Assembly (NCBI GenBank): GCA_964475005.1
Contig: CAYYUZ010000002.1
Location: 9,272 to 73,271, forward strand
DNA length: 64,000 nucleotides
Origin: an uncultured Spirochaetales bacterium
GTDB taxonomy: Bacteria; Spirochaetota; Spirochaetia; JABEVK01
Direction of reading: 5' to 3'
The position numbers were made by a program, and so were the translations under genes. The notes beneath the pieces were generated by a model. It did not search any database. It had not been told where the DNA came from and was given only the letters and a program-made list of their open reading frames with translations. Below are positions 1 to 64,000 of the stretch, piece by piece; within the stretch, counting starts at the first letter, position 1, and each line of letters starts with the position of its first letter.

Positions 1-125
1 AGCATTAAGGATTTTGTCAAAATGAATGTTAGATCAGTCCAAGATTTCGTTTGTACGGTCATTGACTCCCGCGTCAATTTCCTTCACAACAAAGAGACAA
101 CGGTCAACGCCGAAGGGGGAAGTTC

Positions 126-455
126 ATGAGGTTCTTCATAAACACCATGGAGGTCGTACGATTCAAAGATCTCGGTTGGGGACCCTATGAAGGCCAGTCT
201 TCGCGAGAAGTCGCCGAGACAAAATGGACAGACCTGCGGCGCTTGGCAGAGACGGAAGTCAGGGCGATCAAGTCCAAAGGTAAAAAGGATTTGGATTCAA
301 CCTCACCCGAGTTTGCCGCAATCGTCACCAAACACCTTGAAGAAGACTTGGTTCCCGCCTTTCTCGCTGCTCTGACCGAGGGACAACACCCCAAATGGTA
401 CTTCGGTGACGTCCCGAATCCTTCAAGCAAGAAGCCGAAAGTCCGGCTTTCCTGA
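126..455 (+). CDS. hypothetical protein (109 aa), no recognisable domain
   Basis: ORF with balanced amino-acid composition. The antisense ORF 185..532 is S/R-rich and looks spurious. A 35-codon upstream ORF (22..129) overlaps its ATG via ATGA. Confidence 0.35.
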   Translation: MRFFINTMEVVRFKDLGWGPYEGQSSREVAETKWTDLRRLAETEVRAIKSKGKKDLDSTSPEFAAIVTKHLEEDLVPAFLAALTEGQHPKWYFGDVPNPSSKKPKVRLS

Positions 456-497
456 CGCGGACCGGCGCCCTGGTTCGATGAAACCTGGCGCCGGGAG

Positions 498-1343
498 TCA
501 GTCGTTCCAGAACCATGAAAGTTTCTCGGCAATCGACAGGGCCTGCAACCTGGCCGCCTTGGCTACTGGGGCCCGGAGGAGAGGGTCGACGGCGTTGCCG
601 CCGGCATGGCGAAGGACCGACAGGACGTTCTGGTCTGGCTGGATCACCTCAACTTCGGCCCCCGACCGGCGAAGGAGCGCAACCTGATCGTCGAGGGTAT
701 AGGGCGTCGGAATGGGAAGGCCGACAGAAAGGATCAGGACCTTTTGATAGGAGGCCGCGAGGTCGGCGTTTTCCATGGAATAGACGCCCCCGTCGCAGTA
801 CAGACGTTCGCCAATCGCGACCGCGGGGTAGGCCGCCGGGAGCGCGCTGCTGGCGGCGACGGCCCGGATCAGATCGACGCAGGATTCCCGCGTCCAAAGC
901 ACTCGCCCTCCAGACTGGATGTCGACCCCGACCACTCCCAACCGTGACGGCCAGGTTGAAAGCTGAAGCCTTTGGGCGACCTCCCTGAGCCTTTGGGCTT
1001 CTGAGACCGTCATAGCAGCGGACAAGGCGCCCAGACCTAAGATCCACTCTTGGGGGGATTTGGCCTGGTTCCGAATCTGCGCATAGAGCTGAAGCAACGT
1101 GGCCGCTTCAACAGGGCTCGGCAGGTAGTGATTTTCGAGGAGCGGGTCGACCTGACGCGCCCAGATTTCCTCCCAGGCCAAACTCGAGGCGACCACCGCA
1201 CCCACCTGTGACCCCGCGGAAGTGCCGAGGATGAAGTCGACCTCACGGGCGTCGAACCCAGCCTCAGCCAGTCCAACAAGGATTCCGCTTTGCCAACCGA
1301 TCCCATACGATCCTCCCCCACCCAATACCAAAGACCTTTTCAT
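498..1343 (-). CDS. patatin-like phospholipase
   Basis: N-terminal glycine-rich loop LVLGGGGSYG, GTSAG (GxSxG nucleophile) and DGG aspartate motif. ATG at 1341-1343 preceded by a GGGAGG RBS. Confidence 0.8.
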   Translation of the reverse strand: MKRSLVLGGGGSYGIGWQSGILVGLAEAGFDAREVDFILGTSAGSQVGAVVASSLAWEEIWARQVDPLLENHYLPSPVEAATLLQLYAQIRNQAKSPQEWILGLGALSAAMTVSEAQRLREVAQRLQLSTWPSRLGVVGVDIQSGGRVLWTRESCVDLIRAVAASSALPAAYPAVAIGERLYCDGGVYSMENADLAASYQKVLILSVGLPIPTPYTLDDQVALLRRSGAEVEVIQPDQNVLSVLRHAGGNAVDPLLRAPVAKAARLQALSIAEKLSWFWND

Positions 1344-1432
1344 GATTGCCTCCCGGAACTTGACGTCCCAGAGGAGAGGCTACAAATTGATGAGGACAGA
1401 TTCAGTCACCAATCCGAGTAGGGAGCTAAGAA

Positions 1433-2365
1433 ATGTATCACCCCACTGGTCGGGTCCTGACCGTCCTTGAATTGTTACAGTCCCGTCCCTTGATCACCGG
1501 GATGGAAATTGCCGACAAACTTGAATGCGACATCCGGACTGTCCGGCGCTACATCGGAAAGCTCCTAGACGTGGGTATTCCCGTCGAATCGGTGCCAGGT
1601 CCTTCAGGAGGATACCTGCTCAGACCGGGGTTTCGACTGCCTCCCCTGATCTTCACCGAAGAAGAGGCCGCCGCCGTCGTCCTTGGCCTCGTCGCAACCC
1701 CTTGGCTCCGTGTGTCACTCCCTAGCGCCGCCATCGAATCGGCGTTGTCGAAAATTTCCCGCGTCCTCCCGACCAAGACCCGCAACCAGGTCGAAATCCT
1801 CAGCAAGCTTCTGGTGATGCCAGTCGACACGACGGGTAGCCTCGATACCGATCTCCTCCTGGGCGTGTGCCAAGCCTCCAGGGATTCCCGATGCCTCCGC
1901 GTGGAGTACCTTTCGCGCGAGGCGACTCTGCGCACCATCGAACCCTACGGTGTAGCTGGCCACGACGGACGATGGTACCTTGTGGGTTTCTGTCAACTGA
2001 GAAAGGGCATCCGGGTCTTCCGGCTTGACCGAATTCAAAGTGCTGTTGTTCTTGACGAGCGTTTCGAGCGTCCTGCAACCTTTGACCTCGAAAAATACAT
2101 CGATGAAGCCTTGGAATCGCAGCGCTGGAAAGTCAAACTCCGTTTTCGCGCGGCCCCAGAAGCGGTTCGAGCCTCCCTTGGACAGCGGGGAACAATCACG
2201 GCGACCTCGATCGGGTGCGACTACGAAGGACAAGCCTCGGACCTCGATCTGCTAGCGCGGCAACTGTTGCTGAGCCGGCTATCCCTTGAGCAGATTCAAC
2301 CTCAAGAACTCAAAGACGCTTTTCGTGTCCTTGCCGAGGAGGCTCTTCGGTCGGCCCTGGACTAA
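1433..2365 (+). CDS. WYL-domain transcriptional regulator (wHTH-WYL-WCX architecture, PafBC/BrxR/CapW-like)
   Basis: N-terminal HTH (VLTVLELLQSRPLITGMEIADKLECDIRTVRRYI) and central WYL region (RTIEPYGVAGHDGRWYLVGFCQLRKGIRVFRLDRI). GGGAG RBS before ATG 1433. Divergent from the patatin gene. Confidence 0.8.
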   Translation: MYHPTGRVLTVLELLQSRPLITGMEIADKLECDIRTVRRYIGKLLDVGIPVESVPGPSGGYLLRPGFRLPPLIFTEEEAAAVVLGLVATPWLRVSLPSAAIESALSKISRVLPTKTRNQVEILSKLLVMPVDTTGSLDTDLLLGVCQASRDSRCLRVEYLSREATLRTIEPYGVAGHDGRWYLVGFCQLRKGIRVFRLDRIQSAVVLDERFERPATFDLEKYIDEALESQRWKVKLRFRAAPEAVRASLGQRGTITATSIGCDYEGQASDLDLLARQLLLSRLSLEQIQPQELKDAFRVLAEEALRSALD

Positions 2366-2488
2366 CAGAGTCGAACCTATCGTCCTTTCTAGACTCCCGA
2401 ATCATGCTAAAAAGTGTGGAAAATTGGGAGTATCAGGATCAACGGACATGGGCTTAAGCTCACTCATCGTTTTTTGAGAGAGGGCCCC

Positions 2489-4330
2489 ATGCCGCTCCGC
2501 TGGAAACTCACACTTCTGGTACTGCTTTCCTTCGTTGTTCTGGCCCTTTGCGGCCTTCTCTACACCTCGCTGATGGCTCCCGTCAATCAAATCCGCCAAG
2601 AAACCTCGTCTCTTCAGCAACTCAAGGATGAGGTGCTGATCGAGAGAATGACCCTGAACCGACTCCCAATCGTCGGGTTGCAGGAGGGTCTGGCCAACCT
2701 TCAGGAAGCGCATGCGGCGACGGCAACCGCTACCGACGCGGTTTCGAATCTGAAGACGCTGACGGCCGCCGACAAGGACATCGCGACCGCGCTCACTTTG
2801 GTCGTGGGCTTCAGCCACAAGGCCAACGAACGATTCTCTATCCTCCTGACCGTCACCGACAATCTGAAGTCGGTGGCCGAGGCGGTCGGGGCGAACCCTA
2901 ACAATCTGGAACTCTACTCGTTTTTGGCGAGTCCCGAGGTCTTGGCCAGCCCCAAGAAACTTCTGGCCGCATCGGTGGTCGAGCAGCTCAAGGGCGCGAT
3001 CAACAAAACCGATGCCTGGTACAACAGCCTCTCCACGATGCTCAACCTCCAGTTTGACAAGATCAGCGGTCTAGTCTCCAAAATCGAACAGCGCGCCACC
3101 CTCACCTCAGGAATCATCGTCTTGGTCATCGCTCTGGCGGCCTTCTTCCTCATCCTCCTTCTGGCCGGACGCGTTTCGCGGACCATCATCCGGCTGGGAA
3201 CCGAAGTCCGAGCGCTCAGGGACGGCGACCTTACCCGCACCTTCAGCCAGAAGCTCAACGACGAAGTGGGTCAGTTGGGCCGCGATATGGACACCTTCTT
3301 GGCCCGCCACCGCGAGGTTGTCCGCAACATTCAGAACGTGGCCGCCGAAAATCACCTCGTGAAAGACGACCTCGACGCCGCCCAGACCCAGGCCGGCGAC
3401 GCTTCCAAGCTCCTCGACGAGTCGGTGGACGCCGTAGGACTTCAGATGCAGGAACTCAGGGGCGGACTTCAGTCAGTGCGCCAGGCCATCGAGGTCATCG
3501 ACCGGAACCTGGAACGGCAGACAACGTCGATCAACAGGCAAAACAGCCAGGTGCAGGACTCCACAGCGGCGGTGAATCAGATGCAGGCCAGCATCGACAG
3601 CATCCACCGGCTTACCAAGGCGAGGCTTGAAAACGTGAAGACCCTTGTTGACGCGGCGCACGAAGGTGGCGACAAGCTCGACCACACCAACGAGCTTATC
3701 CGCGCCGTGAACACCTCGGTCGCTGGAATTCAGGAAATGGCCGACATCATCAGCGAGATCTCCAGCCAGACCAACCTCCTGGCGATGAACGCCGCCATCG
3801 AAGCCGCCCACGCGGGCGAAGCAGGGCGCGGTTTTTCGGTGGTAGCCGACGAAATCCGCAAACTCGCCGAGGCATCTTCGGGAAACTCCAAACAGATCAG
3901 CGCCACCCTCAACTCCATCGTGACCACCATAGGCGAAGCGTTCCGCTCCAGCGCCGACACCAACACGAGTTTTCTACGCATTCAATCAGACATTCAGCAG
4001 GTGGCGCACGCCCTCGACGAGATCGCCAGCCAAGTGACAGAATTCAGCCTGGGGGGGCAGCAGATCTCTGAAGCCATGGCAGGTCTTCAAGAGCTTAGCC
4101 ACGCGGTAACCCAAGGAAATGAAGAGATGGCCCAGGCCACCCAAACGACCAACCAGGTGCTCCGATCGGTCGAACACGTTACAGGCGAGGTGGCGGAAGC
4201 CTTGGACCAACTGGGAGAGGCCAGCGCCACTCTCGGACGCTCCACCGAGGCGGTCGACGGTTTGCTAGACCGCATCAATGCCGTGGCCGATTCCCTGTCT
4301 GCGGAAACTGCCAAGTTCAAAACGGAGTAG
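2489..4330 (+). CDS. methyl-accepting chemotaxis protein (HAMP plus MCP signalling domain)
   Basis: Highly conserved MCP signalling motif [35 protein letters not shown]-terminal TM helices. Start moved to ATG 2489 (GAGAGGG RBS) inside the GTG-initiated ORF 2414..4330. Confidence 0.85.
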
Positions 4331-4423
4331 GTTCTTTCCCCCCAGAAAATAAGACCTAACCACCGCACGGCACCTGCGGCGAGCGAAGCGAAGCCCGTGT
4401 CGAACTGGGCGACGGACACCACG

Positions 4424-5263
4424 CTAGCCCTTCACGGCACCGGCAGTGACGCCAAGGGTGATATGGCGCTGGAAGAGGAGAAAGGTCGCCAGGGGGACCA
4501 CCATCGCAATCACCAGGGCGGCACTCAGGATGGGGACACGCAGGCCGAACTCGCCTCGCATCATGGCAATTCCCACCGTGAGCGTTCTGAGGCCTTGGGT
4601 CTGAAGGATCAACAGCGAAAATGGAAGCTCGTTCCACATGGACTGAAACCCGATGATGGCGATGGTCGCAATCATGGGCATCGCCAGAGGAGCCATGACC
4701 CGAGTGAGAATTCGCAGGGGACCGGCTCCATCGATGCGCGCCGCTTCGACGAGCTCGTACGGCATATCGGCGAAATAGGTTGTCATGATATAGGTGCCAA
4801 ACGGCGCAAAGTACGCGACCCACGAAAGGATGGCCCCGAACCCTGTGTTCGTCAGGTGCATGACCGAAATCAGTTTGAAAACTTGGGTCGCCAGAAGCAG
4901 CTGCGGAAAGATCGACAAAAACAGCACAAGAAGGAACAGCGGCAGGCGCAGGGCGAACCGCATCTTGCCGAAGGCGTAGCCTGCACAGATGCAAACCGCT
5001 AGGTAAAGAACAACGGCCCCGGGAACGTACAAGAGGCTGTTGACGGTGTACCTCAGCAACCCTCCGCTAAGTGCCGCATACTCATAGTTCTCGGAAACGA
5101 TTTTCTGCGGAAAGGACAGAGGATTTGTTGTGAATTCCTCTGTCGACTTCAAGCTTGAACTGATGACGTTGTAGAGAGGAAGAAGCGATGCCACAACAAG
5201 CAAGAGCATGAGCACCTGGACGGCGACTCGGGCCCCAGGGCCGAACGGCGAGGCCTTTTTCAT
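4424..5263 (-). CDS. carbohydrate ABC transporter permease (CUT1, MalG-like)
   Basis: EAA loop motif EAARIDGAGPLRILTRVMAPLAMP. Six predicted TM segments. 4-nt overlap with the upstream permease. Confidence 0.85.
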   Translation of the reverse strand: MKKASPFGPGARVAVQVLMLLLVVASLLPLYNVISSSLKSTEEFTTNPLSFPQKIVSENYEYAALSGGLLRYTVNSLLYVPGAVVLYLAVCICAGYAFGKMRFALRLPLFLLVLFLSIFPQLLLATQVFKLISVMHLTNTGFGAILSWVAYFAPFGTYIMTTYFADMPYELVEAARIDGAGPLRILTRVMAPLAMPMIATIAIIGFQSMWNELPFSLLILQTQGLRTLTVGIAMMRGEFGLRVPILSAALVIAMVVPLATFLLFQRHITLGVTAGAVKG

Positions 5264-6180
5264 GCGTCTCTCCTTCGCATCAAGCGGATCTGAACAATCG
5301 AGATCACGGCGCAGAACACAAACAAGACCATGGACCAGGCGCTTGCGTAACCGACGTGAAATTTCTGGAACCCCTGGTCGAAGATGCCATACTCCAACGT
5401 GAACGTGCTGTAGCCTGGCCCGCCTTGGGTAAGGGTATAGATGAACGAGAACATGCGCGCAAAGACTTCAATGAAGTTGAAGACCACGAAAAACTCGATC
5501 GCGAAGCTGATGCTGGGAACTGTGACTTTGGAGAAGGTCTTCCAGAAGCCGGCGCCATCGATCACGGCGGCTTCGTAGATTGACTGGTCGATGCCGTTCA
5601 TCGCCGCCAGAAAGTAAATGATGCCAAAGCCAAGGTGCAACCACACAACCAGGATCAATCCTATGGAATTCACTGCAAGAAACGGATTGATCAAGAAATG
5701 AATTGGTTCGCCAATGGCCCCTCTGATCAGAGCGTTCAGAGTGCCGTCGTCGCGAAGGTAAATCGAGAAGATGACACCCATGATGACGTAACCCAGAAGG
5801 TTAGGAATGTAGAGGATGGCACGGTAGGTTTTCCACCCCCGAATTCCTTCACGCATCAGGGCGGCAATGAAGATGGTGAACAAAGTTCCTAGCGGAATAT
5901 AAAGGACAAAGAGGCCCGTATTGAGAATGGAGGTCCAGAACGCTTGGTCCTGAAACATCTGCTCGTAGTTCGAAAGGCCGATCCATTTCTGAGACCCGTA
6001 ACCTTTCCATTCCGTAAAACTGGCGAACAGGTTCATCGCCACCGGATAGAGGATAAAGACAGACAGGAGGATAAGAAGCGGTGCCAGAAACAAGAACGGC
6101 GCAAAGCCGTCGGTCTCCAAGCCTCGATGTCGCATAGGCTTTCCCTCATGAAGGCGGGGTGAGGCTTCAAAAGGCCCCAC
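5260..6180 (-). CDS. carbohydrate ABC transporter permease (CUT1, MalF-like)
   Basis: EAAVIDGAGFWKTFSKVTVP permease signature and multiple TM helices. Confidence 0.85.
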   Translation of the reverse strand: MGPFEASPRLHEGKPMRHRGLETDGFAPFLFLAPLLILLSVFILYPVAMNLFASFTEWKGYGSQKWIGLSNYEQMFQDQAFWTSILNTGLFVLYIPLGTLFTIFIAALMREGIRGWKTYRAILYIPNLLGYVIMGVIFSIYLRDDGTLNALIRGAIGEPIHFLINPFLAVNSIGLILVVWLHLGFGIIYFLAAMNGIDQSIYEAAVIDGAGFWKTFSKVTVPSISFAIEFFVVFNFIEVFARMFSFIYTLTQGGPGYSTFTLEYGIFDQGFQKFHVGYASAWSMVLFVFCAVISIVQIRLMRRRDA

Positions 6181-6195
6181 CCCTGTGTGATTTCG

Positions 6196-7458
6196 TTACT
6201 TCTTCGTCGTGAGTTTTTGATACTCGGCAATGAACTGGTCGACGCTAAGCCCGCCAGTGATGAACAGCTGATCGAGCAGCCGGTTCGAATCGTCCTCGTA
6301 CCCGTTGTAGAACAAAGGAGGGTAGTCCTTCTGACTGTTCTTGAGGTACTTCTGGATATCTTTCAGCACGGGGTAGGCGGGATCGGAGCCCGAGGCAGCC
6401 GTGTTCGGAGAAAGAGCGCCGGTAGCAGCCGCGTAGATCTTCGCGCCCTCGCCGGTTGTCGCAAACTTGACGTAGGCGGCGGCCAGTTTCTCGTTCTTCG
6501 TCCATTTCATGACGCCGTAGCCGATGCCGGCTCCCTGGGCGACCTGCTGGTCTTTGTACTTGCCATTGGGGAAGTTGACGGCGGCAAAATAGCCGACGTT
6601 GTTGGCACCAAGTTTGTCCGAGAAAACCTTCCAGTTGCCGACATCAGAGAGCAAGCCCACGAACATGGCTCCACCACCGGCAGCGAACTTGTCGATACCG
6701 TCCATGAAGTACGGACGAGAGAATCCGTCTTTCTCGACGTAGCCTTTGTCAATCAGATCCTTGAGGAAGGTCAGGCTCGCCTTGAACACAGGGTTGTCGA
6801 ATTTCTGCGAGCCGTCGGTCAGGCCAACCACGTTGGGGCCGTAGGCGTTGGCCACAGCACAACGGAGGAAGAAGTCGATGGTGTAGGTTTGTCCAGAGGT
6901 GACGGGAACAAAACCGGCGGCCTTCAGTTTCTCACAGGCGGCCAGGAATTCCTTGGGCGTCTTGGGGGCTTTCTCGGGGTCGAGGCCGGCCTTCTTGAAG
7001 TAGGCCTTGTTGTAATAAATTCCGAAGCCCTGCATGGTCATCGGCAACAGCTTGACGGGGGCGCCAAGCTTGCCGCCGATCGAGACCATCTCGATGCTGG
7101 CCTGGGTAAACTGTCCCTTCACGTCTTTGATATAGGGACCCAAGTCGACGAGGATATCGTCAAAGCCGTACTCTCGGGCGCCAGGGTGGAACATGGCGAC
7201 GTCAGGACCGTCGTTGGCGGTCGCCGCGCTCTGAATGATTTGGTAGTACTGGGGTTCCAGAGGCTGCGACACATGGTTGACTTTGACACCGGGGTTCGCT
7301 TTCTCGAACAGCGCGTCGATTTGCTTCATGGGGGCCTGGGCGCCACCGGGGTTGACCTCGCCGTACTTGAAGTCCCAAACCGTGAGCGTCTGAGCGACGA
7401 GCGAACCCGCCGCAAAAAGGAACGCGAGACCGAGACCGAGGATGATTCTCTTCATCAT
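6196..7458 (-). CDS. ABC transporter extracellular solute-binding protein (family 1, sugar)
   Basis: Signal peptide MMKRIILGLGLAFLFAAGSLVAQ. Start placed at ATG 7458 with an AAGGAGG RBS; the ORF-track start at 7860 is too far upstream. Confidence 0.85.
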   Translation of the reverse strand: MMKRIILGLGLAFLFAAGSLVAQTLTVWDFKYGEVNPGGAQAPMKQIDALFEKANPGVKVNHVSQPLEPQYYQIIQSAATANDGPDVAMFHPGAREYGFDDILVDLGPYIKDVKGQFTQASIEMVSIGGKLGAPVKLLPMTMQGFGIYYNKAYFKKAGLDPEKAPKTPKEFLAACEKLKAAGFVPVTSGQTYTIDFFLRCAVANAYGPNVVGLTDGSQKFDNPVFKASLTFLKDLIDKGYVEKDGFSRPYFMDGIDKFAAGGGAMFVGLLSDVGNWKVFSDKLGANNVGYFAAVNFPNGKYKDQQVAQGAGIGYGVMKWTKNEKLAAAYVKFATTGEGAKIYAAATGALSPNTAASGSDPAYPVLKDIQKYLKNSQKDYPPLFYNGYEDDSNRLLDQLFITGGLSVDQFIAEYQKLTTKK

Positions 7459-7517
7459 CAACTCCTCCTTATAGAAACGTAATGGGGTCACTGTGGGACC
7501 ACTTTCCCCAGCGGTAA

Positions 7518-9407
7518 ATGGAGGGGATTGCGTCACTTCATGGACAAAATTCAAGGCCCGCCCGTCACGGGCCCGTGGTATTATTCGCCGTGGCTCGCTA
7601 TCGCACGGTTCGCGGGAACATCTTCCTTTGGGTCTCCATTCTCCTCGTCTGCGTTTTGTTGGCCTTCTCGCTCGTGGTTTACGACTATGCGTCGTCGGTG
7701 GCTCGTGAGCGGTTTTCCGACGCCCTGACTTCCCTGTCCAAATCGGTGATGGCCAACCTCGACGCCCAGGTTGCCGAGTTGAACCGACTGGGACTGACGC
7801 TCGTCTACTCTCAGGTGTTCCGTGGTCAGTACGCGAAACACCTGTCGATGCCCAGATCACCGGCGACAGTTCAGCAACGCATCGCCAAGCTCGAAAACAC
7901 CGAAGCGTTGATCGAAATCGGTGACACCGTACTAGGCCCCAACCAGTCCGCCCCGCAAATCAACGTCTTTGACTTTCAAGGAGAGATGATCGGGGCGGGC
8001 TACTACAGCCGGCTCATCGAACGCGACGCAAGACTCGAGCCGTGGTACCAGGAAGTTTTGGCGAAGAATGGGGAGCGGGTCATTCTTCCTCCCCATGAAG
8101 ATCCGCTTCAGGAACAGACCTCCATAGTCGTCAAGGGCAAACGCTACGTTTCCTTGCTTCGGTCGTTTCAAGATTCGCTTGTGTCGATTCGGGGCATCGT
8201 CGAGGTCATGCAGTATTGCGACGCCCTGTTTGCAGAACTCGATGCCCTGGGAAACACCGGGATCACCATTTTTGTTCTCGACGACAAAGGGAGACTTCTC
8301 TACCCCTATGAAGGACATTCCATCGGGGCGGCCGACCTTGAGATTTTGACGTCGTTGGCAAAGAAAGCGCCGATCGCCACAGGGCGTCTTCCGGGCAAGC
8401 GGGAATCGCAAATTTTTGTGACCGCGGGTTCACGAGATACGGGATGGACTGTTATCCTGGGAGAGCCCTCGGCCGGCTTGGCGTCAAGCATGCTTCAATA
8501 CACCACACGGATCGCTCTGCTCACCCTTGTCGCCATCCTGTGTTCCTTGGCGGCCTCCTACTTCATCGCGCGGCGGGTCACCGTCCCGATCAAGGCCCTC
8601 CACGCCGAAATTGAGTCCCTTGAAATCGACAACTTGCACGATCTGGCCGAACGGCCAAAGAGCTCCGACCTCAGCGAAATCGACTCCCTGAGAATGGCTT
8701 TCCGCGACATGAGGTTGAAGTTCAACGACTCCATTCAAGAAGCGATTTTGCTTCGAGCCCACGAGAAACAGGCCCAACTTGTCGCCCTGCAGTCGCAACT
8801 CAACCCGCATTTTCTCCACAACATGCTACAGACAATCGCCGTCATGGCTGAAGAAGGGAGTTTGGAGGCCATCCAAGGCCTTATCATCAACCTGTCCAAA
8901 GTTCTGCGCTACATCTCCTCCACCGAAGAGACCACCACCACCCTGAGGTCAGAAGTGGAGTGCGCCCAGAGCTACCTCGCCGCCATGCATTCAAGGTTCG
9001 GAAACAGCCTTGAATACCGGGTGGACGTTCCCGAGGCGCTGCGCGACATCGTTGTGCCCCGGCTCATCCTTCAACCCTTTCTTGAGAACTGCTTCAAGTA
9101 TGCCACGGCAAACCGCCCTCCGTGGGAAATCGTGCTCCGGGGGCGAATCGCGGGCGGCAGCTGGGAGATCGAGATCACCGACAACGGCCCCGGTTTTTCG
9201 GAAGCGACCCTCAGGGAACTGGCCAACAAGACCTCGTTGGGCGCCGAAAAAGGTGGGGGACTTACCCCGATGTCGATATCCGGCATGGGCATGCTCAATA
9301 CGGCTCAACGCCTTCGACTGTCCTTAGGAGAGACCGCCTACTTTCGGGTGAGCAATTCAGAAGCCGGCGGGGCGCGCGTTGTTCTCGGGGCCTGTCTCCA
9401 TGGGTGA
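7518..9407 (+). CDS. sensor histidine kinase, YesM/LytS-like (His_kinase plus HATPase_c)
   Basis: N-terminal TM helix, LNPHFLHNMLQTIAVMAEEG (pfam06580-type histidine region), ITDNGPGF ATP-lid motif. Start uncertain. Confidence 0.8.
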   Translation: MEGIASLHGQNSRPARHGPVVLFAVARYRTVRGNIFLWVSILLVCVLLAFSLVVYDYASSVARERFSDALTSLSKSVMANLDAQVAELNRLGLTLVYSQVFRGQYAKHLSMPRSPATVQQRIAKLENTEALIEIGDTVLGPNQSAPQINVFDFQGEMIGAGYYSRLIERDARLEPWYQEVLAKNGERVILPPHEDPLQEQTSIVVKGKRYVSLLRSFQDSLVSIRGIVEVMQYCDALFAELDALGNTGITIFVLDDKGRLLYPYEGHSIGAADLEILTSLAKKAPIATGRLPGKRESQIFVTAGSRDTGWTVILGEPSAGLASSMLQYTTRIALLTLVAILCSLAASYFIARRVTVPIKALHAEIESLEIDNLHDLAERPKSSDLSEIDSLRMAFRDMRLKFNDSIQEAILLRAHEKQAQLVALQSQLNPHFLHNMLQTIAVMAEEGSLEAIQGLIINLSKVLRYISSTEETTTTLRSEVECAQSYLAAMHSRFGNSLEYRVDVPEALRDIVVPRLILQPFLENCFKYATANRPPWEIVLRGRIAGGSWEIEITDNGPGFSEATLRELANKTSLGAEKGGGLTPMSISGMGMLNTAQRLRLSLGETAYFRVSNSEAGGARVVLGACLHG

Positions 9408-10161
9408 ACGGCGTTTTACCTTCCTTGTCGCGGAAGACGAGGAGAGAATGCGGGACTATCTGGTCCGCAAAGTCCCTGAACTCGACCCCCGCTTTGAATG
9501 CGTCGGCGCGGCGTCCGATGGAGAAGAAACCGTTGAACTTGTGGAAAGCCGTCTTCCCAGCCTTTTGCTCACCGACATCCGTATGCCCGTCCTTGGCGGA
9601 TTGGAGCTCATCGAGCGCATTCGGTCGACGAATCCCGATCTTCGGGTCGTGATCATTTCAGGGTATAGCGAGTTCGAGTACGCTCGGCGGGCCATCGAAC
9701 TGGGGGTGGACGAATACCTCCTCAAACCCGTCGACACAGACCACTTGCGCGGAACTCTCGAACGAATCCTGATCAAACTTGAGTCGTCTGCAGCCCTTGT
9801 CGAATCAGAATACGGACTGGAAGGCGCGCGGCCCGGAGACGAGGAATTGGCCAAGGCGGTGAGCCTCTTCCTCCAAGAACACTACAGGCAACCGTACTCC
9901 CTTGAACGTTTGGCAGCCCGCTTCGGCTGTAAGCCCGCGTACCTGTTGCGGCTCTATAGCCGTGTTACCGGCAGCACCCCGACTCGCGATCTGATCCGTT
10001 TGAGGATTGAGAAGGCCAAGAGGCTGCTACTGGGACACGCCCACCTCGAGGTCAAGCAAGTCGCCGCCGCCGTTGGCTACGATGACCCCCTCTATTTCTC
10101 GCGCCTCTTCAAGCGCGAAACCGGACTCAATCCGTCGGCGTTCAGGGAGTCTCAGCTCTAG
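9400..10161 (+). CDS. response regulator with AraC-type HTH output (YesN-like)
   Basis: Receiver domain (FLVAEDEE...LLTDIRMPVLGGLELI...LLKPV) plus C-terminal AraC HTH. ATG 9400 overlaps the kinase stop (9405-9407), indicating translational coupling. Confidence 0.85.
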   Translation: MGERRFTFLVAEDEERMRDYLVRKVPELDPRFECVGAASDGEETVELVESRLPSLLLTDIRMPVLGGLELIERIRSTNPDLRVVIISGYSEFEYARRAIELGVDEYLLKPVDTDHLRGTLERILIKLESSAALVESEYGLEGARPGDEELAKAVSLFLQEHYRQPYSLERLAARFGCKPAYLLRLYSRVTGSTPTRDLIRLRIEKAKRLLLGHAHLEVKQVAAAVGYDDPLYFSRLFKRETGLNPSAFRESQL

Positions 10162-11464
10162 ATCGAGAACTCGACCAGGCAGGGTCGCCCCCGGCGAGCG
10201 CGATGTTCGCGCGGCGAGCGTCGACGCTCGTGAGGAACTTTTCCGGGGTGATGGCACCGGCCAGCATCTGCTCAAAGTCGGCCTCGATTTCCATCCACTG
10301 AGCCATCATGTACTTGACCCCGCCCTGAAATGGTTCTCCACCAAAGTGCGTCTTTGTCAGAAACCCCTCTTCATTGGACTGCAAGCGAACCGGTTTTGTG
10401 GGGAACGACAGGCTGGTTCCCTCTGGTTGGAGAGCCGCGTAGCGGTCAAGGTTTTCCTGCCTCGTGAGAAAGCGGAAGAACTGGCGGACAGCCTCGGGAT
10501 CATGGCTCTTGGCGTTGCCGAACCAGGTGGGTGCCGACCGCTCGATGCTGACCGTTTGGTTGTCCAGCCAGGGAATGGGGAACATTCCCCAGGTTTCGGC
10601 CCCCGAGTCAGGGTTTGTTTTGAGCACGCTCCTCGAGAATCCGATCTTGTTGAGCGTCATCGCGGCGCTACCGGAAATCAAGGCCGTCTTGGCTCCCTCG
10701 ATGGTGTTGGCCATGAAGTTCTGCCCAAAGTACCCCCGATTCATCGCGTCTTTGATCTGGCTCAAAGCAAGCAAGAACGGTTTGTAGCCTGCAAAAGTTT
10801 GGCGGTTGGTGTTGAGGCGTTCGTAGAGTCCCGGGTCCCGCTCTTCAAACGTCGAGCCCATCTCGAAGAACGTGAGCGAGGAGTGCCATCGACTGGCGCC
10901 CGGTTCGTAGATTGGGGTGATCCCCGCCCTTTTCAGAGCCTCGCAGGCGGCCAGAAACTCTTCGGTGTTCCGGGGCACTTTGAGGCCTAGTCTGTCGAAG
11001 ACACGATTGTTGTAGGTGAACACCCAGCCTGTGTTGTCGTCCCAGAGAACCAGACCGTATACCCTTCCCTGGCGCTCCACCGTGGGCAGCCACTGGGGTT
11101 TGAGCCGGTGGGTCCATTCCTCGTCGGTCAGATCGAGACAGGATTTCAGAGGATCAAGCTCAGTGTTTAGATACCAGCGGGTCGATTGCATCAGGAAGAT
11201 GTCTGTGCCCTCGCCCGAGTCGAGGATGGTCCCCAAAGCGCGGAAGTAGACATGGGGCGCGAAGATGGAAAACGAGACCTTGATGCCGGTTTCCTTCTCG
11301 AAGAGTTTGGCGTTCTCGCCTATGACATCGTAGATCCAGCCATCCGAAGCCATGACCGTGATCTTCCTCGGCTCCCGCTGGGCCGGCTCGGGGGCCTTCC
11401 AAGGGCCGCACGCCGAGAGGATCAGCGCGAGGCCGAAAAGAACGAGGAGAACGGAGGTCTTCAC
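10142..11464 (-). CDS. ABC-type solute-binding lipoprotein (sugar-binding family 1)
   Basis: Lipoprotein signal MKTSVLLVLFGLALILSACG and SBP-like sequence. GTG start. Lies downstream of GH31 on the same strand. Confidence 0.8.
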   Translation of the reverse strand: MKTSVLLVLFGLALILSACGPWKAPEPAQREPRKITVMASDGWIYDVIGENAKLFEKETGIKVSFSIFAPHVYFRALGTILDSGEGTDIFLMQSTRWYLNTELDPLKSCLDLTDEEWTHRLKPQWLPTVERQGRVYGLVLWDDNTGWVFTYNNRVFDRLGLKVPRNTEEFLAACEALKRAGITPIYEPGASRWHSSLTFFEMGSTFEERDPGLYERLNTNRQTFAGYKPFLLALSQIKDAMNRGYFGQNFMANTIEGAKTALISGSAAMTLNKIGFSRSVLKTNPDSGAETWGMFPIPWLDNQTVSIERSAPTWFGNAKSHDPEAVRQFFRFLTRQENLDRYAALQPEGTSLSFPTKPVRLQSNEEGFLTKTHFGGEPFQGGVKYMMAQWMEIEADFEQMLAGAITPEKFLTSVDARRANIALAGGDPAWSSSRSRAETP

Positions 11465-11471
11465 GTCACCA

Positions 11472-13958
11472 TCATACCACGGGTCTCGGACGATCCGAGG
11501 CCTCGGGAATTACCACACGGCAAGCCATTCCCTCGTACACAATGGCTGTGACCGCACACCCGGCAACCTGAACCCTGAATTCGATCTCGGTAGGCATGCC
11601 TGGCCAGGTTCCCTGCCGAACTCCGAAGGAAAGGATTCGATTGGCATCGTCCCAAGCCAGGGCAATCGTCGACCATTGTCCGTCTTCGCAGGCCAAGGTC
11701 TCTGCGTCGTCCTGATACAGGGTGAAACTACCGTCGGCGCCAGGGTAGATTTGGAGCGAGAATTGGCCTTCACCAAGGTCTGCGGTGGTTTGCACCGGAT
11801 CCGCCATGGGAAGGATGGAACCGTCGCGTACGTACAAAGGAAGGGTTTCGAGCGGTGCGGAGGCCTCAATCGTCTGACCGCCCTCGTACCGACGCTGGGT
11901 CCAGAAATCCCACCACCCCGTCCCCTCGGGCAAGTACACCGTGCGCGACTGGCCGCCATCCCTAATGGGAACCGTCACCGGGCAAACCAACAGCTCCCTT
12001 CCCACAAGAAACTCATCCTTGAGGTCCAAAACGCGGGGGTCGTCGGGAAAGTCGAAAGCCAGCAGCCGCATCAGAGTCCCGGCTTCGCGTGTCGCCGCGG
12101 CGGCCAAAGAGTACCAGTAGGGAACCAAGGCGTACCTCAGTTTCAAGAATCGGGCGAGGGCATCGTACACAGGCTCACCGGGTTCCCCAAAACACCAGAC
12201 CTCCCGACGCGTGTCGGTTCCGTGTGCCCGGAACATGGGCAAGAAAGCCGCAAACTGAAACCAGCGAACGTAGAGCTCGCGGTACTCAGGATCTCGGTTG
12301 CCTTCCTCGTACAATCCATCCCAGAACCAGTACTTGCCGCGCTTGGTGAAGAAGGCGCCAATATCGCAGGTCCAGTAAGGGAGACCCGAAGCTGAGAAAC
12401 CCAGTCCCGCCGGAATCTGCTGCTTCAGGGCCTCCCACGATGCGGAACTATCCCCCGACCAAAGGATGGCTCCAAAGCGCTGTTGCCCAGCCCAGCCGCT
12501 GCGGGTTAGGTTGACCACGCGCTTGGTACGCGTCTGCGCCCTCTGCCCTTCGTCGATTCCCCTGGCGTGCCACAAGGCAAAGGCGTTCGTGCGCTCTTCG
12601 TCGATCCAGGTCCGCGCGGTTTCGAAGAACTCGCGGTAGTTTCGATCGGGTTCCGGTCGAACGACTAGGTTCCATTCAGGGGTGAAAGGCTCACAGGAGT
12701 CGGCCCACCATCCGTCGATTCCGTGAACGAACAGACCGCGACGGGCTTGCTCCCAGTACGCTTTGCGGGCGGGTGCCGAAAAGGCGTTGTAGATCTCCGA
12801 CACGGGAAACAGATGCCCCTGGTCCTTCAGTTCCTGATGATCTGGCGCCGAAGGGTCCATTGTCGGCCAGATGGAGATCATCATCTTGGCACCAAGAGCG
12901 TGGAGCTCGTCGGTCAGCGCCTTGGGGTCGGGAAACCTTTTTGCATCGAAGCTCTTTTGTCCCCACTGGCCTTCGATCCACGAAAGCCAGTCCAAAACAA
13001 TGGCGTCAAGGGAAAGCCCTCGACGGCGGTACTCCTTGACCGTGTCGAGCATCTCCTTCTGGGTTTCGTAGCGTTCCTGGCACTGAATGTAGCCAAAGCA
13101 CCATCGGGGCAACATAGAGGCCTCTCCGGTCAGCGCCCGGTACCCGGCCACCACGGCGTCGAGATTGTCGCCCTGAATGAAATAGTAGGCCGGTTGTTCC
13201 ACGGCTTCGAGGAACACGTATGAACCGTTCTCGGTGTCGTTGAAAATCATAGGGGCCGCCGTGTCGAAGAGCAGACCGTAGCCACGGGTTGAGACCAGCA
13301 GAGGCATCGCGATCTTGCGGTTGGCCTGATGAATGTACTGGCGGGAGCCCCTCAGGTTGAGCACGCCGTTGTCGTGCTGCCCCAGTCCGTAGAGGGCCTC
13401 GTCAGTTGCCCACTGCCACGAAAACCGAGCACGGTACAGAAACTTGCGGAATGCCCGCTTCGGCTCCGAGACCACGTCCTTCCAGCCGTCAGGCGTCTCG
13501 ATCTTGCTGACCTTGGACTCCTCGAACACGGTCCGCATCGACTCGAAGCGCTCGAGCGCCTTCCCTTCTCGCTCAGGCTCCTTCAGGAGACACGTGCCTT
13601 CGGAATCGAAGAAGGCCATGGCGCCCGTTCCGCGGCAAATGCTCAGCCGCAGCTTCTGGGTCTCCACGAGGATGGAATCGCCCGTCTCAACTTTCCATTC
13701 AGGGTCCACTCCCTTTTGGGGAATCGTTTCCAGAGCCGGCTGGCCCCAATCCCCTCCTTCAATGACGGCGATGCGGAAGATCGAATCGGTGATCGGCTGA
13801 ACTCGAATCATTCCGGCTGCCGTCTCCAGATCGACCCAGTGGGAGGACTTTCTGACGGCGAGAATTTCGTGGGTCGGACGCGGTTGGGCTTGAAGCATAT
13901 TGACAGGATACGGGCCTCTGAGGCCGCCGACTGCCAACTTTCCACCAAGTTTTGACAC
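11472..13958 (-). CDS. glycoside hydrolase family 31 (alpha-glucosidase / alpha-xylosidase-like)
   Basis: GH31-like nucleophile region GIDGWWADSCEP and WSGDSSASWEAL acid/base region. 828 aa. GTG start at 13958 is uncertain; alternative ATG at 13898. Confidence 0.8.
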   Translation of the reverse strand: MSKLGGKLAVGGLRGPYPVNMLQAQPRPTHEILAVRKSSHWVDLETAAGMIRVQPITDSIFRIAVIEGGDWGQPALETIPQKGVDPEWKVETGDSILVETQKLRLSICRGTGAMAFFDSEGTCLLKEPEREGKALERFESMRTVFEESKVSKIETPDGWKDVVSEPKRAFRKFLYRARFSWQWATDEALYGLGQHDNGVLNLRGSRQYIHQANRKIAMPLLVSTRGYGLLFDTAAPMIFNDTENGSYVFLEAVEQPAYYFIQGDNLDAVVAGYRALTGEASMLPRWCFGYIQCQERYETQKEMLDTVKEYRRRGLSLDAIVLDWLSWIEGQWGQKSFDAKRFPDPKALTDELHALGAKMMISIWPTMDPSAPDHQELKDQGHLFPVSEIYNAFSAPARKAYWEQARRGLFVHGIDGWWADSCEPFTPEWNLVVRPEPDRNYREFFETARTWIDEERTNAFALWHARGIDEGQRAQTRTKRVVNLTRSGWAGQQRFGAILWSGDSSASWEALKQQIPAGLGFSASGLPYWTCDIGAFFTKRGKYWFWDGLYEEGNRDPEYRELYVRWFQFAAFLPMFRAHGTDTRREVWCFGEPGEPVYDALARFLKLRYALVPYWYSLAAAATREAGTLMRLLAFDFPDDPRVLDLKDEFLVGRELLVCPVTVPIRDGGQSRTVYLPEGTGWWDFWTQRRYEGGQTIEASAPLETLPLYVRDGSILPMADPVQTTADLGEGQFSLQIYPGADGSFTLYQDDAETLACEDGQWSTIALAWDDANRILSFGVRQGTWPGMPTEIEFRVQVAGCAVTAIVYEGMACRVVIPEASDRPRPVV

Positions 13959-13986
13959 AATACGATCAATCCACTATCCTGGCCCC

Positions 13987-14874
13987 ATGCACCAGTACCG
14001 ATTCCGGGAGCGCCTCGAGCACGGCGACCAGGACCGTCCTTGGCACCTGTATTCACTCCCAGCCGTTCAGGGAAGCGTCTTTCCCTGCCACTGGCACCCT
14101 GAATGGGAACTTCTAATCGTGGAACGAGGAACAATGGTTCTGACCCGTAATCAGGACACCCAGGTCCTCAGGACGGGCGAAGCGGTTTTCCTCACGGGCG
14201 CTGACCTTCACACCGGGAACAGCGACGACCCCAAACTTCTGGTTCACGCCCTGGTCTTCCGTTCGGAACACTTGCGTTCTGAACGCAAAGACGCCGCAAC
14301 AAGTCACTGGGTGGGGCCCCTGGAAACTGCCCGTTCCTGGGTGCCGGGAGTCCTTTCGGCGCAAAGCCCTCCCGCGCTGCTGGCCAAGAAGCTCGTCGAA
14401 GTCATCGTGGGCAACGCCGCTGGAACGGAATTGGCGGTGAAGGGACTGCTTTTGCAGCTAATGGCCGCCCTTGTCGAGTCCAACCTCATCGAGCCGTGCC
14501 CACAGCCGCCTTCCCCGGATGCGATACCAACAATCCGCGGAGTCCTTCAATGGATCGAGGAGCACTTCGCCGATCGCTTGACCGTTGATCTCTTGGCCAC
14601 CAGGTCAGGCCTCAGCCCGTCGCATTTTTCCCGCTTGTTCAAGACTTTCACAGGAGACTCGGTCATCCGCTACCTCATTACTCGCCGAATCGCCGAAGCG
14701 GCCAGGCTCCTCAGAAGTGGTCAAACAACGGTCAGCGAGGCGGCACTCCGGGTGGGATTTACCAACTTCAGCTATTTCACGCGAACGTTTCGATCGTACC
14801 AAGGGGTCAAACCGTCGGAGACCGTGGGAAAATCGAGGCCTTTCGGATCAACCTCCTCCACCTCCATCCCTTGA
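13987..14874 (+). CDS. AraC family transcriptional regulator (cupin plus HTH)
   Basis: C-terminal AraC HTH (LSPSHFSRLFKTFTGDSVIRYLITRRIAEAARLL) and N-terminal cupin-like HWHPEWELLIV. ATG 13987. Confidence 0.8.
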   Translation: MHQYRFRERLEHGDQDRPWHLYSLPAVQGSVFPCHWHPEWELLIVERGTMVLTRNQDTQVLRTGEAVFLTGADLHTGNSDDPKLLVHALVFRSEHLRSERKDAATSHWVGPLETARSWVPGVLSAQSPPALLAKKLVEVIVGNAAGTELAVKGLLLQLMAALVESNLIEPCPQPPSPDAIPTIRGVLQWIEEHFADRLTVDLLATRSGLSPSHFSRLFKTFTGDSVIRYLITRRIAEAARLLRSGQTTVSEAALRVGFTNFSYFTRTFRSYQGVKPSETVGKSRPFGSTSSTSIP

Positions 14875-14974
14875 ACTTTCTCTACCAGCAAGGTAGTTTT
14901 TTATTGGGATTAAGAAATGCAGCAACTCCTTTGGGCATCTTTAGCGCCATCGATCCAGAGACAGTGGGTCACCC

Positions 14975-16525
14975 ATGGCTGAGGCGGCCCCCCAGACCCT
15001 GACCCCCGACGGTCTGGATCATCGACATTGGCTCGTCCCCGTTTTGGTCACCTTGATCGGCGTGTTCATGTCCATCCTCGACTCGAGCATCGTCAATGTG
15101 GCGATCTCGACCATCATGAATGTTTTCAATACAGACACGGCGGGCGTTGAGTGGGTTTCGACGGCCTACATGCTAGCGATGGGAATGGTCATCCCCCTCA
15201 GTGGTTGGATAGGCGACAAGATCGGTCTCAAACGCCTCTACCTTTCCTGTATGATCGCCTTCACTCTGGGTTCCCTCTTGTGCGCGGTCGCCTGGAGCAT
15301 CGAAAGTCTGATCGCCGCCAGGGTCATCCAAGCCCTCGGCGGCGGAATGATGATGCCGACGGTCATGGCCATGATCTACCGCCTCGTTCCCCGAGAACAA
15401 ATGGGCGCGGGAATGGGAATCTTCGGTGTCGGTCTGTTCGTGGCTCCTGCCTTGGGCCCCACTCTCGGAGGATGGCTTGTCGAGTACGTCGACTGGCGCT
15501 GGATCTTCACCATCAATCTTCCCGTCGGAATCCTTGGGAGCCTCCTGGGATGGTTTCTGATCCCCGAATTCAAGCAAGCCAAGGTCGGACGACTCGATAT
15601 TCCGGGGGCGATCACGGCCGCGGCAGGATTCGCGGGGGTTCTCTATGTGCTCTCGAAGGGCAACCAATGGGGTTGGAGTTCCGAGGCGACCATTGTGACG
15701 CTGGTGGCCAGCCTTGGGTTGCTGACCATTTTCGTCCTCATTGAGATCTGGTACCCCGAACCCCTTCTTGACCTGAGTGTCTTCCGCTACCCGAGTTTCA
15801 CCTTTGCCAACATCACTGTCGTGATTACCACGATCGGTCTGTTTGCAGGACTGTTTTATATTCCCATCTTCCTTCAAACCATTCGAGGTCTTGGGGCCCT
15901 GCAAACGGGAATGCTCATGCTTCCCGGGGCGGCGGCCTCGGCCGTAATGATGCCGATCACCGGTAAGATCTACGACAGATTCGGCCCGAGGATCATCATG
16001 ATCACAGGCCTTCTTGGACTGACCTTCTTGACCCTCCAGTTTGCCACCATCAGCGTCGTTACAAGCCTGGCGACCGTGGTCACCTGGATGGCCTTCCGAG
16101 GCATGACCATGAGTCTGGCCAGTATGCCGGCCCAAACCGCGGCCTTGGCCGACCTTCCCATGAACTTGATCAGCCGGGCCACCTCCGTTTCCTCAATCAT
16201 CCGAAACCTTGCCAGCTCGTTTGGCATAGCCGTGATGACGGTTCTCCTGAATCAGAGGATGACGTTTCACCACGCCAGAATCTCCGATTCCTTGAGTCCC
16301 GACAACGCGGCCTTTTGTGATTTTCTGAGAGGAAACCCCGAGATCGGTTCAACCATGGTTACGGGGAGGGTGGCCCAGCAGTCTTTTGTGTTCGCCATCC
16401 AGGACATCTTCATCTTCACGGCAGTCCTGACACTCCTGGCTTTGATTCCGGTGATGTTCCTGAAGAAACAGCGGAAAGCCCCCGGAAGCTCTCCTTCACC
16501 TGCTCCGCGACCCAAATCCAACTAA
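14975..16525 (+). CDS. MFS transporter, DHA2 (EmrB/QacA) family, 14 TM segments
   Basis: Typical DHA2 N-terminus (ILDSSIVNVAISTI..., GWIGDKIGLKRLY) and about 14 hydrophobic segments. Confidence 0.85.
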   Translation: MAEAAPQTLTPDGLDHRHWLVPVLVTLIGVFMSILDSSIVNVAISTIMNVFNTDTAGVEWVSTAYMLAMGMVIPLSGWIGDKIGLKRLYLSCMIAFTLGSLLCAVAWSIESLIAARVIQALGGGMMMPTVMAMIYRLVPREQMGAGMGIFGVGLFVAPALGPTLGGWLVEYVDWRWIFTINLPVGILGSLLGWFLIPEFKQAKVGRLDIPGAITAAAGFAGVLYVLSKGNQWGWSSEATIVTLVASLGLLTIFVLIEIWYPEPLLDLSVFRYPSFTFANITVVITTIGLFAGLFYIPIFLQTIRGLGALQTGMLMLPGAAASAVMMPITGKIYDRFGPRIIMITGLLGLTFLTLQFATISVVTSLATVVTWMAFRGMTMSLASMPAQTAALADLPMNLISRATSVSSIIRNLASSFGIAVMTVLLNQRMTFHHARISDSLSPDNAAFCDFLRGNPEIGSTMVTGRVAQQSFVFAIQDIFIFTAVLTLLALIPVMFLKKQRKAPGSSPSPAPRPKSN

Positions 16526-16686
16526 AACCAAGCGTTCAGAAGATCCTTTCGGGGTCGCAAAGCTCTGAAAATCGGAGTGTGCCATCCCAGTCCGCTTCCT
16601 CAGCGTTGCATGGTCACCTTCACTTCAAGGGCAGACCGATAGACAACGCCAGGAAGACGCAACGGGATGGCTTTCACGACTTTGAG

Positions 16687-17262
16687 CTAGAGTTGCGTTG
16701 ACCAGTTGTCCCTGCAAAGGAATTCGAGAAGCGGGTCGATTCCTGTGAATTCGGCGTGTCTCCTGTCTGGCCACTGGGCAACGTAGATTGGAGCTGCCGT
16801 CGGGAGGGTCTCGGCGACATGCTTCCAATAGTGAAGCTCGCGGCGGTCTTCTTCCAGGGAGGCTCCGTCCAACGCCAATTCATCAAGGTCGGTGGGAATC
16901 TTCCGGGTGGGAGGCGCGTCTCGAAACCTGAACGACAGGAGAAATCGCTCAGTTGGCAACTGCCTTTTGGAGACTTCGATCTGGTGGCCGTCGATAATGA
17001 AGTCGTAGGAGACACGACCCTCGTACTCGGCTTCGAGCTCTTCGGCGTCTTGTCTCACAATAAACCCCAGCGCATGCAACTCCGCGGCGGCGGCGTCAAG
17101 AAAGTCCTTGATCGCTCGATCACAAAGCGACTTCTCAACCTCCTTCACCCCATGAACGAGCTTCGCAATCTCAGCTCGAACAGCCCTGGCTTCGTCGCGA
17201 AAGGCCGAATGCTCGTCGGCTCTTAGTTTTTCGCTCGTGATACTTCCCTGGAACGTGCCCAT
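16687..17262 (-). CDS. hypothetical protein (191 aa)
   Basis: Clean ORF convergent with the MFS gene and divergent from ppdK. No recognisable motif. Confidence 0.5.
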   Translation of the reverse strand: MGTFQGSITSEKLRADEHSAFRDEARAVRAEIAKLVHGVKEVEKSLCDRAIKDFLDAAAAELHALGFIVRQDAEELEAEYEGRVSYDFIIDGHQIEVSKRQLPTERFLLSFRFRDAPPTRKIPTDLDELALDGASLEEDRRELHYWKHVAETLPTAAPIYVAQWPDRRHAEFTGIDPLLEFLCRDNWSTQL

Positions 17263-17473
17263 TTTGGCCTCCCGTATTCCCCCTCTCGGCTTCTCAGGGC
17301 AAATTTTACACCCGGTATCCAGGTTTTACAAGGATAAACTCTTCATAACCCCTTGACACCGACAAAGAGGCGCAAAACCACTCTTGACGGAAGTTAATCC
17401 TAGTACGAAAATGGAATCGGTCCAACGATAGGACGTGCTGCGACGGAAGCCTTGATGGACCGGGAGGTCAACT

Positions 17474-20161
17474 GTGGGCGAAGTCAGAAAATATGTTTTC
17501 TCTTTTGGGGCCGGTCGGGCTGAGGGCTCGGGCTCAATGAAGGCTCTTTTGGGCGGTAAGGGTGCGGGTTTGGCCGAAATGACCAATATCGGCCTTCCGG
17601 TTCCTGCCGGATTTACCCTGACGACAGAGGTCTGCGACCTCTACTATAAGAATGACAAGAAGTATCCGGAACAGCTGAAGGAACAGGTTGCCGATCACCT
17701 GGCCCGACTGGAAGCCACCACCGGCAAATCCTTTGGAAACCCCGACAATCCGCTACTGGTGTCGGTACGGTCGGGAGCGCAGATCTCGATGCCCGGCATG
17801 ATGGAGACCATCTTGAACCTCGGCCTCAACGACAAGAGCGTGGAAGGGCTGGCTGTTCGCACCGGAAACCGCAGGTTTGCGCTCGATGCCTATCGAAGGT
17901 TCATTTCCATGTATGGATCCACAGCGCGGGGGATTTCGTCTGAGGAATTCGATCTGGCCTTTCAAGACGTCAAGAATAGCATGACCCGAACCAGGCTTGG
18001 AGCCAAGGCGGGGAAGCGAATCCAAGACAGCGAAGTCAACGAAGCCGAGTTCGACGCGCTCATTCCCCGCTACAAGACCATCTATCGGGAACATACCAAG
18101 GAAGCTTTTCCGCAGGACCCTCAGGTTCAACTCTGGGGAGCGATCGCGGCCGTCTTCAATAGCTGGTCGGCCCCCAAGGCCGTGACCTACCGAGAGGTGG
18201 AGAAGATCACTAACCTTGCGGGAACAGCCGTCAGTGTCGTCCAAATGGTGTTCGGAAACCTTGCCAACCATTCGGGTACGGGCGTTTGTTTCACCCGTGA
18301 CCCCAACCGCGGCGACAACATCTTCTATGGGGACTACCTGCCCAACGCTCAAGGCGAGGATGTCGTGGCCGGAATTCGAACACCGATGACCCTGTCGGAT
18401 TTTGAGAGGACGGAGCCGGAATCCTACCGCCAGCTCGTCGAGGTTCGACGTCGGCTCGAAGGACACTATCGTGACATGCAGGATCTTGAATTCACTGTCG
18501 AGGAAGGCACGCTTTACATGTTGCAGTGCCGGACAGGCAAACGCTCGCCATCGGCCGCCTTCCAAATCGCCGTCGACATGGTGAAAGAAGGCTTGATTAG
18601 CAAGGCTGAAGCCGTGCTTCGAATCCGAGACAAAGATGTCGAAGGCCTGTTCTACCCGGTCATCGACTCTTCGAAAAAAGACGCCATGAAGGACGCCTGG
18701 CTGGTTCAAGGCATCGACGCGGTGCCTGGTGCTGCGGCCGGCCGCGTGGTGTTCACGGCCAAAGACGCCGAACAATGGACGGCGCGGGGAGAGGCTGTCA
18801 TCTTGGTTCGCCGAGAAACCAGCCCCGAAGACGTCGGCGGCATGCATTCCGCCAAAGGAATTCTCACCGCGACGGGGGGAAAGACCAGTCACGCCGCCGT
18901 TGTCGCCAGAGGTTGGGGACGGTGTTGTATTGTCGGTTGTGAGGCTCTGGAGGTCGACTACGAAGACAAGCTGTTCCATGTGGGAAACGTCGTAGTTCGT
19001 GAGGGCGACGAAATTACCCTCAACGGATCAACGGGAGACGTCTACCGCGGACGCCTGGAGCTCATTCAACCTCAACCGTCAGAAGCCTTTGGGACGCTGA
19101 TGAGTTGGGCCGACTCGTTCCGAAGTCTGCAAGTCCGGGCCAACGTGGACACGCCCTACGACGCGGTCAAGGCCAGGGAATTTGGGGCCCAGGGTGTCGG
19201 CCTATGCCGAACCGAACACATGTTCTTCGACTCCGAAGAGAGGATCTTGTCCATCCGCAAGATGATCGTTGCCGAATCCTCGCAAGAACGGACCAAGGCA
19301 CTTGAGACGCTCTTGCCGCTTCAGCGAGAGGACTTTGCCGGTATCTTCCGGGCGATGGACGGACTTCCCGTCACGATTCGCCTCATCGATCCGCCGCTCC
19401 ACGAGTTCGTTCCTCACGACGAGGCCGGACAGCGGGGGTTGGCCAAGGCGACAGGCAAGACCTTTGAGGCCGTGCACGCGCACATCGAACGGCTCCATGA
19501 ACAGAACCCCATGCTGGGGCACCGTGGCTGCCGCTTGTGCATCACCTATCCAGAAATCCTCGACATGCAGGTCACGGCCATCATCGAGGCGGCCCTGATT
19601 TGTGTCAAAGAAGGCTTGACGGTGCATCCGGAAATCATGCATCCGCTCATTATTGATAGGCGTGAATTTGCCTACCTTGAGGCACGCACCCGGCTGGTCG
19701 CCGACGCCCTGATCAAAAAATCGGGACTGAAGCTCGACTACTTGGTGGGAGCCATGATCGAGACGCCCCGTGCTGCGCTACTTTCCGACACCATCGCCGA
19801 ACGGGCGGAGTTCTTCTCGTTTGGAACCAACGACTTGACCCAAATGACGATGGGAATCTCGCGCGACGACGCGGGCCGGTTCTTGCCAGACTACGTCGAC
19901 GAACACAGGGCGGCCATCTTCCGCCATGATCCGTTCTACACTCTGGACCAAGAGGGTGTGGGAAAACTCATCGTCATGGCCATCGACCAGGCCCGCCGCG
20001 TTCGCACGGGAATCAAGATTGGCATCTGTGGGGAACACGGAGGAGAGATGGAGTCGGTGAAGTTCTGCCACAAAGTCGGCATGAACTATGTCTCCTGCTC
20101 GCCCTACCGGGTCGCGATTGCCAGATTGGCCGCCGGCCAGGCTTCCATACCGACCCGCTGA
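17474..20161 (+). CDS. ppdK: pyruvate, phosphate dikinase
   Basis: N-terminal ATP-grasp GGKGAGLAEMTNIGLPVPAGFT, phospho-histidine domain GGKTSHAAVVARGWGRCCIVGC, C-terminal PEP-utilising TIM domain. GTG start with GGGAGG RBS. Confidence 0.95.
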   Translation: MGEVRKYVFSFGAGRAEGSGSMKALLGGKGAGLAEMTNIGLPVPAGFTLTTEVCDLYYKNDKKYPEQLKEQVADHLARLEATTGKSFGNPDNPLLVSVRSGAQISMPGMMETILNLGLNDKSVEGLAVRTGNRRFALDAYRRFISMYGSTARGISSEEFDLAFQDVKNSMTRTRLGAKAGKRIQDSEVNEAEFDALIPRYKTIYREHTKEAFPQDPQVQLWGAIAAVFNSWSAPKAVTYREVEKITNLAGTAVSVVQMVFGNLANHSGTGVCFTRDPNRGDNIFYGDYLPNAQGEDVVAGIRTPMTLSDFERTEPESYRQLVEVRRRLEGHYRDMQDLEFTVEEGTLYMLQCRTGKRSPSAAFQIAVDMVKEGLISKAEAVLRIRDKDVEGLFYPVIDSSKKDAMKDAWLVQGIDAVPGAAAGRVVFTAKDAEQWTARGEAVILVRRETSPEDVGGMHSAKGILTATGGKTSHAAVVARGWGRCCIVGCEALEVDYEDKLFHVGNVVVREGDEITLNGSTGDVYRGRLELIQPQPSEAFGTLMSWADSFRSLQVRANVDTPYDAVKAREFGAQGVGLCRTEHMFFDSEERILSIRKMIVAESSQERTKALETLLPLQREDFAGIFRAMDGLPVTIRLIDPPLHEFVPHDEAGQRGLAKATGKTFEAVHAHIERLHEQNPMLGHRGCRLCITYPEILDMQVTAIIEAALICVKEGLTVHPEIMHPLIIDRREFAYLEARTRLVADALIKKSGLKLDYLVGAMIETPRAALLSDTIAERAEFFSFGTNDLTQMTMGISRDDAGRFLPDYVDEHRAAIFRHDPFYTLDQEGVGKLIVMAIDQARRVRTGIKIGICGEHGGEMESVKFCHKVGMNYVSCSPYRVAIARLAAGQASIPTR

Positions 20162-20180
20162 CGATAAGGAGTCGCTGCCA

Positions 20181-20828
20181 GTGAGCAGCAACGCGGCCCT
20201 CGTTGAGTTGGTGCGGAGGAATTCTGTTTCCTATCTCGATGCGATGCATCGAGATGATCGAGTCTTGCAAGCCATGCTGGAAGTCGATCGGGCAGAATTC
20301 CTTCCCGCCAACGTTAGAAACCACGCCTATCGCGACGAGCCGGTTTCCATAGGTTTCGCGGAAACTTGCTCTGAGCCCAGCATGGTTGCGTTTATTCTCG
20401 ACAAGCTCGAGATCCGAGATGGGAACAAAGTACTTGAGATTGGGTCGGGGTGTGGCTACGCGGCCGCCATCGCCTCGCGGCTTTGTGGATCTTACGGGAA
20501 GATTTACGCTTGCGAGGTGATACCTCATCTCGCCTACCAAATGAAACTGAACTTTCTCAAAAAGTACGCGGACATTTCCATCATCATCACCGACGGATCG
20601 GCTGGTTTTCCCGAGCTTGCACCGTTTGACAGGATCTTCCTCTCGGCTGGAGTCGACAGCGAACGTTTCAACAGCAAGGTGCTCGTGGAGCAACTGTCGG
20701 AAGCAGGGAAGCTGATCTATCCCGAGGCTTACGGTTCACTTCATGTGCTGGAAAAGCAAGGTTCCACGGTGACCCAGACCACCTATCCAGGTGTCCGTTT
20801 TGTTCCGCTGACGGGAAAGAATAGCTAG
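20181..20828 (+). CDS. pcm: protein-L-isoaspartate(D-aspartate) O-methyltransferase
   Basis: SAM-binding LEIGSGCGYAAAIASRL and PCMT-like layout. GTG 20181 preceded by AAGGAG, 20 nt after the ppdK stop. Confidence 0.8.
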   Translation: MSSNAALVELVRRNSVSYLDAMHRDDRVLQAMLEVDRAEFLPANVRNHAYRDEPVSIGFAETCSEPSMVAFILDKLEIRDGNKVLEIGSGCGYAAAIASRLCGSYGKIYACEVIPHLAYQMKLNFLKKYADISIIITDGSAGFPELAPFDRIFLSAGVDSERFNSKVLVEQLSEAGKLIYPEAYGSLHVLEKQGSTVTQTTYPGVRFVPLTGKNS

Positions 20829-20856
20829 CCCGCGATCAGTCTACCGCATCTGGCGC

Positions 20857-23142
20857 CTAACCAAACCTCGCGAGCGAAGCCGCCGGTTCCTTTCCGTTGG
20901 CGACGTCGAGCATAGTCCGAACGAATTCAATCTTCACCAGGCCCTGCGACATCCGAGCCAGGTTGCGGAGCGGCAGTTCACGAAGCATGCTTCTCATCAT
21001 CAGGTCCTCGGCCGACCCCTCCTCGTAGATTCCGAACGCCGGTAGCAACTTCTTCATGAGGACTCGAACGAGAGAGCCTACCTCGGGGTGGTCCTCAAGA
21101 GAACTCACAGTCGAGTTTTCGGTGTAGTTGATTTTCAACGGCTGAGGAGAAGTGATGTGGATCCGCGTCCTTGCCCTCAGGTCGCGGCTGGAGGAACCGG
21201 CAACCAACTCGAACTCGCCCGACTCGACCACCCAGCGATGTTCTTTTACCGACCACCACGAAAACGCCCGAGGTCCCAGTTCGAACTCCACGGTTTTCGT
21301 CTGGCCCGGTTGAAGGAAGATCTTCTCGAAGCCTTTGAGTTCTCGAACCGGCCGCAACACAGAAGCCTTCACGTCCTCAACGTAGAGCTGAACCACTTCG
21401 GAGCCCGCTGTCTTTCCGACGTTGGTGACCGTCACCCGCGCGACAATTTGTGCAGTGCCGGACCCAAGAGTTTCAACCCTCAAGGAACCGTAGTCGAACT
21501 GCGTATAGCTCAGGCCGTGACCGAACGGAAACAACGGGTCCACGTGGGCGGTGTCATGGTAGCGGTAGCCCACGAAAACACCTTCGCGATACTCGACTTG
21601 TGTTCCGTCGCCGGGGAAGTTCAAGAAGGAGGGCGTGTCTTCGAGACGACGAGGAAAAGTCTCGGTCAGCTTTCCCGAAGGGTTGGCCAACCCGAACAAG
21701 AGGTCGCTCACGGCGCCGCCCCAGGCCTGCCCGCCCAGGTACCCTTCCAATACCGCGGGAACTCGGTCGAGCCAAGGCATTTCAATAGGGGAACCGTTGC
21801 TGAGGACCACCACCACATTCTTTTGAACCGCTAGAATGGCGTCGAGCAACGCTGTATGGCTGGCAGGAATGCTCAGATGACTACGGTCGAAACCCTCACT
21901 TTCCAACTCGTCGGTCAGCCCGAGAAAGACCACAGCCACCTCAGCCGCTTTGGCAGTCCGCACGGCGTCTTCCTGGAGAGCCTTGTCAACTGCACCGCCG
22001 CGCAGGGCGTACCCGGACGCGTAGGTGAACTGGGTCCCAGGGGAAGCACACCGCTTGGCTTCCTCGAGCGCGTCGTCAATTCGCGTCGGAATAATGTGGC
22101 TGCTTCCACCGCCTTGGTAGCGCGGGTGCCTTGCAAACGCCCCAATAAAGGCCACCCGCCCGCCGCTCAGAGGGAGAACACCGTCGTTCTTGAGCAAAAC
22201 CATGCTTTCGGTGGCGACCCGCCGCGCCAGGGAGTGGTGGGCGTCGACGTCAAAAACGGCGGAAGTGTCGAGATTCCCCATGACCTTCAACGTGAGGTCC
22301 AAGATACGGCGCACGGCGTTGTCTAGTTCGCCGATAGTCAGTTGGCCGCTCTTCACGGCACCGACAAGATCGGCGTCGGTCAAGCCGCCGTTGCCGGGCA
22401 TCTCGAAATCTTGCCCGGCGCGAATGCCTTCCACTCGATCGTTGCAAGCACCCCAGTCGGTAACGACAAGCCCCTTGTGCCCCCACTCTTTTTTCAGCAC
22501 TTCCGTCAGAAGCCAATGGTTCTCGGCGGCATAGGTTCCGTTGATCCTGTTGTAGGAACACATCACCGTCCACGGCTGAGCCCCCACGACCGCAGTCTCG
22601 AAGGCTGGCAGGTAAATCTCACGCAAGGTACGCTCGTCGACCCGAGCGTCGATAGTCATGCGGAGTTTCTCTTGGTTGTTGACGGCGAAGTGCTTCAGCG
22701 AAGTTCCCACACCTTCGGACTGCACCCCGCGAATGTGATGCTTGGCGATTTCCCCGGCCACGAAGGGATCTTCGGAAAAATACTCAAAATTCCGTCCGCA
22801 TAGGGGGCTTCGTTTGATGTTCACGGCGGGTCCCAGGATCACGCCGACCTGGCTGGCCTTGGATTCGCGGCCCAGTGCCCGGCCGACCTCTTCGACCAAG
22901 TCTCGATTCCAGGTGGAAGCCAGCCCGACCCCGGAAGGAAAACACGTCGCTGGAACACTATTCGTCAGCCCCACCCCACCGCCAATCTGCTTTCGGAGTC
23001 CGTGAGGCCCGTCGGTCATCGTCCACGAGGGAAGACCCAACCGTTCCACAGCCTTGGTATTCCAAAAGTCTTTCCCAGAGCAAAGGCTGGCCTTTTCTTC
23101 TAGCGTCAGTTCCTTGAGCAGGGTTTCGATGCGTTCGTTCAT
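20857..23142 (-). CDS. glycoside hydrolase family 3 beta-glucosidase (BglX-like)
   Basis: N-terminal GH3 region (LTLEEKASLCSGKDFWNTKAVERLGLPSWTMTDGPHGLR), GLVVTDWGA nucleophile region, C-terminal fibronectin-like domain. Start overlaps the TetR stop (ATGA). Confidence 0.9.
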   Translation of the reverse strand: MNERIETLLKELTLEEKASLCSGKDFWNTKAVERLGLPSWTMTDGPHGLRKQIGGGVGLTNSVPATCFPSGVGLASTWNRDLVEEVGRALGRESKASQVGVILGPAVNIKRSPLCGRNFEYFSEDPFVAGEIAKHHIRGVQSEGVGTSLKHFAVNNQEKLRMTIDARVDERTLREIYLPAFETAVVGAQPWTVMCSYNRINGTYAAENHWLLTEVLKKEWGHKGLVVTDWGACNDRVEGIRAGQDFEMPGNGGLTDADLVGAVKSGQLTIGELDNAVRRILDLTLKVMGNLDTSAVFDVDAHHSLARRVATESMVLLKNDGVLPLSGGRVAFIGAFARHPRYQGGGSSHIIPTRIDDALEEAKRCASPGTQFTYASGYALRGGAVDKALQEDAVRTAKAAEVAVVFLGLTDELESEGFDRSHLSIPASHTALLDAILAVQKNVVVVLSNGSPIEMPWLDRVPAVLEGYLGGQAWGGAVSDLLFGLANPSGKLTETFPRRLEDTPSFLNFPGDGTQVEYREGVFVGYRYHDTAHVDPLFPFGHGLSYTQFDYGSLRVETLGSGTAQIVARVTVTNVGKTAGSEVVQLYVEDVKASVLRPVRELKGFEKIFLQPGQTKTVEFELGPRAFSWWSVKEHRWVVESGEFELVAGSSSRDLRARTRIHITSPQPLKINYTENSTVSSLEDHPEVGSLVRVLMKKLLPAFGIYEEGSAEDLMMRSMLRELPLRNLARMSQGLVKIEFVRTMLDVANGKEPAASLARFG

Positions 23143-23828
23143 GACAAGTCTCCTTGAGAAGGTGCCAGGCCGTCTAGAAGAAGGTCGACCAGGGTCTGGG
23201 GCATTTTTCCGGGTTCCCCGGGAAGGGCTTCAATGAGAATGTCGCCACGAAGCAGCACCCGTTGGTGCAGACTGCGTACGGCATTGAGCAGGGTCACGCC
23301 GACAAGATGCTGATCAAGATCCGCTCGCAGACTTCCGTCTATGGCCCCGCGGCTGAGAAAATCGGCAAGGAAAGGGTCCTGCGGAAAATGAAGCCGCGCG
23401 GCCAAATTCTCTCGAAATTGGGCAGCAACGGCTGTTCCGGCAGGAATCCTCCCGCCCGAGAAGTAAGCGTCGAACTCGGCGAGGAAGACCATCTGTTTCT
23501 CGAAACGAGGCGACAACCAGTGATTCTTGAGATAACACCCCAAAGCTGTGCGTGCCGAAGCGCCGGCAGGAACGCTGTCACGCCACGAGGAGTCGGCTAT
23601 AAAGGATGCAAACACCTCTTCCAACAAACACGACGCCAAATCGGTTTTGTCCTGAAAGTAGCGGTAGAGAGTGCTTCGGCTGATGCCAGCGGCGTGGGCG
23701 ACGTCCTTCATCTGAGTGTCGAAGAACCCCTTTTGCAGGAAAAGCTCGAGAGCGGTGTCGAGGATACCCCGACGGGACTCGGGGGTCTGATAGATCATGC
23801 GCGGAGACTTGTCGGCGGTATCGGTCAT
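23139..23828 (-). CDS. TetR family transcriptional regulator
   Basis: TetR HTH ILDTALELFLQKGFFDTQMKDVAHAAGISRSTLYRYF. Start chosen at ATG 23828; alternative 23798. Confidence 0.8.
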   Translation of the reverse strand: MTDTADKSPRMIYQTPESRRGILDTALELFLQKGFFDTQMKDVAHAAGISRSTLYRYFQDKTDLASCLLEEVFASFIADSSWRDSVPAGASARTALGCYLKNHWLSPRFEKQMVFLAEFDAYFSGGRIPAGTAVAAQFRENLAARLHFPQDPFLADFLSRGAIDGSLRADLDQHLVGVTLLNAVRSLHQRVLLRGDILIEALPGEPGKMPQTLVDLLLDGLAPSQGDLS

Positions 23829-23841
23829 GGTACACTCGTTA

Positions 23842-23857
23842 TAGAACACGTGTACTA
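23842..23857. promoter_or_regulatory. imperfect 16-bp palindrome TAGAACACGTGTACTA, candidate TetR operator
   Basis: 14/16 symmetric, centred on ACACGTGT, 14-29 nt upstream of the TetR start. Confidence 0.4.
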
Positions 23858-23883
23858 CACAGTGAGTCCAGCAAATTGTTCTG

Positions 23884-24543
23884 TCAACCAAATTCGAAAG
23901 GCCGCGTCATCGTCAGGCTCTGCGACAGAAGCCCAACGGCCTCGGTAAAGGAATCGGCGAACTGGGGCGACTCGACCTGTCCAAAACCATACTTCGCGAA
24001 GAGAAAAGGAATACGGTTTTGTTGCGCAGCTTCGGCGTCGTGCGCGGTGTCTCCCACGTAGACCGGCGACCTCAGCTGATAGGTTTGGACAACCAGGGCA
24101 ATGTTGTCAGCCTTCGACTTGCCGGTTCGTCCGAAACACTCGAACCCCTCAAAGACCTCGCCAAGGTTGTTCTTAGCCAAAAAGTTCTCGATGTAGCCTT
24201 CCAAACAGTTGCTGATGATGAACAGCCGCTTCGACACCGCCAGGCGTGAAAGCCCGGCCTGGACGCCCTCGTAAAGAATGCCCCCGGATTTCTGAACAAG
24301 GCGCGACTCGTGACCGCGGTAGACCTTCACGAGTTCGGGATACAGTTCAGGAGGAATCCAGGGGAAGAACCTCGGCAAGAGGGTCTCAAAGGGCAGACCG
24401 GTGAAGGCGCGCACCTGGGGCGCCGACACGATCCGGTCGCCCCAGCCTAGAGTCTTCAGTGTTTCTGTCCAAGCCATGGCGCAAGTTGAACTGGCGTCCC
24501 ACAGCGTTCCGTCTAGGTCAAACAGGACGCTGTCGAAAGTCAT
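23884..24543 (-). CDS. HAD superfamily hydrolase (beta-phosphoglucomutase / sugar-phosphatase-like, subfamily IA)
   Basis: Motif I FDLDGTLWD at the N-terminus. Start re-placed at ATG 24543, which overlaps the upstream permease stop. Confidence 0.8.
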   Translation of the reverse strand: MTFDSVLFDLDGTLWDASSTCAMAWTETLKTLGWGDRIVSAPQVRAFTGLPFETLLPRFFPWIPPELYPELVKVYRGHESRLVQKSGGILYEGVQAGLSRLAVSKRLFIISNCLEGYIENFLAKNNLGEVFEGFECFGRTGKSKADNIALVVQTYQLRSPVYVGDTAHDAEAAQQNRIPFLFAKYGFGQVESPQFADSFTEAVGLLSQSLTMTRPFEFG

Positions 24544-25535
24544 ACCAATTCGCGTTTGCGCTTCTGGGTGTAGCTGTCGAGCCACAGGATGGCGACGATC
24601 ACCGCACCCTTGAGCATGACCTGGTACCACGAAGGGATGGTCAACATGTTCATGGCATTGTCGAGTAGGCCAAACACGAGCAGCCCCAGAGCCGACTGAG
24701 GAATTCCGCCTACGCCGCCGGCGAACGACGTGCCACCGACCACGGCGCCGCAGTTGACTACCAGCGCTGTGAAATCCCCGTAGACGGCGGACCCGGTGTT
24801 GAGCTTGGACGACAGCAGAACTCCGCCGAGGGCTGCCATCGTCCCGCTGATAACCAGGGTCATCCATTTGTTCTTGATGACATCGATGCCTGAATAACGG
24901 GCGACGTCGTAGTCGCCGCCGATGGCGTACAGGTTGCGTCCGAAGGCCGTGTAGCGCATCAGCCAGGCAAACAGGACGAAGCAGACCAGCATGATAATCA
25001 CCAAGTTTGGGATTCCCGGAAAGTGCCCATCGGCGAAAGTGCCGTCGCCGAAGAGGTAGCCGTTGCCAATCTGCATAAAGTCTGGATTCTTGGCGGGGAC
25101 GGGGTGGGCATCAGAAAGCTGCTGGGCCACTCCTGTCAGCATGAGGCCCACGCCAAGGGTGATGATGAACGGCTCGGTTTTCTGGTGAACCACTAGAAAA
25201 CCGTTCACGAAGCCCACCAAGGTACCGAACAGCACCGCCAGCAACAGAGCCAGCGGCATGGGCATGAAGTCCTGCAGTTGGATAGAGAGGATACCCGCGA
25301 CGACGAGGATGCCGCCGATGGAGAGGTCGCAACCACCTGAAATGATGGTTAAGCTCACGCCGAAACCCAGGATCATCAGGATGGAGGACGAGTTGAGCAT
25401 GTCGAGCAGGTTGTAGGCGCTGTAGAACTGGTCTCCTACGCTGAAAAGACCCGGCGCCATCGCCATGACAACCAGAATGATGACAATCGCCACAAGGGCC
25501 TTCTGCCTCACAAAAAGGCGGTAGAGGTTGTTCAT
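24540..25535 (-). CDS. sugar ABC transporter permease (CUT2, RbsC-like)
   Basis: About 8-10 TM helices and branched-chain/ribose permease-like sequence. ATG 25535 overlaps the upstream gene stop. Confidence 0.85.
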   Translation of the reverse strand: MNNLYRLFVRQKALVAIVIILVVMAMAPGLFSVGDQFYSAYNLLDMLNSSSILMILGFGVSLTIISGGCDLSIGGILVVAGILSIQLQDFMPMPLALLLAVLFGTLVGFVNGFLVVHQKTEPFIITLGVGLMLTGVAQQLSDAHPVPAKNPDFMQIGNGYLFGDGTFADGHFPGIPNLVIIMLVCFVLFAWLMRYTAFGRNLYAIGGDYDVARYSGIDVIKNKWMTLVISGTMAALGGVLLSSKLNTGSAVYGDFTALVVNCGAVVGGTSFAGGVGGIPQSALGLLVFGLLDNAMNMLTIPSWYQVMLKGAVIVAILWLDSYTQKRKRELV

Positions 25536-26500
25536 AGCTGGTTTCCCTGCACTTCTTTGCGGTTGTCGAGCCAGATGGCGAAAACGAGGATGAGACCCCT
25601 TGCGGCCCACTGCATGTACGAGGACACCCCCAAGAGGTTGAGGCAGTTGTTGAGCATAATTACGAGAAGAACTCCCATGACGGTGCGCAGGACGCTTCCC
25701 TTTCCTCCCTTAAGCGTCGTACCGCCCACGACCACGGCCAGAATGGCGTTTGTCTCGAAACCGAAGCCGATGACAGGGGCCGCCGTGGTGATCCGAGAGA
25801 AGAGCACAATGGCTCCGAGGGCCGCCATGAAACCGCCGATGGTGTAGATCAGGACAATCGAGCGGTCCACCGGGACGCCAGCCAGACGCGCCGCTGTCTT
25901 GTTGCCGCCCGTAAGCGAAATCGCACGGCCTGCAGCGGTCCTTGTATGGAAGATCCACAGGATGGCCAGCGCCACGAGGAAGATGATGAACGACACGGAA
26001 AGCGGACCCACGTCTCCGGCTCCGATGGAATCAAACACGGAGTGGCTGGTTGTGAGGTCCCAGAAGTGCCTTGTTGATCCTCCCGAATAGATGAGGGCGA
26101 AGGAGGAGTAGACGGTGCTCATGCCAAAGGTGATGAACAGCGCCTCGGCCTGTGTCGTCGCACCCCCTGTTAGGATGAGCACGGCGTTCATGGCGCCGCA
26201 GACCGACCCTAGAAACAGGCCGGTCGCCAAAGCTCCAGCCTGTCCGAGGGGATCGATGAGGGAGATGGTGACAACAGCGACCAAGTTGATGGTGCCGGCG
26301 ACCGAAAGATCGATGAACCCGCCTATGATGACAAAGGTCATCCCCAGCGATACAAGGATGAGCGGGCCAAACTGGCGCATGATGTTCACTAGGTTGGCCG
26401 GCGAGATGAATTTCGGCTGGATTACGGCGGTAATGAGGGCCAAGCCCAGAATCATCACAAGGACAAGGTAGTCTTTCAGGATGGAGCCCAACGCCCTCAC
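25532..26500 (-). CDS. sugar ABC transporter permease (CUT2, RbsC-like)
   Basis: Hydrophobic multi-TM protein adjacent to and overlapping the ATPase gene. Confidence 0.85.
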   Translation of the reverse strand: MRALGSILKDYLVLVMILGLALITAVIQPKFISPANLVNIMRQFGPLILVSLGMTFVIIGGFIDLSVAGTINLVAVVTISLIDPLGQAGALATGLFLGSVCGAMNAVLILTGGATTQAEALFITFGMSTVYSSFALIYSGGSTRHFWDLTTSHSVFDSIGAGDVGPLSVSFIIFLVALAILWIFHTRTAAGRAISLTGGNKTAARLAGVPVDRSIVLIYTIGGFMAALGAIVLFSRITTAAPVIGFGFETNAILAVVVGGTTLKGGKGSVLRTVMGVLLVIMLNNCLNLLGVSSYMQWAARGLILVFAIWLDNRKEVQGNQL

Positions 26501-27996
26501 AATGCGCCTCCCGCAAGCCCCAGCGCGGCCCGCATGATAGTATCGACGGGAACGTGCTCGGGCTCAAATTCACCGGTGATCCGGCCGTCGTAGATGGTGA
26601 GCACCCGGTTGCTCATGTTGAGCACCTCGGGAAGCTCTGAAGAAATCAAAATCACCGCCCCGCCCTTCTCGGCGATCTGTTTCATCAGGAGATAAATCTC
26701 GTACTTGGCACCTACGTCGATCCCCTTGGTTGGCTCGTCCATGATGAAGATGCTCGGTCCGATTTCGAGCCAGCGGCCGACGATGCATTTCTGCTGATTG
26801 CCGCCAGACAGATTCTTGATGGCGACCTTGACGTTCGGTGTTTTGATCCTGAGAGATTGCACTTGCTTCGCGCCGATGCCCTTCTCAGAAGATTTCCTCA
26901 GAAACCCGAACCTGGTGAAGCGCTCGATGGACGCCATGGAGATGTTGTGCTCCACCGAGAACGGCAGAACCAGGCCCTGGAGTTTCCGGTCTTCGGGGAT
27001 GAAGCCCAGACCCGCGTCCTTGGCGTTTTTCGGGTTGCGAATGTTCACCGGCTTTCCGTTGATGGAAATCGAATGCCCGTGGACCCGGTCGGCGCCGAAT
27101 AGAGCCCGCACGATTTCAGTGCGGCCAGCTCCGACCAAACCAACCAGGCCCAAGATTTCTCCCTTCTTCAGGTTGAATCGGATGTCATGAAGCTTTCTTG
27201 TGTTGAGGTTCTTCACCTCCATGAGCGTTTCGCCGAGATTCCGCGACCGTTCGGGATATTCGTTCTCGATGGTCCGGCCAACCATCTTGGTGATCAGTTC
27301 GTCTCGGGTGAAGTCTTGTTTCGGTTTGGTGTCGATCACGTTGCCGTCACGCATGACCGTGACGATGTCGCAGAAGTCGAAGATCTCCTCGAGCTTGTGA
27401 CTGATGTAGATGATGGAGATCCCCTGGGCCTTGAGCTGGTGGATGATCTTGACGAGCAGGGCCATTTCCTCGCTGGTCAGGCTGGTGCTAGGCTCATCCA
27501 TGATGATGAGCTTGGACTGGAACGAGAGCGCCTTGGAGATCTCGACCATCTGTTTGGTCGAAACGCTCAGCTCGGAAACGAGCTTGGTCGTGCTGACTTT
27601 GCAGCCAATACTGTCAAGCAGTTCGCGGGCTTTGGCGTGGGTCCCACGCATCCCTTTCATTTCTTTGAAGCGCCCGAGGAAGATGTTCTCGCCGACGCTC
27701 ATCGTGTTCACCAGGTTAAGCTCCTGATAGATGATGGCCAAACCGCTCTGCATGGATTCGTAAGGGGTGGTGTGCTCAATCGTCTTGCCGTCGAAGACAA
27801 TGGTTCCTGTATCTTTCTTGTAGACACCGGAAAGGATCTTCATGAGCGTGGACTTGCCCGCACCGTTCTCTCCCACCACTCCGTGCACCATGCCGCGCCT
27901 GAAATCGATCGAAACACCGTTCAGGGCCCTGACCCCGGGGAAAGTTTTTGTGACCTCTTTGATGGATAAGATAATCTCTGACCCTGCTGTATCCAT
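26497..27996 (-). CDS. sugar ABC transporter ATP-binding protein with duplicated ATPase domains (RbsA/MglA-like)
   Basis: Two Walker A motifs (GENGAGKST, GLVGAGRT), two LSGGNQQK signatures, Walker B IIMDEPT. Confidence 0.9.
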   Translation of the reverse strand: MDTAGSEIILSIKEVTKTFPGVRALNGVSIDFRRGMVHGVVGENGAGKSTLMKILSGVYKKDTGTIVFDGKTIEHTTPYESMQSGLAIIYQELNLVNTMSVGENIFLGRFKEMKGMRGTHAKARELLDSIGCKVSTTKLVSELSVSTKQMVEISKALSFQSKLIIMDEPSTSLTSEEMALLVKIIHQLKAQGISIIYISHKLEEIFDFCDIVTVMRDGNVIDTKPKQDFTRDELITKMVGRTIENEYPERSRNLGETLMEVKNLNTRKLHDIRFNLKKGEILGLVGLVGAGRTEIVRALFGADRVHGHSISINGKPVNIRNPKNAKDAGLGFIPEDRKLQGLVLPFSVEHNISMASIERFTRFGFLRKSSEKGIGAKQVQSLRIKTPNVKVAIKNLSGGNQQKCIVGRWLEIGPSIFIMDEPTKGIDVGAKYEIYLLMKQIAEKGGAVILISSELPEVLNMSNRVLTIYDGRITGEFEPEHVPVDTIMRAALGLAGGAL

Positions 27997-28077
27997 AAGT
28001 CCTAACCTATATTGGATTTGAAAAAAAACGGCCCGTTCCCCATGATGACGGAACGGGCCGCTAAACTCAACTGTCGA

Positions 28078-29022
28078 CTACCACTGGGGCAGAGGGTAGT
28101 TGTTGACGGTGCTCTTGTCGTAGATGAGCTGGGGAATCACGTTGAAGGCCTGGACCTTCTTTCCGGCCAGGACATCCTTGGCAAGGCTCAGTTCTTTCTT
28201 GACCATGGCGGTGAAGTCCTGGGCAATGGAAACGGCCTGATCGCCGCTCTTAACCTGGACATAGCCGGCCTTGTTGCCGTCGACGCCGACGATAAAGATG
28301 TTCTTAAGCCCGGCGGCCTTGGCGGCCTGGATAACGCCCGTCGCACCGTTGTCCCAGTGAACGAACACACCCTGAATCTTGTTGCCGTACTTGACGATGT
28401 CGTCTTCCATGATGGCCTGGGCTTGGTCGGTAGCCCACTGCTGGCAAGCCTTGAAGTCAAGGACCTGAATCTTGGAGCCCTTGATGCCCTTGTCGCCGTT
28501 GAAGCCGTCGTGGCGTTGCAACTGGGCGTTGTGGCCGGCCTGGCCGCCGATCTCTACGACCGTGGCGCCGTTCGGGAAAGCCTTGATGAACTGCTGGGCG
28601 GCGAGTTGTCCGCCGAGGTTGTCGTCGCTAGTGGCGGCGAAGTCGCGGTACTTCTGATCGGCCCCGACAAGTTCAGAGGAGAACATGCCAACGATGAGGC
28701 CGGCTTGTTTGGCCTTGATGATGGCCGGAACGATGGCGTGGATGTCGTTCGGATTGAGGAAGATCGCCTTGAACTTCTGAGCGATGCAGTTCGTGACGAT
28801 CTGCGACTCAGCCTGGGTGTCGCCCTTGGCGTCGAAAGTGGACACTTCGAACCCGTAGTCGGCACCGTATTTCAAAAACTCTTTTGCGGAGAAAGCCTGC
28901 GACTCGTTGGCCTGGTTGGACACGATGAACGCGGCCTTGACTTTGGCTTGGGCGAACGCTCCCGCGCTCATCCCGATGAGCAACGCCAGTCCTATGACCA
29001 GCACCTTGTTGAATCTTGCCAC
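28078..29022 (-). CDS. sugar ABC transporter periplasmic binding protein (RbsB-like)
   Basis: Signal peptide ARFNKVLVIGLALLIGMSAGAFAQA and periplasmic-binding fold sequence. GTG start at 29022 with GGAGG RBS. Confidence 0.85.
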   Translation of the reverse strand: MARFNKVLVIGLALLIGMSAGAFAQAKVKAAFIVSNQANESQAFSAKEFLKYGADYGFEVSTFDAKGDTQAESQIVTNCIAQKFKAIFLNPNDIHAIVPAIIKAKQAGLIVGMFSSELVGADQKYRDFAATSDDNLGGQLAAQQFIKAFPNGATVVEIGGQAGHNAQLQRHDGFNGDKGIKGSKIQVLDFKACQQWATDQAQAIMEDDIVKYGNKIQGVFVHWDNGATGVIQAAKAAGLKNIFIVGVDGNKAGYVQVKSGDQAVSIAQDFTAMVKKELSLAKDVLAGKKVQAFNVIPQLIYDKSTVNNYPLPQW

Positions 29023-29110
29023 AATGAACCTCCATTGTTTTTTTACAGAACGTGAAGACGCCTGTAATTCCCAAAATCTTCGATCCACTTTCGGTATCTG
29101 TCAAGCACGA

Positions 29111-29140
29111 TTTCATAAGAAACTATATTGCTTTCATATG
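29111..29140. promoter_or_regulatory. direct repeat TTTCATAAG-N12-TTTCATATG upstream of the CUT2 ABC operon
   Basis: Two TTTCATA half-sites 21 bp apart. The motif CATATGAAAGCAA is also present upstream of GRE activase 2 (49340..49371). Confidence 0.35.
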
Positions 29141-29262
29141 CGCACAATTCCTCGACGAATGTTAGTCTTTGGGCGACGCCAAGCCACGAGAGACATCGGA
29201 GCCATGTCCCGAGCTGTCACACTGGAACTCGGCCGAGAGCTGAGCTCCTGCAGTTTCGTCTT

Positions 29263-29282
29263 AATTGTGTTCGCACACAATT
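29263..29282. promoter_or_regulatory. 20-bp palindrome AATTGTGTTCGCACACAATT, candidate LacI-family operator
   Basis: Perfect 8-bp arms around a TCGC centre, strongly resembling LacI/CcpA-type operators. Sits in the 413-bp divergent region between the ABC operon and the LacI gene. Confidence 0.5.
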
Positions 29283-29435
29283 GGAAATATCGGCCCAGCG
29301 GAAGCCTGTGTCAAGAAATTTCGGGTTGGAGAGCTTCAGGTTAGGAGGACTCGCATCTTCTTTTGTGTTTGGGCCTCAATTCTGTTGCATAACACCTTTT
29401 CTTGGTGCATTCCTTGTTATAGAGAGGAATATCAG

Positions 29436-30446
29436 GTGCCCTCACAACAGCAAGTGGCCGCGAGAGCCAACGTGTCATACATGACCGTCTCGCGGGTGGT
29501 CAACAACCATCCCAACGTGAAGAAGGAAACTCGCGAGCTTGTGCTCAAGGCGATCCAGGAGCTAGGATACCATCCCAACGCGTCGGCCCGGGCACTGAAC
29601 GCCCATAAGACCAGCAACATCGGTCTCATCTTTCCGCCCAAAGAGAACGTTTACTCGCGCCCGTTTTATGTGGACCTAGCGATCGAACTCGAAGACCAAC
29701 TGCACCGGCGAGGTTACCACCTGTTCCTCGGAATGACGAGGACTGGAGACCAGTTCCGGGATCCTGCACTTCTGCTCAAGGAACGCAAAGTCGACGGCAT
29801 CATCCTTGTAGCGCCACGTATGGGCGACCTGGAAGTCGAAAGACTTGTGTCCGACGGGTTGCCTCTGGTCCTTTTGCATGGACGCAGCGACACGACGACC
29901 TGCCCCTACGTGGATACCGACAACGTGATGGGAACCCAAATGATCCTCCGCTATTTGATCCAACTTGGACACCGGCGCATCGGGTTCGTTAGCGGCATTA
30001 TGGGTGAGGTGAACGCTCAAGATCGCTACAACGCCTATTGCGACGAACTGAAGTCCGCCGGCCTGGCGTTTGACAACACTCTCGTCTTCCGAGGGGACTG
30101 GTCCATTGAGAGCGGCTACGAGGCGTTTTCGGCAATCCGCAACAGGGCACCAGACGCGACGGCCCTGTTCTATTCGAACGATCAGATGGCGCTGGGCGGG
30201 TTCCGGGCAGCGTATGACAACAATCTCTTCATTCCCGAAGACATCTCGATCAGCGGCTACGATGATACGAAGTACGCCTCGTTCGCGGTTCCAGCGCTAA
30301 CGACGGTTCGGCAACCTCTGTCGGAACTGGCGTCTGCCGCCGTTGAGCTTGTCCTTGAGCGCATCAAGGGGCGCCCGATCCGCAACGTCGTCCTGACTCC
30401 CGAGATCAAAATCCGCTCATCCTGCCGTCGAATCAACCCTCTGTAA
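29436..30446 (+). CDS. LacI family transcriptional regulator
   Basis: N-terminal HTH (VAARANVSYMTVSRVVNNHPNVKKETRELV) and periplasmic-binding-like effector domain. GTG 29436 with GAGAGG RBS. Confidence 0.85.
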   Translation: MPSQQQVAARANVSYMTVSRVVNNHPNVKKETRELVLKAIQELGYHPNASARALNAHKTSNIGLIFPPKENVYSRPFYVDLAIELEDQLHRRGYHLFLGMTRTGDQFRDPALLLKERKVDGIILVAPRMGDLEVERLVSDGLPLVLLHGRSDTTTCPYVDTDNVMGTQMILRYLIQLGHRRIGFVSGIMGEVNAQDRYNAYCDELKSAGLAFDNTLVFRGDWSIESGYEAFSAIRNRAPDATALFYSNDQMALGGFRAAYDNNLFIPEDISISGYDDTKYASFAVPALTTVRQPLSELASAAVELVLERIKGRPIRNVVLTPEIKIRSSCRRINPL

Positions 30447-31995
30447 GGTGGTCCGCCAGCCGTAGAGCCAGGGCAACAATCGTGAGGGTGGGATTGGCGT
30501 AGCCGCTGGTGGGAAACTGCCCGCAACCCGCCGAGTACAGATTGTCGACGGTGTGGAAACGCGAGTCGGAATTGACGATACCTTCTTCGGAAGTCGCGGC
30601 CATGCGCAGAGCTCCCATGTGGTGGTCGCCGGTGGCCAGGGCGTTTTCGGTCCGCCCGAAGGTCCACTGCTCGGCTCCCCCCTCCAGATTGGTGGTGAGT
30701 CGGAACTCCGTGGCGCCGTGACGGCGCAGATAGGCTTCGCCTAAAGCCATGGCCCTCACCGCGGTCCTCTTGTCTTCTTCGGCCAGTCGCCAGTCGAGCC
30801 GGGTGACTGCTTGGTCAAAAACAGGGTCGACTTCACGCTCATCAAGGGTAATGCGGCTGGCTTCGTTGGGAACCTGCTCCCAGTTGATGTTGAGTTCCGC
30901 GCGGTCGCCCTCCGGGTTGAACCTGACAATGATGCGGAAGTTTCCGATCTTTTCTGCGGCCAGGGTTTCGTGCGTCGGGACCAAGACGCCCCACGCGTTG
31001 AAGACGCAATGCTTGAATAGAAGCCGCGGATCGACAAGCGGAGCCGTGTCGTGAACCCAGTCCTGTTGGGCTTCGGGGTTTCTCAGCCGGATCTGCTGGT
31101 CCCTGTAGAAATTTCTTACCTCGGCGGCGACAGGCTGGGCAAACCTGACCTCGGCGACCGTTGTGATGAGAGGATGGACCATGAAGCCCCTTCCCAAATG
31201 GTCTTTTCGGTTGTTGCCCAGGTCGCCCGAAAGCTTGAGAACCCTCACGGTCTCGATACCGCCCAGGGCCAGCACGAATTTCGAAGCCGTGACAGTAAAC
31301 CTGTGCCCTTCCCTCCCCCCTGCGATGCTGGCACAGACAAGGGAAGTGACGTGAGACTTGTCGGGGGAAGCCTCAATCTTGAGGAGACTCGCGTTGAACA
31401 GGACGGTCACATTGGCCGCCGCCTTAAGCGTGTCGCCCGCACGAAGCTGAAAATCGTGGTAACGTTCCTCGTACTGGGCATGAAAGATGGCGACGCCGAG
31501 TTCGTCACCCGGAAGCGTTGGGAAGTTCTTTCCAAACAGGGCCTTTTCCCAGAACGGCAGGTCGTCGAAATTGAATGGCCCGTAGCGGCCCCAATCCATG
31601 GCTTGTTGATAGTACGGGGTCAAAGTCTGTAGAGCAAAGGGCCAGGAGGCGGCGCGGTAGCCCGGCCGCGGAAGAAAGTCGGCCTCGTCGAGGGGCCTCG
31701 ACCAGAAGCCAAAGTGGTTGGTTGTCCCGCCGAACATATGCAGGCGAGATCTCCTCAGAAAGAGAGGGTCGACCTTTTCGAGGAAGGGGCCTCGGGTGCC
31801 ACCGTAGATCTTTTGGCGAAAACTGGGAGGAAGTCCTTTCTCGTCGGGAAGGCCGGCGGCGAGCACGAGAACTTTCTTGCCGCTCCCCGCCAAACGCCGC
31901 GCCAAGACCAGCCCCGCCGCGCCGGCGCCCACAATGCAGATGTCGTATTCGCGTACAAGAGTTCCGCGGGGAATGTCTTCACTGGAGAGGTACAT
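30433..31995 (-). CDS. GMC family FAD-dependent oxidoreductase
   Basis: N-terminal Rossmann fold DICIVGAGAAGLVLARRL, 520 aa, C-terminal GMC region (HHMGALRMA...). Confidence 0.8.
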   Translation of the reverse strand: MYLSSEDIPRGTLVREYDICIVGAGAAGLVLARRLAGSGKKVLVLAAGLPDEKGLPPSFRQKIYGGTRGPFLEKVDPLFLRRSRLHMFGGTTNHFGFWSRPLDEADFLPRPGYRAASWPFALQTLTPYYQQAMDWGRYGPFNFDDLPFWEKALFGKNFPTLPGDELGVAIFHAQYEERYHDFQLRAGDTLKAAANVTVLFNASLLKIEASPDKSHVTSLVCASIAGGREGHRFTVTASKFVLALGGIETVRVLKLSGDLGNNRKDHLGRGFMVHPLITTVAEVRFAQPVAAEVRNFYRDQQIRLRNPEAQQDWVHDTAPLVDPRLLFKHCVFNAWGVLVPTHETLAAEKIGNFRIIVRFNPEGDRAELNINWEQVPNEASRITLDEREVDPVFDQAVTRLDWRLAEEDKRTAVRAMALGEAYLRRHGATEFRLTTNLEGGAEQWTFGRTENALATGDHHMGALRMAATSEEGIVNSDSRFHTVDNLYSAGCGQFPTSGYANPTLTIVALALRLADHLTEG

Positions 31996-32017
31996 GCCTC
32001 ATGGTATACTAGGAACC

Positions 32018-32848
32018 ATGGCAGAATCCCCCTCTTCACGGGCGGAAATCACCGCGAGTTTTCTGGCCGCTATTCGTCCACAGGCCGTCGAGGTCAGGTT
32101 CTGCGAGCGTTTTGACGGTCAAAGCCGAATCTGGAACTTCGAGAACCACTCCCACGGGGTGTTTGAGTTCCTCTATTTTCTTGATGGAGGAGCCATGATC
32201 CGCGCCGGCGAGGCAGAGCTGGAGGCCGGGCTCTTCGACCTGGTCGTCTACCCACCGGGCGTGGTCCACGAGGAAAAGCTTGTCGAAGGGTTCCGTAATG
32301 AAGTCTTTTGCTTCTGGCTCGATTTGGGTGAGGTTCCCCGGTTCCCTTGGGGGATCAAGGTGCGCGATTCCACCGGAGAGATTCGCGTGCTGATCGAGGC
32401 CATCTATCAGGAGGCGGTTTCGCGCCGGCCCCTCGGCCCCGAGATGATCACAACCTATGTACAGGGACTGCTGGTATTGGCCCGGCGCTGGTTTGCCGAG
32501 CCCAACAGAGAGGACGGAGGCCTGGTTGGCCGATGCCTGAGCTACATTCACGAGCACTACACCGAGGACTTCGCCATTGAAACGATGGCCAAGGCCGTGG
32601 CGGTGAGCCCCTCCTACCTGTTCCGTTCGTTCAAGAAGAAGATGAACCAGACCCCCATGCACTTTCGCAACACCGTCAGGATTGAGAAGTCCAAACTCCT
32701 GTTGTGCCAAAGCAACCGCCGGATCGAACTGGTGGCCCTCGATCTAGGGTTCGCCGACGTGAAGTATTTCTCGTCGCTGTTCCGCCAGATCACCGGGCAG
32801 ACTCCCGGAACGTTTCGAAAGCTCAACCGGCACCCGGCGTTGCAGTAG
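32018..32848 (+). CDS. AraC family transcriptional regulator (cupin plus HTH)
   Basis: Cupin-like N-terminus (HSHGVFEFLYFLDGG) and AraC HTH C-terminus (SPSYLFRSFKKKMNQTPMHFR). ATG 32018; ATG 31994 would overlap the GMC start. Confidence 0.75.
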   Translation: MAESPSSRAEITASFLAAIRPQAVEVRFCERFDGQSRIWNFENHSHGVFEFLYFLDGGAMIRAGEAELEAGLFDLVVYPPGVVHEEKLVEGFRNEVFCFWLDLGEVPRFPWGIKVRDSTGEIRVLIEAIYQEAVSRRPLGPEMITTYVQGLLVLARRWFAEPNREDGGLVGRCLSYIHEHYTEDFAIETMAKAVAVSPSYLFRSFKKKMNQTPMHFRNTVRIEKSKLLLCQSNRRIELVALDLGFADVKYFSSLFRQITGQTPGTFRKLNRHPALQ

Positions 32849-32923
32849 ACAGTTCACTTTTGTCTACCTTCGCGTCATTCCACGGAGTTTCTATTTGGGG
32901 ACAGTGGAACTAGGCTAATAGAT

Positions 32924-35308
32924 ATGAAGAGTCTTCCTGTTTTCTTCATCCCGGAACCTTCCCTCAGAATTGCGTCGCTCAAGGCCAAACTCCAAGCCGA
33001 GCCACGGTACCTGTCGATTGAGCAAGCTCTCCTTGTCACCAAGACCTACAAGGCCCACGAAGGGGCTTCTGTCGCCAAGAAAAGGGCGCTCTCGCTGGCG
33101 CTGTCCCTCAGGGAGATTGGTATCGCCCTCGACATTGACGAACTGATCGTGGGCAATCGGACCGCGGGAATCCGGGCAGGGGTTGTTTTCCCCGAAGCGG
33201 GCATATCTTGGATCGACAAGGAGCTCGAGAGTCTGCCGACCCGCCCTCAGGACAGGTTCCTGGTTAGGCCCGACGACGCCCAGAAATTTCGCAAGGTCAT
33301 TTTGCCGTACTGGAAAGGAAAGACTCTTGAAGACACCATCAGGGAGGAGGCGGGCGACGTCGTCGATGCCATCGGCCGGGTGGTGAAGATCAATCAGAAG
33401 GACCACGCCCAAGGCCACATTTGCCCCGATACCGCGTTGTGGATCAAGGTGGGCGCTGCGGGTCTTCAACAGGACGCGCACAAGCGCTTGGATCAAGAGG
33501 CAGACCCAAGGAAGAAAGAGTTTTACGAGAGTGTTGTCATCGTCTTGTCGGCGGCAAGGGATTTCATGGTTCGCTATGCGGTGCAAGCCGAGGCCATGCT
33601 TCACACCGCCGGGGCCGACCAGCGCAGCAACCTGGCCGAGATCGCCCGGATCTGCCGAAAACTGGCCGGTCCAGCGGGAACCTGCGGGGCCGAGACCTTC
33701 CGCGAGGCCCTTCAGGCCCTGTGGTTTCTGTTTGTCATCCTCCATTTAGAAAGCAACGCTTCGTCGTTCTCGCCGGGTCGAGCCGACCAGTACTTGCTTC
33801 CCTACTTTCGCGCCGACCGCACGGCGGGCCGCTTGAGTGAGGCCGATGCGCTGGAACTGGTCGAGGCTCTCTGGTTGAAATTCAACCAGATCGTCTACCT
33901 GCGAAACGCTCACAGCGCCGCGTTTTTTGCCGGGTTTCCGATCGGATTTAACGTGGCCATCGGTGGCCGAAACCCCGATGCCTCTGATGCGGCGAACGAG
34001 CTTTCGTATCTGTTTCTTCAAGCGCAAGGAGCCCTGGGGCTTCCCCAACCCAACCTTTCGGCGAGACTCCACGAACGCTCGCCCCAGGAATTCCTCGACG
34101 CGTGCTCCACGGTGATCGGACGGGGCAGCGGCATGCCCCAAGTCTTCAATGATGAGAGCATCGTACCCGCGCTGACGGTGCAGGGTATTTCAAAAGCCGA
34201 TGCCGAAAACTACGCCATCGTCGGGTGCGTGGAACTGACCACTCACGGCAACAATCTTGGGTGGAGCGACGCGGCCATGTTCAACCTGCCCAAGGCCCTT
34301 GAGCTGGCCCTCAACGATGGAGTCGACCTGATTTCCGGACAAAGGCTGTCGCCGGGAACCGGCACTTTGGCCGACTATGCCACCTTCCTCGACGTCGAAA
34401 ACGCCTTTCGCGTTCAGATCGACTATTTCTTTGAAAAGATGATCGAGGCGTGCGAAAAAGTGGAATCGGCGCACCAAAGGCTCATGCCCACCGCCTTCCT
34501 TTCATCGGTCATCGGGGACTGTCTGGAAAGTGGGCTCGACGTGGTCGCCGGTGGGGCGCACTACAACCTTTCCGGTATCCAGGTGATCCAGCCGGCCAAC
34601 ATCGCCGATTCTCTGGCGGCGCTCAAGTCATTGGTCTACGACCGGCACGAAATTGACAGAGGCTTCGTATTGGATGCCCTCAGAAACAACTTTCACGACA
34701 ACGAGAGCCTTCAAAAGGTCCTCCTCGAGGAAGCCCCCAAGTACGGAAACGATGTGGAGTGGGTCGACGGGCTCGCGAACGTCTGGATCACCTACTTTGC
34801 TAAAAAGTTCGAAGGCCGTTCAAACTTTCGGGGCGGCCGCTACCACACGGGAATGTACACGGTGAGCGCCCACGTACCGATGGGGGCCAACGTCGGCGCC
34901 TCGCCCGACGGCAGGCTGGCCAAGACTCCTCTGGCTGACGGAGGGATGTCGGCCGTCTACGGCCGGGACCGCAAGGGACCGACCGCCGTTCTCAAATCGG
35001 TGTCTCGGATCAATTCCGCTCTCGGGAGCAACGGCACCCTGCTCAACCTGAAGTTCCTCCCGCAGTTCTTCTCGACACAAGAGGGAATCCGCAAGTTCTC
35101 AAGCCTGCTCAAGGCCTTCGTCAGACTTCGCATCAACCACGCGCAGTTCAACGTGGTTCGCAAGGAGGACCTCCTTGACGCGCAAAAACACCCAGAAAAC
35201 TATAGGTCGCTAACGATCCGGGTGGCCGGCTACACGGCCTACTTCACCGAGTTGGCCACGGATCTCCAGAATGAAATCATCGCCCGAACTTCGTATGACG
35301 ATCTTTGA
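32924..35308 (+). CDS. glycyl radical enzyme, PFL2/dehydratase-eliminase clade (794 aa)
   Basis: C-terminal glycine-radical motif RVAGYTAYFTEL. Single active-site Cys followed by Glu (AIVGCVELTTHG), as in glycerol dehydratase, CutC, HypD and IslA-type eliminases. Confidence 0.9.
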   Translation: MKSLPVFFIPEPSLRIASLKAKLQAEPRYLSIEQALLVTKTYKAHEGASVAKKRALSLALSLREIGIALDIDELIVGNRTAGIRAGVVFPEAGISWIDKELESLPTRPQDRFLVRPDDAQKFRKVILPYWKGKTLEDTIREEAGDVVDAIGRVVKINQKDHAQGHICPDTALWIKVGAAGLQQDAHKRLDQEADPRKKEFYESVVIVLSAARDFMVRYAVQAEAMLHTAGADQRSNLAEIARICRKLAGPAGTCGAETFREALQALWFLFVILHLESNASSFSPGRADQYLLPYFRADRTAGRLSEADALELVEALWLKFNQIVYLRNAHSAAFFAGFPIGFNVAIGGRNPDASDAANELSYLFLQAQGALGLPQPNLSARLHERSPQEFLDACSTVIGRGSGMPQVFNDESIVPALTVQGISKADAENYAIVGCVELTTHGNNLGWSDAAMFNLPKALELALNDGVDLISGQRLSPGTGTLADYATFLDVENAFRVQIDYFFEKMIEACEKVESAHQRLMPTAFLSSVIGDCLESGLDVVAGGAHYNLSGIQVIQPANIADSLAALKSLVYDRHEIDRGFVLDALRNNFHDNESLQKVLLEEAPKYGNDVEWVDGLANVWITYFAKKFEGRSNFRGGRYHTGMYTVSAHVPMGANVGASPDGRLAKTPLADGGMSAVYGRDRKGPTAVLKSVSRINSALGSNGTLLNLKFLPQFFSTQEGIRKFSSLLKAFVRLRINHAQFNVVRKEDLLDAQKHPENYRSLTIRVAGYTAYFTELATDLQNEIIARTSYDDL

Positions 35309-36071
35309 CGTTCAGCGCTTCTCGGTCCACGACGGACCGGGAATTCGCACGACGGCGTTTTTGAAGGGATGTCTGCTGAGGTGTGTGTGGTGCCAGAATC
35401 CTGAGGGGCTCAAGTTCGGCACAGGCGATCCGATGCACTCAAGCAAAGTCCGCGAAGTCACCCCAGCGGCCTTGGCCGAAGAACTGCTTGCCGACCGCGT
35501 GTTCTTCGAGACCTCGGGAGGAGGCGTCACGTTCTCAGGAGGCGAGCCGCTGGCGCAGGCCGAAGGTTTGGTTGAAACGGCCAGAATTCTACGCTCGCAA
35601 GGAATTCACGTCGCGGTTGAAACGTCGCTGGAGGTTCCTCTGGAGCGGCTCCAACGGGTTTTGGACGAGGTGGATTTGGTCCTGGCCGACCTCAAGGTTG
35701 CCGATCCAGAAGATCACAAGAAGTGGACCGGACGCGGAAATGAGAGGATTCTGGGGAACTTCCAGGCGCTGGCGAAGTATTCAGCAAAGCACGGACATCC
35801 TCAAATCGTCGTCCGCACGCCTCTGGTTCCGGGGCATACGGCCACCAAGGCCAACCTGACCAAACTCCGCGAGTTTCTGGCCTCTTGGGGACCTGTTTCT
35901 TGGGAACTTCTGGATTTCAACCCATTGGCCAAAGCCAAGTACCGGGCCCTCGGCCGCTCCGACTACCCTTTCGACCACCTCAGCACAGGCTTGACGCACG
36001 AAGAACGCTGCCAATTGAACGAGGCGGCCGGACTGATCGAATCACCGCCTAAGGAGACCTCCACCTCATGA
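35295..36071 (+). CDS. glycyl radical enzyme activating enzyme (radical SAM), compact form
   Basis: CLLRCVWCQNPE (CX3CX2C) near the N-terminus and FDVQRFSVHDGPGIRT. Only about 40 residues to the GGGVTFSGGEP motif, so no ferredoxin-like insertion. Overlaps the GRE stop by 14 nt. Confidence 0.9.
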   Translation: MTIFDVQRFSVHDGPGIRTTAFLKGCLLRCVWCQNPEGLKFGTGDPMHSSKVREVTPAALAEELLADRVFFETSGGGVTFSGGEPLAQAEGLVETARILRSQGIHVAVETSLEVPLERLQRVLDEVDLVLADLKVADPEDHKKWTGRGNERILGNFQALAKYSAKHGHPQIVVRTPLVPGHTATKANLTKLREFLASWGPVSWELLDFNPLAKAKYRALGRSDYPFDHLSTGLTHEERCQLNEAAGLIESPPKETSTS

Positions 36072-37912
36072 TTTCGAGTATCGAGTCGTTCTTGACACGA
36101 GCCAAAGCGGGTAGCCCGGTCTTCATCACCGAAGTCCGGCGAACCTTCGAAGCACTTCCGCGGGATCAGAGGTTTCGTCTGGGCGTCAACTTGACCCTGC
36201 CGGACCGCACGGTGCGCTGTTTTAGGATCACGCTACCAACGTTTGCCGTCGACAGCCAGCCGGATCCGCAGCGGCTCTTTGCCGAAGAGTACTTTCTTTC
36301 CGAAATGTACAACCGGATCTCGGCTCTGGGGGCCAGAGACCTCGAGTTTCGGACCGAGGAGGGACTGCCCGAAGCGGTTTGGCTGCACCAACGCTTTGAA
36401 GCCGCCTTCGGTCTGGCACAGAGGCGAAAGGCCCGACGGGGCTACGGCCGCGCCGTCAACGTTGTCGAGCGGATGATCGATTCTTTGGAACACACAACCA
36501 ATTCACGAATGTCGTGCCGGTTCACCCTCGGTCGTTTGGAGGAGGTTACTCAGGTGTCCCGTGCGCACAGTGGTGGAGTTCTCGCTCTGGCCGACCGAGC
36601 GCTGCGAGGGGTGGCACGACGCACCCTTTTAGGCATCGATGTGGGCGGAAGCGACATCAAACTGGCGTTGTCGATCGACGGCAGGCTGGCCGGCCTCAAG
36701 GAATACGACTGGTTCCCCGCTCAATTCACTCGCATCGCCTCGTTGACCGACCCCATCGAAGCTCTGGTAAGGCTCATGGCCTGGAAGGCTGTCGCATTGG
36801 GTGCCGCTGATGGAAGACCCGACCCAGCCCTCGATGCGGTTCTAGACCCGGCCTTTGCACTCAAAGCGGACAACGCCACCCTGAATCGAGTCTTGGAACT
36901 GGCCGCACCGCTTGTAGAAAGCCGCGACACAGCGTTCAAGCTCGACGGCATTGGACTCTCGTTTCCCGATGTCGTGGTCAAAGACAAGATTGTCGGCGGC
37001 GAGGTCTACAAGACCCGCGGCATCCGCGACAACCCTTCACTCGACTACGAGGCCGAGTTCCGCTCCCTGACCGAACTTGACACGCGTTTGCGGCGGTTGG
37101 TGAAGGACGGGGCCCCAGTGGTCACGGTGAACGACGGACCGATGGCCGCCTTCACGGCGCTGGTCGAAGGAAGTCTTGCCGATCCGAGCGGCGTCGAGGA
37201 CGGCATTTTTGCCCATACTCTCGGAACCGAACTCGGTACCGGCTGGGTGACCGAAAACGGCAAGATTCCTGACATCCCCCTCGAGGTCTACAACTTCATC
37301 ATCGACCTGGGCTCGTACCCCGAAAGGGAGTTCGACTGCGATGATCCCCGGAGTGTGAAGAACTTCAACACCGACCTTCCGGGCACCCTGCAGAAGTACA
37401 CAAGCCAGAGCGGCGCGTTCCGCCTGGCTCTCAAGCATTTCCCTGTCGAGCGTCCGGACTTGCTGAGAGAAATCTTCAAGAAAGGCTTCGTTGTGCCTGG
37501 TCCCGGTGACACTCTGCGAATTCCCTCGGAACCTCAAGATCAGCGCAAGCCGTTCCTCGAATACCTGATGGCCCTTCCTGATCGTGACGGGCAGGCTTCA
37601 GTGAACCGGATCTTTCGTGAGATCGGTGAGTTCCTCGCGGTAGCCACAGAGGAATGCAACCAGATTTTGCAACCCGCGGCTTCGCCTCGCATCCTTTTTG
37701 GACGCATGGTCAAGAACCCCTCGTGTTTTCGCTTGATGCGGGAGGGGGCGCAGTCGTTCGATCCGAAGATCACCCTCGGTCAGGCGGCCGACGACATGGC
37801 GATGTCAAAACTGATGCGCGAATTGAAGGAGGACCCCCGTCACACTGTGGCTCAATTCGCCCAGGCCGTTGGCGCGGTTCACTACGTTGCCAGCCGTTTT
37901 CAAGGCGCGTGA
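36068..37912 (+). CDS. uncharacterised ASKHA-superfamily (sugar-kinase/HgdC/ROK-like fold) protein with about 200-aa N-terminal extension
   Basis: Phosphate-1-like GIDVGGSDIKLAL near residue 215 and glycine-rich FAHTLGTELGTGWV later. ATGA overlap with the activase stop. Confidence 0.6.
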   Translation: MISSIESFLTRAKAGSPVFITEVRRTFEALPRDQRFRLGVNLTLPDRTVRCFRITLPTFAVDSQPDPQRLFAEEYFLSEMYNRISALGARDLEFRTEEGLPEAVWLHQRFEAAFGLAQRRKARRGYGRAVNVVERMIDSLEHTTNSRMSCRFTLGRLEEVTQVSRAHSGGVLALADRALRGVARRTLLGIDVGGSDIKLALSIDGRLAGLKEYDWFPAQFTRIASLTDPIEALVRLMAWKAVALGAADGRPDPALDAVLDPAFALKADNATLNRVLELAAPLVESRDTAFKLDGIGLSFPDVVVKDKIVGGEVYKTRGIRDNPSLDYEAEFRSLTELDTRLRRLVKDGAPVVTVNDGPMAAFTALVEGSLADPSGVEDGIFAHTLGTELGTGWVTENGKIPDIPLEVYNFIIDLGSYPEREFDCDDPRSVKNFNTDLPGTLQKYTSQSGAFRLALKHFPVERPDLLREIFKKGFVVPGPGDTLRIPSEPQDQRKPFLEYLMALPDRDGQASVNRIFREIGEFLAVATEECNQILQPAASPRILFGRMVKNPSCFRLMREGAQSFDPKITLGQAADDMAMSKLMRELKEDPRHTVAQFAQAVGAVHYVASRFQGA

Positions 37913-37965
37913 TCGTACACAGGGGTTGATCTCAGCGGTTCTTCCGGAGTTTAATCGCTTCGATC

Positions 37966-38706
37966 ATGACCAAGCGCCTTGACCAAATTCTGAAGATCCT
38001 CTCAGAACAGCACAAAGTCTCGGTGATTGAACTTTCGGAAGACCTGAAGGTTTCTCCGGCCACCATTCGACAAGATTTGACAGTGCTTGAGCAGGAAGGC
38101 CTACTTGTCCGCAACCATGGCGGGGCCGAGCTCAGGGAATCGGACGATCTGGCCCATCGCATGGCGATCAACTACGAAGACAAACTGAAGATCGCCCACA
38201 AGGCGGTAGAACTTGTCGATGAAGGCGATACAATCTTTGTCGAGTCCGGGTCAACCAACGCAATCTTCGTGAAGGAGCTGACGGCCGCCAAGCGGGTGAC
38301 CATCATCACGTCCAACGCCTTCATCGCCCGCAAGGTCGACCAATCCAGGGGTGGAAGCGTGATCTTGATCGGCGGCGTCTTTCAGAGGGAAAGCGAAAGC
38401 ATCGTCGGCAATATGGCCAAGGACAACATCGACCAGGTCAACTTTAACCGGGCCTTTTTGGGAGTCGACGGGTTCACCCCCGAAACCGGGTTCACCGGCC
38501 GCGACATGATGCGCGCCGAGATCGTCAACTACATCGTTTCCAAGGCCCGCGAAGTCATCATCCTCACCGATTCTTCGAAGTTCGGGCAAATCCACCTGTC
38601 TCGCTGTTGCCGGCTCGAAGACGTCGACCGCATCATCACCGACGGCCGCCTCTCGGAAAAGTACCGGGAGTTGGTGTCGGCAAAAGTTGACTTGATGCTG
38701 GTGTAG
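37966..38706 (+). CDS. DeoR family transcriptional regulator
   Basis: N-terminal DeoR HTH (RLDQILKILSEQHKVSVIELSEDLKVSPATIRQDLTVLE) and C-terminal sugar-phosphate-binding domain. Confidence 0.85.
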   Translation: MTKRLDQILKILSEQHKVSVIELSEDLKVSPATIRQDLTVLEQEGLLVRNHGGAELRESDDLAHRMAINYEDKLKIAHKAVELVDEGDTIFVESGSTNAIFVKELTAAKRVTIITSNAFIARKVDQSRGGSVILIGGVFQRESESIVGNMAKDNIDQVNFNRAFLGVDGFTPETGFTGRDMMRAEIVNYIVSKAREVIILTDSSKFGQIHLSRCCRLEDVDRIITDGRLSEKYRELVSAKVDLMLV

Positions 38707-38765
38707 CTCTACAAGAACTTGCCGGATTGGAATGGTGAGCTCATACTGGGGTCAGGAGACTGAAT

Positions 38766-39698
38766 TTGTCTGGCCTTGCTTCTGAACATACGCTTGCAGC
38801 CTATACCCTCGGCACCGGCCCCACCGAGGGCTACCGACTCAACATCGCCGTGGCCGAAGGTCCCGATGCTTTGGCGCTGTATCGTCACGAAGGCAATTTC
38901 CGCTTCCTGATTTCTCCCAAGAGCCCCATTGAGCTGGAAACTGGCCGTGGTCGGCGCATTCTGGCGGCGCCGTGTCTTGTCTGGAACTGGGAAGGCCTGG
39001 TCCCTCCCCTCCAGGCCGATGCCACGGCTCTCAAGTTGATTTCCTTTCACCCCGATGTCGTCAACGGTCGTTTCACTTACGAACTGTTACGGTGCCAGGA
39101 AGGCCTGTCGGTGACCGAAAGCCAGGACCTCTACTTTATGGAACCGTTCCTGCAGGCCGCGGGCGACAAGGCCGGGTGTCTCGAACTGGCCTTTGCCGAG
39201 GCTCCTCATTTTCTCAAACTTTTTGACAACCTGAAGCTTTTGTTGGAACGGCACGATTTTGAAGGTTGGCCGTGTGAATCTCGCGCCACGGTGATCGAGT
39301 TGATGTTTGCCTTGCGCCGCCTGACCGATAGGATTCTGCCCGACACCCTCACCGAAACTCAGGATGAATTGGTCGGCCGGGTCGCCTTCGCCGTCCAAGC
39401 CCGCTTGTCCGAGGCCCTCCACGTGGTCGACTTGTCCCGGGAGTTCGCCACGAACCGGACGAGCCTGACCGAACGATTCCAAGCCGCCTACGGCTGCGGT
39501 GTCATTGAATTCCAGCGGGCCGCCCGGCTCAGAGCGGCCCAGGCCATGCTGAAAGACACCTTTCTACCCATTGACTCGATCATGCAGCGGGTCGGCTACA
39601 ACGATGCCAGCGCCTTCAGCCGCGCCTTCAAAGGCAACTACGGCTGCCCTCCCTCGGAGTATCGCAACCAGCATTCCTGGATGCTTGGTCGAAACTAG
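38766..39698 (+). CDS. AraC family transcriptional regulator
   Basis: C-terminal AraC HTH (GYNDASAFSRAFKGNYGCPPSEYR). TTG start in the ORF track, so start uncertain. Confidence 0.7.
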   Translation: MSGLASEHTLAAYTLGTGPTEGYRLNIAVAEGPDALALYRHEGNFRFLISPKSPIELETGRGRRILAAPCLVWNWEGLVPPLQADATALKLISFHPDVVNGRFTYELLRCQEGLSVTESQDLYFMEPFLQAAGDKAGCLELAFAEAPHFLKLFDNLKLLLERHDFEGWPCESRATVIELMFALRRLTDRILPDTLTETQDELVGRVAFAVQARLSEALHVVDLSREFATNRTSLTERFQAAYGCGVIEFQRAARLRAAQAMLKDTFLPIDSIMQRVGYNDASAFSRAFKGNYGCPPSEYRNQHSWMLGRN

Positions 39699-39873
39699 CG
39701 GAAGCAAAGGGCCGGTGGAAGCAACCCAGGCATCGGTTCCTCGTCGACAGGTCGATCAGAATTTGTTCGGGAGCACAGCCAGACTGTCGCCCGGCTCTCC
39801 CCCCGCGGCGCTTTCTCACCTCATGCTCTCATCACGGCTTGACGGACACAACGCTGGGCCAAGGAGGAGACCG

Positions 39874-40737
39874 ATGAAGCTACGCGCTTTCGCTTTTATA
39901 CTGACGGTTCTGACCGGAGTTTCGCTGGGAGTCAGTGCTGAAACCCCTACCCAATGGTCCAAGGTTCGCACGGTGAGTTTGACCTTTCCGGCTAATCTTG
40001 TCGGATTTTTCGACGATCACTTCGGCCTGACGGTCGGGTACGCCGGCGAAATCCACCAAAGCGTCGATGGGGGCAACACCTGGCCGAGGGTCCACAACAA
40101 TTCCGCGTGCCGCTTCGGTCTAGAAATTGTCGACCAGCAAACCGCCTTCCATTGCGGCAACCTCGGACAGGTCGGCAAGACCGTCGATGGGGGCCAGAAT
40201 TGGACTCGGATCGCCACCTTCAGCGGCAGCGAACCGGCCCACGCCCGCTACCTGAGTTTCTACGACCCTGAACATGGCTGGATCGCCACCCCCAGCAAAC
40301 TGGGTGCGAGCGAGAACGGTGGGACCAGTTGGACCCCGGTGCCCCTCCCCAAAGGAATGGGTAAAATTCTGGCAATCGCGCGGCTGGATCTGCAGTCGGG
40401 GGCCGTCTTTGACGCGGCCGGCGTCCTCTGGCAAACCACCGATGCCGGCGCCAACTGGAACAAGACTCAGGCCGTGACCGATCCGTTCAGCAACACAGTA
40501 GAGTTTGCGGCCGTGGCCTGCCTGCGTTTGAGCGATTGGGCGCACGCGACGCTGGTGTACTATCGTTTGGGCGACCAGCCAAGCTGGATTGTCCGACAGA
40601 GTTCCGATGGTGGAAAAACCTGGACCGATCAGGCGATTGAAGGCCCTTACGCCAACCCCTGGCTGGATCGCACGGCGCACTTTTTGACCACCACCGACTC
40701 AATCAAGAAAGAGGTGACGGTGTTCGAATTGAAGTAG
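39874..40737 (+). CDS. secreted BNR/Asp-box repeat protein (Ycf48/sialidase-like beta-propeller)
   Basis: Signal peptide MKLRAFAFILTVLTGVSLGVSA. Five S-x-D-x-G-x-T-W repeats (SVDGGNTW, TVDGGQNW, SENGGTSW, TTDAGANW, SSDGGKTW). AAGGAGG RBS before ATG 39874. Confidence 0.75.
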   Translation: MKLRAFAFILTVLTGVSLGVSAETPTQWSKVRTVSLTFPANLVGFFDDHFGLTVGYAGEIHQSVDGGNTWPRVHNNSACRFGLEIVDQQTAFHCGNLGQVGKTVDGGQNWTRIATFSGSEPAHARYLSFYDPEHGWIATPSKLGASENGGTSWTPVPLPKGMGKILAIARLDLQSGAVFDAAGVLWQTTDAGANWNKTQAVTDPFSNTVEFAAVACLRLSDWAHATLVYYRLGDQPSWIVRQSSDGGKTWTDQAIEGPYANPWLDRTAHFLTTTDSIKKEVTVFELK

Positions 40738-40767
40738 GGCCGCGCTGGGACAACTGGGTGTCAGGAT

Positions 40768-41892
40768 CTAATAATCCGCCACGGGCACCCAGCGCTGGTC
40801 GAGCGCAGAAGCGTAGGCCGCGTCCATCACGAGGTTGTTGCGCAAACCATCCTCGATGCCGGGGCTGGGGGGTGTGCGTTCGATGACGGATTTCAGGAAC
40901 TGGTACTGGTTTTCCGCGTGCGTTCTCTCCCAGCCGAGGATGGCCCTGGCGGGCGGCACAATGGCTCCCTCGTAGGTTTGAATCGTTTCAAGTCGCGTCC
41001 AGCCCGCCTCTCCGGATTTTCGCGTGGCGTCGAACCAGTACAGCCAGTTGGCGTCCATCAAGTCGAAGCGAAACGCCCCCTTGGAGCCCTCCACGATCAA
41101 ACGCAGATCGTCGGCCGAACCTGTGGCAAAACGCGAAACCGTCAGCGTGCCCGTGGCCCCGTTCTTCATCGTCGCCTGAATCCAAGCGGCGTCGTCAACG
41201 TCAACGGGTCCGGTCTCCGGGGCTCCTTTGAAGAGCGGTCGCTGGGTGATGTAGGTCTTGGTCGTGGCCGAGACCTCGGCAAATTCGCCGACAAGGAAGC
41301 GGACCAAGTCGATGATGTGCGAGCCGAGATCCATGATTGCCCCGCCCCCGGAACTTTCGCGCTTCATCCGCCAACTGAGCGGCCGTGAAGCGTCCTGGTA
41401 GCCTGTGTGCAGGTACTCGGCGTGAAAGCGGTAAATCTCCCCAAGGGCCCCCGACTCGACGAGCCTGCGGGCCTTTTGGATGGCAGGCACAAACCTGTAG
41501 TTGAAGGTCATGCCAAGAGTCCCTGTCGACGAGGCCGCGAGGGCCGCGAGTTCGCGGGCCTCCTTTCCTGTCAATGCCAACGGCTTCTCACAATAGATGC
41601 TCTTCCCGGCCCGCAACGTGGCAAAAACCGCCTCCTTGTGGGCGTCGTTGGGGAGCACGCAGTCGACGACGTGGACCTCAGGGTCGTTCACCATTTCCTG
41701 AAGGTTGGTGTACGCCTTTGTGAAACCCCCGTCGGCAGCGGCTGCCTGAGCACTCTTCTGGGAGCGCGTACACACGGCCGCCAGACGGTAGCGGGGAAAA
41801 CTCGGGTAGTAACTGGGAATGCTTCTGTAGGCCAAAGTGTGGAGCTTGCCGATGCCCCCGTAGCCCGCCAGGCCAATACCAAGTGTTGTCAT
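40768..41892 (-). CDS. Gfo/Idh/MocA family NAD(P)-dependent oxidoreductase
   Basis: N-terminal Rossmann fold LGIGLAGYGGIGKLH and characteristic Gfo/Idh/MocA layout (EKPLALT...). Confidence 0.85.
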   Translation of the reverse strand: MTTLGIGLAGYGGIGKLHTLAYRSIPSYYPSFPRYRLAAVCTRSQKSAQAAAADGGFTKAYTNLQEMVNDPEVHVVDCVLPNDAHKEAVFATLRAGKSIYCEKPLALTGKEARELAALAASSTGTLGMTFNYRFVPAIQKARRLVESGALGEIYRFHAEYLHTGYQDASRPLSWRMKRESSGGGAIMDLGSHIIDLVRFLVGEFAEVSATTKTYITQRPLFKGAPETGPVDVDDAAWIQATMKNGATGTLTVSRFATGSADDLRLIVEGSKGAFRFDLMDANWLYWFDATRKSGEAGWTRLETIQTYEGAIVPPARAILGWERTHAENQYQFLKSVIERTPPSPGIEDGLRNNLVMDAAYASALDQRWVPVADY

Positions 41893-41901
41893 GGGAGTTC
41901 C

Positions 41902-42696
41902 TTAGACCAGACCGGACGCATTCCGGTACTTTGCCGAGGCTTCATCCATGGTTGCCTTCAATTCCTTCACGGCCCGGGCGATGTCGCCGGCCCCAGGCTC
42001 AAAACGGCCTTTCGGACCCTTCATAAGCGGCGAGGAGAATTCGCCAACGGTCATGCCGGCCGCGATGAACTCACCGACGTTCTTTTTGTTTAGGCCGCCG
42101 TCTTCCATCACGTCGAGGTCGCCCTCGCGACCAGCGGCGACCACCATCGCGTGGAGCCGACGGATGTTGTCGAGCATGATGGGGTCCATGGTGTGGGGGC
42201 TGGCCGCGCCCGACAAGGGTTTCCAGAACGGGGCCTTGCTCTCGTACTCGATGATATCCACAAAAGGGATGTATTGTTCAAAGGAGACGAGGGGGGTTCC
42301 CTGCCAGGCCCAGACTCCCACCTTCATCCCTAAAGTTTCCTTAACCATAAGGACCTGCTGCATGAGCATTTCGCCAGTCGTTTCAATGGGAAGACTAACA
42401 AGGTCGGCACCGAGGTCCTTCAATTGACGCAAAAGGTCGAAATTGGGTCTCATCATCTGAAGCTGAACTTCGATCTCAAGCTTGGTGTGCCGTCTGATTC
42501 CTTCCAAGATGTCGATTCCGCCGCGGGGAGCCGAGAAGTCCATGTACTTGCCGTCGCGCATTTCAATGTGGATCCAGTCCGCGCCGCCGGCTTCAAGTTC
42601 CTTGACCGTGTCGGCAAGATTTCCGTAGTCGGCCCAGAACAGCCCAGCCGCAATCTTGGCGTGTTTCCCCACTTTTCCAATCCTAGAATCGCCCAT
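41902..42696 (-). CDS. ribulose-phosphate 3-epimerase family protein (divergent, RPE/allulose-6-P epimerase-like TIM barrel)
   Basis: KIAAGLFWADYGNLADTVKELEAGGADWIHIEMRDGKY parallels the RPE N-terminus; C-terminal EDGGLN motif. ATG 42696 with GGAGG RBS. Confidence 0.65.
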   Translation of the reverse strand: MGDSRIGKVGKHAKIAAGLFWADYGNLADTVKELEAGGADWIHIEMRDGKYMDFSAPRGGIDILEGIRRHTKLEIEVQLQMMRPNFDLLRQLKDLGADLVSLPIETTGEMLMQQVLMVKETLGMKVGVWAWQGTPLVSFEQYIPFVDIIEYESKAPFWKPLSGAASPHTMDPIMLDNIRRLHAMVVAAGREGDLDVMEDGGLNKKNVGEFIAAGMTVGEFSSPLMKGPKGRFEPGAGDIARAVKELKATMDEASAKYRNASGLV

Positions 42697-42839
42697 CCCA
42701 GAGCCTCCAATGCGCCAAAGGCTAATCCGAAGCAGGGACGCTGTCAAGCAAAATGTTCGTTTATTCAGATATACGAAAGCTATTTCATTTCACTTGAAGT
42801 CATGATATTCTTCATTTGTCGACATTTGGAGGGCAATCG

Positions 42840-43799
42840 ATGAGTTCACTTCTTTGTGGAGTAGACCTGGGAGGCACCAAACTCAGCGTGGGATTGGTGA
42901 AAGAAACCGGTGAAGTTCTAGACCAGGTGACGGTCTACGATCACAGCAAGAAGGCGCCAGACCTTATCTTGGAGGAGATCGCTAACCTTGTGCGGCAGCT
43001 GCTTGCCAACCATGGACTGGGCGAAAAGGACCTGCGCGGCATCGGTGTGGCCACCGCGGGTCACCTCAGGTATCGCGACGGAGTTCTGATTACAATGTCG
43101 AACCTGGAAGGCTTCCGCCAGTATCCCATCCGCGACAAAATGGCAGCCCATTTTTCGGTGCCCATCGAAGTCGACAACGACGCCAACGCGCAGGCCTACG
43201 CCGAGTACAAGTTTGGGGCCGGCCGGGGCTACCAGGACATGATCTTCATGACCCTCAGCACCCAGATCGGCGCCGGTATCGTTTTGGGGGGCCAGCTGTT
43301 TCGGGGAATGACGGGGACCGCGGGAGAAATCGGCCACACCATTGTCGACCCCCACAGCGACCTCGTCTGCCCCTGCGGCAACCGGGGCTGCCTGATCGCC
43401 GTGGCTTCGGGCGTTTCGCTTCCCGCGATTGTTACCAAAAAGCTGAGCTCGGGGTTGGTTTCCAAAAGGATTTCGCTGGAGACTCTCGCCTCGACGGTGA
43501 TCGACGGCAACTTTATCCGCGAAGGATTGGCCCAAGGCGATCCGCTATGCCAAAGCGTGGTCGCCGATTACGCCGGGTCCATAGGAATCGGCATCTACAA
43601 CCTGTTCCAGATCTTCAACCCTGAAGCCGTAGTTCTTGGCGGCGGCTTGACCCAGTGGGGTGCGCCGCTTTTTGAGGGAATTCGCAACCGGGTCCGAGAA
43701 CTGGCCCGCGACATGATGTTCGATCCGATGGCCATCCTTGAGGGGACAGTCGCCAACTCAGGGCTGGTCGGGGCGGCGTCTCTGGTGTCCAAAAAATGA
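42840..43799 (+). CDS. ROK family sugar kinase (glucokinase / N-acetylglucosamine kinase-like)
   Basis: LLCGVDLGGTKLSVGLV and ROK zinc motif CPCGNRGCLIAVASG. GGAGGG RBS before ATG 42840. Confidence 0.85.
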   Translation: MSSLLCGVDLGGTKLSVGLVKETGEVLDQVTVYDHSKKAPDLILEEIANLVRQLLANHGLGEKDLRGIGVATAGHLRYRDGVLITMSNLEGFRQYPIRDKMAAHFSVPIEVDNDANAQAYAEYKFGAGRGYQDMIFMTLSTQIGAGIVLGGQLFRGMTGTAGEIGHTIVDPHSDLVCPCGNRGCLIAVASGVSLPAIVTKKLSSGLVSKRISLETLASTVIDGNFIREGLAQGDPLCQSVVADYAGSIGIGIYNLFQIFNPEAVVLGGGLTQWGAPLFEGIRNRVRELARDMMFDPMAILEGTVANSGLVGAASLVSKK

Positions 43800-45277
43800 A
43801 CCTGCGTTTCGACATCGTCATTGTGGGCTCGGGTCTCGGTGGCTCGGCGGCCGCCAAGGTTCTGCAGGAGACAGGGCGGTCCATCCTTATCCTTGAACGG
43901 GGCGACTACGTCAAACAGGAAAAGGCGAATTGGGATGTCATCGAAGTCTCGGTCAAACGGCGCTACGACTCTCCAGAGAAATGGATCGACGGTAACGGGA
44001 AGGAATTCAGCCCACGCACCTACTACAACGTGGGGGGAAGCACCAAGTTCTACGGAGGAACGGCGCTGAGGTTCCGGGAATCGGACTTTGCGGCCCGGAC
44101 TCTGGGGGAAGGAAGGACGGTGGCGTGGCCGTTTTCCTACGATGAGCTGAGGCCTTGGTACGATCAGGCCGAGAGACTCCTTGAGGTTCACGGCCAAACC
44201 GGCGAGGACCCCACAGAGCCGCCGCGGGGTCCCTTTCCCTTCCCTCCCCTCGAGCAAGAGCCCGTTATCGCCACGCTGGCCGAGCGGTTGCGAAGTCAAG
44301 GCCTCCACCCCATCCATTTGCCTATCGCCGTCGACCAAGGGGGCAAGGGTCGTTGCATCAAGGGCAGTCCTTGCGACGGGTTTCCTTGCCTGTACCGAGC
44401 CAAGGGCGACGCGGAAAACCGCCTTTTGCGCCCCCTGCTCTTAAAGAAACCCGCCAACGTCACGTTGTGGACCAACGCCCTGGTCGAACGGCTCGAAACT
44501 GGCCCGAGCGGTGCGGTCACTTCGGTCCTGGTGGTTCGAAACGGTGAACGGGTCGAGGTGGAAGGCGGTGTCTTTATCCTATCGGCGGGTGCAGTGAATT
44601 CGGCAGCCCTTCTGCTGAAATCCAAGAGCCCTCGGCACCCCAATGGCCTAGCCAACGGCTCCGATCAGGTGGGGCGGAATTTCATGTCGCACAACAATAC
44701 GGTTCTGCTGGCTCTCTCGCCCTGGCGCAAGAATCCGACGGAGTTTCAGAAGACTCTGACCATTCACGACTTCTACGAGTGGGGGACGATTCAATGCCGA
44801 GGCAAGGTCAAGCCGGAAATGCTGCAGAGCAAGAACGCCTGGGCGCTTCGAACCTTTCGCAAGGCCATTGCGGCCCGAAGCGTGGACTTTTGGGTGATGT
44901 CGGAGGACCTTCCCGACCCTTCCAACCGAGTGACCGTGGACGACGAGGGGCGAATCCACCTGACCCGAAAGGCCACCAACCTCGCGGCGCATCGCGCCTT
45001 GGTCACAAGGGCCAAGAGCATGCTGGCGAAAGCCGGCCTTCCTCTGTGCTTTGTCGACGAGCGCGGCATCAACGCCATCCAGCACCAGTGCGGAACAGTC
45101 CGCATGGGCGACGATCCTCGTACCTCGGTGCTCGACCCGTGGTGCCGAAGCCATGAAGTCGAGAACCTCTACGTGATCGACGCAGGCTTCTTTCCTTCTT
45201 CTGCGGCGGTCAATCCGGCCCTGACGGTCCTAGCCCAGGCCCTGAGGGCGGCCGAGCACCTGAAAAGGTCGTTCTAG
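43796..45277 (+). CDS. GMC family FAD-dependent oxidoreductase (second copy)
   Basis: FDIVIVGSGLGGSAAAKVL Rossmann fold, 493 aa. Start overlaps the ROK stop. Confidence 0.8.
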   Translation: MNLRFDIVIVGSGLGGSAAAKVLQETGRSILILERGDYVKQEKANWDVIEVSVKRRYDSPEKWIDGNGKEFSPRTYYNVGGSTKFYGGTALRFRESDFAARTLGEGRTVAWPFSYDELRPWYDQAERLLEVHGQTGEDPTEPPRGPFPFPPLEQEPVIATLAERLRSQGLHPIHLPIAVDQGGKGRCIKGSPCDGFPCLYRAKGDAENRLLRPLLLKKPANVTLWTNALVERLETGPSGAVTSVLVVRNGERVEVEGGVFILSAGAVNSAALLLKSKSPRHPNGLANGSDQVGRNFMSHNNTVLLALSPWRKNPTEFQKTLTIHDFYEWGTIQCRGKVKPEMLQSKNAWALRTFRKAIAARSVDFWVMSEDLPDPSNRVTVDDEGRIHLTRKATNLAAHRALVTRAKSMLAKAGLPLCFVDERGINAIQHQCGTVRMGDDPRTSVLDPWCRSHEVENLYVIDAGFFPSSAAVNPALTVLAQALRAAEHLKRSF

Positions 45278-46020
45278 ACCTTCAAAACGATGATTCCTGA
45301 CTCCTGCAAGAATCGAAAGTCGGGCTCGGGGATGCCAGTGTCGGTGATGACCGTGTGGATGCTTGTGTTCTCGCCGCAAATGGGCGCCAAATGTGCAGCC
45401 CCAAACTTGCTCGAATCGGTCAGAATGTAGCTCGCGGCTCCCTTGGAAAGGATGGCCTGAGTGATCTCGGCGCGAAGCGAATCGTTGAGGGTGAAGCCCG
45501 TTGTCTGGGTGAAACCTGTGACTCCGAGAAAACACTTGGAAAACGTGAGTTCTGCTAGGGCGTTTTTCGTCACCGAGCCGACAAAGCTTTCGCTACTCTC
45601 TTGGTAGAAACCGCCCAAGACAATGACGCGGGTACCGCTGGCACGAAACAGCCGCGCGATAAAGAGGTTCGACGTGATGACCGTGAGGTTGCGCAGATCC
45701 TTGATCCTCTCGGCAAGGATGGACACCGTTGAACCGGCCTCAAGGAGGATGGTATCACCGGGTTCGATGAACGTTGCCGCCGCTCGGGCGATGCGAGACT
45801 TGTCTTCGAACCGGGAGCCCATGCGGAAGGGAATCTCGTCACCCTCAAACGCCCGCGCCTCGCCGTGAAACCTGCGGACCAACATCTTCTTTTCAAGCGC
45901 CGAGAGAGTCTTGCGGATCGTGACCCCCGAGACGCCAAGCTCGGCGGCGAGATCCAGAACCTTCTTCGGTCCGCCCCGCAACACAAGGTCGGCCACTTGG
46001 GATTCCAGGTCGCGTTTCAT
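45274..46020 (-). CDS. DeoR family transcriptional regulator (second copy)
   Basis: DeoR HTH LVLRGGPKKVLDLAAELGVSGVTIRKTLSALEKKMLV. ATG 46020 overlaps the GRE2 stop (ATGA). Confidence 0.85.
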   Translation of the reverse strand: MKRDLESQVADLVLRGGPKKVLDLAAELGVSGVTIRKTLSALEKKMLVRRFHGEARAFEGDEIPFRMGSRFEDKSRIARAAATFIEPGDTILLEAGSTVSILAERIKDLRNLTVITSNLFIARLFRASGTRVIVLGGFYQESSESFVGSVTKNALAELTFSKCFLGVTGFTQTTGFTLNDSLRAEITQAILSKGAASYILTDSSKFGAAHLAPICGENTSIHTVITDTGIPEPDFRFLQESGIIVLKV

Positions 46021-48407
46021 CAGAGTCTGTGTTCCGTCCGCGCAATGATGTCGTCTTGAGTGTCCGAAGCCAGGTCTCGGAAAAAGGCCGAGTACCCGGC
46101 CACACGAACAACAAGATCGCGGTACTTCTCGGGGTCCTTCTTGGCCGCGATCAGGGTCTCGCGCGAAACGATGTTGTACTGCACGTGCCACCCCCCCAAG
46201 TCGTCGAAGAAGGTCCGGATCAGCGCTTCAAGTTTCAATTTGTCGTTGGGCGTTTCAAGAGACTTGGGCGAGAGTTTTTGGTTGAGCAGGACACCGCCGA
46301 AGATCCGCCCAGCGGGAAGTTTGCCGATCGACTTGAAGACCGCGGTGGGTCCCAGAAGATCGGTGCCCGACGACGGGGAGCAGCCTTCGGCCAGAGGAGT
46401 TCCTGCATGACGGCCGTCGGCGGTGGCCCCGACTTCTGAACCCGACGGAACGTTGGAGGAAATGCTCGACGTTCCGGGGTAGTAGCCGCCGCCGATGGGT
46501 CCCCTCCCCCAACGCGTGTTGTGAAGTTTCTCGATCTGGTCGGCAAAGTACCCGTAGGCCTCCACTACTAAGGCGTCGACTTCGTCGTTGTCATTGCCGA
46601 ACTTGGGGGCCCCGTTGAGAAGCCGTTGCCTGAGGATCTCCCCCTGGGGACCCGCAAAATCGTTGGCCAGTGCGTCGAGCAGTTCCTGACGGCCGATGAC
46701 GCCTTCTTCGAAGACAAGTTTCTTCACCGCGGCCAGGGCGTTGCCCAAATTGGCGACGCCAACCTGCAGGCCTGAAACCCAGTCGTAAACCGCGCCCCCC
46801 TCCTTGAGGTGCTTTCCGCGGGCGATACAGTCGTCGGTGAAGACAGAGCACAGAACATCGGGAACAAGCTCTTCGAGCGCCGTGTCGACCGCGACATCGA
46901 TGGCAACCGTGGCCCGGGCGTAGAACTGCACCTGTTTCTTCCAGGCTTCCATCAACGCCCCGAAGTCGGCAAAGTCAGCCAGTTTCCCCGTTCCCGCCAG
47001 GAAGGTCATTCCCGTCTCGGGATCACGGCCATCCTGGAGCGCGAGATTGAAAACCCTCATGAAGTTCAGAAAGCTCATGCCGGTGGTGCGGTAGCCCCAC
47101 TTGCCGGGAACCGCCACCTCGATACAACCGATGGCCGAGTAGTCGCGGGCGTCTTCCAAACTGACCCCCAAGCGGAGCATGCCGGGAATGACCACCTCGT
47201 CGTTGTTGAAGGCCGGCATGCCGAAGCCCTTCTCAATCACGCGTATTGAGGCGGCCAGGAACTCCGCGCTCGTGCCCGAATGGTACCGGATCGAGAGGTT
47301 GGGCTGAGTCAGCTTCATCTCACCGACAGACTCCAAGATGAGGAAACTGAGGGCATTGGTGGCGTCGTGGCCGTCAAGCCCGACTCCGCCGATCGTCACG
47401 TTTTGGTACAGAGGCCCGCCGGCCGACGTTCGTGTGTGCGACGCCGATCGAACCTTCTTGATCGAAGTCAGTTTGATCCACGTCCAGCAGAGTCCCTGTT
47501 TGGCGGTTTCGCGGTCGAGAGTTCCGGCCTTCAAGTCGCGGTCGTAGTACGGCCCCAAGTACTGGTCCAGACGCCCGAACGACAAAGAATGCCCGTTGGA
47601 CTCGATCTGCAGAACAATCTGCAAAAAGACGCAAAGCTGGAGCGCTTCAAAGAACGTTTGCGGAGGCTTGGTGGAGATGACCTCGCAGGTCTGAGCGATC
47701 TTCTTCAGCTCCTCAGCCCTTTGGGGATTGTTCTCGGCTACAGCCTGCTGACGCGCTAGCTCGGCGTACCTCTCGATATACCTCGAGAGCCCGCTGAGCG
47801 CATCGAGCATCGCAAGGTACAACTGACGCTTTTTGAGGTCGAAGAACGACGCGGGGTCAAGTTCGGCCAACGCCTTTTCAACCTTGCGCCTAGTCCCTCC
47901 TACCCCAAACTCCAAAGCCTTGCGGAGGTTGATCGCCACGTGCCCGTCTCCCGAGGTCATGTTCCCCTCGGCCTTGATGATCTTGGTGGCGTGAAGTTCC
48001 TCAAGCTCAGGAGACAACAAGGCGTGGGCACGCTCCTGCAGAGTTTTGCCCCGCCAGAACTGACAAATCTCCTTGAGTTCGGCCTTCTCTTGAGGCGTCC
48101 CGAGGTAGGCCTCCGCTGGACGTTTGTCGATGGTGTCGATTTCGCTGGCAAGCCAACCCACAGAGTATTCGGGAAAGATCGGCGCCGCCTTGGGTCGGGA
48201 GGAGTGGTTGCCGACGATGGTCTCGTCAGGCTCAATGAAGATGACCATCTCTTCAAGGGTTTTTCGCAGAGCGAGTCCCCTCCTCCGGACAATCGGCAAG
48301 GCCTCGTTCTCACGGTAGACACGGGTGTAGATGCGCGCCCGCTCCAGGCAGAGGCTTGCCTTTGTCGACAACATGCGGTCTTTGGCAAGCATCAGCTTCT
48401 CGCTCAT
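46020..48407 (-). CDS. glycyl radical enzyme, PFL2/eliminase clade (795 aa, second copy)
   Basis: Glycine-radical motif RVAGYSAFFRDL. Active-site Cys-Ile-Glu (SAIGCIEVAVPG). Confidence 0.9.
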   Translation of the reverse strand: MSEKLMLAKDRMLSTKASLCLERARIYTRVYRENEALPIVRRRGLALRKTLEEMVIFIEPDETIVGNHSSRPKAAPIFPEYSVGWLASEIDTIDKRPAEAYLGTPQEKAELKEICQFWRGKTLQERAHALLSPELEELHATKIIKAEGNMTSGDGHVAINLRKALEFGVGGTRRKVEKALAELDPASFFDLKKRQLYLAMLDALSGLSRYIERYAELARQQAVAENNPQRAEELKKIAQTCEVISTKPPQTFFEALQLCVFLQIVLQIESNGHSLSFGRLDQYLGPYYDRDLKAGTLDRETAKQGLCWTWIKLTSIKKVRSASHTRTSAGGPLYQNVTIGGVGLDGHDATNALSFLILESVGEMKLTQPNLSIRYHSGTSAEFLAASIRVIEKGFGMPAFNNDEVVIPGMLRLGVSLEDARDYSAIGCIEVAVPGKWGYRTTGMSFLNFMRVFNLALQDGRDPETGMTFLAGTGKLADFADFGALMEAWKKQVQFYARATVAIDVAVDTALEELVPDVLCSVFTDDCIARGKHLKEGGAVYDWVSGLQVGVANLGNALAAVKKLVFEEGVIGRQELLDALANDFAGPQGEILRQRLLNGAPKFGNDNDEVDALVVEAYGYFADQIEKLHNTRWGRGPIGGGYYPGTSSISSNVPSGSEVGATADGRHAGTPLAEGCSPSSGTDLLGPTAVFKSIGKLPAGRIFGGVLLNQKLSPKSLETPNDKLKLEALIRTFFDDLGGWHVQYNIVSRETLIAAKKDPEKYRDLVVRVAGYSAFFRDLASDTQDDIIARTEHRL

Positions 48408-48411
48408 CGTC

Positions 48412-49308
48412 TCATCCTCCCAGGGTAACGGCGAATCCCCATTCGGCGGCCGCCGCTCGCCATCGGTCCAGAGTGACTTGATTCAGTGGTTTGCGGGTGT
48501 AGGGGTTAGCACGGCCCAACTGGGCATACTTTCCGGCCGCCAACTCGTGATACGGCAAAATGTCCACCCGCGCGGGCTTCAAGGTTCGCTCCAGGCCGGC
48601 AATGAGTCCAAACAACCGTTCTCTGTCGTCTTCACCATCGTTGAAGTCGGGAATCAGCGGTATACGGTAGGTCACCCGTGGGGCCGACCGCGAAACTGTG
48701 CGAAGGTTATCAAGGATAGGCGACAGCCGTCCCGAAGTCTGTTCCAGAAACTTCGTTTCGTCGATGTGCTTGACGTCAACAAGCCATTCGATGGGATACG
48801 GCAGCAGCACCGCCAACGCCGCGGGCGGGGCCGCGAGGCAGGTCTCGATCGCGACGTCGATGCCAGCTTCGATCAACTGTTCCAGGCACGGCACCAGGAA
48901 CTCAGCCTGGTCGAGCGGTTCTCCGCCCGAAAACGTCACACCGCCGCCGCTCTTGGCAAAAAAGAGGCGATCTTTGAGGACTTCGGCGATCAACGCGGAG
49001 GAATCGACCTCACGGCCTGCGATTCGGATCGCCTGGGTGGGGCAAACCTTCCCCAATCCGGGCGGCACGGGTCGAGTTCTGTCCGGAACAATCATGCCGG
49101 CCGTTTCCTGCATCGCACCGCCAAACTGCGGCTCAAGGCACGAGCGGCAACGAATACAGCGTTTGGCGTCAAAGAGGATCTCGGCGTCCCTCTTCTGGCT
49201 CTCGGGGTTGGAGCACCATTGACACCGCAGCGAACACCCTTTCAAGAACACGACGGTCCGGATTCCCGGCCCGTCGTGAGTTGAATAGCGCTGAACATCA
49301 AAGATCAT
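48412..49308 (-). CDS. glycyl radical enzyme activating enzyme with ferredoxin-like insertion
   Basis: CSLRCQWCSNPE radical-SAM cluster motif, plus an extra Cys cluster (CIRCRSC...CPTQAI) between the SAM cluster and GGGVTFSGGEP. Confidence 0.9.
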   Translation of the reverse strand: MIFDVQRYSTHDGPGIRTVVFLKGCSLRCQWCSNPESQKRDAEILFDAKRCIRCRSCLEPQFGGAMQETAGMIVPDRTRPVPPGLGKVCPTQAIRIAGREVDSSALIAEVLKDRLFFAKSGGGVTFSGGEPLDQAEFLVPCLEQLIEAGIDVAIETCLAAPPAALAVLLPYPIEWLVDVKHIDETKFLEQTSGRLSPILDNLRTVSRSAPRVTYRIPLIPDFNDGEDDRERLFGLIAGLERTLKPARVDILPYHELAAGKYAQLGRANPYTRKPLNQVTLDRWRAAAAEWGFAVTLGG

Positions 49309-49339
49309 GGGTGCCTCACGTCTGAAGAATAGACGTTAA

Positions 49340-49371
49340 CTTTCATATTGTCAATATTTTGCTTTCATATG
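49340..49371. promoter_or_regulatory. direct repeat CTTTCATATT-N12-CTTTCATATG upstream of GRE activase 2
   Basis: Two half-sites 22 bp apart. Shares the 13-mer TTGCTTTCATATG with 29128..29140. Preceded by a leader inverted repeat ACGTCT-N7-AGACGT (49318..49336). Confidence 0.35.
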
Positions 49372-49410
49372 AATGCGATTATGGCACTTTTCGATGTTAT
49401 TTCGGTCGGA

Positions 49411-50508
49411 TCACCGGGGCACCCGCTTTTGAACAAAGATCCCCAAGAGAAGGAACGCCGCGGGCAGCGCAAGCATTCCCCAATCCCAGCCCCACGCAAG
49501 GACGGCGGGGCCCGTGAAAGGATAGCTGGCCTTGAACCGATCAATGAAAAGCATCTCCCAAAAGGGAAAGAGGGACCACAGCAACCAAACGGTCAGCAAC
49601 AGTGTTCCGGCAAAACAGCCCAAGGCCAGCAGCCCTTCAACGAACGAACGCGGTACCGCTGGCAAAAACCAGAGCCGCGAAAGACGGTGTTGCCACACAA
49701 GTCCCAACAGGCCGCAGGCGATGGCCAAGATGACCACGTCGCGCAGGATGAACAAGGGGACGGCCGCGCCAAGGACTCGGGCTCGAAACTCCTTGCTGGC
49801 AACCTTCCAGCTCTTCAGCTGGACGCCAAAGCCCAGAAACGCTTCCCCATGCTCCTTGATCCACCGGTCGGGGTCGAGCCCTCCCGCGAGGCGGACGGCG
49901 AAACTTGTCACTCGTGCGCGGGCACCAAGAAGGCTCTGGGCTGTTTCTAAATCCAACAGCACCGTATCGGGACCCAAGAACACCGAGGTTCGTTCCATCG
50001 AACCCACGACGGCCGTACCCGAACTCCAGGTCCCGTCTGTCGAAGTCAGCCCGGCGGTTTCACTGGGAAACAGGAAGGCTTGATCCTCCCACGACTTGGG
50101 AATAAGCAGCCCCGAAAGCGGTCCCGAAATTCCATGAAGGATGCGGCTGTGAAACGAAGTCACCTTATCTTCTTGGGCAAAACTGAACGCCCTAACAGGC
50201 ACGGTCTTCGACTTTCCCTGGGGGTTGGTCACCTTCATACTGAACTCAAGCCGCGCCGAGGCCGCCACGACTCCGGGTATCCCTTCGATCAGCGACCGGA
50301 GGCGGAAGTACTGGTCGAGCCCGCCTTGGGTCGATTCGACAAGAACCTGCCCGGTTTCGAGGATTTGAATACCCTGGTCGAAGCCTTGGTCGAACCCTCT
50401 GCCAAGCCCGACGGCCCAAACCACTCCGCCAAGTAGCAGACCCAGAACGAAAAAGGTCGTCCCATGCAGGACCTTCCAGCTCTCTAGAAGCTCATCGAGC
50501 ATCGTCAC
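49411..50508 (-). CDS. hypothetical membrane protein (N-terminal TM, central extracytoplasmic region, C-terminal TM bundle; possibly FtsX-like)
   Basis: Hydropathy pattern only; no ATPase partner nearby. Confidence 0.45.
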   Translation of the reverse strand: MTMLDELLESWKVLHGTTFFVLGLLLGGVVWAVGLGRGFDQGFDQGIQILETGQVLVESTQGGLDQYFRLRSLIEGIPGVVAASARLEFSMKVTNPQGKSKTVPVRAFSFAQEDKVTSFHSRILHGISGPLSGLLIPKSWEDQAFLFPSETAGLTSTDGTWSSGTAVVGSMERTSVFLGPDTVLLDLETAQSLLGARARVTSFAVRLAGGLDPDRWIKEHGEAFLGFGVQLKSWKVASKEFRARVLGAAVPLFILRDVVILAIACGLLGLVWQHRLSRLWFLPAVPRSFVEGLLALGCFAGTLLLTVWLLWSLFPFWEMLFIDRFKASYPFTGPAVLAWGWDWGMLALPAAFLLLGIFVQKRVPR

Positions 50509-50698
50509 TCCCTTCGTGGACCTTTTCGGGGAACAAGGGTTCGCCCTCGTCGAGTCCGACCTCGAGGAATTCCGGCGCCCAACGGTTCTTGAGCTTGTAG
50601 CTCCGCCGAATCACTTTTTGCCGCCGGGTCTCCTTGCTGTCAACAAAGACCGCCATGACCGTGCGACCAAAACCAAACAGTCCAACGCGGATACTCAT
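50492..50698 (-). CDS. small hypothetical protein (about 68 aa)
   Basis: ATG 50698 lies 4 nt from the stop of the large OmpA-domain gene and overlaps the next gene by 17 nt. No motif recognised. Confidence 0.35.
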   Translation of the reverse strand: MSIRVGLFGFGRTVMAVFVDSKETRRQKVIRRSYKLKNRWAPEFLEVGLDEGEPLFPEKVHEGSDDAR

Positions 50699-53229
50699 TT
50701 TGACTTCTCCAAATAGAACTCTACCCGTCGGTTCTTCCAACGGTTTTCGAGGTCGGTGTTGGGGACTAGGGGGCGTAGAGCCCCGAAGCCTTGCACTGTA
50801 AAGCGCGCGTCATCGACACCCAGGAGAACCAACGCCATCTTGACTTCTTGGGCCCGATCCTGCGACAGAGGAAGCAGTTGGGTGGTCTGCTCCCATTCCG
50901 AGGTCTTGGCATCGGTCGAAAACTCGCTGACGGCGTACCCTTCCAGCCCGATCTTGTACCCCGGCAGACGGTTGAGAACCGAGGCCAACCTTTGCAACAC
51001 GAAGACATTCTTAGACAACAGAGCTTGAGGCAATTTGAACACGTCCGAGCTGTAGCCGGAAAACTGAATCGAATTGATGACGATTTTGTAGCGACCGTCG
51101 GCCAGCTTGTCGACAAGGATGTCGACCGTGACCACATCCTGCTTGCTCCCCTGCCGCCCGGCGGTGTCATCGACTTCAAAGATCACCTCGTACTGTTCCC
51201 CGGACTCCACGTAGTCGCCAGAGTCTGACTTTCCATCCCAAACCACGTGAGCCGGCGGTGAACCGTTCCCCGAGAACAAACGGAAGCCCTTCCCGCGAGG
51301 ATCCAGAATCTGGAGACTCCACGAAGCCAAAGGAGAGGCGCCCTCCTTGGCCTTGAGGTCGATGGTCAGAAACTGCGGTCCGTCGACATTCTTGGGGGCA
51401 AATACAAGCGAAGAAAGGTGAATGTCGGCGTTGGGTGCAGTGGTATCGAGGAACTTGGAGTCGACCGTCACGTCGGAAGAGGCCCTCGACACGGTGCCGT
51501 TGGCGTAGGTGACTTCCACCGCCACCCGATAGGCACCGTCGGGAACCGGGCGGGTGTCGGTACCCGAACCGTCCCAGTCCCAAAAGGTCAGAAGCGATTC
51601 GGCCTGGCGGTTGGCGACGACCGTGCCATTCGAACCTGTCACTTTGTAGACGGTCTTGTCGATGGAATCCGCCACACTCAAAACCGGCGTAACGCGAACG
51701 ATTCCCGCCTGACCTCGATTGGGAACAACCACGGTGCGCGAAAGGTCCAGCCCGACCTTCATGGGCCGGTTGTCTTTACGCACCGAGATACGGGTGAATC
51801 CCAGAACGCCCGCGCGGTTCTTCGCCGACGCCTGCAGAACGAGGGTTCCGTCCGGCAGTGGTTTTCCCTGTTCATCGAGTCCCTGAAACTCGACCGAACC
51901 GTTGCCAGAATCGCCCAAATCGTAGTGCCTGAGTAGTTGGCCCTTGGTCGTCAGAACGTCAAGACCCCAGGGAATTCCCGGTTCACCTTTCAGATCCACC
52001 GTGATTCCGGCGCGGCCCGTCCCGCCAAACACCATCGCCGACGCAGAAAGAACCGCTTGGGGCGGGGTCAGGACGAGGTCAAACGAGAATGGGTTCGAAA
52101 CCCCCGTGTTGCCGTTGTCGTAGGAAATAGTCAAGGTCGCGGCGTAGTGCCCCTCTGGGAGAGGCAGACCCGAGGTCGTGTTCCCAGCAAACTCGATCTC
52201 CTTGGGGACGGGGGCCGGACCCGAGCGGGTCCATCGGGCGAGGGTCGGATTGGTGGCGTCAGACACCGTGACGCGCCACTGGGTCAGCCCCTCCTGAATT
52301 TCCACCTCGGGTTTGAAGAGGATCGAGGTCGGCGCGCCAACGGCCTTCGGAGAAAACTGGGTTGTCTCTGAGCTCAACACGGGAATCCCCGACCGTTCAC
52401 TCACCGTCAGAGCCTGAGTCAGAGTGGTTGAGGCCGAAGCCCCTGCCCGGTTGCGTCCCGTGAGGGAGTAGAAATAAACCCCATCGGGAACCACGGTACC
52501 GGAGTCGTCCCGCCCGTCCCAGGAGAAAGGCGGCGGCGCCAAGTCATCCGCCACTGACTCGCTCGTATTCTCCCAGAGGTAGGTTCGAACTATCCTTCCT
52601 GCTGAGTCAATGAAACGTCCTTCCCAGTGGCTCTCGTGACTCCCCGACTGTTCAATCGATACGGTAGGCCGGTTCCCCAAGGGAGCAAAGATCGGCTGTG
52701 CAACGCGGATGAAATAGACGGCAACCTTGGCGTTCTTGATGGTGGCGTTGAAGGGAGGAGTTTGCGCCCGCCCGCCCGCGCTGTCGACGACGGTAATCTG
52801 ATACGTGTAGTTTCCATCGGGAACGAACATCCCGTCTTGGGGATTCTTAGCACCGTGGTAGCGCCCGTCCCAGGTCAGTTCCTTCGGGATTTCGACCTGA
52901 GGACGAGGGCCGAGGTTGAACAAATCGCCAAAGAACCCTCGGCTGCGAGTCTCCAGCCGGGACTCCTCGGAAACCAGGTGGCCCGAGGAGTCGAAAACGG
53001 AAAAGGTCCACGATTTGATGACCTGCCCCTTGGCCGTGAACGTCAGCGACGAGAAGGGCAGGACAAGGGTCTGATTCTTGGCCGTCGGATCTTGAGGAGC
53101 CAGGTACTGGCGCGGTTGGGCATCCATCTGAATGACGGGAGCGGCCTCAGCCTGCCCACTGGCCCAAAGAGACGGACTCCCCATTCCGAGAAAGGTCAAA
53201 ACCAAACCAAAAAGCAGGCGGCCAAACAT
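50695..53229 (-). CDS. OmpA-family surface protein with multiple FlgD-Ig-like repeat modules (844 aa)
   Basis: Signal peptide MFGRLLFGLVLTFLGMGSPSLWA. At least five repeats of the form VPDG-x-Y-x-Y...AG (VPDGNYTYQITVVDSAGG, VPDGVYFYSLTGRNRAG, LPEGHYAATLTISYDNGN, LPDGTLVLQASAKNRAG, VPDGAYRVAVEVTYANGT). C-terminal OmpA-like peptidoglycan-binding domain with the NRRVEF signature. Confidence 0.8.
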   Translation of the reverse strand: MFGRLLFGLVLTFLGMGSPSLWASGQAEAAPVIQMDAQPRQYLAPQDPTAKNQTLVLPFSSLTFTAKGQVIKSWTFSVFDSSGHLVSEESRLETRSRGFFGDLFNLGPRPQVEIPKELTWDGRYHGAKNPQDGMFVPDGNYTYQITVVDSAGGRAQTPPFNATIKNAKVAVYFIRVAQPIFAPLGNRPTVSIEQSGSHESHWEGRFIDSAGRIVRTYLWENTSESVADDLAPPPFSWDGRDDSGTVVPDGVYFYSLTGRNRAGASASTTLTQALTVSERSGIPVLSSETTQFSPKAVGAPTSILFKPEVEIQEGLTQWRVTVSDATNPTLARWTRSGPAPVPKEIEFAGNTTSGLPLPEGHYAATLTISYDNGNTGVSNPFSFDLVLTPPQAVLSASAMVFGGTGRAGITVDLKGEPGIPWGLDVLTTKGQLLRHYDLGDSGNGSVEFQGLDEQGKPLPDGTLVLQASAKNRAGVLGFTRISVRKDNRPMKVGLDLSRTVVVPNRGQAGIVRVTPVLSVADSIDKTVYKVTGSNGTVVANRQAESLLTFWDWDGSGTDTRPVPDGAYRVAVEVTYANGTVSRASSDVTVDSKFLDTTAPNADIHLSSLVFAPKNVDGPQFLTIDLKAKEGASPLASWSLQILDPRGKGFRLFSGNGSPPAHVVWDGKSDSGDYVESGEQYEVIFEVDDTAGRQGSKQDVVTVDILVDKLADGRYKIVINSIQFSGYSSDVFKLPQALLSKNVFVLQRLASVLNRLPGYKIGLEGYAVSEFSTDAKTSEWEQTTQLLPLSQDRAQEVKMALVLLGVDDARFTVQGFGALRPLVPNTDLENRWKNRRVEFYLEKSK

Positions 53230-53327
53230 CACAACCCCTTGGTATTCCTTAGCAACTAGGCTAAGCTTTTTATTAAGCGAGTTTCGAGATTGAATATTAT
53301 TATCAGGCATTTTTTTTAATGAGTCAA

Positions 53328-53355
53328 TTGACTTTTGAATTAATGTTGATATGAT
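53328..53355 (+). promoter_or_regulatory. sigma70-like promoter TTGACT-N16-TATGAT in an AT-rich island
   Basis: -35 at 53328-53333 and -10 at 53350-53355, about 25 nt upstream of the response-regulator ATG (53381, GAGGTG RBS). The region 53230..53380 is about 30% GC against about 60% genome-wide. Confidence 0.5.
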
Positions 53356-53380
53356 GAGTTCGAGCAAAGCCGAGGTGACC

Positions 53381-54073
53381 ATGAAACTGCTCTTCGTGGA
53401 TGACGAGCCGAGGATTCAAGAAATCGTCAGGAACGGACTGGCGCAGGATGGGTTCGAGGTCGAGACCTTCTCAACGGCCGAAGAGGTCATGAGTGTCCTT
53501 CAAAACTCTCGCCCGTCCTACGACGCCTTCCTGCTGGACATTGTTCTTCCCGGACTCAGCGGCTTGGAACTCTGTCGATGGCTGAGAGAGACAGGGCATA
53601 AACAGGCCATCGTTATGTTGACGGCCAAGGGCCAGGTCGACGACAAGGTCGCCGGGCTCGACGCCGGTGCCGACGACTACCTGGCCAAACCGTTCGAGGT
53701 CGCAGAACTTCAAGCCCGATTCCGCGCTCTGTACCGGAAGATGCACGGGTATCCCAGGCCACCCTTGGTCGTGGGCGATCTGGTGATGGACCCCAATACC
53801 CAAAGGGTAACTCGGGGCGGCGTTGAACTCGGGCTGCCAAAAAAGGAAAAGGCGCTCCTTGAGTTCTTGATGAAAAATTCAAACCGGGTCGTCACCCGAT
53901 CCATGATCGCCAACGCCCTTTGGGACGAAGGTAGCGGACTCTATACAAATGTCATCGACGTCTTTATTGCCTACCTGAGAAAGAGGATAGACACTCCTTC
54001 CCGGCCCCGTCTGCTGCACACGGTTCGGGGCAAAGGATTCCGCCTTTCGATCAATCCCCTGTCGGACGAGTGA
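53381..54073 (+). CDS. OmpR family response regulator (receiver plus winged-helix)
   Basis: MKLLFVDDEPRIQEIV...DAFLLDIVLPGLSGLEL receiver. C-terminal winged helix (VVTRSMIANALWDE...RGKGFRL). Confidence 0.9.
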   Translation: MKLLFVDDEPRIQEIVRNGLAQDGFEVETFSTAEEVMSVLQNSRPSYDAFLLDIVLPGLSGLELCRWLRETGHKQAIVMLTAKGQVDDKVAGLDAGADDYLAKPFEVAELQARFRALYRKMHGYPRPPLVVGDLVMDPNTQRVTRGGVELGLPKKEKALLEFLMKNSNRVVTRSMIANALWDEGSGLYTNVIDVFIAYLRKRIDTPSRPRLLHTVRGKGFRLSINPLSDE

Positions 54074-54074
54074 A

Positions 54075-55586
54075 GTGGGCGTCCCCCTTTCCGTCAAGCA
54101 GAAGATTCTGCTTTCCCTCTGGGTGATCACTCTGTTACTGCTGCTGCTTGTCGGTTCGGTGGCTTCGGTCTGGTTCATTCGGGACCAAGCCGGCAGGATC
54201 GATGCGTTTCTGACCAGGGAGATTCGAAGCACGCAAGATAGCCTCAGTGTCTATTTTGCCGCCAATAGCGGCGAGAGTCCTGTGGCCGATTCGGTGTCGA
54301 CGGTTGAGTTTCGGGCGTTTCTCGACAAGTACCTGCGGGAGAGGCTGAACAATCCCTCGCCATACAAGACGACTCTGGGAATCTTCGACCCCAGGGGCGC
54401 CCGAATCCAGGTGTCGAACTTGGCGCTCGATCTCGATATTCCCGGAGTTGGAGTGGAGAACAGTCTTCAACTGATCACGGCCAACCAGGACACGCCCTAC
54501 CGGGTCGCGGTGCTTCCCGTTTTGCACAACGGCCAGCCCCTGGGGACGGTCAGGCTGGCCTGTCTGACGGTCACCCTGAGCGAAGTCTGGGGAAGTTTCA
54601 TTCTAAGCCTGTCGATAGTCTTCGGTCTTGTCTTTTTGGCGTTTGGCCTATTGGGGACACTGCTGATCAACTGGGCCATGCGTCCGGTCCGGCGTTTGAG
54701 CCTCTCGGCCCAGAAAATTTCGGAATCGCAGCTGAACTTGCGCCTCACCGTTCCTCCAGGGAGAGACGAGGTCTCACAGATGGCCTCGACGCTGAACACC
54801 CTCCTGGCCAAGCTGGAGCAGGATTTTCAGTTTGAGGAGGCGCTGGTGGGCCAACTGAGCCATGAACTGAGGACTCCCCTCACCGTCCTGCGCGGTCGCA
54901 ATGAGATCACCTTGGCGCATCTTCCTGTGTCGATGGCAACCGTGCAGTCCCTGCTTGAGGACAACCTCGCCGACATCGACCACATCGTCTATCTGCTCAA
55001 CACGCTGCTCCGTCTAGCCAGACTCGACAGCGGATACGACCGCCCTCCCATGACTGCCTGCGATCTGAAAACCCTTTTGGCCGAGCTCATCGAAGAGCTT
55101 GAACCACTGTGGGACGCAAAGGAGCTCACTTTTGAATATCAGTTGCCGCAAGGGGCTACCTCGTTGTCGCGCTGCCCCCCGCTGGCTTGTCTGGGAAACA
55201 GCGTCCTTCTCCACCAGGTCTTTCTGAACATCCTCACGAACGCGTTCAAATACGCGCCGAAGGCGAGTCCCCTCCATCTTTCCCTTGAAGAGGCAGGAAC
55301 CAACGACGCCCCGCTGTGGCGGCTGGTGTTCCGCAATTCCGGCCCGGCCATTCCCGAAGAGTCGCTTGAGTTGATCTTTAAGCGGTTCTACCGGGTCGAA
55401 GCTCAGGACCCTGACCGAGTGGAGAAGGCCAGCGGTCTCGGGCAAAAGGGGTTCGGCCTCGGCCTCAGCTTGGCCCGAGCCATGCTGAACCTCCAAGAGG
55501 GCCAAATTCGGGCGTTCAACCCCCCTCAGGGCGGCGCCGCTTTCGAGCTTCTCATCCGCCGTCTGCCTGCAGTCCTCCAACCGTGA
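54075..55586 (+). CDS. sensor histidine kinase (2 TM, HAMP, HisKA, HATPase_c)
   Basis: H-box LSHELRTPLTVL, N-box LNILTNAFKYA, G-box GLGLSLA. GTG start 1 nt after the regulator stop. Confidence 0.85.
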   Translation: MGVPLSVKQKILLSLWVITLLLLLLVGSVASVWFIRDQAGRIDAFLTREIRSTQDSLSVYFAANSGESPVADSVSTVEFRAFLDKYLRERLNNPSPYKTTLGIFDPRGARIQVSNLALDLDIPGVGVENSLQLITANQDTPYRVAVLPVLHNGQPLGTVRLACLTVTLSEVWGSFILSLSIVFGLVFLAFGLLGTLLINWAMRPVRRLSLSAQKISESQLNLRLTVPPGRDEVSQMASTLNTLLAKLEQDFQFEEALVGQLSHELRTPLTVLRGRNEITLAHLPVSMATVQSLLEDNLADIDHIVYLLNTLLRLARLDSGYDRPPMTACDLKTLLAELIEELEPLWDAKELTFEYQLPQGATSLSRCPPLACLGNSVLLHQVFLNILTNAFKYAPKASPLHLSLEEAGTNDAPLWRLVFRNSGPAIPEESLELIFKRFYRVEAQDPDRVEKASGLGQKGFGLGLSLARAMLNLQEGQIRAFNPPQGGAAFELLIRRLPAVLQP

Positions 55587-55661
55587 GAAGACCTCACGAG
55601 AAAGGCAAACTCCGCCGACACTAAAAGAGGCAAGTAACGACAAGAAATCGGCGAGGTCTGT

Positions 55662-55949
55662 ATGAATTTGGCGCTATTCGAAACGCTCCCGGCTCAAACC
55701 TTTCTGGGGGACTTTCCCCCCCACCGCGATCCGCTTTCCGCGGCGATGGTCAGGGAAGGGTTGGCAGAGGAGTTTCCTGAGTTTAGTGAGCTGGAACTGT
55801 TCCTTGAGGTGAACTGCCATTGGGTCGTTCTTCAAAACGAACGCGAGACGCCAGTTTCGGCCACCGAGGCCGTGCTGGATTTTGGTTCCCGTTTTGCGGG
55901 AACCGCCAATAGCCGCTTCCATTTTCAGCTGGGAAAACGACGACTTTAG
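55662..55949 (+). CDS. hypothetical protein (95 aa)
   Basis: ORF only. No motif. Lies between the kinase and an MCP. Confidence 0.3.
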   Translation: MNLALFETLPAQTFLGDFPPHRDPLSAAMVREGLAEEFPEFSELELFLEVNCHWVVLQNERETPVSATEAVLDFGSRFAGTANSRFHFQLGKRRL

Positions 55950-55971
55950 CCTGACGATTTGATCCTTCCGC

Positions 55972-57771
55972 CTACAGCGTGAACTTCGTTATGACGGCGC
56001 TCAACGCGCTGATCTGGTCGCTGTTGAGGTGACCCACCACTTCCAGAAGCTCGCTGGCTTTCCGTATGCCGTTGGTCGCGTCCTCGATTTCGTGCATCGA
56101 CGCGTTCAGCTCTTCGCTGACAGCCGCCAAGTTGTGCATCTCCGTCCGGATCGATTGGCTGCCTGACGTCACTTCGGCGGCGTTGTCCTTGACGTGGGTG
56201 GTGATCGTGTTGATTTCACCGATGGCTTCGAGAATCTGCATCGACCCCGACTTCTGTTCCTGCATGGCGTTCTTGATTTCGAGTTCGTAGCGGTTGAGGA
56301 CGGCGATTTCGTCGATGACGAGTTGGAAAGCCCTCTGGGACTCGTCGGTTGCCGAGGCCACGGTGACAATTTCCGCAAGGATGGCGTTGATGTCACGGCC
56401 GATCTCCACGGACTCTTTGGCCGAGGATTCGGCCAGTTTGCGGATTTCATCGGCAACAACGGCAAATCCCCTGCCCGCGGACCCGGCGTGAGCGGCTTCG
56501 ATGGCGGCGTTCATGGCCAACAGGTTGGTTTGAGCCGAAATTGTCTTGATCATCGCGTTAGTTTCCAGGAGCTTGCGGCTCTGCTCACCCACGACTTTGA
56601 CCCGTTCGCCGACCACCCCCAATTTGGCTTTGCCGACGTCAGAAGCGTCGATGAGCTTGGTGAACTCTTCACCCATGAGTTCCACGTTCTTCGAGACCGA
56701 TTGGATATTGGAGGTCATTTCTTCGATAGACGCCGACGACTGGATGACCGAAGTTGCCTGGGAATTGATGTCTTGCTGCAACCCTTCGACGTTGCGGACG
56801 ATCTGGTTAATCGTGGCCGCCGTTTCGGTCACGCTGGCGGCCTGATTCTGAACTCGTGCGTTCACGCTTTCCACACTCTTTCCGATCGTGTCGACCGCCG
56901 TGCCAGCGTCTTCGATCGCTCTGGCGAGTTGAGATCCGACTCGTTCCAGCGCGTGGGAGCTCCCCTCAACGTGCCGGATCGACTCCACGAGATCGCTCTG
57001 CATGTGATCAAGACCGCGCAACAGGGCTCCAAACTCGTCCTTGGGTGTCAGGAGCTTCGCCTCGACCCTGAAGGCCAAGTTCCCTTCGACGATGGCGTTG
57101 GCAAGGGTCAGCGCGTGTTTGAGGGGCATTTTGATCATACGGACGATGAGGAGCCCGACCAGCACAGCCAGAAGCACCGAGACAAGGCTCGTTGCGATCA
57201 GCACGTAAACAACGAACTCAGCTTCCTTGTTTTGATCGGTGCTCGTCGTTCCAGCTTGAAACTTTTGACTCTTGTCGAGGGTCTTGAACGACTCCATGAT
57301 CTGGTCAAAGGCCACGTCAACCTGCGCAAACATCACCTGCTGGGCTTCTTTCCTCTTATTCTCCTTGACCAGCTTCACGACCTGAGCAGCGTTTTCATCC
57401 ATGGCTTTGGCGTCGGTGAGAATTTTCTGAACGACGCCATTTTGACTTTCATTCTTGTTGGTGCTGGCAAAATTGGTCAGGGTAGAATTGAAGACCTCAG
57501 CGTCACTGGCCAACTCCTCGTCGAGCCCGCCAAACTTCGAAGTGTCGAGCTCGGCCAAGTACTCGTAGAGGAGACGCTGGTAGTCCAGCTGCGCCTGCTG
57601 CGCCGAGTCGACAGAAAGGATTCCATAGACGGAGTCTTGAACCAAGTTTTTCTCAGATTCCACGGCCCTCAGCAAACTGGCGATACCGACAAGAGAAACA
57701 AAAACCACAAGAACTACGAAGACCGCAAAGGCGGCCCCGAGTTTCAACCCCACCGAGAAATTCCTGAACAT
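55972..57771 (-). CDS. methyl-accepting chemotaxis protein (4HB/HAMP plus MCP signalling domain)
   Basis: [36 protein letters not shown]. Signal/[30 protein letters not shown] 57771. Confidence 0.85.
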
Positions 57772-58008
57772 CGATATCCCCCACACAAAGACAAGTCTAA
57801 GGCAGGCCAGTCGAAAAGACGTCGAATATCAGAAGAACTGAACTCCGACGTTCCCAAAGAGCAGCATTAGGTTTGGCTGTCGTTATTTTCGCGGAAGAAC
57901 GTGCCATGCCCGTCAAGGGACCGCGGACAGATCCTTCCAGTACGAGGGTACGACTTTCCCGATCACAGTTCCAGTTTTGGGCTATCCTATGATACAAAGG
58001 GACGCCCA

Positions 58009-58614
58009 ATGTACCATATCAAAGAGGATGCCCGATCTCTTCAGTCGGTGGAATGGTTGCTTGTCGCCTTGGGCGAACTGATGAAAACCGCAGCTTTTTC
58101 CCAGATCAAAGTCGTGCAACTGGCGGCGAAGGCGGGTCTTTCCCGCTCCACCTTCTACAGGAACTTCGACGAAACCGAAGACTTGCTACGGTACATGGTC
58201 GACAGGGACTTCTCTGACCTCTTCGCTGCTGTCCTGGGTTACTACAGGGAACAAACCGTCTCGGGAAAGGGGTTTCGAACGGCGTTTGTCGTTCCCTTCC
58301 TGCGATTTTGGGAATCGCGGTTTCGCACGGTGGAGCTGATTGTCCTGGCCGGCCGAGAATCCTTCCTCTTGGCGGCCTTCGGCCGACACGCGCGCAAGGT
58401 TCTGTCGCTCAGCGAAAACAGTAACTTTCTTTCAGACGAGGCCAAGGAATACTTTGTGGCGATGCGGTCCGGTGAGGCCATCGGTCTCCTGATCTACTGG
58501 GTCAGCCAAGGGAGAAGCCTCTCCCAAGAAACACTTTCGAACCTCGTGATTGCGCAAACTCTCGAGTCGTTCGACATGGATTTGAACCTGCGGCGCGAAC
58601 CTGTCGACGACTAG
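58009..58614 (+). CDS. TetR family transcriptional regulator
   Basis: HTH FSQIKVVQLAAKAGLSRSTFYRNF. ATG 58009. Upstream of an MFS efflux gene. Confidence 0.8.
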   Translation: MYHIKEDARSLQSVEWLLVALGELMKTAAFSQIKVVQLAAKAGLSRSTFYRNFDETEDLLRYMVDRDFSDLFAAVLGYYREQTVSGKGFRTAFVVPFLRFWESRFRTVELIVLAGRESFLLAAFGRHARKVLSLSENSNFLSDEAKEYFVAMRSGEAIGLLIYWVSQGRSLSQETLSNLVIAQTLESFDMDLNLRREPVDD

Positions 58615-58661
58615 CTCAATTCTTAGTATTTTGGTCACATCAAATCCCCGGTAGGTAATCC

Positions 58662-60107
58662 TTGAGTCCCTCCCCCCTTGGGCTTCGCGGCCCCCGTGGC
58701 CCGATCCTTCTGGCCCTTATGGTTTCTTCGGGTTTGGCGGCCCTCGATGCATCCATTTTGGCTACCGCCATTCCGGCCATTGTTCTCGACCTTGGTGATT
58801 TCGCTCACTTCCCCTGGCTGTTTTCGATCTATCTCCTGGCGCAGGCGGTTTCCGTGCCGCTATACGCCAAGCTTTCCGACGTCTTGGGTCGCAAGCCCAT
58901 CCTTCTTTTTGGAATTGGCCTCTTCCTGACCGCATCGGTATTGTGCGGTGTGGCTTGGTCGATGCCCCTATTGATTCTGGCTCGTGGCCTGCAGGGATTG
59001 GGAGCCGGCGCCATTCTCCCCATGACCATCACCATTGCAGGAGACATTTACACTGTCGAAGAACGCGCCAAGACACAGGGCTACCTCGCCAGCGTGTGGG
59101 CCGTTTCTTCGGTGGTTGGTCCGACTCTGGGCGGTCTGTTTTGCCAGTACCTTTCCTGGCGCTGGGTGTTCTGGATCAACCTACCTCTGGGGTTCGTGGC
59201 TGTAGCGCTGCTGTTGAAGAGCTTCCATGAAAAGGTGACCCACCGCGATCACAAGATCGACTTCCTGGGCATCGTCTTAATGACCGTATCGCTGGGTTTG
59301 GTCATCCTAGGCATTCTTGAAGGGGGCCAGGCTTGGGCTTGGAGTTCCCCGATCAGTGTGGGGGCCTTGGTCGGAGGAACCGTTCTGTTCGGAATCTTCC
59401 TTTTCGTGGAACGACGCGCGGCAGAACCCGTTCTTCCCCTTTGGATCTTCACCAGGCGGCTGCTGGTGACCACCTCGATCGCCGCCTTCGGAATGGGAGC
59501 CATCCTTTTAGGCCTGACCTCGTACATTCCGACTTACCTCGTGAAAACGCTGGGTGCGACGCCCATCGTGGCGGGGCTGTCGATTGCCGCCATCTTGGCC
59601 GGTTGGCCGCTTGCCGCGACGTTCTCTGGCCGTTTCTACCTGAAGATCGGTTTTCGGCGGACAGCGATCCTTGGCCTGGGACTTGTCTCCGTTGCAGTCG
59701 GCGGCCTGACGCTTGTCGTCGGTACGCCCTCCTTGCTGGGAATTACGGTGTTCTGCTTCGTCGCGGGCATGGGCTTCGGGCTTTCCGCGACGCCGACCAT
59801 GATCGCCGCACAAGCCAGTGTGGTCTGGCACGAACGCGGCGTTGTGACCGGCAATAATCAATTTGCACGGGCCGTTGGAAGCGCCGTAGGAGTCGCCATC
59901 TTTGGTGCCGTCGCCAACGCGGTCCTGCGCGCTTCGAGCGGAGGGGCCGAAGTCGCGGCTAACCTTATTCAGGCTACGGGGTGGGTCTTTTCTGTGGCTT
60001 TTGGGTTTGCTCTGCTGACTTGGCTGGCTGCGTGGGCGATGCCCAAGGATCCGCCGGTTGGGCCCGCTTCAGGCGCACCAAACCCCGAACCGACTGCCGT
60101 CGAGTAG
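58662..60107 (+). CDS. MFS transporter, DHA2 (EmrB/QacA) family
   Basis: 14-TM pattern; LDASILATAIPAIV and GRKPILLFGIGLF are DHA2-like. TTG start as in the ORF track, so start uncertain. Confidence 0.8.
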   Translation: MSPSPLGLRGPRGPILLALMVSSGLAALDASILATAIPAIVLDLGDFAHFPWLFSIYLLAQAVSVPLYAKLSDVLGRKPILLFGIGLFLTASVLCGVAWSMPLLILARGLQGLGAGAILPMTITIAGDIYTVEERAKTQGYLASVWAVSSVVGPTLGGLFCQYLSWRWVFWINLPLGFVAVALLLKSFHEKVTHRDHKIDFLGIVLMTVSLGLVILGILEGGQAWAWSSPISVGALVGGTVLFGIFLFVERRAAEPVLPLWIFTRRLLVTTSIAAFGMGAILLGLTSYIPTYLVKTLGATPIVAGLSIAAILAGWPLAATFSGRFYLKIGFRRTAILGLGLVSVAVGGLTLVVGTPSLLGITVFCFVAGMGFGLSATPTMIAAQASVVWHERGVVTGNNQFARAVGSAVGVAIFGAVANAVLRASSGGAEVAANLIQATGWVFSVAFGFALLTWLAAWAMPKDPPVGPASGAPNPEPTAVE

Positions 60108-60110
60108 CGA

Positions 60111-61805
60111 TCAGTCCGTTTTGAACCGCGTGGCCAGAGCGACAAGATCCTCAAGGAGCTGCTTGTTGGTTTGGGTATGCTCAGAGATCGAATGGATGGC
60201 CATCGTGGTGTCGCGGATGCCCTGGGAAATCTCAGCAGAACTCGAATGCACGGTCTGGCTGATCTCCTTGAGCGCCTGGATGCGTTCCTGAACCGCTCTT
60301 GTATCCTTATCGATTTCACGCGCGTGGTTGGTCACGTTCTCGTTGAGCTGCGACGCAGCCCCGAGAATTCTGACGGTTTCATCGACGGTTCGCGAAGATT
60401 CATGGATGGAATCGACAGTCCTCTGCGACTGCGCCTCTGCGCTCGAAATCGTTGAGTTAAGACCCTCGAAACTCTTCTCGACTTCTTGCGAAGAATGGAA
60501 GATCTCCTGGATGATCTTCATCATGACGCCGATGTCGGCTTGAGTCTGTTTGGCCTGAACCGCAGAACTCTCGGCCAGATTGCGGATTTCCTCAGAGACG
60601 ACGGAGAACCCCTTTCCGGCCTCACCCGCGTGCGCCGCTTCGATGGCCGCGTTCATGGCCAGCATGTTCGTTCTAGCAGCGATGTCGCCGATGGCCTCGG
60701 TGGCACCCACGAGGCTGTCGGAACGCGAAAAGATCTCGTTAATTTTGCTGTTGACCTCGGCGAGGAGTCCCTTGCTTTCCAGGTTGGCCTTCGCGATCTG
60801 CGTGAACAGCCGCGCGTCGGCCATCACCGATTCACGCACCAGCCCCAAGCCGTCGGTGATCTTCGAGACGGAATCGACAACCCGGATCAGAGTGTCGCTC
60901 TGCTCCATAACGCTGTACTGCTGGCTGGAGAGCCTCGTGACCATGCCGTCGAGGGTCTTGACGACCGTGTTTACACTTTCGGTTTGCACGTCGATGTTCT
61001 TCACAATAGAGACAACGTTTGTGTTGATCTCGTGTGCTCCCGAGGCAGTTTCCTGGGTATTGCTCGCTAAGCTATTGGTACTTTCCTGCAACCGCGTGCC
61101 GATGGAAACCAGCTGGCGAATCATGGCGGCCAGCTTCTCTCGAAACTGATTGAAGTACTGGGCAATCAAACCGATTTCGTCCTTGGAAACTACAGGAACC
61201 TTGATCGTGAGGTCACCTTCTCCCTGGCTGATCTGCGCCAGAACCTTGTCGAGACCCGAAAGCGGACGCTTGACCATCACGTTCATCAACGCAGCGATCA
61301 AAAGGGCCAACAAAACATTCGTGATGATGATCAGCGCAACTTCGAAGAGGACCTGTCCCCGAACCCGTTCGAAGATTTGGCCATAGCTGACTTCGAGAAT
61401 GACTTTGCCGACAACGGTGCTTCGGTCTTTGACGTCGGCAGACAGACTGATGTCGCCCTTGGGAATCTTTGCCGGGTCGGGCGACGAGGAGAGTTCGCCG
61501 TTGATCCAAGCGCTTTCGGTCACCGTGGAGTCGGTTTTGTCGGTGACCTTGGCATAGACGATGATATGGCCCTGCATCTCGCCTTGAATCACAAAGTCGG
61601 CCTCGTCGAGCGCTTTGTTGACTACGGGATAGGCCAAATTGTGCGCCAGGCGGTTGAGCGCCGCGTGAGACTCGGCCTGAATCTGAGCCACCTCGGTTAG
61701 CCCGATGGTGACAATCCGCAACACTCCGCTGGCCAGCAAGACCAGCGAGATGCAGACTCCAGCGATGACGATGAACTTGACGGAAAGTGATCGTGCTTTG
61801 GCCAT
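60111..61805 (-). CDS. methyl-accepting chemotaxis protein with periplasmic Cache-like sensor domain
   Basis: [37 protein letters not shown]-terminal TM, about 150-aa periplasmic region, second TM, then HAMP. Confidence 0.85.
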
Positions 61806-61847
61806 CGCTCCTCCCTTGCTGTCCTACAGGCTCCTCTTTACTCGAAA

Positions 61848-63035
61848 TCAGCGTTTAACGCGACGGGTAGCCACGTCGAAAATGACCGCCAAGGCCAGAA
61901 CGGCACCGCGGACGACGTACTGCAGCGACTCGTCGACGCCCATCAAGTTCATGCCGTTTCGCAGCGACATATAGACCAAGGCGCCGACCATGGAACCCGT
62001 AATCTTGCCCACGCCGCCTGCCGCCGAGACACCGCCGATGTAGGCTGCCGCGATTGCGTCCAACTCGAACAACGTGCCACCCGTCGGGCCAGCCGACTGT
62101 AACCGCGACGAGAACAAAATGCCGGCCAAGGCTGACAAGAGTCCCATCGATCCAAACACGAGCAGGGTGATGTTGCTGACGCTGATACCCGAAAGTTCAG
62201 CGGCTTCTGGGTTGCCGCCAACGGCGTAGATGTGACGGCCCAAAATGGTCTGCCGAGAAACCCAGTCATAGATGCCAACCACAACGAGCATGACAACGAC
62301 TGTCCAGCCCATTCCGTTGTAGCCAGCGAGCTTCCAGGTAATGAAACCAATGGCGGCAGAAATCAAAACTAGCTTGAGGACCAGCATGTCGGTCGGGATG
62401 ACGTCAAATTGGTAGGACTTCTTTTGCTTTCTCGACCGGAGATCGGAGATGATGAACCAAATCACGGCCAAAACTCCCAACAGCAGGGTGACCTTGTGCA
62501 GGCCGGGCAGGAAGGGACTGTCATCGGGGAAGAAGTCCGGAATGCTGCCGTTGCCCAGCGCCACGAAGGCGGGATCGGAAATGTTGATGGTTCCCGTCGA
62601 TGTGGTCGACAGCAAAAGGAAGCCGCGGTAAATCAACCAACCGGCCAACGAAGCGACAAACGAGGGGATTCCCAGTTTCGCCACCGGCAGGGCCGTCAGC
62701 AGACCGGCCAGGATTCCCAGAAGCAAGACCGCGGGGACCACGATCAAAATGGACCAGTGAAGGACACTCAGCCCGATCGCGGCGACGGCGCCGAGAAATC
62801 CGGCCAAGAACCCGACAGACAAGTCAATGTGCCGAATGACGATGACCAAGGTCATGCCGACGGCCAAAACGGCAATGTAGCCCGTTTGATTCATCAAGTC
62901 AGCGATGTTGCGGGACGACAAGAACAAGCCGTTGGTCGCGATCGTAAAGATCGTCATAATCACGAACAGGGCGATAAACATCCCATAGTCGCGGATGTTT
63001 TTGTTGAGGGCTTTTTGCAGATCTTGGGTGGTCAC
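61848..63035 (-). CDS. sugar ABC transporter permease (CUT2, XylH/RbsC-like)
   Basis: About 10 TM segments. Xylose/ribose-type permease sequence. Confidence 0.85.
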   Translation of the reverse strand: MTTQDLQKALNKNIRDYGMFIALFVIMTIFTIATNGLFLSSRNIADLMNQTGYIAVLAVGMTLVIVIRHIDLSVGFLAGFLGAVAAIGLSVLHWSILIVVPAVLLLGILAGLLTALPVAKLGIPSFVASLAGWLIYRGFLLLSTTSTGTINISDPAFVALGNGSIPDFFPDDSPFLPGLHKVTLLLGVLAVIWFIISDLRSRKQKKSYQFDVIPTDMLVLKLVLISAAIGFITWKLAGYNGMGWTVVVMLVVVGIYDWVSRQTILGRHIYAVGGNPEAAELSGISVSNITLLVFGSMGLLSALAGILFSSRLQSAGPTGGTLFELDAIAAAYIGGVSAAGGVGKITGSMVGALVYMSLRNGMNLMGVDESLQYVVRGAVLALAVIFDVATRRVKR

Positions 63036-63065
63036 GGGCGGGTCTCCTTGGTTTCTTGGTTTCGG

Positions 63066-64000
63066 TTAGCTTGTCGCAAGATGCATGATCTTTTCCTGGT
63101 CAGCTTCTTCCCGGGAAAGTTCACCGGCGATCCGGCCCGCCGAAACGACGTAGATGCGGTCGCTCATTCCCAAAACCTCGGGAAGTTCCGACGAGATCAT
63201 GATGATGCTCATTCCCTGTTCGACCAGACGATTCATGATGGTGTAAATCTCATACTTCGCACCCACGTCGATACCGCGCGACGGTTCATCGAGAATGAGA
63301 ATCTTGGGCTCGACGAAGAGCCACTTGGCGATCGACACCTTCTGCTGGTTACCGCCGGAAAGGTTCACGACAGTCTGTTCAACGCTCGGGGTCTTGATCT
63401 TTAGGGCATTTTTGTAGTCGTTGGCTTCTTTGACTTCACGGTTGGCGTCGAGAATTCCGCGGTTGGAAACCTTTTCGAGGTTCGCCAGGGTGATGTTCGA
63501 CTTGATGTCTTGAATCAGGATGAGGCCGTTGCCTTTGCGATCTTCCGACGCGTAAGCCAAACCGGCTTGAATCGCCTCCCCGGGATGCTTGAAGCGCTTC
63601 TTTTGTTGATGAAAGGTCATCTCGCCGCGAAGCTCATAACCATCGGGATTGCCAAACAGGCTCTTGGCGAGTTCGGTTCGTCCCGAGCCCATCAGACCGG
63701 CGAAGCCGATGATTTCACCTTTGTGCAGATTGAATTGAATGTCCTTCAGAACGGCACGGCCAAGTTTGGGACTGTAGGCGTTCCAGTTCCTCACGTCGAG
63801 CACCACTTCGTCGGTAACGCAGTTGCCGCGGGCAGGATAGATCTTGTGAATTTCACGTCCAACCATGTTCTTGATCAGAACCGACTCAGAAACTTGGCCT
63901 TTTCTGGCATCGAGGGTGCAAATGGTCTTGCCGTCACGCAACACCGTGACGGTGTCGGCGATCTCGATGACTTCCTTCAGACGATGCGAGATCAACACCG
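63066..64000 (-). CDS. sugar ABC transporter ATP-binding protein, C-terminal portion (gene continues beyond window end)
   Basis: Second-half ATPase domain with LSGGNQQK, ILDEPSRGID and a Walker A (GLMGSGRT). The ORF is open to the window edge. Confidence 0.8.
   Translation of the reverse strand, partial: VLISHRLKEVIEIADTVTVLRDGKTICTLDARKGQVSESVLIKNMVGREIHKIYPARGNCVTDEVVLDVRNWNAYSPKLGRAVLKDIQFNLHKGEIIGFAGLMGSGRTELAKSLFGNPDGYELRGEMTFHQQKKRFKHPGEAIQAGLAYASEDRKGNGLILIQDIKSNITLANLEKVSNRGILDANREVKEANDYKNALKIKTPSVEQTVVNLSGGNQQKVSIAKWLFVEPKILILDEPSRGIDVGAKYEIYTIMNRLVEQGMSIIMISSELPEVLGMSDRIYVVSAGRIAGELSREEADQEKIMHLATS

Follow-up and report, generated by a model that had tools for sequence, protein, structure and literature searches.

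A spirochaete locus with two glycyl radical enzyme modules is predicted to support a transporter-and-kinase version of anhydroglycolysis

Here, we describe a locus of an uncultured Spirochaetales bacterium in which two glycyl radical enzymes (GRE1 and GRE2), each with its own radical-SAM activase (AE1 and AE2), lie in opposite orientation and enclose further regulator, redox, epimerase-like and kinase genes (Table 1). The window, i.e., the whole stretch of DNA analyzed, is 64,000 nucleotides long. All genes of the original prediction were recovered as ORFs at or near their predicted positions, with their families supported by Pfam; the starts of the BNR, RPE-like and DeoR2 genes are, however, probably internal to their ORFs, and within the enclosed block the Gfo and RPE-like genes had to be corrected to the minus strand. 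The region had been described as an island of ∼17 kb. Its composition does not mark it as an island, the window contains no tRNA, and the functional locus reaches left to ∼23.9 kb to include a CUT2 ABC importer, a HAD phosphatase gene, a LacI gene and a second GMC gene, so that the whole locus covers ∼23.9 to 49.3 kb. The expectation that microcompartment genes are absent held: shell genes are carried by pdu/cut/grp-type GRE loci, whereas none of the annotated ORFs of the window contains a shell domain, and the 17-kb region is so gene dense that it leaves no room for them. PTS domains are likewise absent from the annotated ORFs of the window, and no sulfite-handling genes are present. DeoR2 is the final gene of an AE2-GRE2-DeoR operon, and it probably starts at MKRDLESQ, overlapping the stop codon of GRE2.

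Table 1. Genes of the locus, with positions in the window and the supporting matches
Feature	Position	Strand	Support
HAD-family phosphatase-like gene, end of transporter operon	23884-24543	-	DLDGT motif
CUT2-type sugar ABC importer, whole	24540-29088	-	Pfam
CUT2 permeases, two	24540-25610 and 25532-26500	-	Pfam BPD_transp_2 (twice)
CUT2 double ATPase	26497-27996	-	Pfam ABC_tran (twice)
CUT2 periplasmic binding protein	28078-29088	-	Pfam Peripla_BP_4
LacI-family regulator	29265-30446	+	Pfam LacI, Peripla_BP_3
GMC flavoprotein oxidoreductase 1 (GMC1), without signal peptide	30433-31995	-	Pfam GMC_oxred_C, GMC_oxred_N
AraC regulator of GRE1 operon	32018-32848	+	Pfam HTH_18, HTH_AraC
GRE1	32924-35308	+	Pfam PFL-like (E 2e-184), Gly_radical
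AE1, GRE1 activase	35271-36071	+	Pfam Radical_SAM, Fer4_12
KIN614, 614-aa protein	36068-37912	+	No Pfam or NCBIfam match
DeoR-family regulator 1 (DeoR1)	37966-38706	+	Pfam HTH_DeoR, DeoRC
AraC-family regulator 2 (AraC2)	38766-39698	+	Pfam
BNR/Ycf48-like secreted protein	ORF 39571-40737, start probably ~39874	+	Pfam
Gfo/Idh/MocA dehydrogenase (Gfo)	40768-41892	-	Pfam
RPE-like TIM-barrel protein	ORF 41902-42747, start probably ~42696	-	Pfam Ribul_P_3_epim, 70 bits
ROK-family hexokinase	ORF 42816-43799, gene given as 42840-43799	+	Pfam ROK (E 6e-62)
GMC flavoprotein oxidoreductase 2 (GMC2)	43796-45277	+	Pfam
DeoR-family regulator 2 (DeoR2)	ORF 45274-46191, start probably ~46020	-	Pfam
GRE2	46020-48407	-	Pfam PFL-like (E 1.6e-197), glycine-radical (E 1.2e-30)
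AE2, GRE2 activase	48412-49308	-	TIGR02494, 278 bits, full length

The closest characterized relatives of the two GREs, YbiW and PflD of Escherichia coli, were reportedly described by Ma et al. (JACS, 2024), and their pathway is said to have been named “anhydroglycolysis.” Its substrates derive from 1,5-anhydrohexitols, which are 1-deoxy sugars. According to the sections on these enzymes in two articles, YbiW is the ring-opening C-O lyase for 1,5-anhydroglucitol-6-phosphate (AG6P) and PflD that for 1,5-anhydromannitol-6-phosphate (AM6P) (PMC13450708, PMC12441222), and both yield 1-deoxyfructose-6-phosphate (DF6P) (PMC13450708, section 5.7; PMC12441222, section 5.1).

GRE2 groups with YbiW. First, GRE2 and E. 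coli YbiW share 55% identity along the entire protein, and in a phmmer search of the PDB GRE2 scores 962 bits against the YbiW structures (8id7, 8yjn, and 6xs4) compared to 575 bits for the second-best family, glycerol dehydratase. Second, in a neighbor-joining tree of 133 GREs, GRE2 and YbiW cluster with 96 to 98% bootstrap support. Third, all ten active-site segments inspected, a comparison that serves as a proxy for the AG6P-contacting residues of PDB 8ID7, are of the YbiW type, including GNMTSGD[AG]H, ESNGHS, PLYQN, GKWGYRxTG, and TSSISxNVP. The Cys loop IGCIEV, with a single Cys followed by x-Glu, aligns with IGCIET of YbiW (C441/E443), YRTTG replaces the GW-HD segment that follows this loop in dehydratases, and the glycyl motif is RVAGY (VRVAGYSAFF). 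AE2 is a long-form activase with a Cys-rich insert and shares 39% identity with E. coli YbiY; the CX3CX2C motif is present in it as well as in AE1. On these sequence grounds, GRE2 is a YbiW-type enzyme inside a characterized clade, and we predict that it acts as an AG6P C-O lyase.

GRE1 lies beside PflD rather than with it. Its identity is 41% to PflD of E. coli and 38% to glycerol dehydratase, and its PDB scores are 611 bits for PflD, 546 bits for glycerol dehydratase, and 442 bits for YbiW. In the same tree, which is neighbor-joining and not maximum likelihood, the GRE1 and PflD clades are monophyletic with 100% bootstrap support; however, GRE1 falls outside the PflD subclade (94% support) in a subclade of its own (98 to 100%), and its score of 706.6 bits on the PflD equivalog model NF007437/PRK09983 is below the cutoff of 1109 bits. 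Seven active-site segments (NQxDxxQGHI, ESNASS, AGFPxG[FY], GxGxPQ, VGCVEL, YTVSAHVP, and ADGGxS) are common to GRE1 and PflD and differ in YbiW and in glycerol/diol dehydratases. Among them is the Cys loop, again with one Cys followed by x-Glu; the glycyl motif is RVAGY. By contrast, the Cys-loop tail sets the GRE1 clade (THGNNLGWSD) consistently apart from PflD (IPG[RK]TYGLHD), with loss of the PflD basic residue, and several other pocket-adjacent segments also differ. The AM6P contacts are those of PDB 8ID0. AE1 is a short radical-SAM activase lacking the ferredoxin-like insert; TIGR02494 matches it in two pieces, and its alignment with PflC (34% identity) has a gap at the insert position. 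GRE1 thus classifies, by sequence, as a member of a large, uncharacterized environmental sister clade of PflD and is predicted to be a 1,5-anhydrohexitol-6-phosphate ring-opening C-O lyase.

The protein encoded downstream of AE1, KIN614, has a ROK/ASKHA two-lobe fold in which the ATP-binding and catalytic-Asp motifs are invariant, which upholds its earlier assignment to ASKHA. The ROK family HMM PF00480 misses it, as does every other Pfam and NCBIfam model. KIN614 lacks the zinc motif CxCGxxGC and the ExGH sugar motif, the equivalent region reading PLEVYNF, and C553 is the sole invariant Cys among 42 sequences. Compared to the ROK kinases N-acetylmannosamine kinase (2YHW) and ROK glucokinase (3VGK), to which it is 14 to 20% identical, it differs by an extra N-terminal domain of ∼180 aa, by the missing zinc motif, by escaping ROK HMMs and by its tie to GRE genes: a KIN614-type gene adjoins a GRE1-type GRE in 44 of the 45 species loci with enough flank. 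The lone exception is a Propionivibrio operon (ABC, GRE, AE, GMC, kinase, SDH-like; L049), the GRE of which is a true PflD orthologue with 69% identity. Because an orthologue of PflD stands in the place of GRE1 in this operon, the kinase product would be a PflD-type substrate. We predict that KIN614 is a divergent ROK-fold sugar kinase that makes the GRE1 substrate.

The order GMC-AraC-GRE1-AE-kinase-DeoR-Gfo-RPE-ROK-GMC-GRE2 is repeated in another spirochaete MAG with proteins that are 65 to 83% identical, and because of this recurrence the arrangement is not due to chance. In 11 of 45 loci, a GRE1-type module lies together with a YbiW-type one, which mirrors the pairing of PflD and YbiW in E. 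coli. The CUT2-type importer precedes the GRE1-type operon in 39 to 43 of 81 loci. Of 36 loci, 16 have an AraC homologue upstream of the GRE1-type gene and 14 have a DeoR1 homologue; the LacI regulator is found in only about 4 related loci. The AraC protein of the GRE1 operon is 34% identical to the E. coli yijO product over 93 aa. The HAD gene, for which we infer a phosphatase-like role, is matched by a HAD gene at the equivalent position in a spirochaete relative (L004/L005), and GMC1 has a 78% identical counterpart at the same position in L005. That the neighboring genes belong to one system was borne out for the kinase and redox genes but not for AraC2 and the BNR protein, which occur in none of the 36 long loci and are missing from the otherwise syntenic L005; these two are probably a lineage-specific insertion outside the pathway.

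Gfo scores 256 bits on the NCBIfam model LevoglcsnDh, below the cutoff of 650, and 247 and 213 bits against PDB 4h3v and levoglucosan dehydrogenase (LGDH; 6a3f), respectively; it is classed here as a levoglucosan-dehydrogenase-like NAD(P) sugar dehydrogenase. Orthology to anhydrofructose reductase was rejected, the PDB match being partial and 89 bits. The 1,5-anhydrofructose pathway of Sinorhizobium morelense (anhydrofructose reductase, PDB 2GLX) similarly links a Gfo/Idh/MocA oxidoreductase to anhydro-sugar catabolism; however, its reductase matches the spirochaete Gfo weakly, the latter being nearer to levoglucosan dehydrogenase-like enzymes, and that route is aerobic with mannose as end product. 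The gfo gene travels across loci with the gene for the RPE-like protein, which belongs to a tight family (64 to 89% identity) that is divergent within the ribulose-phosphate-3-epimerase family (top PDB match to an RPE, 66 bits). The cassette of RPE-like, Gfo and ROK genes accompanies a YbiW-type GRE in one locus (L095) and occurs without any GRE in two (L093 and L094). The ROK kinase scores 199 bits, below the cutoff, on the glucokinase family TIGR00744; a ROK gene occurs in 11 of 36 loci, repeatedly beside a YbiW-type GRE, and it is predicted to be a 1,5-anhydroglucitol kinase feeding GRE2. PDB matches relate GMC2 to FAD glucose and fructose dehydrogenases, specifically to their catalytic subunits (FAD-GDH alpha 6a2u, 144 bits; fructose dehydrogenase 7w2j, 121 bits). 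GMC2 homologues occur in 9 of 36 loci, and the PflD operon of Propionivibrio also has one. The GMC/Gfo/RPE-like/ROK block recurs with GRE modules and may serve in substrate supply.

Based on which genes are present, on their families and clades, on the fold of the kinase and on the conserved association of the genes, we propose, with a probability of about 0.65, that the locus encodes PTS-independent anhydroglycolysis for 1,5-anhydrohexitols, in a transporter-and-kinase version, in an anaerobic spirochaete. Free anhydro sugars would enter through the CUT2 ABC importer and be phosphorylated at O6 by two ATP-dependent kinases: the canonical ROK kinase would convert 1,5-anhydroglucitol to AG6P for GRE2, and KIN614 would most likely convert 1,5-anhydromannitol to AM6P for GRE1. 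Each activase would install the glycyl radical on its own GRE. The C2 hydrogen would be abstracted via the loop cysteine and the C2-OH deprotonated by the loop glutamate, whereupon the C1-O5 ring bond would break to give DF6P. For the cleavage of DF6P to glyceraldehyde-3-phosphate and hydroxyacetone, the pathway would rely on an aldolase gene elsewhere in the genome. The two GMC proteins, Gfo and the RPE-like barrel may convert related keto forms or epimers, e.g., 1,5-anhydrofructose, to GRE substrates; the DeoR regulators may sense sugar phosphates and AraC the free sugar.

The E. coli loci, as given in two articles, are ybiW-ybiY-fsaA and frwCB-pflDC-frwD with ptsA-fsaB-gldA (PMC13450708, PMC12441222). 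Both systems have two GRE and activase pairs, one of the YbiW type and one of the PflD branch, the Cys-x-Glu loop, an AraC-type gene adjoining the PflD-branch enzyme (yijO in E. coli) and HAD-phosphatase neighbors; YbiU-like genes, as found beside E. coli ybiW, occur in 5 related loci. They differ in that E. coli uses the PTS where the spirochaete locus has an ABC importer and two ATP-dependent kinases, and in that the E. coli loci encode Fsa aldolase and GldA, whereas tblastn found no FsaA, FsaB or GldA homologue in the window; an Fsa-like aldolase lies ∼2 kb from the kinase in L022, the sole related locus with an Fsa homologue. Moreover, the spirochaete has both modules in one locus with additional GMC, Gfo and RPE-like genes, and its GRE1 is a sister-clade enzyme of PflD, not an orthologue. 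The claim that the arrangement matches no characterized pathway did not survive, GRE2 being YbiW type and GRE1 sister to PflD, and YbiW and PflD having been characterized in 2024. Because one GRE falls inside a characterized clade and the other beside one, with neighbors that are not unrelated housekeeping genes, the case against the novelty envisaged in the original prediction is half made.

There is a smaller but real chance that GRE1 and KIN614 use the same chemistry on a third substrate, neither AM6P nor AG6P, for example a different epimer of the 1,5-anhydrohexitols or the phosphate of a related cyclic ether or cyclitol. The well-supported separate subclade, with only ∼41% identity to PflD, and the divergent Cys-loop tail and pocket-adjacent segments point in this direction, as do the variable accessory redox genes (an AroE-like dehydrogenase in 26 of 81 loci; GMC, Gfo or SDR elsewhere). 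One locus (L010/L059) carries GRE1-type, PflD-clade and YbiW-type GREs together, which argues for three different substrates. However, its PflD-clade paralogue is only 45% identical to PflD and could itself be the enzyme with the novel substrate, and AM6P is favored by the PflD orthologue in the Propionivibrio kinase operon, by the seven PflD-type segments of GRE1 and by the recurring partnership with a YbiW-type enzyme, as in E. coli. We regard it as improbable that KIN614 is not a metabolic kinase and serves instead in regulation or as an ATP-dependent aid to the activation of the GREs. Least probable of all is the original reading, in which both GREs are dehydratases/eliminases of an entirely new pathway that acts on a modified sugar or a sulfonated compound. 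In its favor, both have the Cys-x-Glu loop, score 546 to 575 bits against glycerol dehydratase and lack shell genes nearby. Against it speak the far higher YbiW score of GRE2, the replaced pocket segments of both enzymes (in GRE1, ES[NS]GHS to ESNASS and GYPMYQN to GFPIGFN), the lack of sulfite-handling genes at the locus, and scores of about half the cutoff for both GREs on sulfonate-lyase and HypD/CutC equivalog models. B12-independent glycerol dehydratase of Clostridium butyricum (1R8W) and propanediol dehydratase (5I2A) share with the two GREs the fold, glycyl loop, Cys loop with Glu and dedicated activase (37 to 39% identity) but differ in the pocket segments, and the locus has no diol-pathway or microcompartment genes. 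What stands of the original reading is C-X cleavage by enzymes unlike pyruvate formate-lyase, here predicted to be isomerizing C-O lyases rather than strict dehydratases or eliminases, and a deoxy sugar or polyol as substrate in the form of 1,5-anhydrohexitols.

Anhydroglycolysis without a PTS remains our preferred reading. GRE1 and the adjoining KIN614 kinase represent widespread families, none of which has been characterized so far, and a third substrate for GRE1 would amount to a new GRE specificity.

In the window lies a locus that probably encodes a known pathway, the radical ring-opening of 1,5-anhydro sugars, in a new form that does not depend on the PTS, and it holds an uncharacterised sister clade of glycyl radical enzymes (GREs) and an unannotated kinase family, both worth testing. 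The E. coli enzymes YbiW and PflD were reportedly characterised by Ma et al. in 2024 as ring C–O-cleaving enzymes. The functions used here are those given by secondary sources. In these sources, YbiW cleaves the ring C–O bond of 1,5-anhydroglucitol-6-phosphate (AG6P) and PflD that of 1,5-anhydromannitol-6-phosphate (AM6P) (PMC13450708; PMC12441222, summarising Ma et al. 2024); both substrates enter via the PTS, and the product of both enzymes is 1-deoxyfructose-6-phosphate, which FsaA or FsaB converts to glyceraldehyde-3-phosphate and hydroxyacetone (PMC13450708; PMC12441222). Whereas the E. coli-type system is PTS dependent, the locus in the window has an ABC importer and kinases.

The original prediction, which described a two-GRE "island" of about 17 kb as a candidate novel pathway, was correct in what it observed, while its interpretation is supported only in part. 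All of its genes were recovered by ORF listing and Pfam/NCBIfam scans at essentially the coordinates claimed. The single-Cys-x-Glu loop that it had assigned to GRE1 and GRE2 is present in both enzymes, as is RVAGY, and their radical-SAM activases, AE1 and AE2, contain CX3CX2C. Likewise, the scans found no shell-protein domain in any annotated ORF of the window, in agreement with the claim that microcompartment shell genes are absent. By contrast, the composition of the region is not distinct, and GC deviation, tRNA and integrase are all absent; a mobile "island" is thus rejected, and "locus" is the better term.

Table. Genes of the two GRE modules, the block between them and the flanking regions.
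Group	Feature	Position	Strand	Basis
Upstream	GH31	11472-13958
Upstream	HAD-family phosphatase-like	23884-24543
Upstream	ABC system	24540-29088
Module 1	AraC	32018-32848	+	ORF listing, Pfam/NCBIfam
Module 1	GRE1, 794 aa	32924-35308	+	ORF listing, Pfam/NCBIfam
Module 1	AE1, 266 aa	35271-36071	+	ORF listing, Pfam/NCBIfam
Module 1	614-aa protein	36068-37912	+	ORF; no HMM match
Module 1	DeoR	37966-38706	+	ORF listing, Pfam/NCBIfam
Central block	AraC2
Central block	BNR/Ycf48-like protein
Central block	Gfo/Idh/MocA		-
Central block	RPE-like	41902-42696	-
Central block	ROK		+
Central block	GMC		+
Module 2	DeoR		-	ORF listing, Pfam/NCBIfam
Module 2	GRE2, 795 aa	46020-48407	-	ORF listing, Pfam/NCBIfam
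Module 2	AE2	48412-49308	-	ORF listing, Pfam/NCBIfam
Downstream	365-aa membrane protein	49411-50508
Downstream	895-aa protein	50695-53382

The HAD-family phosphatase-like gene comes after the ABC permeases and is kept in a spirochaete relative (L004/L005); in E. coli, the HAD sugar phosphatase gene ybiV adjoins ybiW. Just past AE2 lie a membrane protein without a Pfam match and, next to it, a protein with FlgD-Ig, Big_13, CHU_C and OmpA domains; nothing observed ties either of them to the locus.

Sequence comparisons place the two GREs differently. In PDB sequence searches, GRE2 matched YbiW best (8id7, 8yjn, 6xs4; 962 bits), followed by glycerol dehydratase at 575 bits. It is 55% identical to YbiW of E. 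coli K-12 and groups with it at 96 to 98% bootstrap in a neighbour-joining tree of 133 full-length GREs (200 bootstraps) and, judged by sequence, can be filed as YbiW-type. The best match of GRE1 was PflD (8id0, 8yjo; 611 bits), then glycerol dehydratase (546 bits) and YbiW (442 bits). GRE1 is 41% identical to PflD of E. coli K-12, and its score of 706 bits lies under the NCBIfam PflD equivalog threshold of 1109 bits. The tree, for which the input was cluster representatives, E. coli PflD and YbiW, and PDB sequences (a PflD homologue, glycerol dehydratase, propanediol dehydratase and 9rco; transcribed, with a few terminal residues missing), unites the PflD and GRE1 clades at 100% bootstrap, with 94% for the PflD subclade and 98 to 100% for the GRE1 subclade. 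Moreover, GRE1 and PflD have in common the segments NQxDxxQGHI, ESNASS, AGFPxG[FY], GxGxPQ, VGCVEL, YTVSAHVP and ADGGxS, which are different in YbiW and the dehydratases. We suggest that GRE1 works like PflD, and we treat it as PflD-like, not as a PflD.

Searched against 1.84 billion cluster representatives, GRE1 proved to be a member of a distinct sequence family: its closest match had 62% identity, the second 45% and the remainder ∼40%. Well over a hundred members at 62 to 81% identity, from Spirochaetota, Chloroflexota, Planctomycetota and actinobacterial MAGs, were found in a search of 90% clusters. A literature search returned no report of this GRE clade or of a kinase-dependent variant, and a June 2026 review of GREs names only YbiW and PflD. 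AE1 is a short activase that lacks the Cys-rich ferredoxin-like insert; AE2 carries this insert, as does the activase in most of the other GRE1-type loci (302 to 342 aa, Fer4 matches). An extra GRE of 766 aa, ∼30% identical to every reference used, lies beside GRE1-type modules in two related loci (L031, 3069-5369; L035, 2563-4863).

The GRE1 module recurs across distant genomes. The neighbourhoods of GRE1 homologues inspected in six distant genomes all contain AraC, GRE, activase and a protein of ∼610 aa, often together with a CUT2 ABC importer and with GMC or Gfo genes. The nearest spirochaete MAG encodes an 890-aa activase-kinase fusion in a locus otherwise syntenic save for AraC2 and BNR. 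Scanning one genome per species with an alignment of the 614-aa protein, a predicted ROK-fold kinase, found 380 species, and 80 loci were examined (81 in some counts). A GRE1-type GRE was present in 44 of the 45 loci having at least 3.6 kb on each side of the kinase, 11 of which also had a YbiW-type GRE. The sole exception, in Propionivibrio (L049), has a PflD orthologue with 69% identity to the E. coli enzyme at the centre of the same operon (ABC, GRE, activase, GMC, kinase, AroE-like dehydrogenase, HbpS-like, YbiU-like). In the 36 loci where 9 kb or more flanks the kinase on each side, AraC1-like genes were found in 16, DeoR in 14, ROK in 11, GMC2-like in 9, RPE-like in 3 and Gfo in 2; BNR and AraC2 were found in none of the 36. 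A gene of the shikimate dehydrogenase (AroE-like) family lies directly downstream of the kinase or beside the GRE in 26 of 81 loci (including L015, L024, L043, L046, L049, L064 and L076). It is absent from the window, where the GMC and Gfo genes may replace it.

Two smaller families recur in these neighbourhoods. YbiU-like (DUF1479/Gig2-like) genes occur in five related loci (L049, 13398-14693; L015, L016, L038 and L090) at 41 to 45% identity, and in E. coli such a gene (L001, 2797-4062) adjoins ybiV-ybiW, a distribution that may signal a so far overlooked function in the metabolism of anhydro sugars. Small HbpS-like/DUF336 genes are found in L019, L020, L026, L038, L049, L052, L084, L087 and L094, and in the RPE-like cassette.

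The main rival reading is that the GRE1 clade acts on a substrate of its own. The GRE1 subclade is separate from PflD, and the tail of its Cys loop is altered in a consistently clade-specific manner (THGNNLGWSD versus IPG[RK]TYGLHD in PflD). Also in favour, a Clostridia MAG (GCA_040772725.1; L010/L059) has three GRE and activase pairs in a single locus, namely a YbiW-type pair, a GRE1-type pair plus kinase and a PflD-clade paralogue plus DeoR. However, the Propionivibrio operon, in which a PflD orthologue takes the GRE1 position, and the recurrent YbiW-type partner of GRE1-type modules count against it. We consider it unlikely, if still worth weighing, that the GRE1 clade and an obligate ROK-fold kinase form a third GRE sugar C–O lyase system with a substrate unlike those of YbiW and PflD, and that additional rare sugars would be channelled into this system by the GMC/Gfo/RPE-like cassette. 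That the GREs are of the dehydratase or sulfolyase type has little support.

The 614-aa protein had no match by Pfam, NCBIfam or PDB phmmer, and its >1,220 full-length homologues are nearly all named "hypothetical"; only structure prediction succeeded in identifying it. The AlphaFold model, based on a 42-sequence alignment, is confident (pLDDT 91.8, pTM 0.92), while identity to ROK-family kinases is 14 to 20%. Invariant in the alignment are the phosphate-1 motif D191-x-G-G, the catalytic pair N355-D356 and the phosphate-2 motif G386-T-E-x-G. The protein lacks the zinc motif of ROK enzymes and has an additional N-terminal domain of ∼180 residues. The idea that it is not a kinase has little support. 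In a related spirochaete lineage, activase and kinase are fused into a single protein of 854 to 890 aa (L004/L005, 12357-15029; P0126, P0127).

The RPE-like protein is one of a closely knit family (64 to 89% identity), and its gene travels with those of a Gfo dehydrogenase and a ROK kinase. This cassette lies beside a YbiW-type GRE (60% identical to YbiW) in L095 and occurs without any GRE in L093 and L094. By eye, the RPE metal-ligand and catalytic positions of the RPE-like protein carry non-canonical residues, H-I-E rather than H-x-D and Gln for the His of DVHLM. As the family is strongly conserved all the same, the protein could be something other than a ribulose-phosphate epimerase. GMC2 most resembles the catalytic subunits of FAD glucose and fructose dehydrogenases. 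Two candidate assignments were rejected. Gfo gave a partial match of 89 bits as an anhydrofructose reductase orthologue versus 213 to 247 bits for levoglucosan-dehydrogenase-like proteins. The GH31 protein, considered as an α-1,4-glucan lyase supplying anhydrofructose, has α-xylosidases as its best structural relatives by sequence (466 to 497 bits); its gene neighbours are AraC, MFS and SBP.

For the PTS-independent variant, we infer all substrates of the locus genes as follows. The ABC system would import free 1,5-anhydrohexitols. The ROK kinase would then generate AG6P for GRE2, and the 614-aa kinase would generate the GRE1 substrate, most likely AM6P. Each GRE would then break the ring open through the radical chemistry reported for YbiW and PflD. 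The GMC, Gfo and RPE-like proteins could plausibly turn keto forms or epimers, e.g., 1,5-anhydrofructose, into GRE substrates. The ring-opened product would be taken by an aldolase encoded elsewhere in the genome; tblastn of the window found no FsaA/FsaB or GldA homologues, and an Fsa homologue is present in only one related locus.

To our knowledge, radical ring-opening of 1,5-anhydro sugars has so far been documented only from gut bacteria, in PTS-dependent systems of the E. coli type. The locus and its ∼380 relatives, which span Spirochaetota, Chloroflexota, Planctomycetota, Clostridia, Anaeromyxobacter and Rhodocyclaceae, suggest that an ABC-plus-kinase version is common in uncultured anaerobes. 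The GRE1 clade is found in hundreds of environmental anaerobes, with a partner kinase family invisible to Pfam. The locus also provides candidate non-PTS parts for engineered routes from starch to 1,2-propanediol, and it raises the question of the origin of 1,5-anhydro sugars in these habitats. If the GRE1 clade did form a third system, this would add a GRE specificity and a kinase family not known before, both serving an unrecognised environmental carbon source. Altogether, these findings offer a concrete, testable function for two unannotated families, a PflD-sister GRE clade and a kinase family without a Pfam domain.

Follow-up and report, generated by a model that had tools for sequence, protein, structure and literature searches.

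A glycyl radical enzyme from a PflD sister clade, encoded beside its activase and a putative sugar kinase

The functions of the glycyl radical enzymes (GREs) PflD and YbiW were assigned only in 2024, when a radical route to ferment 1,5-anhydro-sugars was described, according to a 2026 review (PMC13450708). By that account, PflD is the ring-opening C-O lyase of 1,5-anhydromannitol-6-phosphate (AM6P; Ma et al., JACS 2024, as reported in PMC13450708), and YbiW is the 1,5-anhydroglucitol-6-phosphate (AG6P) C-O lyase (PMC13450708). As a 1,5-anhydrohexitol-6-phosphate ring-opening C-O lyase, PflD is now grouped with the GRE isomerases, in which the CXE motif and eliminase-like chemistry are kept and the leaving group is not released (PMC13450708). 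Here, we analysed a 64-kb stretch of spirochaete DNA (the window) that encodes two GREs. The first, GRE1, belongs to a much larger, multi-phylum family that is related to PflD and YbiW and still uncharacterised. The features of the window are collected in Table 1.

Table 1. Position and basis of assignment of the features discussed in the text
Feature	Coordinates	Strand	Basis or remark
Ribose-type ABC sugar importer	24540..29088	-	two permeases, ATPase, Peripla_BP_4-type binding protein; Pfam, NCBIfam
AraC-family regulator	31877..32848	+	immediately 5' of GRE1; Pfam HTH_18 and HTH_AraC; start probably near 32195
GRE1, glycyl radical enzyme	32924..35308	+	ATG-started ORF, 794 aa; Pfam, NCBIfam, PDB ranking, clade analysis
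GRE1 Cys loop G434-C435-V436-E437	34223..34234	+	thiyl radical Cys and general-base Glu, by alignment
GRE1 glycine radical loop R766-V-A-G769-Y	35219..35233	+	translation; inside Pfam Gly_radical match
GRE-activating radical SAM enzyme (activase), 266 aa	35271..36071	+	TIGR02494 222 bits, cut-off 174
ORF600, 614 aa	36068..37912	+	no family match; ROK-like (ASKHA) predicted fold and ~185-aa N-terminal domain
DeoR-family regulator	37966..38706	+	3' of operon; Pfam HTH_DeoR and DeoRC
Gfo/Idh/MocA oxidoreductase (levoglucosan-dehydrogenase-like) and ribulose-phosphate-3-epimerase-family protein	40768..42747	-	between both GRE modules
Second module	42816..49308		ROK kinase (+), GMC oxidoreductase (+), DeoR (-), GRE2 (-), its activase (-)
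GRE2	46020..48407	-	YbiW orthologue, 55% identical to E. coli YbiW
GRE2 activase	48412..49308	-	second module

Motifs and enzyme class of GRE1

The original prediction placed a Cys-Val-Glu site and a glycine loop in GRE1, and both were found in the translation of the ORF. The translation includes AIVGCVELTTHG, which spans Gly434-Cys435-Val436-Glu437, and RVAGYTAYF, which starts at Arg766 and contains the radical Gly769. GRE1 matched the Pfam families PFL-like (PF02901, E = 2.3e-184) and Gly_radical (PF01228, E = 5.4e-30, residues 673-775), and it scored 742.5 bits against NCBIfam TIGR01774 (PFL2-3; cut-off 678.2). Since these matches are strong, the motifs are not a product of chance. With the barrel domain, the C-terminal Gly_radical domain with RVxG and the adjoining activase gene of the GRE superfamily, GRE1 is, on sequence evidence, a real glycyl radical enzyme of the PFL-like division.

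The Cys loop (VGCVE) has one Cys and the PFL-type Cys-Cys pair is absent, while the PFL equivalog TIGR01255 gave 153 bits, far below its cut-off of 994; a pyruvate or ketoacid formate-lyase (PflB, TdcE) was ruled out on these two grounds, as had been predicted. In an ungapped local alignment, Cys435 and Glu437 of GRE1 coincide with Cys433 and Glu435 of glycerol dehydratase (GD) and with Cys431 and Glu433 of PflD (8ID0), positions named as catalytic in the 2026 review (PMC13450708). As expected, the CXE Glu occupies the position of the catalytic Glu in GD and PflD, which puts GRE1 among the CXE-type GREs: 1,2-eliminases, with net loss of a leaving group, and isomerases, in which the leaving group stays tethered. 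The length of 794 aa also fits the short PFL2-type enzymes. The proposed 1,2-eliminase type is partly supported: GRE1 has the CXE motif, but its nearest solved relative, PflD, is placed with the GRE isomerases. The view that glycerol or hydroxyproline dehydratase is the nearest kin did not hold, because the PflD structures rank ahead of GD and the HypD score is about half its cut-off.

Every curated equivalog searched (PflD, HypD, CutC, HpsG/HpfG and PFL) scored GRE1 below its cut-off. For the PflD equivalog NF007437, the score was 706.6 bits against 1109, about 400 bits short; the other scores and cut-offs were 511/1100 for HypD, 477/1050 for CutC, 500/1000 for HpsG, 513/1000 for HpfG, 290/1150 for HPAD and 344/1100 for IAD.

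Sister clade of PflD and pocket residues

Among solved structures, the closest to GRE1 were the two of PflD (8ID0, E = 2e-182; 8YJO, E = 2e-180), and GD came third behind both (E = 1e-162). The CXE Cys loop and the Gly loop of GRE1 are those of PflD, as are the pocket segments NQxD..QGH loop, ESNASS, FAGFPxG, D449 and YTVSAH. Identity averaged 60% inside the GRE1 clade (55-60% across phyla), against 41% to PflD; GRE1 itself is 41-42% identical to PflD and 37-38% to GD. In bootstrapped NJ trees, the GRE1 clade was monophyletic in 100 of 100 replicates and was split, together with PflD, from YbiW and GD in 99 of 100. Members come from the Spirochaetota, Planctomycetota, Chloroflexota, Firmicutes, Bacteroidota, Actinomycetota and Fusobacteriota, and more than 4,800 database proteins match GRE1 at E <= 1e-50. 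Judged by these sequence comparisons, GRE1 is a member of a well-supported, widespread and uncharacterised sister clade of PflD. YbiW (8ID7, 8YJN) belongs to the same superfamily, has a CXE motif as well and is proposed to open its substrate ring by the same chemistry, but the GRE1 pocket differs from it at almost every specificity position (YbiW G157, H282, Y344, Q345, G456 and S662). An identity as YbiW, the AG6P C-O lyase, was rejected on 35% identity, differing signature residues and a position outside the YbiW clade, which had 100/100 bootstrap support.

Pocket positions described for GD and HypD were compared with GRE1 by sequence alignment. We take the GD pocket (1R9D) to consist of His164, His281, Ser282, Tyr339, Asp447 and Tyr640. 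The equivalents of His164, Ser282, Asp447 and Tyr640 are kept in GRE1 as His165, Ser281, Asp449 and Tyr645, whereas His281 is replaced by Ser280, Tyr339 by Gly341, Gln340 by Phe and Asn645 by His. With the His281 and Tyr339 equivalents lost, GRE1 does not match the GD pocket list, and an identity as GD was rejected. A broader alternative, in line with the original prediction, is that GRE1 is a true 1,2-eliminase that dehydrates a small or acyclic polyol, such as glycerol, propanediol, or a hexitol phosphate, the last at C1/C2 and with a 1-deoxy-ketose phosphate as product. The CXE motif, the conserved His165 (roles for GD His164 and Glu435 are described in the literature) and the third rank of GD are consistent with it, and, by chemical reasoning, the same product, cleavable by FSA, would arise if a hexitol-6-phosphate were dehydrated. 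GRE1 is also similar in length to GD (C. butyricum DhaB1; 1R8W/1R9D) and to the propanediol dehydratases (5I2A, 9RCO), with aligned Cys and Glu. However, besides the replacements of His281, Tyr339 and Gln340 and the HpfG and HypD scores at about half their cut-offs, the gene context differs: GRE1 is surrounded by sugar import, kinases and sugar regulators, and the scanned ORFs of the window include no aldehyde dehydrogenase, no 1,3-propanediol dehydrogenase and no other gene for diol fermentation or a microcompartment. A glycerol or propanediol dehydratase was set aside on pocket residues and gene context, and we regard dehydration of any such polyol as improbable.

Common to PflD and GRE1 (GRE1 numbering) are N157, H165, S280, S281, G341, D449, Y645 and H650, and the PflD residues N161, Q162, D164, Q167, A276, S277, G337, Q402, D445, Y628 and H633 (PflD numbering) are kept. 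A pocket identical to that of a known enzyme would count against the original prediction, and GRE1 comes close to this: 10 of 11 GD-pocket-equivalent positions equal PflD, yet other positions conserved in both families do not. From PflD to the GRE1 clade, K165 is replaced by H161, T336 by I340, Y338 by F342, R439 by N443, Y441 by L445, G538 by Q556 and R36 by Q34, each residue being conserved in its own family. Since about seven positions conserved within both families differ on a common pocket framework, GRE1 is not simply PflD. Two of the replacements take away basic side chains that, from the alignment, might contact phosphate.

Gene neighbourhood and the two locus types

An AraC gene also lies 5' of the GRE in many kinase-type loci, and a DeoR gene was found in 32 related loci. 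The same type of ABC importer stands directly 5' of GRE-AE-ORF600 in four other loci (L005, L006, L081 and L088), and the importer of the window probably takes up the GRE1 substrate. The oxidoreductase between the modules scored 256 bits against NF052479, under the cut-off of 650, and its partner was assigned by Pfam Ribul_P_3_epim; the pair also occurs 5' of GRE1-clade genes in L067 and L068. GRE2 and a ROK kinase of its own are encoded 11 kb from GRE1, and in many genomes the genes for the two GRE types lie next to each other.

Among 74 sampled members of the GRE1 clade, 20 are in loci with GRE, AE and an FSA aldolase and/or a Frw-type PTS, and some of these loci add PtsA-like and YbiV-like genes. 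E. coli frw-pflDC-fsaB has the same set of genes, and DeoR genes also accompany such PflD-like surroundings. Another 16 of the 74 belong to GRE-AE-ORF600 loci, in which ABC transporter genes are frequent. Between the FSA/PTS-type and ORF600-type members, only 8 columns differ, all conservatively, against 240 that are conserved to 95% or more. Because so few columns differ, the GREs of both locus types are, as far as sequence can tell, very probably isofunctional. In many environmental anaerobes, an ABC importer and an unannotated kinase of ~600 aa serve the GRE1 family in place of a PTS.

These loci bear on whether GRE1 is a functional orthologue of PflD, that is, an AM6P C-O lyase forming 1-deoxyfructose-6-phosphate and paired with GRE2 as PflD is with YbiW in E. 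coli. This would be a special case of a reaction on an anhydro-sugar phosphate, with the substrate named. The rank of PflD as top solved relative, the 10 of 11 shared positions and the clade relatives with frw-type PTS and FSA, as at E. coli pflD, argue for it, as do the frequent occurrence of GRE1-type and YbiW-type enzymes in one locus and the presence in the window of one GRE of each type and of no strict PflD. On the other hand, the identity of GRE1 to PflD is barely above that to GD, and the 41% to PflD compares with 55-60% across phyla inside the clade and 55% between GRE2 and YbiW; the seven positions and the 400-bit shortfall also count against orthology. Unlike at pflD, the window has an ABC importer and a novel kinase in place of a PTS, and no aldolase was found nearby: tblastn of 21 FSA sequences against the window was negative, Pfam scans of its other ORFs did not reveal an aldolase either, and most kinase-type loci also lack an FSA-type aldolase. 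From these sequence data, the relation looks like paralogy rather than orthology, and we consider PflD function for GRE1 possible but rather doubtful.

ORF600 and the proposed reaction

The activase gene directly follows GRE1 (its start is at 35295 in the gene call on an identical contig), and ORF600 begins within the last 4 nt of the activase gene. ORF600 matched no Pfam or NCBIfam family, the Pfam ROK profile included, and in the PDB phmmer found no more than a marginal ROK match (1WOQ, E about 1). In contrast, its AF2 model (pLDDT 93.7) had ROK gluco-, ManNAc- and GlcNAc-kinases as top Foldseek matches (2QM1, E = 2e-12, TM ~0.7 normalised to the kinase). ATP-binding and ROK catalytic-Asp motifs are retained in the invariant GIDVGGxDIK, NDG and TLGTExGxG, and the sugar-binding region has a conserved Glu. 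ORF600 thus shares with the ROK kinases (the glucokinases 2QM1 and 3VGK; NanK) the ASKHA/ROK fold and the phosphate-1 DxGG, NDx catalytic-Asp and phosphate-2 GTxxGxG motifs, but it is only 12-15% identical and twice as long, carries insertions and an additional domain at the N-terminus, lacks the ROK Zn-binding Cys motif, and is linked genetically to a GRE with its activase. It belongs to a small, isolated family, with 267 representatives among 1.84 billion (E <= 1e-3). When the search was begun from the kinase, 3 of 3 distant homologues were directly after GRE-AE, and three independent fusions of activase and ORF600 were found in three lineages. By fold and motifs, ORF600 is predicted to be a previously unrecognised ROK-type sugar kinase.

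Membership in the sister family of PflD means that GRE1 most likely opens a phosphorylated sugar-like ring and does not dehydrate glycerol or hydroxyproline. We think it rather probable that, in an operon with its activase and ORF600, GRE1 performs a radical ring-opening of an anhydro-sugar phosphate made by the kinase. The nearby ABC transporter would take up the sugar, and ORF600 would phosphorylate it in place of the PTS of E. coli and Firmicutes. From family and context, the most likely substrate is a cyclic ether that derives from a sugar and carries a phosphate, like the 1,5-anhydrohexitol-6-phosphates. The activase would put a radical on Gly769, from which it would pass to Cys435, and the Cys435 thiyl radical would take hydrogen from a carbinol carbon of the substrate. 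Glu437 would remove the hydroxyl proton of that carbinol to give a ketyl radical, and the neighbouring C-O bond would then be cleaved by a spin-centre shift before the hydrogen atom is given back. The ring oxygen would act as the "leaving group", and the product would be a 1-deoxy-ketose phosphate, as for PflD and YbiW. Less favourable to this reading are the low identity of GRE1 to PflD, its score below the PflD equivalog cut-off, the conserved replacements in the clade and the lack of an FSA-type aldolase in the window and in most kinase-type loci.

More tentatively, the GRE1 clade may be a third branch of the radical "anhydroglycolysis" enzymes with a distinct function, on a substrate other than AG6P or AM6P, and ORF600 may found a new family of sugar kinases physically coupled to the activase; we hold this to be possible rather than probable. 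The substrate could then be a different anhydro- or deoxy-hexitol phosphate, or the enzyme could truly dehydrate a hexitol phosphate to a 1-deoxy-ketose phosphate. Once defined, the substrate of the clade would widen the map of anaerobic sugar catabolism and would annotate more than 4,800 GRE proteins and more than 1,000 "hypothetical" kinase-like proteins.

The recurrent kinase-activase fusion may also have mechanistic meaning. GRE1 could act on an unphosphorylated sugar, with ORF600 acting after ring-opening, or ORF600 could assist the activase or GRE in activation or repair in an ATP-dependent way. The three fusions, the loss in GRE1 of the basic K165 and R439 of PflD and the N-terminal domain of ORF600, of which the first 184 residues folded alone (pLDDT 89.9) had no significant PDB match (best Foldseek E = 6e-3, TM < 0.3), are in line with such a role. 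So is the activase of the window: its CX3CX2C motif is present, but the auxiliary ferredoxin-like Cys insert has been lost, and the 75 residues past the motif contain no Cys, versus 4-10 in nearly all relatives. Nevertheless, the PTS-linked clade members necessarily receive phosphorylated sugar, and their conserved core is essentially identical to that of kinase-linked members; the retained catalytic-Asp motif and sugar-region Glu also fit a kinase. An Fe-S "archerase"-type ATPase was ruled out, since the family alignment of ORF600 has a single invariant Cys and thus no Fe-S cluster is expected. Either role for ORF600 seems quite improbable to us. Phosphorylation by ORF600 ahead of GRE1 agrees with four loci (L051, L056, L067 and L068) in which a canonical ROK kinase takes the ORF600 slot.

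GRE1 among known glycyl radical enzymes

GRE1, the glycyl radical enzyme (GRE) under study, is encoded by an ORF with an ATG start (794 aa) and matched the Pfam models PFL-like (E = 2.3e-184) and Gly_radical (E = 5.4e-30), and it passed the NCBIfam PFL2-3 subfamily model (742.5 bits, cut-off 678.2). Its translation contains AIVGCVELTTHG, which holds Cys435 and Glu437 of the GCVE loop, and RVAGYTAYF with the glycine-radical residue Gly769; ORF coordinates, translation, Pfam and NCBIfam all confirm the gene and motifs of the original prediction. A formate-lyase, against which that prediction had argued, is ruled out by the single loop Cys and by a score of 153 bits against the PFL equivalog cut-off of 994. 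Among the NCBIfam models scored, GRE1 reached no curated equivalog cut-off (bits/cut-off: PflD, 706.6/1109; HpfG, 513/1000; HpsG, 500/1000; HypD, 511/1100; CutC, 477/1050; IAD, 344/1100; HPAD, 290/1150).

The best solved-structure matches were PflD 8ID0 (2e-182) and E. coli PflD 8YJO (2e-180), followed by B12-independent glycerol dehydratase (GD) 1R8W (1e-162), the propanediol dehydratases 9RCO and 5I2A and then, in order, YbiW, HpyG, CutC, HypD and IslA. Since PflD stands ahead of both GD and HypD, the glycerol and hydroxyproline dehydratases, which GRE1 does resemble in length, are not its nearest kin. PflD and YbiW are C-O lyases that open the rings of 1,5-anhydromannitol-6-phosphate (AM6P) and 1,5-anhydroglucitol-6-phosphate, respectively; they retain the CXE motif and are at present classed as GRE 'isomerases' (2026 review, PMC13450708).

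More than 4,800 GRE1 homologues came up in a protein search (E ≤ 1e-50), the best 120 of which show 62-81% identity and carry only generic names; Spirochaetales and Treponema MAGs supplied relatives at 74-81%. Taken with the chemotaxis and FlgD-Ig/OmpA proteins listed below, these relatives point to a spirochaete as the source of the window; elsewhere, a single short contig in an ENA metagenome assembly proved identical. Scanning one genome per species gave 80 related loci (52-76% identity) in Spirochaetota, Planctomycetota, Chloroflexota, Firmicutes, Bacteroidota, Actinomycetota and Fusobacteriota. When PflD and YbiW of E. coli MG1655 were included (40.5% and 35% identical to GRE1), a neighbor-joining tree showed three groups beside GD: a YbiW clade with GRE2, the second GRE of the window; a PflD clade in which two variants accompany E. 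coli PflD and 8ID0; and a GRE1 clade of 74 sequences. The GRE1 clade was recovered in 100 of 100 bootstrap replicates, and 99 of 100 placed it with PflD apart from YbiW and GD. Mean identity is 60.5% within the clade, 41.5% to PflD, 38.4% to GD and 35.6% to YbiW. Because identity across phyla is 55-60% inside the clade, as between GRE2 and E. coli YbiW, the 41% to PflD reads in these alignments as an old paralogous split, not taxonomic distance. Two PflD-clade enzymes (L014:3684 and L007:2559) have GCVQ instead of GCVE, with Gln at the catalytic Glu position of CXE; each of their loci also has a GRE1-clade enzyme, and L007 a YbiW-clade enzyme.

Active site and proposed reaction

With GD and 8ID0 sequences reassembled from alignments and published numbering recovered, Cys435/Glu437 of GRE1 aligned without gaps to Cys431/Glu433 of PflD and Cys433/Glu435 of GD, so the Glu is positionally equivalent to the catalytic Glu of GD and PflD, as had been anticipated. 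The pocket was compared by sequence alignment at positions that line it in GD and HypD; the literature supplied the HypD residues and the roles of His164 and Glu435, both used in GD catalysis. The remaining GD positions are those we take to line the pocket in structure 1R9D.

Residues at pocket-equivalent positions
GRE1	PflD (8ID0)	GD
N157	N161	N156
H165	His, conserved GH motif	H164
S280	S277	H281
S281	Ser (ESNASS)	S282
G341	G337	Y339
F342	Y338	Q340
D449	D445	D447
Y645	Y628	Y640
H650	H633	N645

Including Cys435 and Glu437, GRE1 is identical to PflD at 10 of 11 positions and to GD at 7 of 11. By analogy with PflD, GRE1 is probably a sugar-phosphate ring-opening lyase; a true small-polyol dehydratase is very improbable. 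Family-conserved swaps separate PflD (8ID0 numbering) from the GRE1 clade (GRE1 numbering): K165 to H161, T336 to I340, Y338 to F342, R439 to N443, Y441 to L445, G538 to Q556 and R36 to Q34. The Cys-loop signature is GCVELTT(H/Q)GNNLGWSD in the GRE1 clade and GCVE(L/T)SIPGRTYGLHD in PflD. It is possible, if short of probable, that GRE1 acts on a different substrate, and AM6P specifically, a special case of the ring-opening lyase, is rather doubtful.

By homology to CXE enzymes, the activase would generate the Gly769 radical, Cys435 would take H from a carbinol carbon of the substrate, Glu437 would deprotonate the hydroxyl, leaving a ketyl radical, and the adjacent C-O bond would be cleaved and the H atom given back. 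With a 1,5-anhydrohexitol-6-phosphate, the ring would open to a 1-deoxy-ketose-6-phosphate, which an FSA-type aldolase could then cleave.

Gene context and the putative kinase ORF600

Clustering the ORFs of all related loci gave two main kinds of GRE1-clade locus. In about 20 loci (Firmicutes, Fusobacterium, some Actinomycetota), GRE and activase are followed by an FSA aldolase and/or accompanied by a Frw-type PTS, usually with a DeoR regulator and in some cases PtsA-like and YbiV-like genes, a gene content equal to that of E. coli frwCB-pflDC-frwD/ptsA/fsaB. In 16 loci, including the window, the order is GRE-activase-ORF600, often accompanied by an AraC regulator and an ABC importer of the ribose type. 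No FSA-type aldolase was found in the 64-kb window, but one occurs among clade relatives. Only 8 alignment columns, all conservative, differ between PTS-type and ORF600-type GREs and 240 are at least 95% conserved clade-wide, so that PTS-linked and kinase-linked enzymes are very probably isofunctional. Since PTS-linked members necessarily receive phosphorylated sugar, the two kinds most likely share a sugar phosphate as substrate.

ORF600 (614 aa) matched nothing in Pfam or NCBIfam, and its relatives are almost all labeled hypothetical protein. Small and isolated, the family counts 267 representatives (E ≤ 1e-3) among 1.84 billion; 70 aligned members share invariant GIDVGG(T/S)DIK, NDG and TLGTExGxG and one invariant Cys. 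An AlphaFold2 model (pLDDT 93.7, pTM 0.93) matched ROK glucokinases, ManNAc kinases and GlcNAc kinases best in the PDB (E values as low as 2e-12, 12-15% identity and a kinase-normalised TM of about 0.7). The N-terminal 184 residues make up a domain of their own, for which the solved structures offered no significant counterpart. These roughly 600-aa ROK-fold proteins lie nearly always directly after the GRE-activase, as did 3 of 3 distant homologues approached from the kinase side, and a canonical ROK kinase takes this slot in L051, L056, L067 and L068. We read ORF600 as a putative sugar kinase standing in for the PTS. Because three independent in-frame activase-ORF600 fusions exist (P0126, P0127 and the distant P0322), a role in activation keeps a small chance; P0127 (MEI8093771.1) adjoins a GRE 80% identical to GRE1. 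The GRE1 activase has no Cys in the 75 residues past CX3CX2C, where nearly all other family activases have 4-10, and thus has no auxiliary Fe-S (ferredoxin-like) insert, a loss shared by the close fusions P0126 and P0127. GRE1 represents a sister family of PflD that is still uncharacterised and has a novel putative kinase, ORF600, as partner.

GRE2 module and neighboring genes

Features of the window
Feature	Position	Strand	Remark
GRE1	32924..35308	+	794 aa
GRE1 activase (radical SAM)	35271..36071	+	directly after GRE1
ORF600	36068..37912	+	directly after activase
GRE2	46020..48407	-	795 aa; 55% identical to E. coli YbiW
GRE2 activase	48412..49308	-	full ferredoxin-like insert
DeoR regulator, GRE2 module	45274..46191	-
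Canonical ROK kinase, GRE2 module	42816..43799	+
GMC oxidoreductase, GRE2 module	43796..45277	+
GMC oxidoreductase, GRE1 side	30433..31995	-
Levoglucosan-dehydrogenase-like Gfo/Idh/MocA oxidoreductase	40768..41892	-	256 bits, under cut-off 650
Ribulose-phosphate-3-epimerase-family protein	41902..42747	-
GH31 glycosidase	11472..13958	-
GH3 glycosidase	20857..23142	-
Pyruvate phosphate dikinase	17474..20161	+
ORF adjoining GRE2 activase	49411..50508	-	365 aa; no Pfam or NCBIfam match
ORF	57901..58614	+	237 aa; no Pfam match
ORF	16687..17262	-	191 aa; no Pfam match
Methyl-accepting chemotaxis proteins (several) and FlgD-Ig/OmpA protein	2414..4330, 55972..57786, 60111..61805, 50695..53382

Kinase-type loci often have as their neighbor a YbiW-type GRE accompanied by a DeoR regulator and a canonical ROK kinase, as in the window; GRE1-type and YbiW-type enzymes also adjoin each other in many other genomes. 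Between the two modules lies the Gfo/Idh/MocA and epimerase-family pair, which is found directly upstream of GRE1-clade genes in the spirochaete loci L067 and L068 and hints at further steps of anhydro-sugar processing. The GH31 family also includes alpha-glucan lyases, which produce 1,5-anhydrofructose; the member in the window may be either a lyase or a hydrolase. One GMC-family flavoprotein oxidoreductase stands beside each GRE module, and both show C-terminal similarity to pyranose oxidase, so that oxidation of a sugar at C2/C3 is conceivable.

Follow-up and report, generated by a model that had tools for sequence, protein, structure and literature searches.

The 614-aa protein encoded directly after a glycyl radical enzyme (GRE) activase in the window (the whole 64-kb stretch of DNA analysed here), hereafter X614, most likely represents a previously undescribed ROK-derived sugar-kinase architecture. 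We propose, with a probability of about 0.55, that it is an ATP-dependent anhydro-hexitol kinase, probably acting on 1,5-anhydromannitol, and that it forms a PTS-independent entry to 'anhydroglycolysis'. If true, this would supply the missing entry step of the PTS-independent route and extend a pathway so far known from gut Enterobacteria and Firmicutes to environmental bacteria, gaining the Spirochaetota, Chloroflexota, Planctomycetota, Myxococcota and Clostridia. Among the three roles offered by an earlier sequence-only reading of this DNA (a kinase for the GRE substrate or product, an electron-transfer activator, a GRE maintenance factor), that of a kinase for the GRE substrate was best supported by fold, residues and genomic context.

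X614 belongs to a conserved family missed by profile libraries

The X614 ORF (36068..37912, forward strand) starts with an ATG (36068-36070) that overlaps the TGA stop of the activase gene (36069-36071) as ATGA, confirming both the reading frame and the overlap described by the sequence-only reading. An identical protein is present in ENA and more than 1,220 cluster representatives, about 600-635 aa in length, matched X614. An alignment of 50 sequences had a mean column identity of 55% and >130 invariant columns. Together, these observations establish X614 as a real gene. There were 409 matches among 1.84 billion representative proteins; the family is closed and 380 species genomes carry members. 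Hosts included Spirochaetota, Chloroflexota, Planctomycetota, Clostridia, Anaeromyxobacter and Propionivibrio, nearly all represented by metagenome-assembled genomes only. No Pfam profile matched X614 even at E = 10, the best NCBIfam match was ROK_glcA (E 0.26, 10.5 bits; cut-off 260) and phmmer against the PDB returned an E of about 1. Literature searches combining GRE with ROK, GRE with ASKHA, and anhydromannitol with kinase found no earlier description of the protein. Should the proposed kinase function hold, a name and a testable activity would become available for this unannotated family, whose cluster representatives number at least 1,220 and which profile libraries miss.

Close coupling between the activase and X614 was common, not universal. 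In the 35 loci where both ORFs were cleanly called, the genes overlapped in 12, ten of these by 4 nt, and were separated by gaps of 0-30 nt in 17; the median spacing was 4 nt. A promoter and terminator scan across 31.5-39.2 kb of the window found no signal above chance.

X614 has a ROK-like fold and retains the catalytic residues

The AF2 model of X614 (pLDDT 92, pTM 0.92) had its best Foldseek matches in the PDB among ROK gluco-, ManNAc- and GlcNAc-kinases (E 7e-12 to 1e-9, TMt 0.66-0.73), which confirmed the ASKHA fold proposed previously. The top match was 2qm1 (E 6.9e-12, TMt 0.73), and ~430 columns aligned to the ROK kinases. ROK kinases and repressors made up most of the best 50 of 303 significant matches, with Glk-type glucokinases and a hexokinase ranking below them; AnmK and levoglucosan kinase (PF03702) were not among these 50, and X614 had no Pfam or NCBIfam match to them. 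A comparison with 13 canonical ROK kinases using hhalign gave a probability of 85.6% (E 5.6e-6) and paired X614 residues 286-563 with ROK positions 66-294. The 13-kinase profile was needed to reach this value, as the phosphate-1 motif alone was aligned against one ROK sequence (probability 15%).

Residues 185-614 (36620..37909, forward strand) constitute a zinc-less ROK-like ASKHA domain with insertions at about 224-290 and 417-540, as supported by Foldseek and hhalign. The long C-terminal region that had appeared unrecognisable in the sequence is ASKHA/ROK-like lobe II carrying large insertions. The preceding N-terminal alpha/beta domain (residues 1-184; 36068..36619, forward strand) was modelled separately by AF2 (pLDDT 89.7, pTM 0.82). 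Its length is 184 residues, not the ~200 first estimated, and it has no solved relative: Foldseek against the PDB returned nothing at E<=1e-3 (TM<=0.31). Deaminase-like and MPN-like matches were discarded as weak (TM <=0.31). The domain carries a conserved motif, R120-x2-R123-x-G-Y-G-R128-x2-N131-V-x-E-R135, plus Y81/N82/S85, of which R123, N131 and R135 were retained even in the most distant family members. This Arg-rich motif may bind phosphate or a partner protein.

The ROK active-site motifs could be traced along the forward strand. The phosphate-1 motif GIDVGGSDIKLAL (residues 189-201; 36632..36670), which contains GIDVGGS, begins at residue 189 (nt 36632) and not at residue 215, where it had been placed before. 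It aligned to GIDIGGT of the ROK glucomannokinase 1woq and to the window's own canonical ROK kinase (42816..43799, forward strand; PF00480, 210 bits), and its residues D191, G193, G194 and K198 were invariant even in P0194 and P0203, the members that diverge most. The ROK N-D pair (sugar-binding Asn, catalytic-base Asp) corresponds to N355-D356 (37130..37135), hhalign pairing VTVNDGPMAAF of X614 with ROK IEVDNDANAQAY; both residues were invariant in all members, distant ones too. The LGTELGTGWV motif already recognised in the sequence is present at residues 385-394 (37220..37249) as phosphate-2, aligned to ROK STGIGAG and to LGTGIGSA of 1woq, with G386, T387, E388, G390 and G392 invariant across the family. 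The hhalign columns also identified E406-V-Y408-N409 (37283..37294) as the equivalent of the sugar-binding ROK ExGH motif and aligned G545 with a Gly of the ROK adenosine GGG; E406 and G545 likewise did not vary in P0194 or P0203.

X614 therefore shares with ROK kinases (PF00480; glucokinase 2qm1/3vgk, NanK 2yhy/6q27, NagK 7p7w) the two-lobed ASKHA fold, phosphate-1 DxGG[ST], the N-D pair, phosphate-2 GT-x-G-x-G, the ExGH Glu and the adenosine Gly. However, it differs from the ROK family (PF00480/PS01125) in several respects. X614 had no PF00480 match, in contrast to the 210 bits of the genuine ROK kinase in the window. Whilst E406 is kept, N409 (Q in distant members) stands where ExGH has its Zn-ligand His, and the CxCGxxGC zinc motif has become NFNTxLPGT, with no Cys conserved there. 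C553 is the sole invariant Cys among close homologues, and P0194 and P0203 have A or V at this position. X614 also has conserved insertions of ~130 residues and the 184-residue N-terminal domain, and is double the usual size of a ROK kinase. As judged from these alignments, X614 contains a very divergent ROK-like domain that retains every phosphoryl-transfer residue. It shows how far the ROK family can drift, losing the zinc site, gaining a 184-residue domain and escaping profile detection while keeping the catalytic core.

The adjacent GRE is predicted to use a phosphorylated anhydro-hexitol

The forward strand encodes, in order, an AraC-family regulator (31877..32848; conserved in 22 loci), the PflD-type GRE1 (32924..35308; 794 aa, GCVE Cys loop, PF02901 + PF01228), the short-form radical-SAM activase AE1 (35271..36071; PF04055, PF13353; TIGR02494, 222 bits), X614 and, directly downstream, a DeoR-family regulator (37966..38706; PF00455, PF08220). 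A DeoR gene was found near X614 in 23 loci, and an AroE-like dehydrogenase was encoded right after X614 in 27 loci. The reverse strand carries a ribose-type ABC importer identified by Pfam (24540..29088), comprising a binding protein (28078-29088), an ATPase (26497-27996) and two permeases (25532-26500 and 24540-25610).

The best PDB matches of GRE1 were the PflD structures 8id0 (611 bits) and 8yjo (605 bits), and GRE1 was 40.5% identical to E. coli PflD. Its score against the NCBIfam PflD equivalog (707 bits) fell below the cut-off of 1109, placing it in a PflD-like subfamily and not among strict orthologues. PflD enzymes cleave 1,5-anhydromannitol-6-phosphate (PMC13450708, PMC12441222). As a proxy for the PflD phosphate-binding residues, we scored how well all basic residues in common are conserved. 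PflD and the FSA clade share 27 conserved R/K/H residues, and every one of them was consensus in the X614 clade (27/27), 23 of them at >=95% of sequences. The GRE1 of the window keeps all basic residues conserved in PflD. These results argue for binding of a phosphorylated substrate by GRE1 itself. A sister GRE clade, 57-61% identical to GRE1, was entirely devoid of X614; this clade, in which a PTS sometimes also occurs, and E. coli PflD adjoin an FSA aldolase, the enzyme that splits the 6-phosphate product. Given its PflD relatives, the FSA beside the sister clade, the retained basic residues and the adjacent DeoR regulator, a phosphorylated substrate is expected for GRE1, and we predict that the enzyme is an anhydro-hexitol-6-phosphate C-O lyase.

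X614 is linked to GRE genes across phyla and tracks transporter type

Linkage of X614 to the GRE and its activase, proposed from this single locus, held across phyla. In 58 of 80 X614 genome loci GRE1, the activase (where present) and X614 stood in line, and six more carried GRE1 no more than 10 kb away but arranged differently. Thirteen of the 80 were too short to judge. We looked for the opposite pattern, widespread kinases unlinked to GRE genes, and found a PflD-type GRE within 10 kb in 64 of the 67 informative loci. A close GRE1 (>=50% identity) was missing from three of the 80 loci; L037, which is among them, holds a 43%-identical GRE. The usual order, GRE-activase-X614, also occurred in distant members. 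In-frame activase-X614 fusions were present in P0006 and P0007 (67% identity) and in the distant P0194, and this fusion arose at least twice. X614 adjoined the GRE with no activase nearby in two loci (L065, L074) and was far from both in two others (L041, L057). In three Planctomycetota loci, X614 directly followed a Glk-type glucokinase with no GRE nearby, a sugar-phosphorylation context that we counted in favour of a kinase. Describing X614 as an obligate operon partner, as was done initially, was thus too strong, given these three loci and the X614-free sister clade.

The occurrence of X614 was also related to that of transporters and aldolases. ABC permease homologues were found in 45-48/80 and 6-7/14 X614-containing loci versus 1-2/66 GRE loci lacking X614 (Fisher test, P = 3e-5, kinship ignored), whereas Frw-type PTS genes were found in 0/94 and 4/66, respectively. 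X614 and FSA were anticorrelated (2/11 versus 26/11, P = 9e-4, kinship ignored) and share the operon slot after the activase. No FSA/TAL homologue was found within the 64-kb window, and only 1/80 X614 loci had one.

A putative PTS-independent entry to anhydroglycolysis

In E. coli, anhydroglycolysis consists of the frwCBD/ptsA PTS, PflD, PflC, FsaB and GldA (Ma et al., JACS 2024, as relayed by PMC12441222 and PMC13450708). The X614 locus has in common with this system the PflD-type GRE with its C-x-E Cys loop and activase, a YbiW orthologue elsewhere in the window and, as the conserved residues suggest, the need for a phosphorylated anhydro-hexitol. It differs in having a ribose-type ABC importer and X614 where E. 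coli uses a PTS, and in the absence of an FSA aldolase equivalent to FsaB from the window.

We propose that the importer takes up an unphosphorylated anhydro-sugar, either 1,5-anhydro-D-mannitol or 1,5-anhydro-D-fructose. The latter would first be reduced, in many genomes by the AroE-like dehydrogenase encoded right after X614. X614 would then move the ATP gamma-phosphate onto the sugar, presumably at O6, with D356 as the base and D191 and the two Gly-rich loops holding Mg-ATP. In doing so it would take over the role that the PTS transporter plays in E. coli, leaving the oxygen-sensitive GRE to split the phosphorylated sugar. GRE1, once activated by AE1, would ring-open the sugar phosphate to 1-deoxy-fructose-6-phosphate. 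The DeoR family is known to sense sugar phosphates, and its member at this locus may sense a phosphorylated intermediate. The substrate of X614 was assigned by phylogenetic bracketing only, and we infer its activity and the phosphorylated position from the residues and context given above. The absence from the window of an aldolase for the predicted product counts against this pathway.

Alternative roles of X614

A kinase acting elsewhere in the pathway would be served equally well by the fold and catalytic evidence. Its substrate could be the GRE product (1-deoxyfructose, if GRE1 uses the free sugar), 1,5-anhydrofructose or, more generally, a hexose such as mannose or fructose. In the sister clade FSA occupies the operon slot of X614, and the two genes are anticorrelated, so that X614 could handle the GRE product instead; the AroE-like dehydrogenase makes a keto-sugar intermediate likely, and the Glk-X614 pairs fit a broader hexose-kinase role. 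We nevertheless regard such a placement as rather unlikely, because the basic residues of PflD and the FSA clade, kept as GRE1 consensus, argue for a phosphorylated GRE1 substrate and because the pathway would still lack an aldolase if X614 phosphorylated the product. A non-catalytic role in sugar sensing or regulation, as in Mlc or NagC, with the N-terminal domain binding DNA or a partner protein, is very unlikely. The combination of an N-terminal and a ROK-like domain does parallel the ROK repressors found among the fold matches (1z6r, 5f7q), and the N-terminal domain, which opens with two helices and a beta-hairpin, contains many conserved Arg residues. However, the residues of X614 for ATP binding and catalysis showed no variation at all, the N-terminal domain matched no winged-helix or other DNA-binding fold, and AraC and DeoR regulators are already encoded at the locus. 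An HgdC/BcrAD-type ATP-driven activator feeding low-potential electrons to the activase would be suggested by nothing more than the ASKHA fold in general and the linkage to a radical enzyme. This role, raised by the sequence-only reading, was rejected and we consider it barely conceivable: a conserved Cys pair for a bridging [4Fe-4S] cluster was absent, C553 standing by itself and being A/V in P0194 and P0203, PF01869 (BcrAD_BadFG) did not match even at E = 10, and the structural neighbours are ROK kinases.

The features that sit least comfortably with an anhydro-hexitol kinase concern the N-terminal domain and the activase. A 184-residue extra domain with a strongly conserved Arg-rich motif and very high cross-phylum conservation exceed the needs of a simple sugar kinase, and the fusions and recurrent 4-nt overlaps suggest a tighter connection with the activase; both count against the kinase proposed here. 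X614 might instead be an ATP-dependent partner that binds AE1 or GRE1 and promotes, times or maintains glycyl-radical installation, its ATP use perhaps being sugar-gated; such a role would loosely resemble that of the ASKHA reactivases DdrA/PduG and EutA of B12 radical enzymes. Fusions in two far-apart lineages (P0006/P0007 and P0194), the position of X614 directly after the activase, an unexplained and highly conserved N-terminal domain and a family conservation unusual for a sugar kinase would all fit. So would the in vitro yield of PflD and YbiW, only 0.02-0.06 radicals per monomer (PMC13450708), which makes a missing helper conceivable. X614 would then define a new GRE accessory class and might explain these very low yields. 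We judge this unlikely, as the sister GREs and activases (57-61% identity to GRE1) and E. coli PflD-PflC do without X614, as does the second GRE system of the window. Furthermore, X614 follows transporter type and not the GRE, lacks a nearby activase in L065 and L074, is distant from both partners in L041 and L057, and has no GRE beside it in the three Glk-X614 loci; the conserved N-D/E set with which it would bind sugar is a hallmark of kinases and not of chaperone-like ASKHA ATPases. The earlier suggestion of a GRE maintenance factor was weakened by the X614-free sister clade, although the activase-X614 fusions keep it conceivable.

A kinase whose N-terminal domain docks onto the activase or GRE, either coupling sugar binding or phosphorylation to radical installation or channelling substrate into the GRE, is likewise improbable. 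It would accommodate the fusions, the repeated 4-nt overlap and the unusual degree of conservation; the sister clade argues against an essential role for X614. Were docking to occur, X614 would be the first ASKHA-type accessory component of any GRE system. ASKHA reactivases of B12 radical enzymes (DdrA/PduG/GdrA, about 610 aa; EutA) resemble X614 in size and are encoded with their radical enzyme. However, X614 had no Pfam match to them and no reactivase was among the best 50 of 303 PDB fold matches; X614, by contrast, keeps kinase-type sugar-binding and catalytic residues, and in a GRE there is no exchangeable cofactor for a reactivase to replace. Known GRE accessory subunits (HPAD gamma; BSS beta/gamma; MASS beta/gamma/delta) are likewise extra conserved operon genes, but they are small Fe-S or rubredoxin-like proteins (PMC13450708), whereas X614 is large, has an ATP-binding fold and no Cys conserved family-wide. 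A 2026 GRE review names no ASKHA or kinase component (PMC13450708).

The second GRE system and the canonical ROK kinase

The second GRE system (46020..49308, reverse strand) comprises a YbiW orthologue (GRE2, 46020-48407; 961 bits to E. coli YbiW 8id7) and its activase (48412-49308), with no X614 attached. Upstream of this activase, an ORF on the same strand (49411-50508) encodes a membrane protein-like product with no family or PDB match. A canonical ROK kinase was present in about 18% of loci and co-occurred with YbiW-type GRE2 (9/4/5/62; Fisher test, P = 4.7e-6, kinship ignored). We rejected the idea that X614 is redundant with the canonical ROK kinase nearby, since the latter goes with the YbiW-type GRE. 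No other kinase was universal in the loci, and the pattern fits one kinase per GRE.

The X614 gene and its operon

The ORF at 36068–37912 (+) encodes, from an ATG start, the 614-aa protein X614 described in the sequence-only reading, and the reported overlap with the preceding gene was also confirmed, the X614 ATG lying over the TGA of the activase gene (ATGA). Upstream are the genes for GRE1, a 794-aa PflD-type glycyl radical enzyme (GRE; 32924–35308 (+); PF02901, PF01228), and AE1, its activating radical-SAM enzyme (35271–36071 (+); PF04055, PF13353; TIGR02494, 222 bits). A DeoR regulator follows X614 (37966–38706 (+)) and the window's copy of a ribose-type ABC importer is located at 24540–29088. 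AE1 is a short activase of 266 aa that matched the TIGR02494 profile in two pieces. It has no ferredoxin-like two-cluster insert, whereas AE2 (297 aa), the activase of the second GRE in the window, and most X614-linked activases (median 307 aa) do. Genes for a GH3 glycoside hydrolase (761 aa), a TetR regulator and a HAD-family hydrolase (20857–24867 (−)), just downstream of the ABC importer genes and on the same strand, could be further parts of a sugar-utilisation island.

X614 is a predicted ROK-derived kinase with an orphan N-terminal domain

In the AlphaFold2 model of X614 (pLDDT 92, pTM 0.92), residues 185–614 best matched ROK-family sugar kinases and ROK repressors (2qm1, E = 6.9e−12, TMt 0.73; NanK, NagK, Mlc). 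Profile–profile comparison with 13 canonical ROK kinases drawn from related loci gave a probability of 85.6% (E = 5.6e−6). Together these place the C-terminal region, previously regarded as unrecognised, in the same kinase-fold domain. The phosphate-1-like motif GIDVGGSDIKLAL begins at residue 189, not 215 as first thought, and the phosphate-1 residues (D191, G193, G194, S/T195, K198) align with GIDIGGT. LGTELGTGWV spans residues 385–394, of which G386-T-E-L-G-T-G392 corresponds to the ROK phosphate-2 loop. N355-D356 matches the ROK N-D pair (sugar-binding Asn, catalytic Asp), E406 the Glu of ExGH and G545 the adenosine GGG, with N409 at the position of the Zn-ligand His and NFNTxLPGT at that of the CxCGxxGC zinc motif. 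These phosphate-loop, N-D, E406 and G545 residues were kept even in the most divergent homologues, P0194 and P0203. No cysteine was conserved across the whole family when close and distant members were aligned, and the HgdC-type electron-transfer role considered earlier is therefore excluded.

Residues 1–184 form a separate alpha/beta domain (pLDDT 89.7 when modelled alone) with no significant match among PDB structures and a conserved motif, R120-x2-R123-x-G-Y-G-R128-x2-N131-V-x-E-R135. X614 is thus modelled as an orphan domain followed by a much elaborated kinase domain that derives from ROK and lacks the zinc site. By sequence it does not qualify as a ROK family member, yet it retains the ROK catalytic apparatus.

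No profile library recognised X614. Pfam gave no match even at E = 10, NCBIfam only a 10-bit ROK glucokinase match, and the best PDB sequence hit had E ~1. More than 1,220 cluster representatives (90% identity) match X614; almost all are 600–635 aa long, and almost all carry the name 'hypothetical protein'. When 1.84 billion representative proteins were searched exhaustively with a profile, only 409 were returned, which makes this a closed family. A relative was encoded in 380 of 185,579 species genomes, almost all metagenome-assembled, from Spirochaetota, Chloroflexota, Planctomycetota, Clostridia/Christensenellales, Anaeromyxobacter and Propionivibrio. Fifty aligned members had a mean column identity of 55% and >130 invariant columns. 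Full-text literature searches found the family nowhere described, and the accessory subunits listed in a 2026 review of GREs are all small Fe-S or rubredoxin-like proteins, with no mention of a kinase or ASKHA (sugar-kinase/ATPase fold) component (PMC13450708). It is a large family that carries no annotation and escapes profile searches.

X614 genes are linked to glycyl radical enzymes

We examined 80 genome loci encoding X614 homologues, with mechanical ORF calls and flanks of 6–10 kb, such that 'absent' means absent nearby. A GRE1-type enzyme (57–80% identity), an activase and X614 occurred in line in 58 loci, and a GRE lay within 10 kb in another arrangement in six. Thirteen contigs were too short to judge and three loci had no close GRE, giving GRE linkage in 64/67 informative loci. 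The activase–X614 gap had a median of 4 nt, with a four-nucleotide overlap in 10/35 loci. In-frame activase–X614 fusions were found in the window's own clade (P0006 and P0007, the latter from a locus, L165, that shows one-to-one synteny with the window) and in the distant P0194, whose activase part retains the ferredoxin insert. The P0194 locus (L081, 7577–16137) carries tandem GREs, the first (791 aa) followed by the fusion and the second (802 aa) by an unfused activase, after which comes an L-fucose isomerase; upstream are genes for a PfkB kinase and a ribose-type ABC importer. X614 and GRE occurred without an adjoining activase in L065 and L074, and kilobases apart in L041 and L057.

In Planctomycetota loci L055 (8888–11842), L063 (16–2976) and L069 (4538–7625), X614 is the next gene after a Glk-family glucokinase (PF02685), and the available flanks contain no GRE. 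These proteins have all catalytic residues intact and a slightly relaxed N-domain Arg motif (R128 to K or C, Y126 to F, N131 to S). In L037 and L026 (Propionivibrio/Betaproteobacteria), a distant GRE (43% identity; called as a 1129-aa ORF in L037) and activase are followed by a GMC oxidoreductase and then X614, downstream of which are an AroE-like (shikimate-dehydrogenase-like) gene (L026 only), a GlcG-like 160-aa protein and a Gig2-like/PhyH protein (L026).

Recurrent neighbours of X614 were the ribose-type ABC importer, AraC and DeoR regulators, GMC and Gfo/Idh/MocA oxidoreductases and a canonical ROK kinase. An AroE-like dehydrogenase gene was immediately 3′ of X614 in 27 loci (e.g. L075, 5053–5916; L026, 3802–4752) and absent from the window. 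Its product passed the TIGR00507 aroE domain cut-off (210 vs 200 bits), with other matching shikimate-dehydrogenase models below cut-off. The gene follows the presence of X614, not of GRE, and its product could be a reductase of the cyclic ketone 1,5-anhydrofructose.

X614 alternates with FSA aldolase and accompanies ABC import

The best solved relatives of GRE1 are PflD structures (8id0, 611 bits; 8yjo, 605 bits). Its identity to E. coli PflD is 40.5%, and it falls under the NCBIfam PflD equivalog cut-off. According to two articles that cite Ma et al. 2024, PflD and YbiW open the rings of 1,5-anhydromannitol-6-phosphate and 1,5-anhydroglucitol-6-phosphate, respectively, yielding 1-deoxyfructose-6-phosphate that is cleaved by FSA aldolases, and E. 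coli takes up anhydro-sugars via the PTS (PMC12441222, PMC13450708).

Among 80 metagenome loci seeded with GRE1, 14 contained X614, and it was missing from 35 with at least 3 kb downstream. The X614-free loci have the order DeoR–GRE–activase–FSA aldolase (PF00923), the same arrangement as E. coli fsaB/frwCB-pflD-pflC-frwD. They include a sister clade (L084–L163; metagenome, many human gut) of PflD-like GREs, 57–61% identical to GRE1, that has neither X614 nor the ABC importer. Where at least 2 kb of downstream sequence was available, FSA was present in 2 and absent from 11 with X614, versus present in 26 and absent from 11 without it (P = 9e−4; counts not phylogenetically independent), and only 1/80 X614 genome loci had FSA. 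Ribose-type ABC permeases occurred in 45–48/80 and 6–7/14 X614-containing loci versus 1–2/66 X614-free loci (P = 3e−5; again not phylogenetically independent), and Frw-type PTS genes in 0/94 versus 4/66.

In a neighbour-joining tree, X614-linked GREs grouped apart from FSA-linked ones, and E. coli PflD fell outside either group. Of the Arg, Lys and His residues that the FSA clade conserves and E. coli PflD shares, all 27 were also the consensus in the X614 clade; 23 are conserved in ≥95% of its sequences (weakest K691, 43%). Only five positions, none basic, told the two clades apart.

A proposed role for X614 in anhydro-sugar phosphorylation

X614, with its orphan domain, is likely a sugar kinase derived from the ROK family and devoted to a GRE pathway. 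The most economical explanation is that it is the cytoplasmic kinase required where the sugar enters by ABC importer rather than PTS. The fold, catalytic-residue conservation, synteny and complementarity with the PTS and ABC importer found here form the basis of this reading, from which we infer activity, substrate and regiochemistry. An anhydro-hexitol would be imported by the ABC system, or 1,5-anhydrofructose imported and then reduced by the AroE-like enzyme where present; X614 would make the 6-phosphate with ATP; and GRE1, with AE1, would perform the radical ring opening. The function itself is then likely ordinary biochemistry and, if the kinase reading is true, the family extends anhydroglycolysis to environmental phyla.

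This reading does not explain what the orphan N-domain does, why conservation is so extreme, why activase fusions recur, why an aldolase is missing or why FSA and X614 alternate in the same operon slot, and we therefore retain two alternatives. X614 may phosphorylate another intermediate or the product, which we consider unlikely. A role as a partner protein that uses ATP and acts with the activase or GRE would be more surprising and is marginally less probable still: the sister GRE clade and E. coli lack X614, the window's own YbiW system functions without it, some X614 loci have no adjacent activase, and Glk–X614 pairs occur without any GRE.

A predicted anhydro-sugar island in the window

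A second complete GRE system (46020–49308 (−)) comprises a clear YbiW orthologue (46020–48407 (−); 961 bits to E. coli YbiW, 8id7) with its own full-length activase upstream, and a DeoR gene (45274–46191 (−)) downstream. No X614 homologue is attached to it. Between the two systems (40768–45277) are a levoglucosan-dehydrogenase-like Gfo/Idh/MocA enzyme (254 bits, below cut-off), an Rpe-like epimerase, a canonical ROK kinase and, overlapping the latter by 4 nt, a GMC oxidoreductase with weak pyranose-oxidase similarity; these four look like an anhydro-sugar interconversion module. Given the YbiW orthologue, GRE1 and the intervening genes, the region is therefore a predicted anhydro-sugar utilisation island. 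Redundancy of X614 with the canonical ROK kinase was rejected since, across X614 loci, that kinase co-occurs with the YbiW-type GRE (9/4/5/62, P = 4.7e−6; counts not phylogenetically independent). Just upstream of the second activase, a 364-aa ORF (49411–50508 (−)) matched nothing in Pfam, NCBIfam or PDB; with hydrophobic N- and C-terminal segments, its product looks like a membrane protein.
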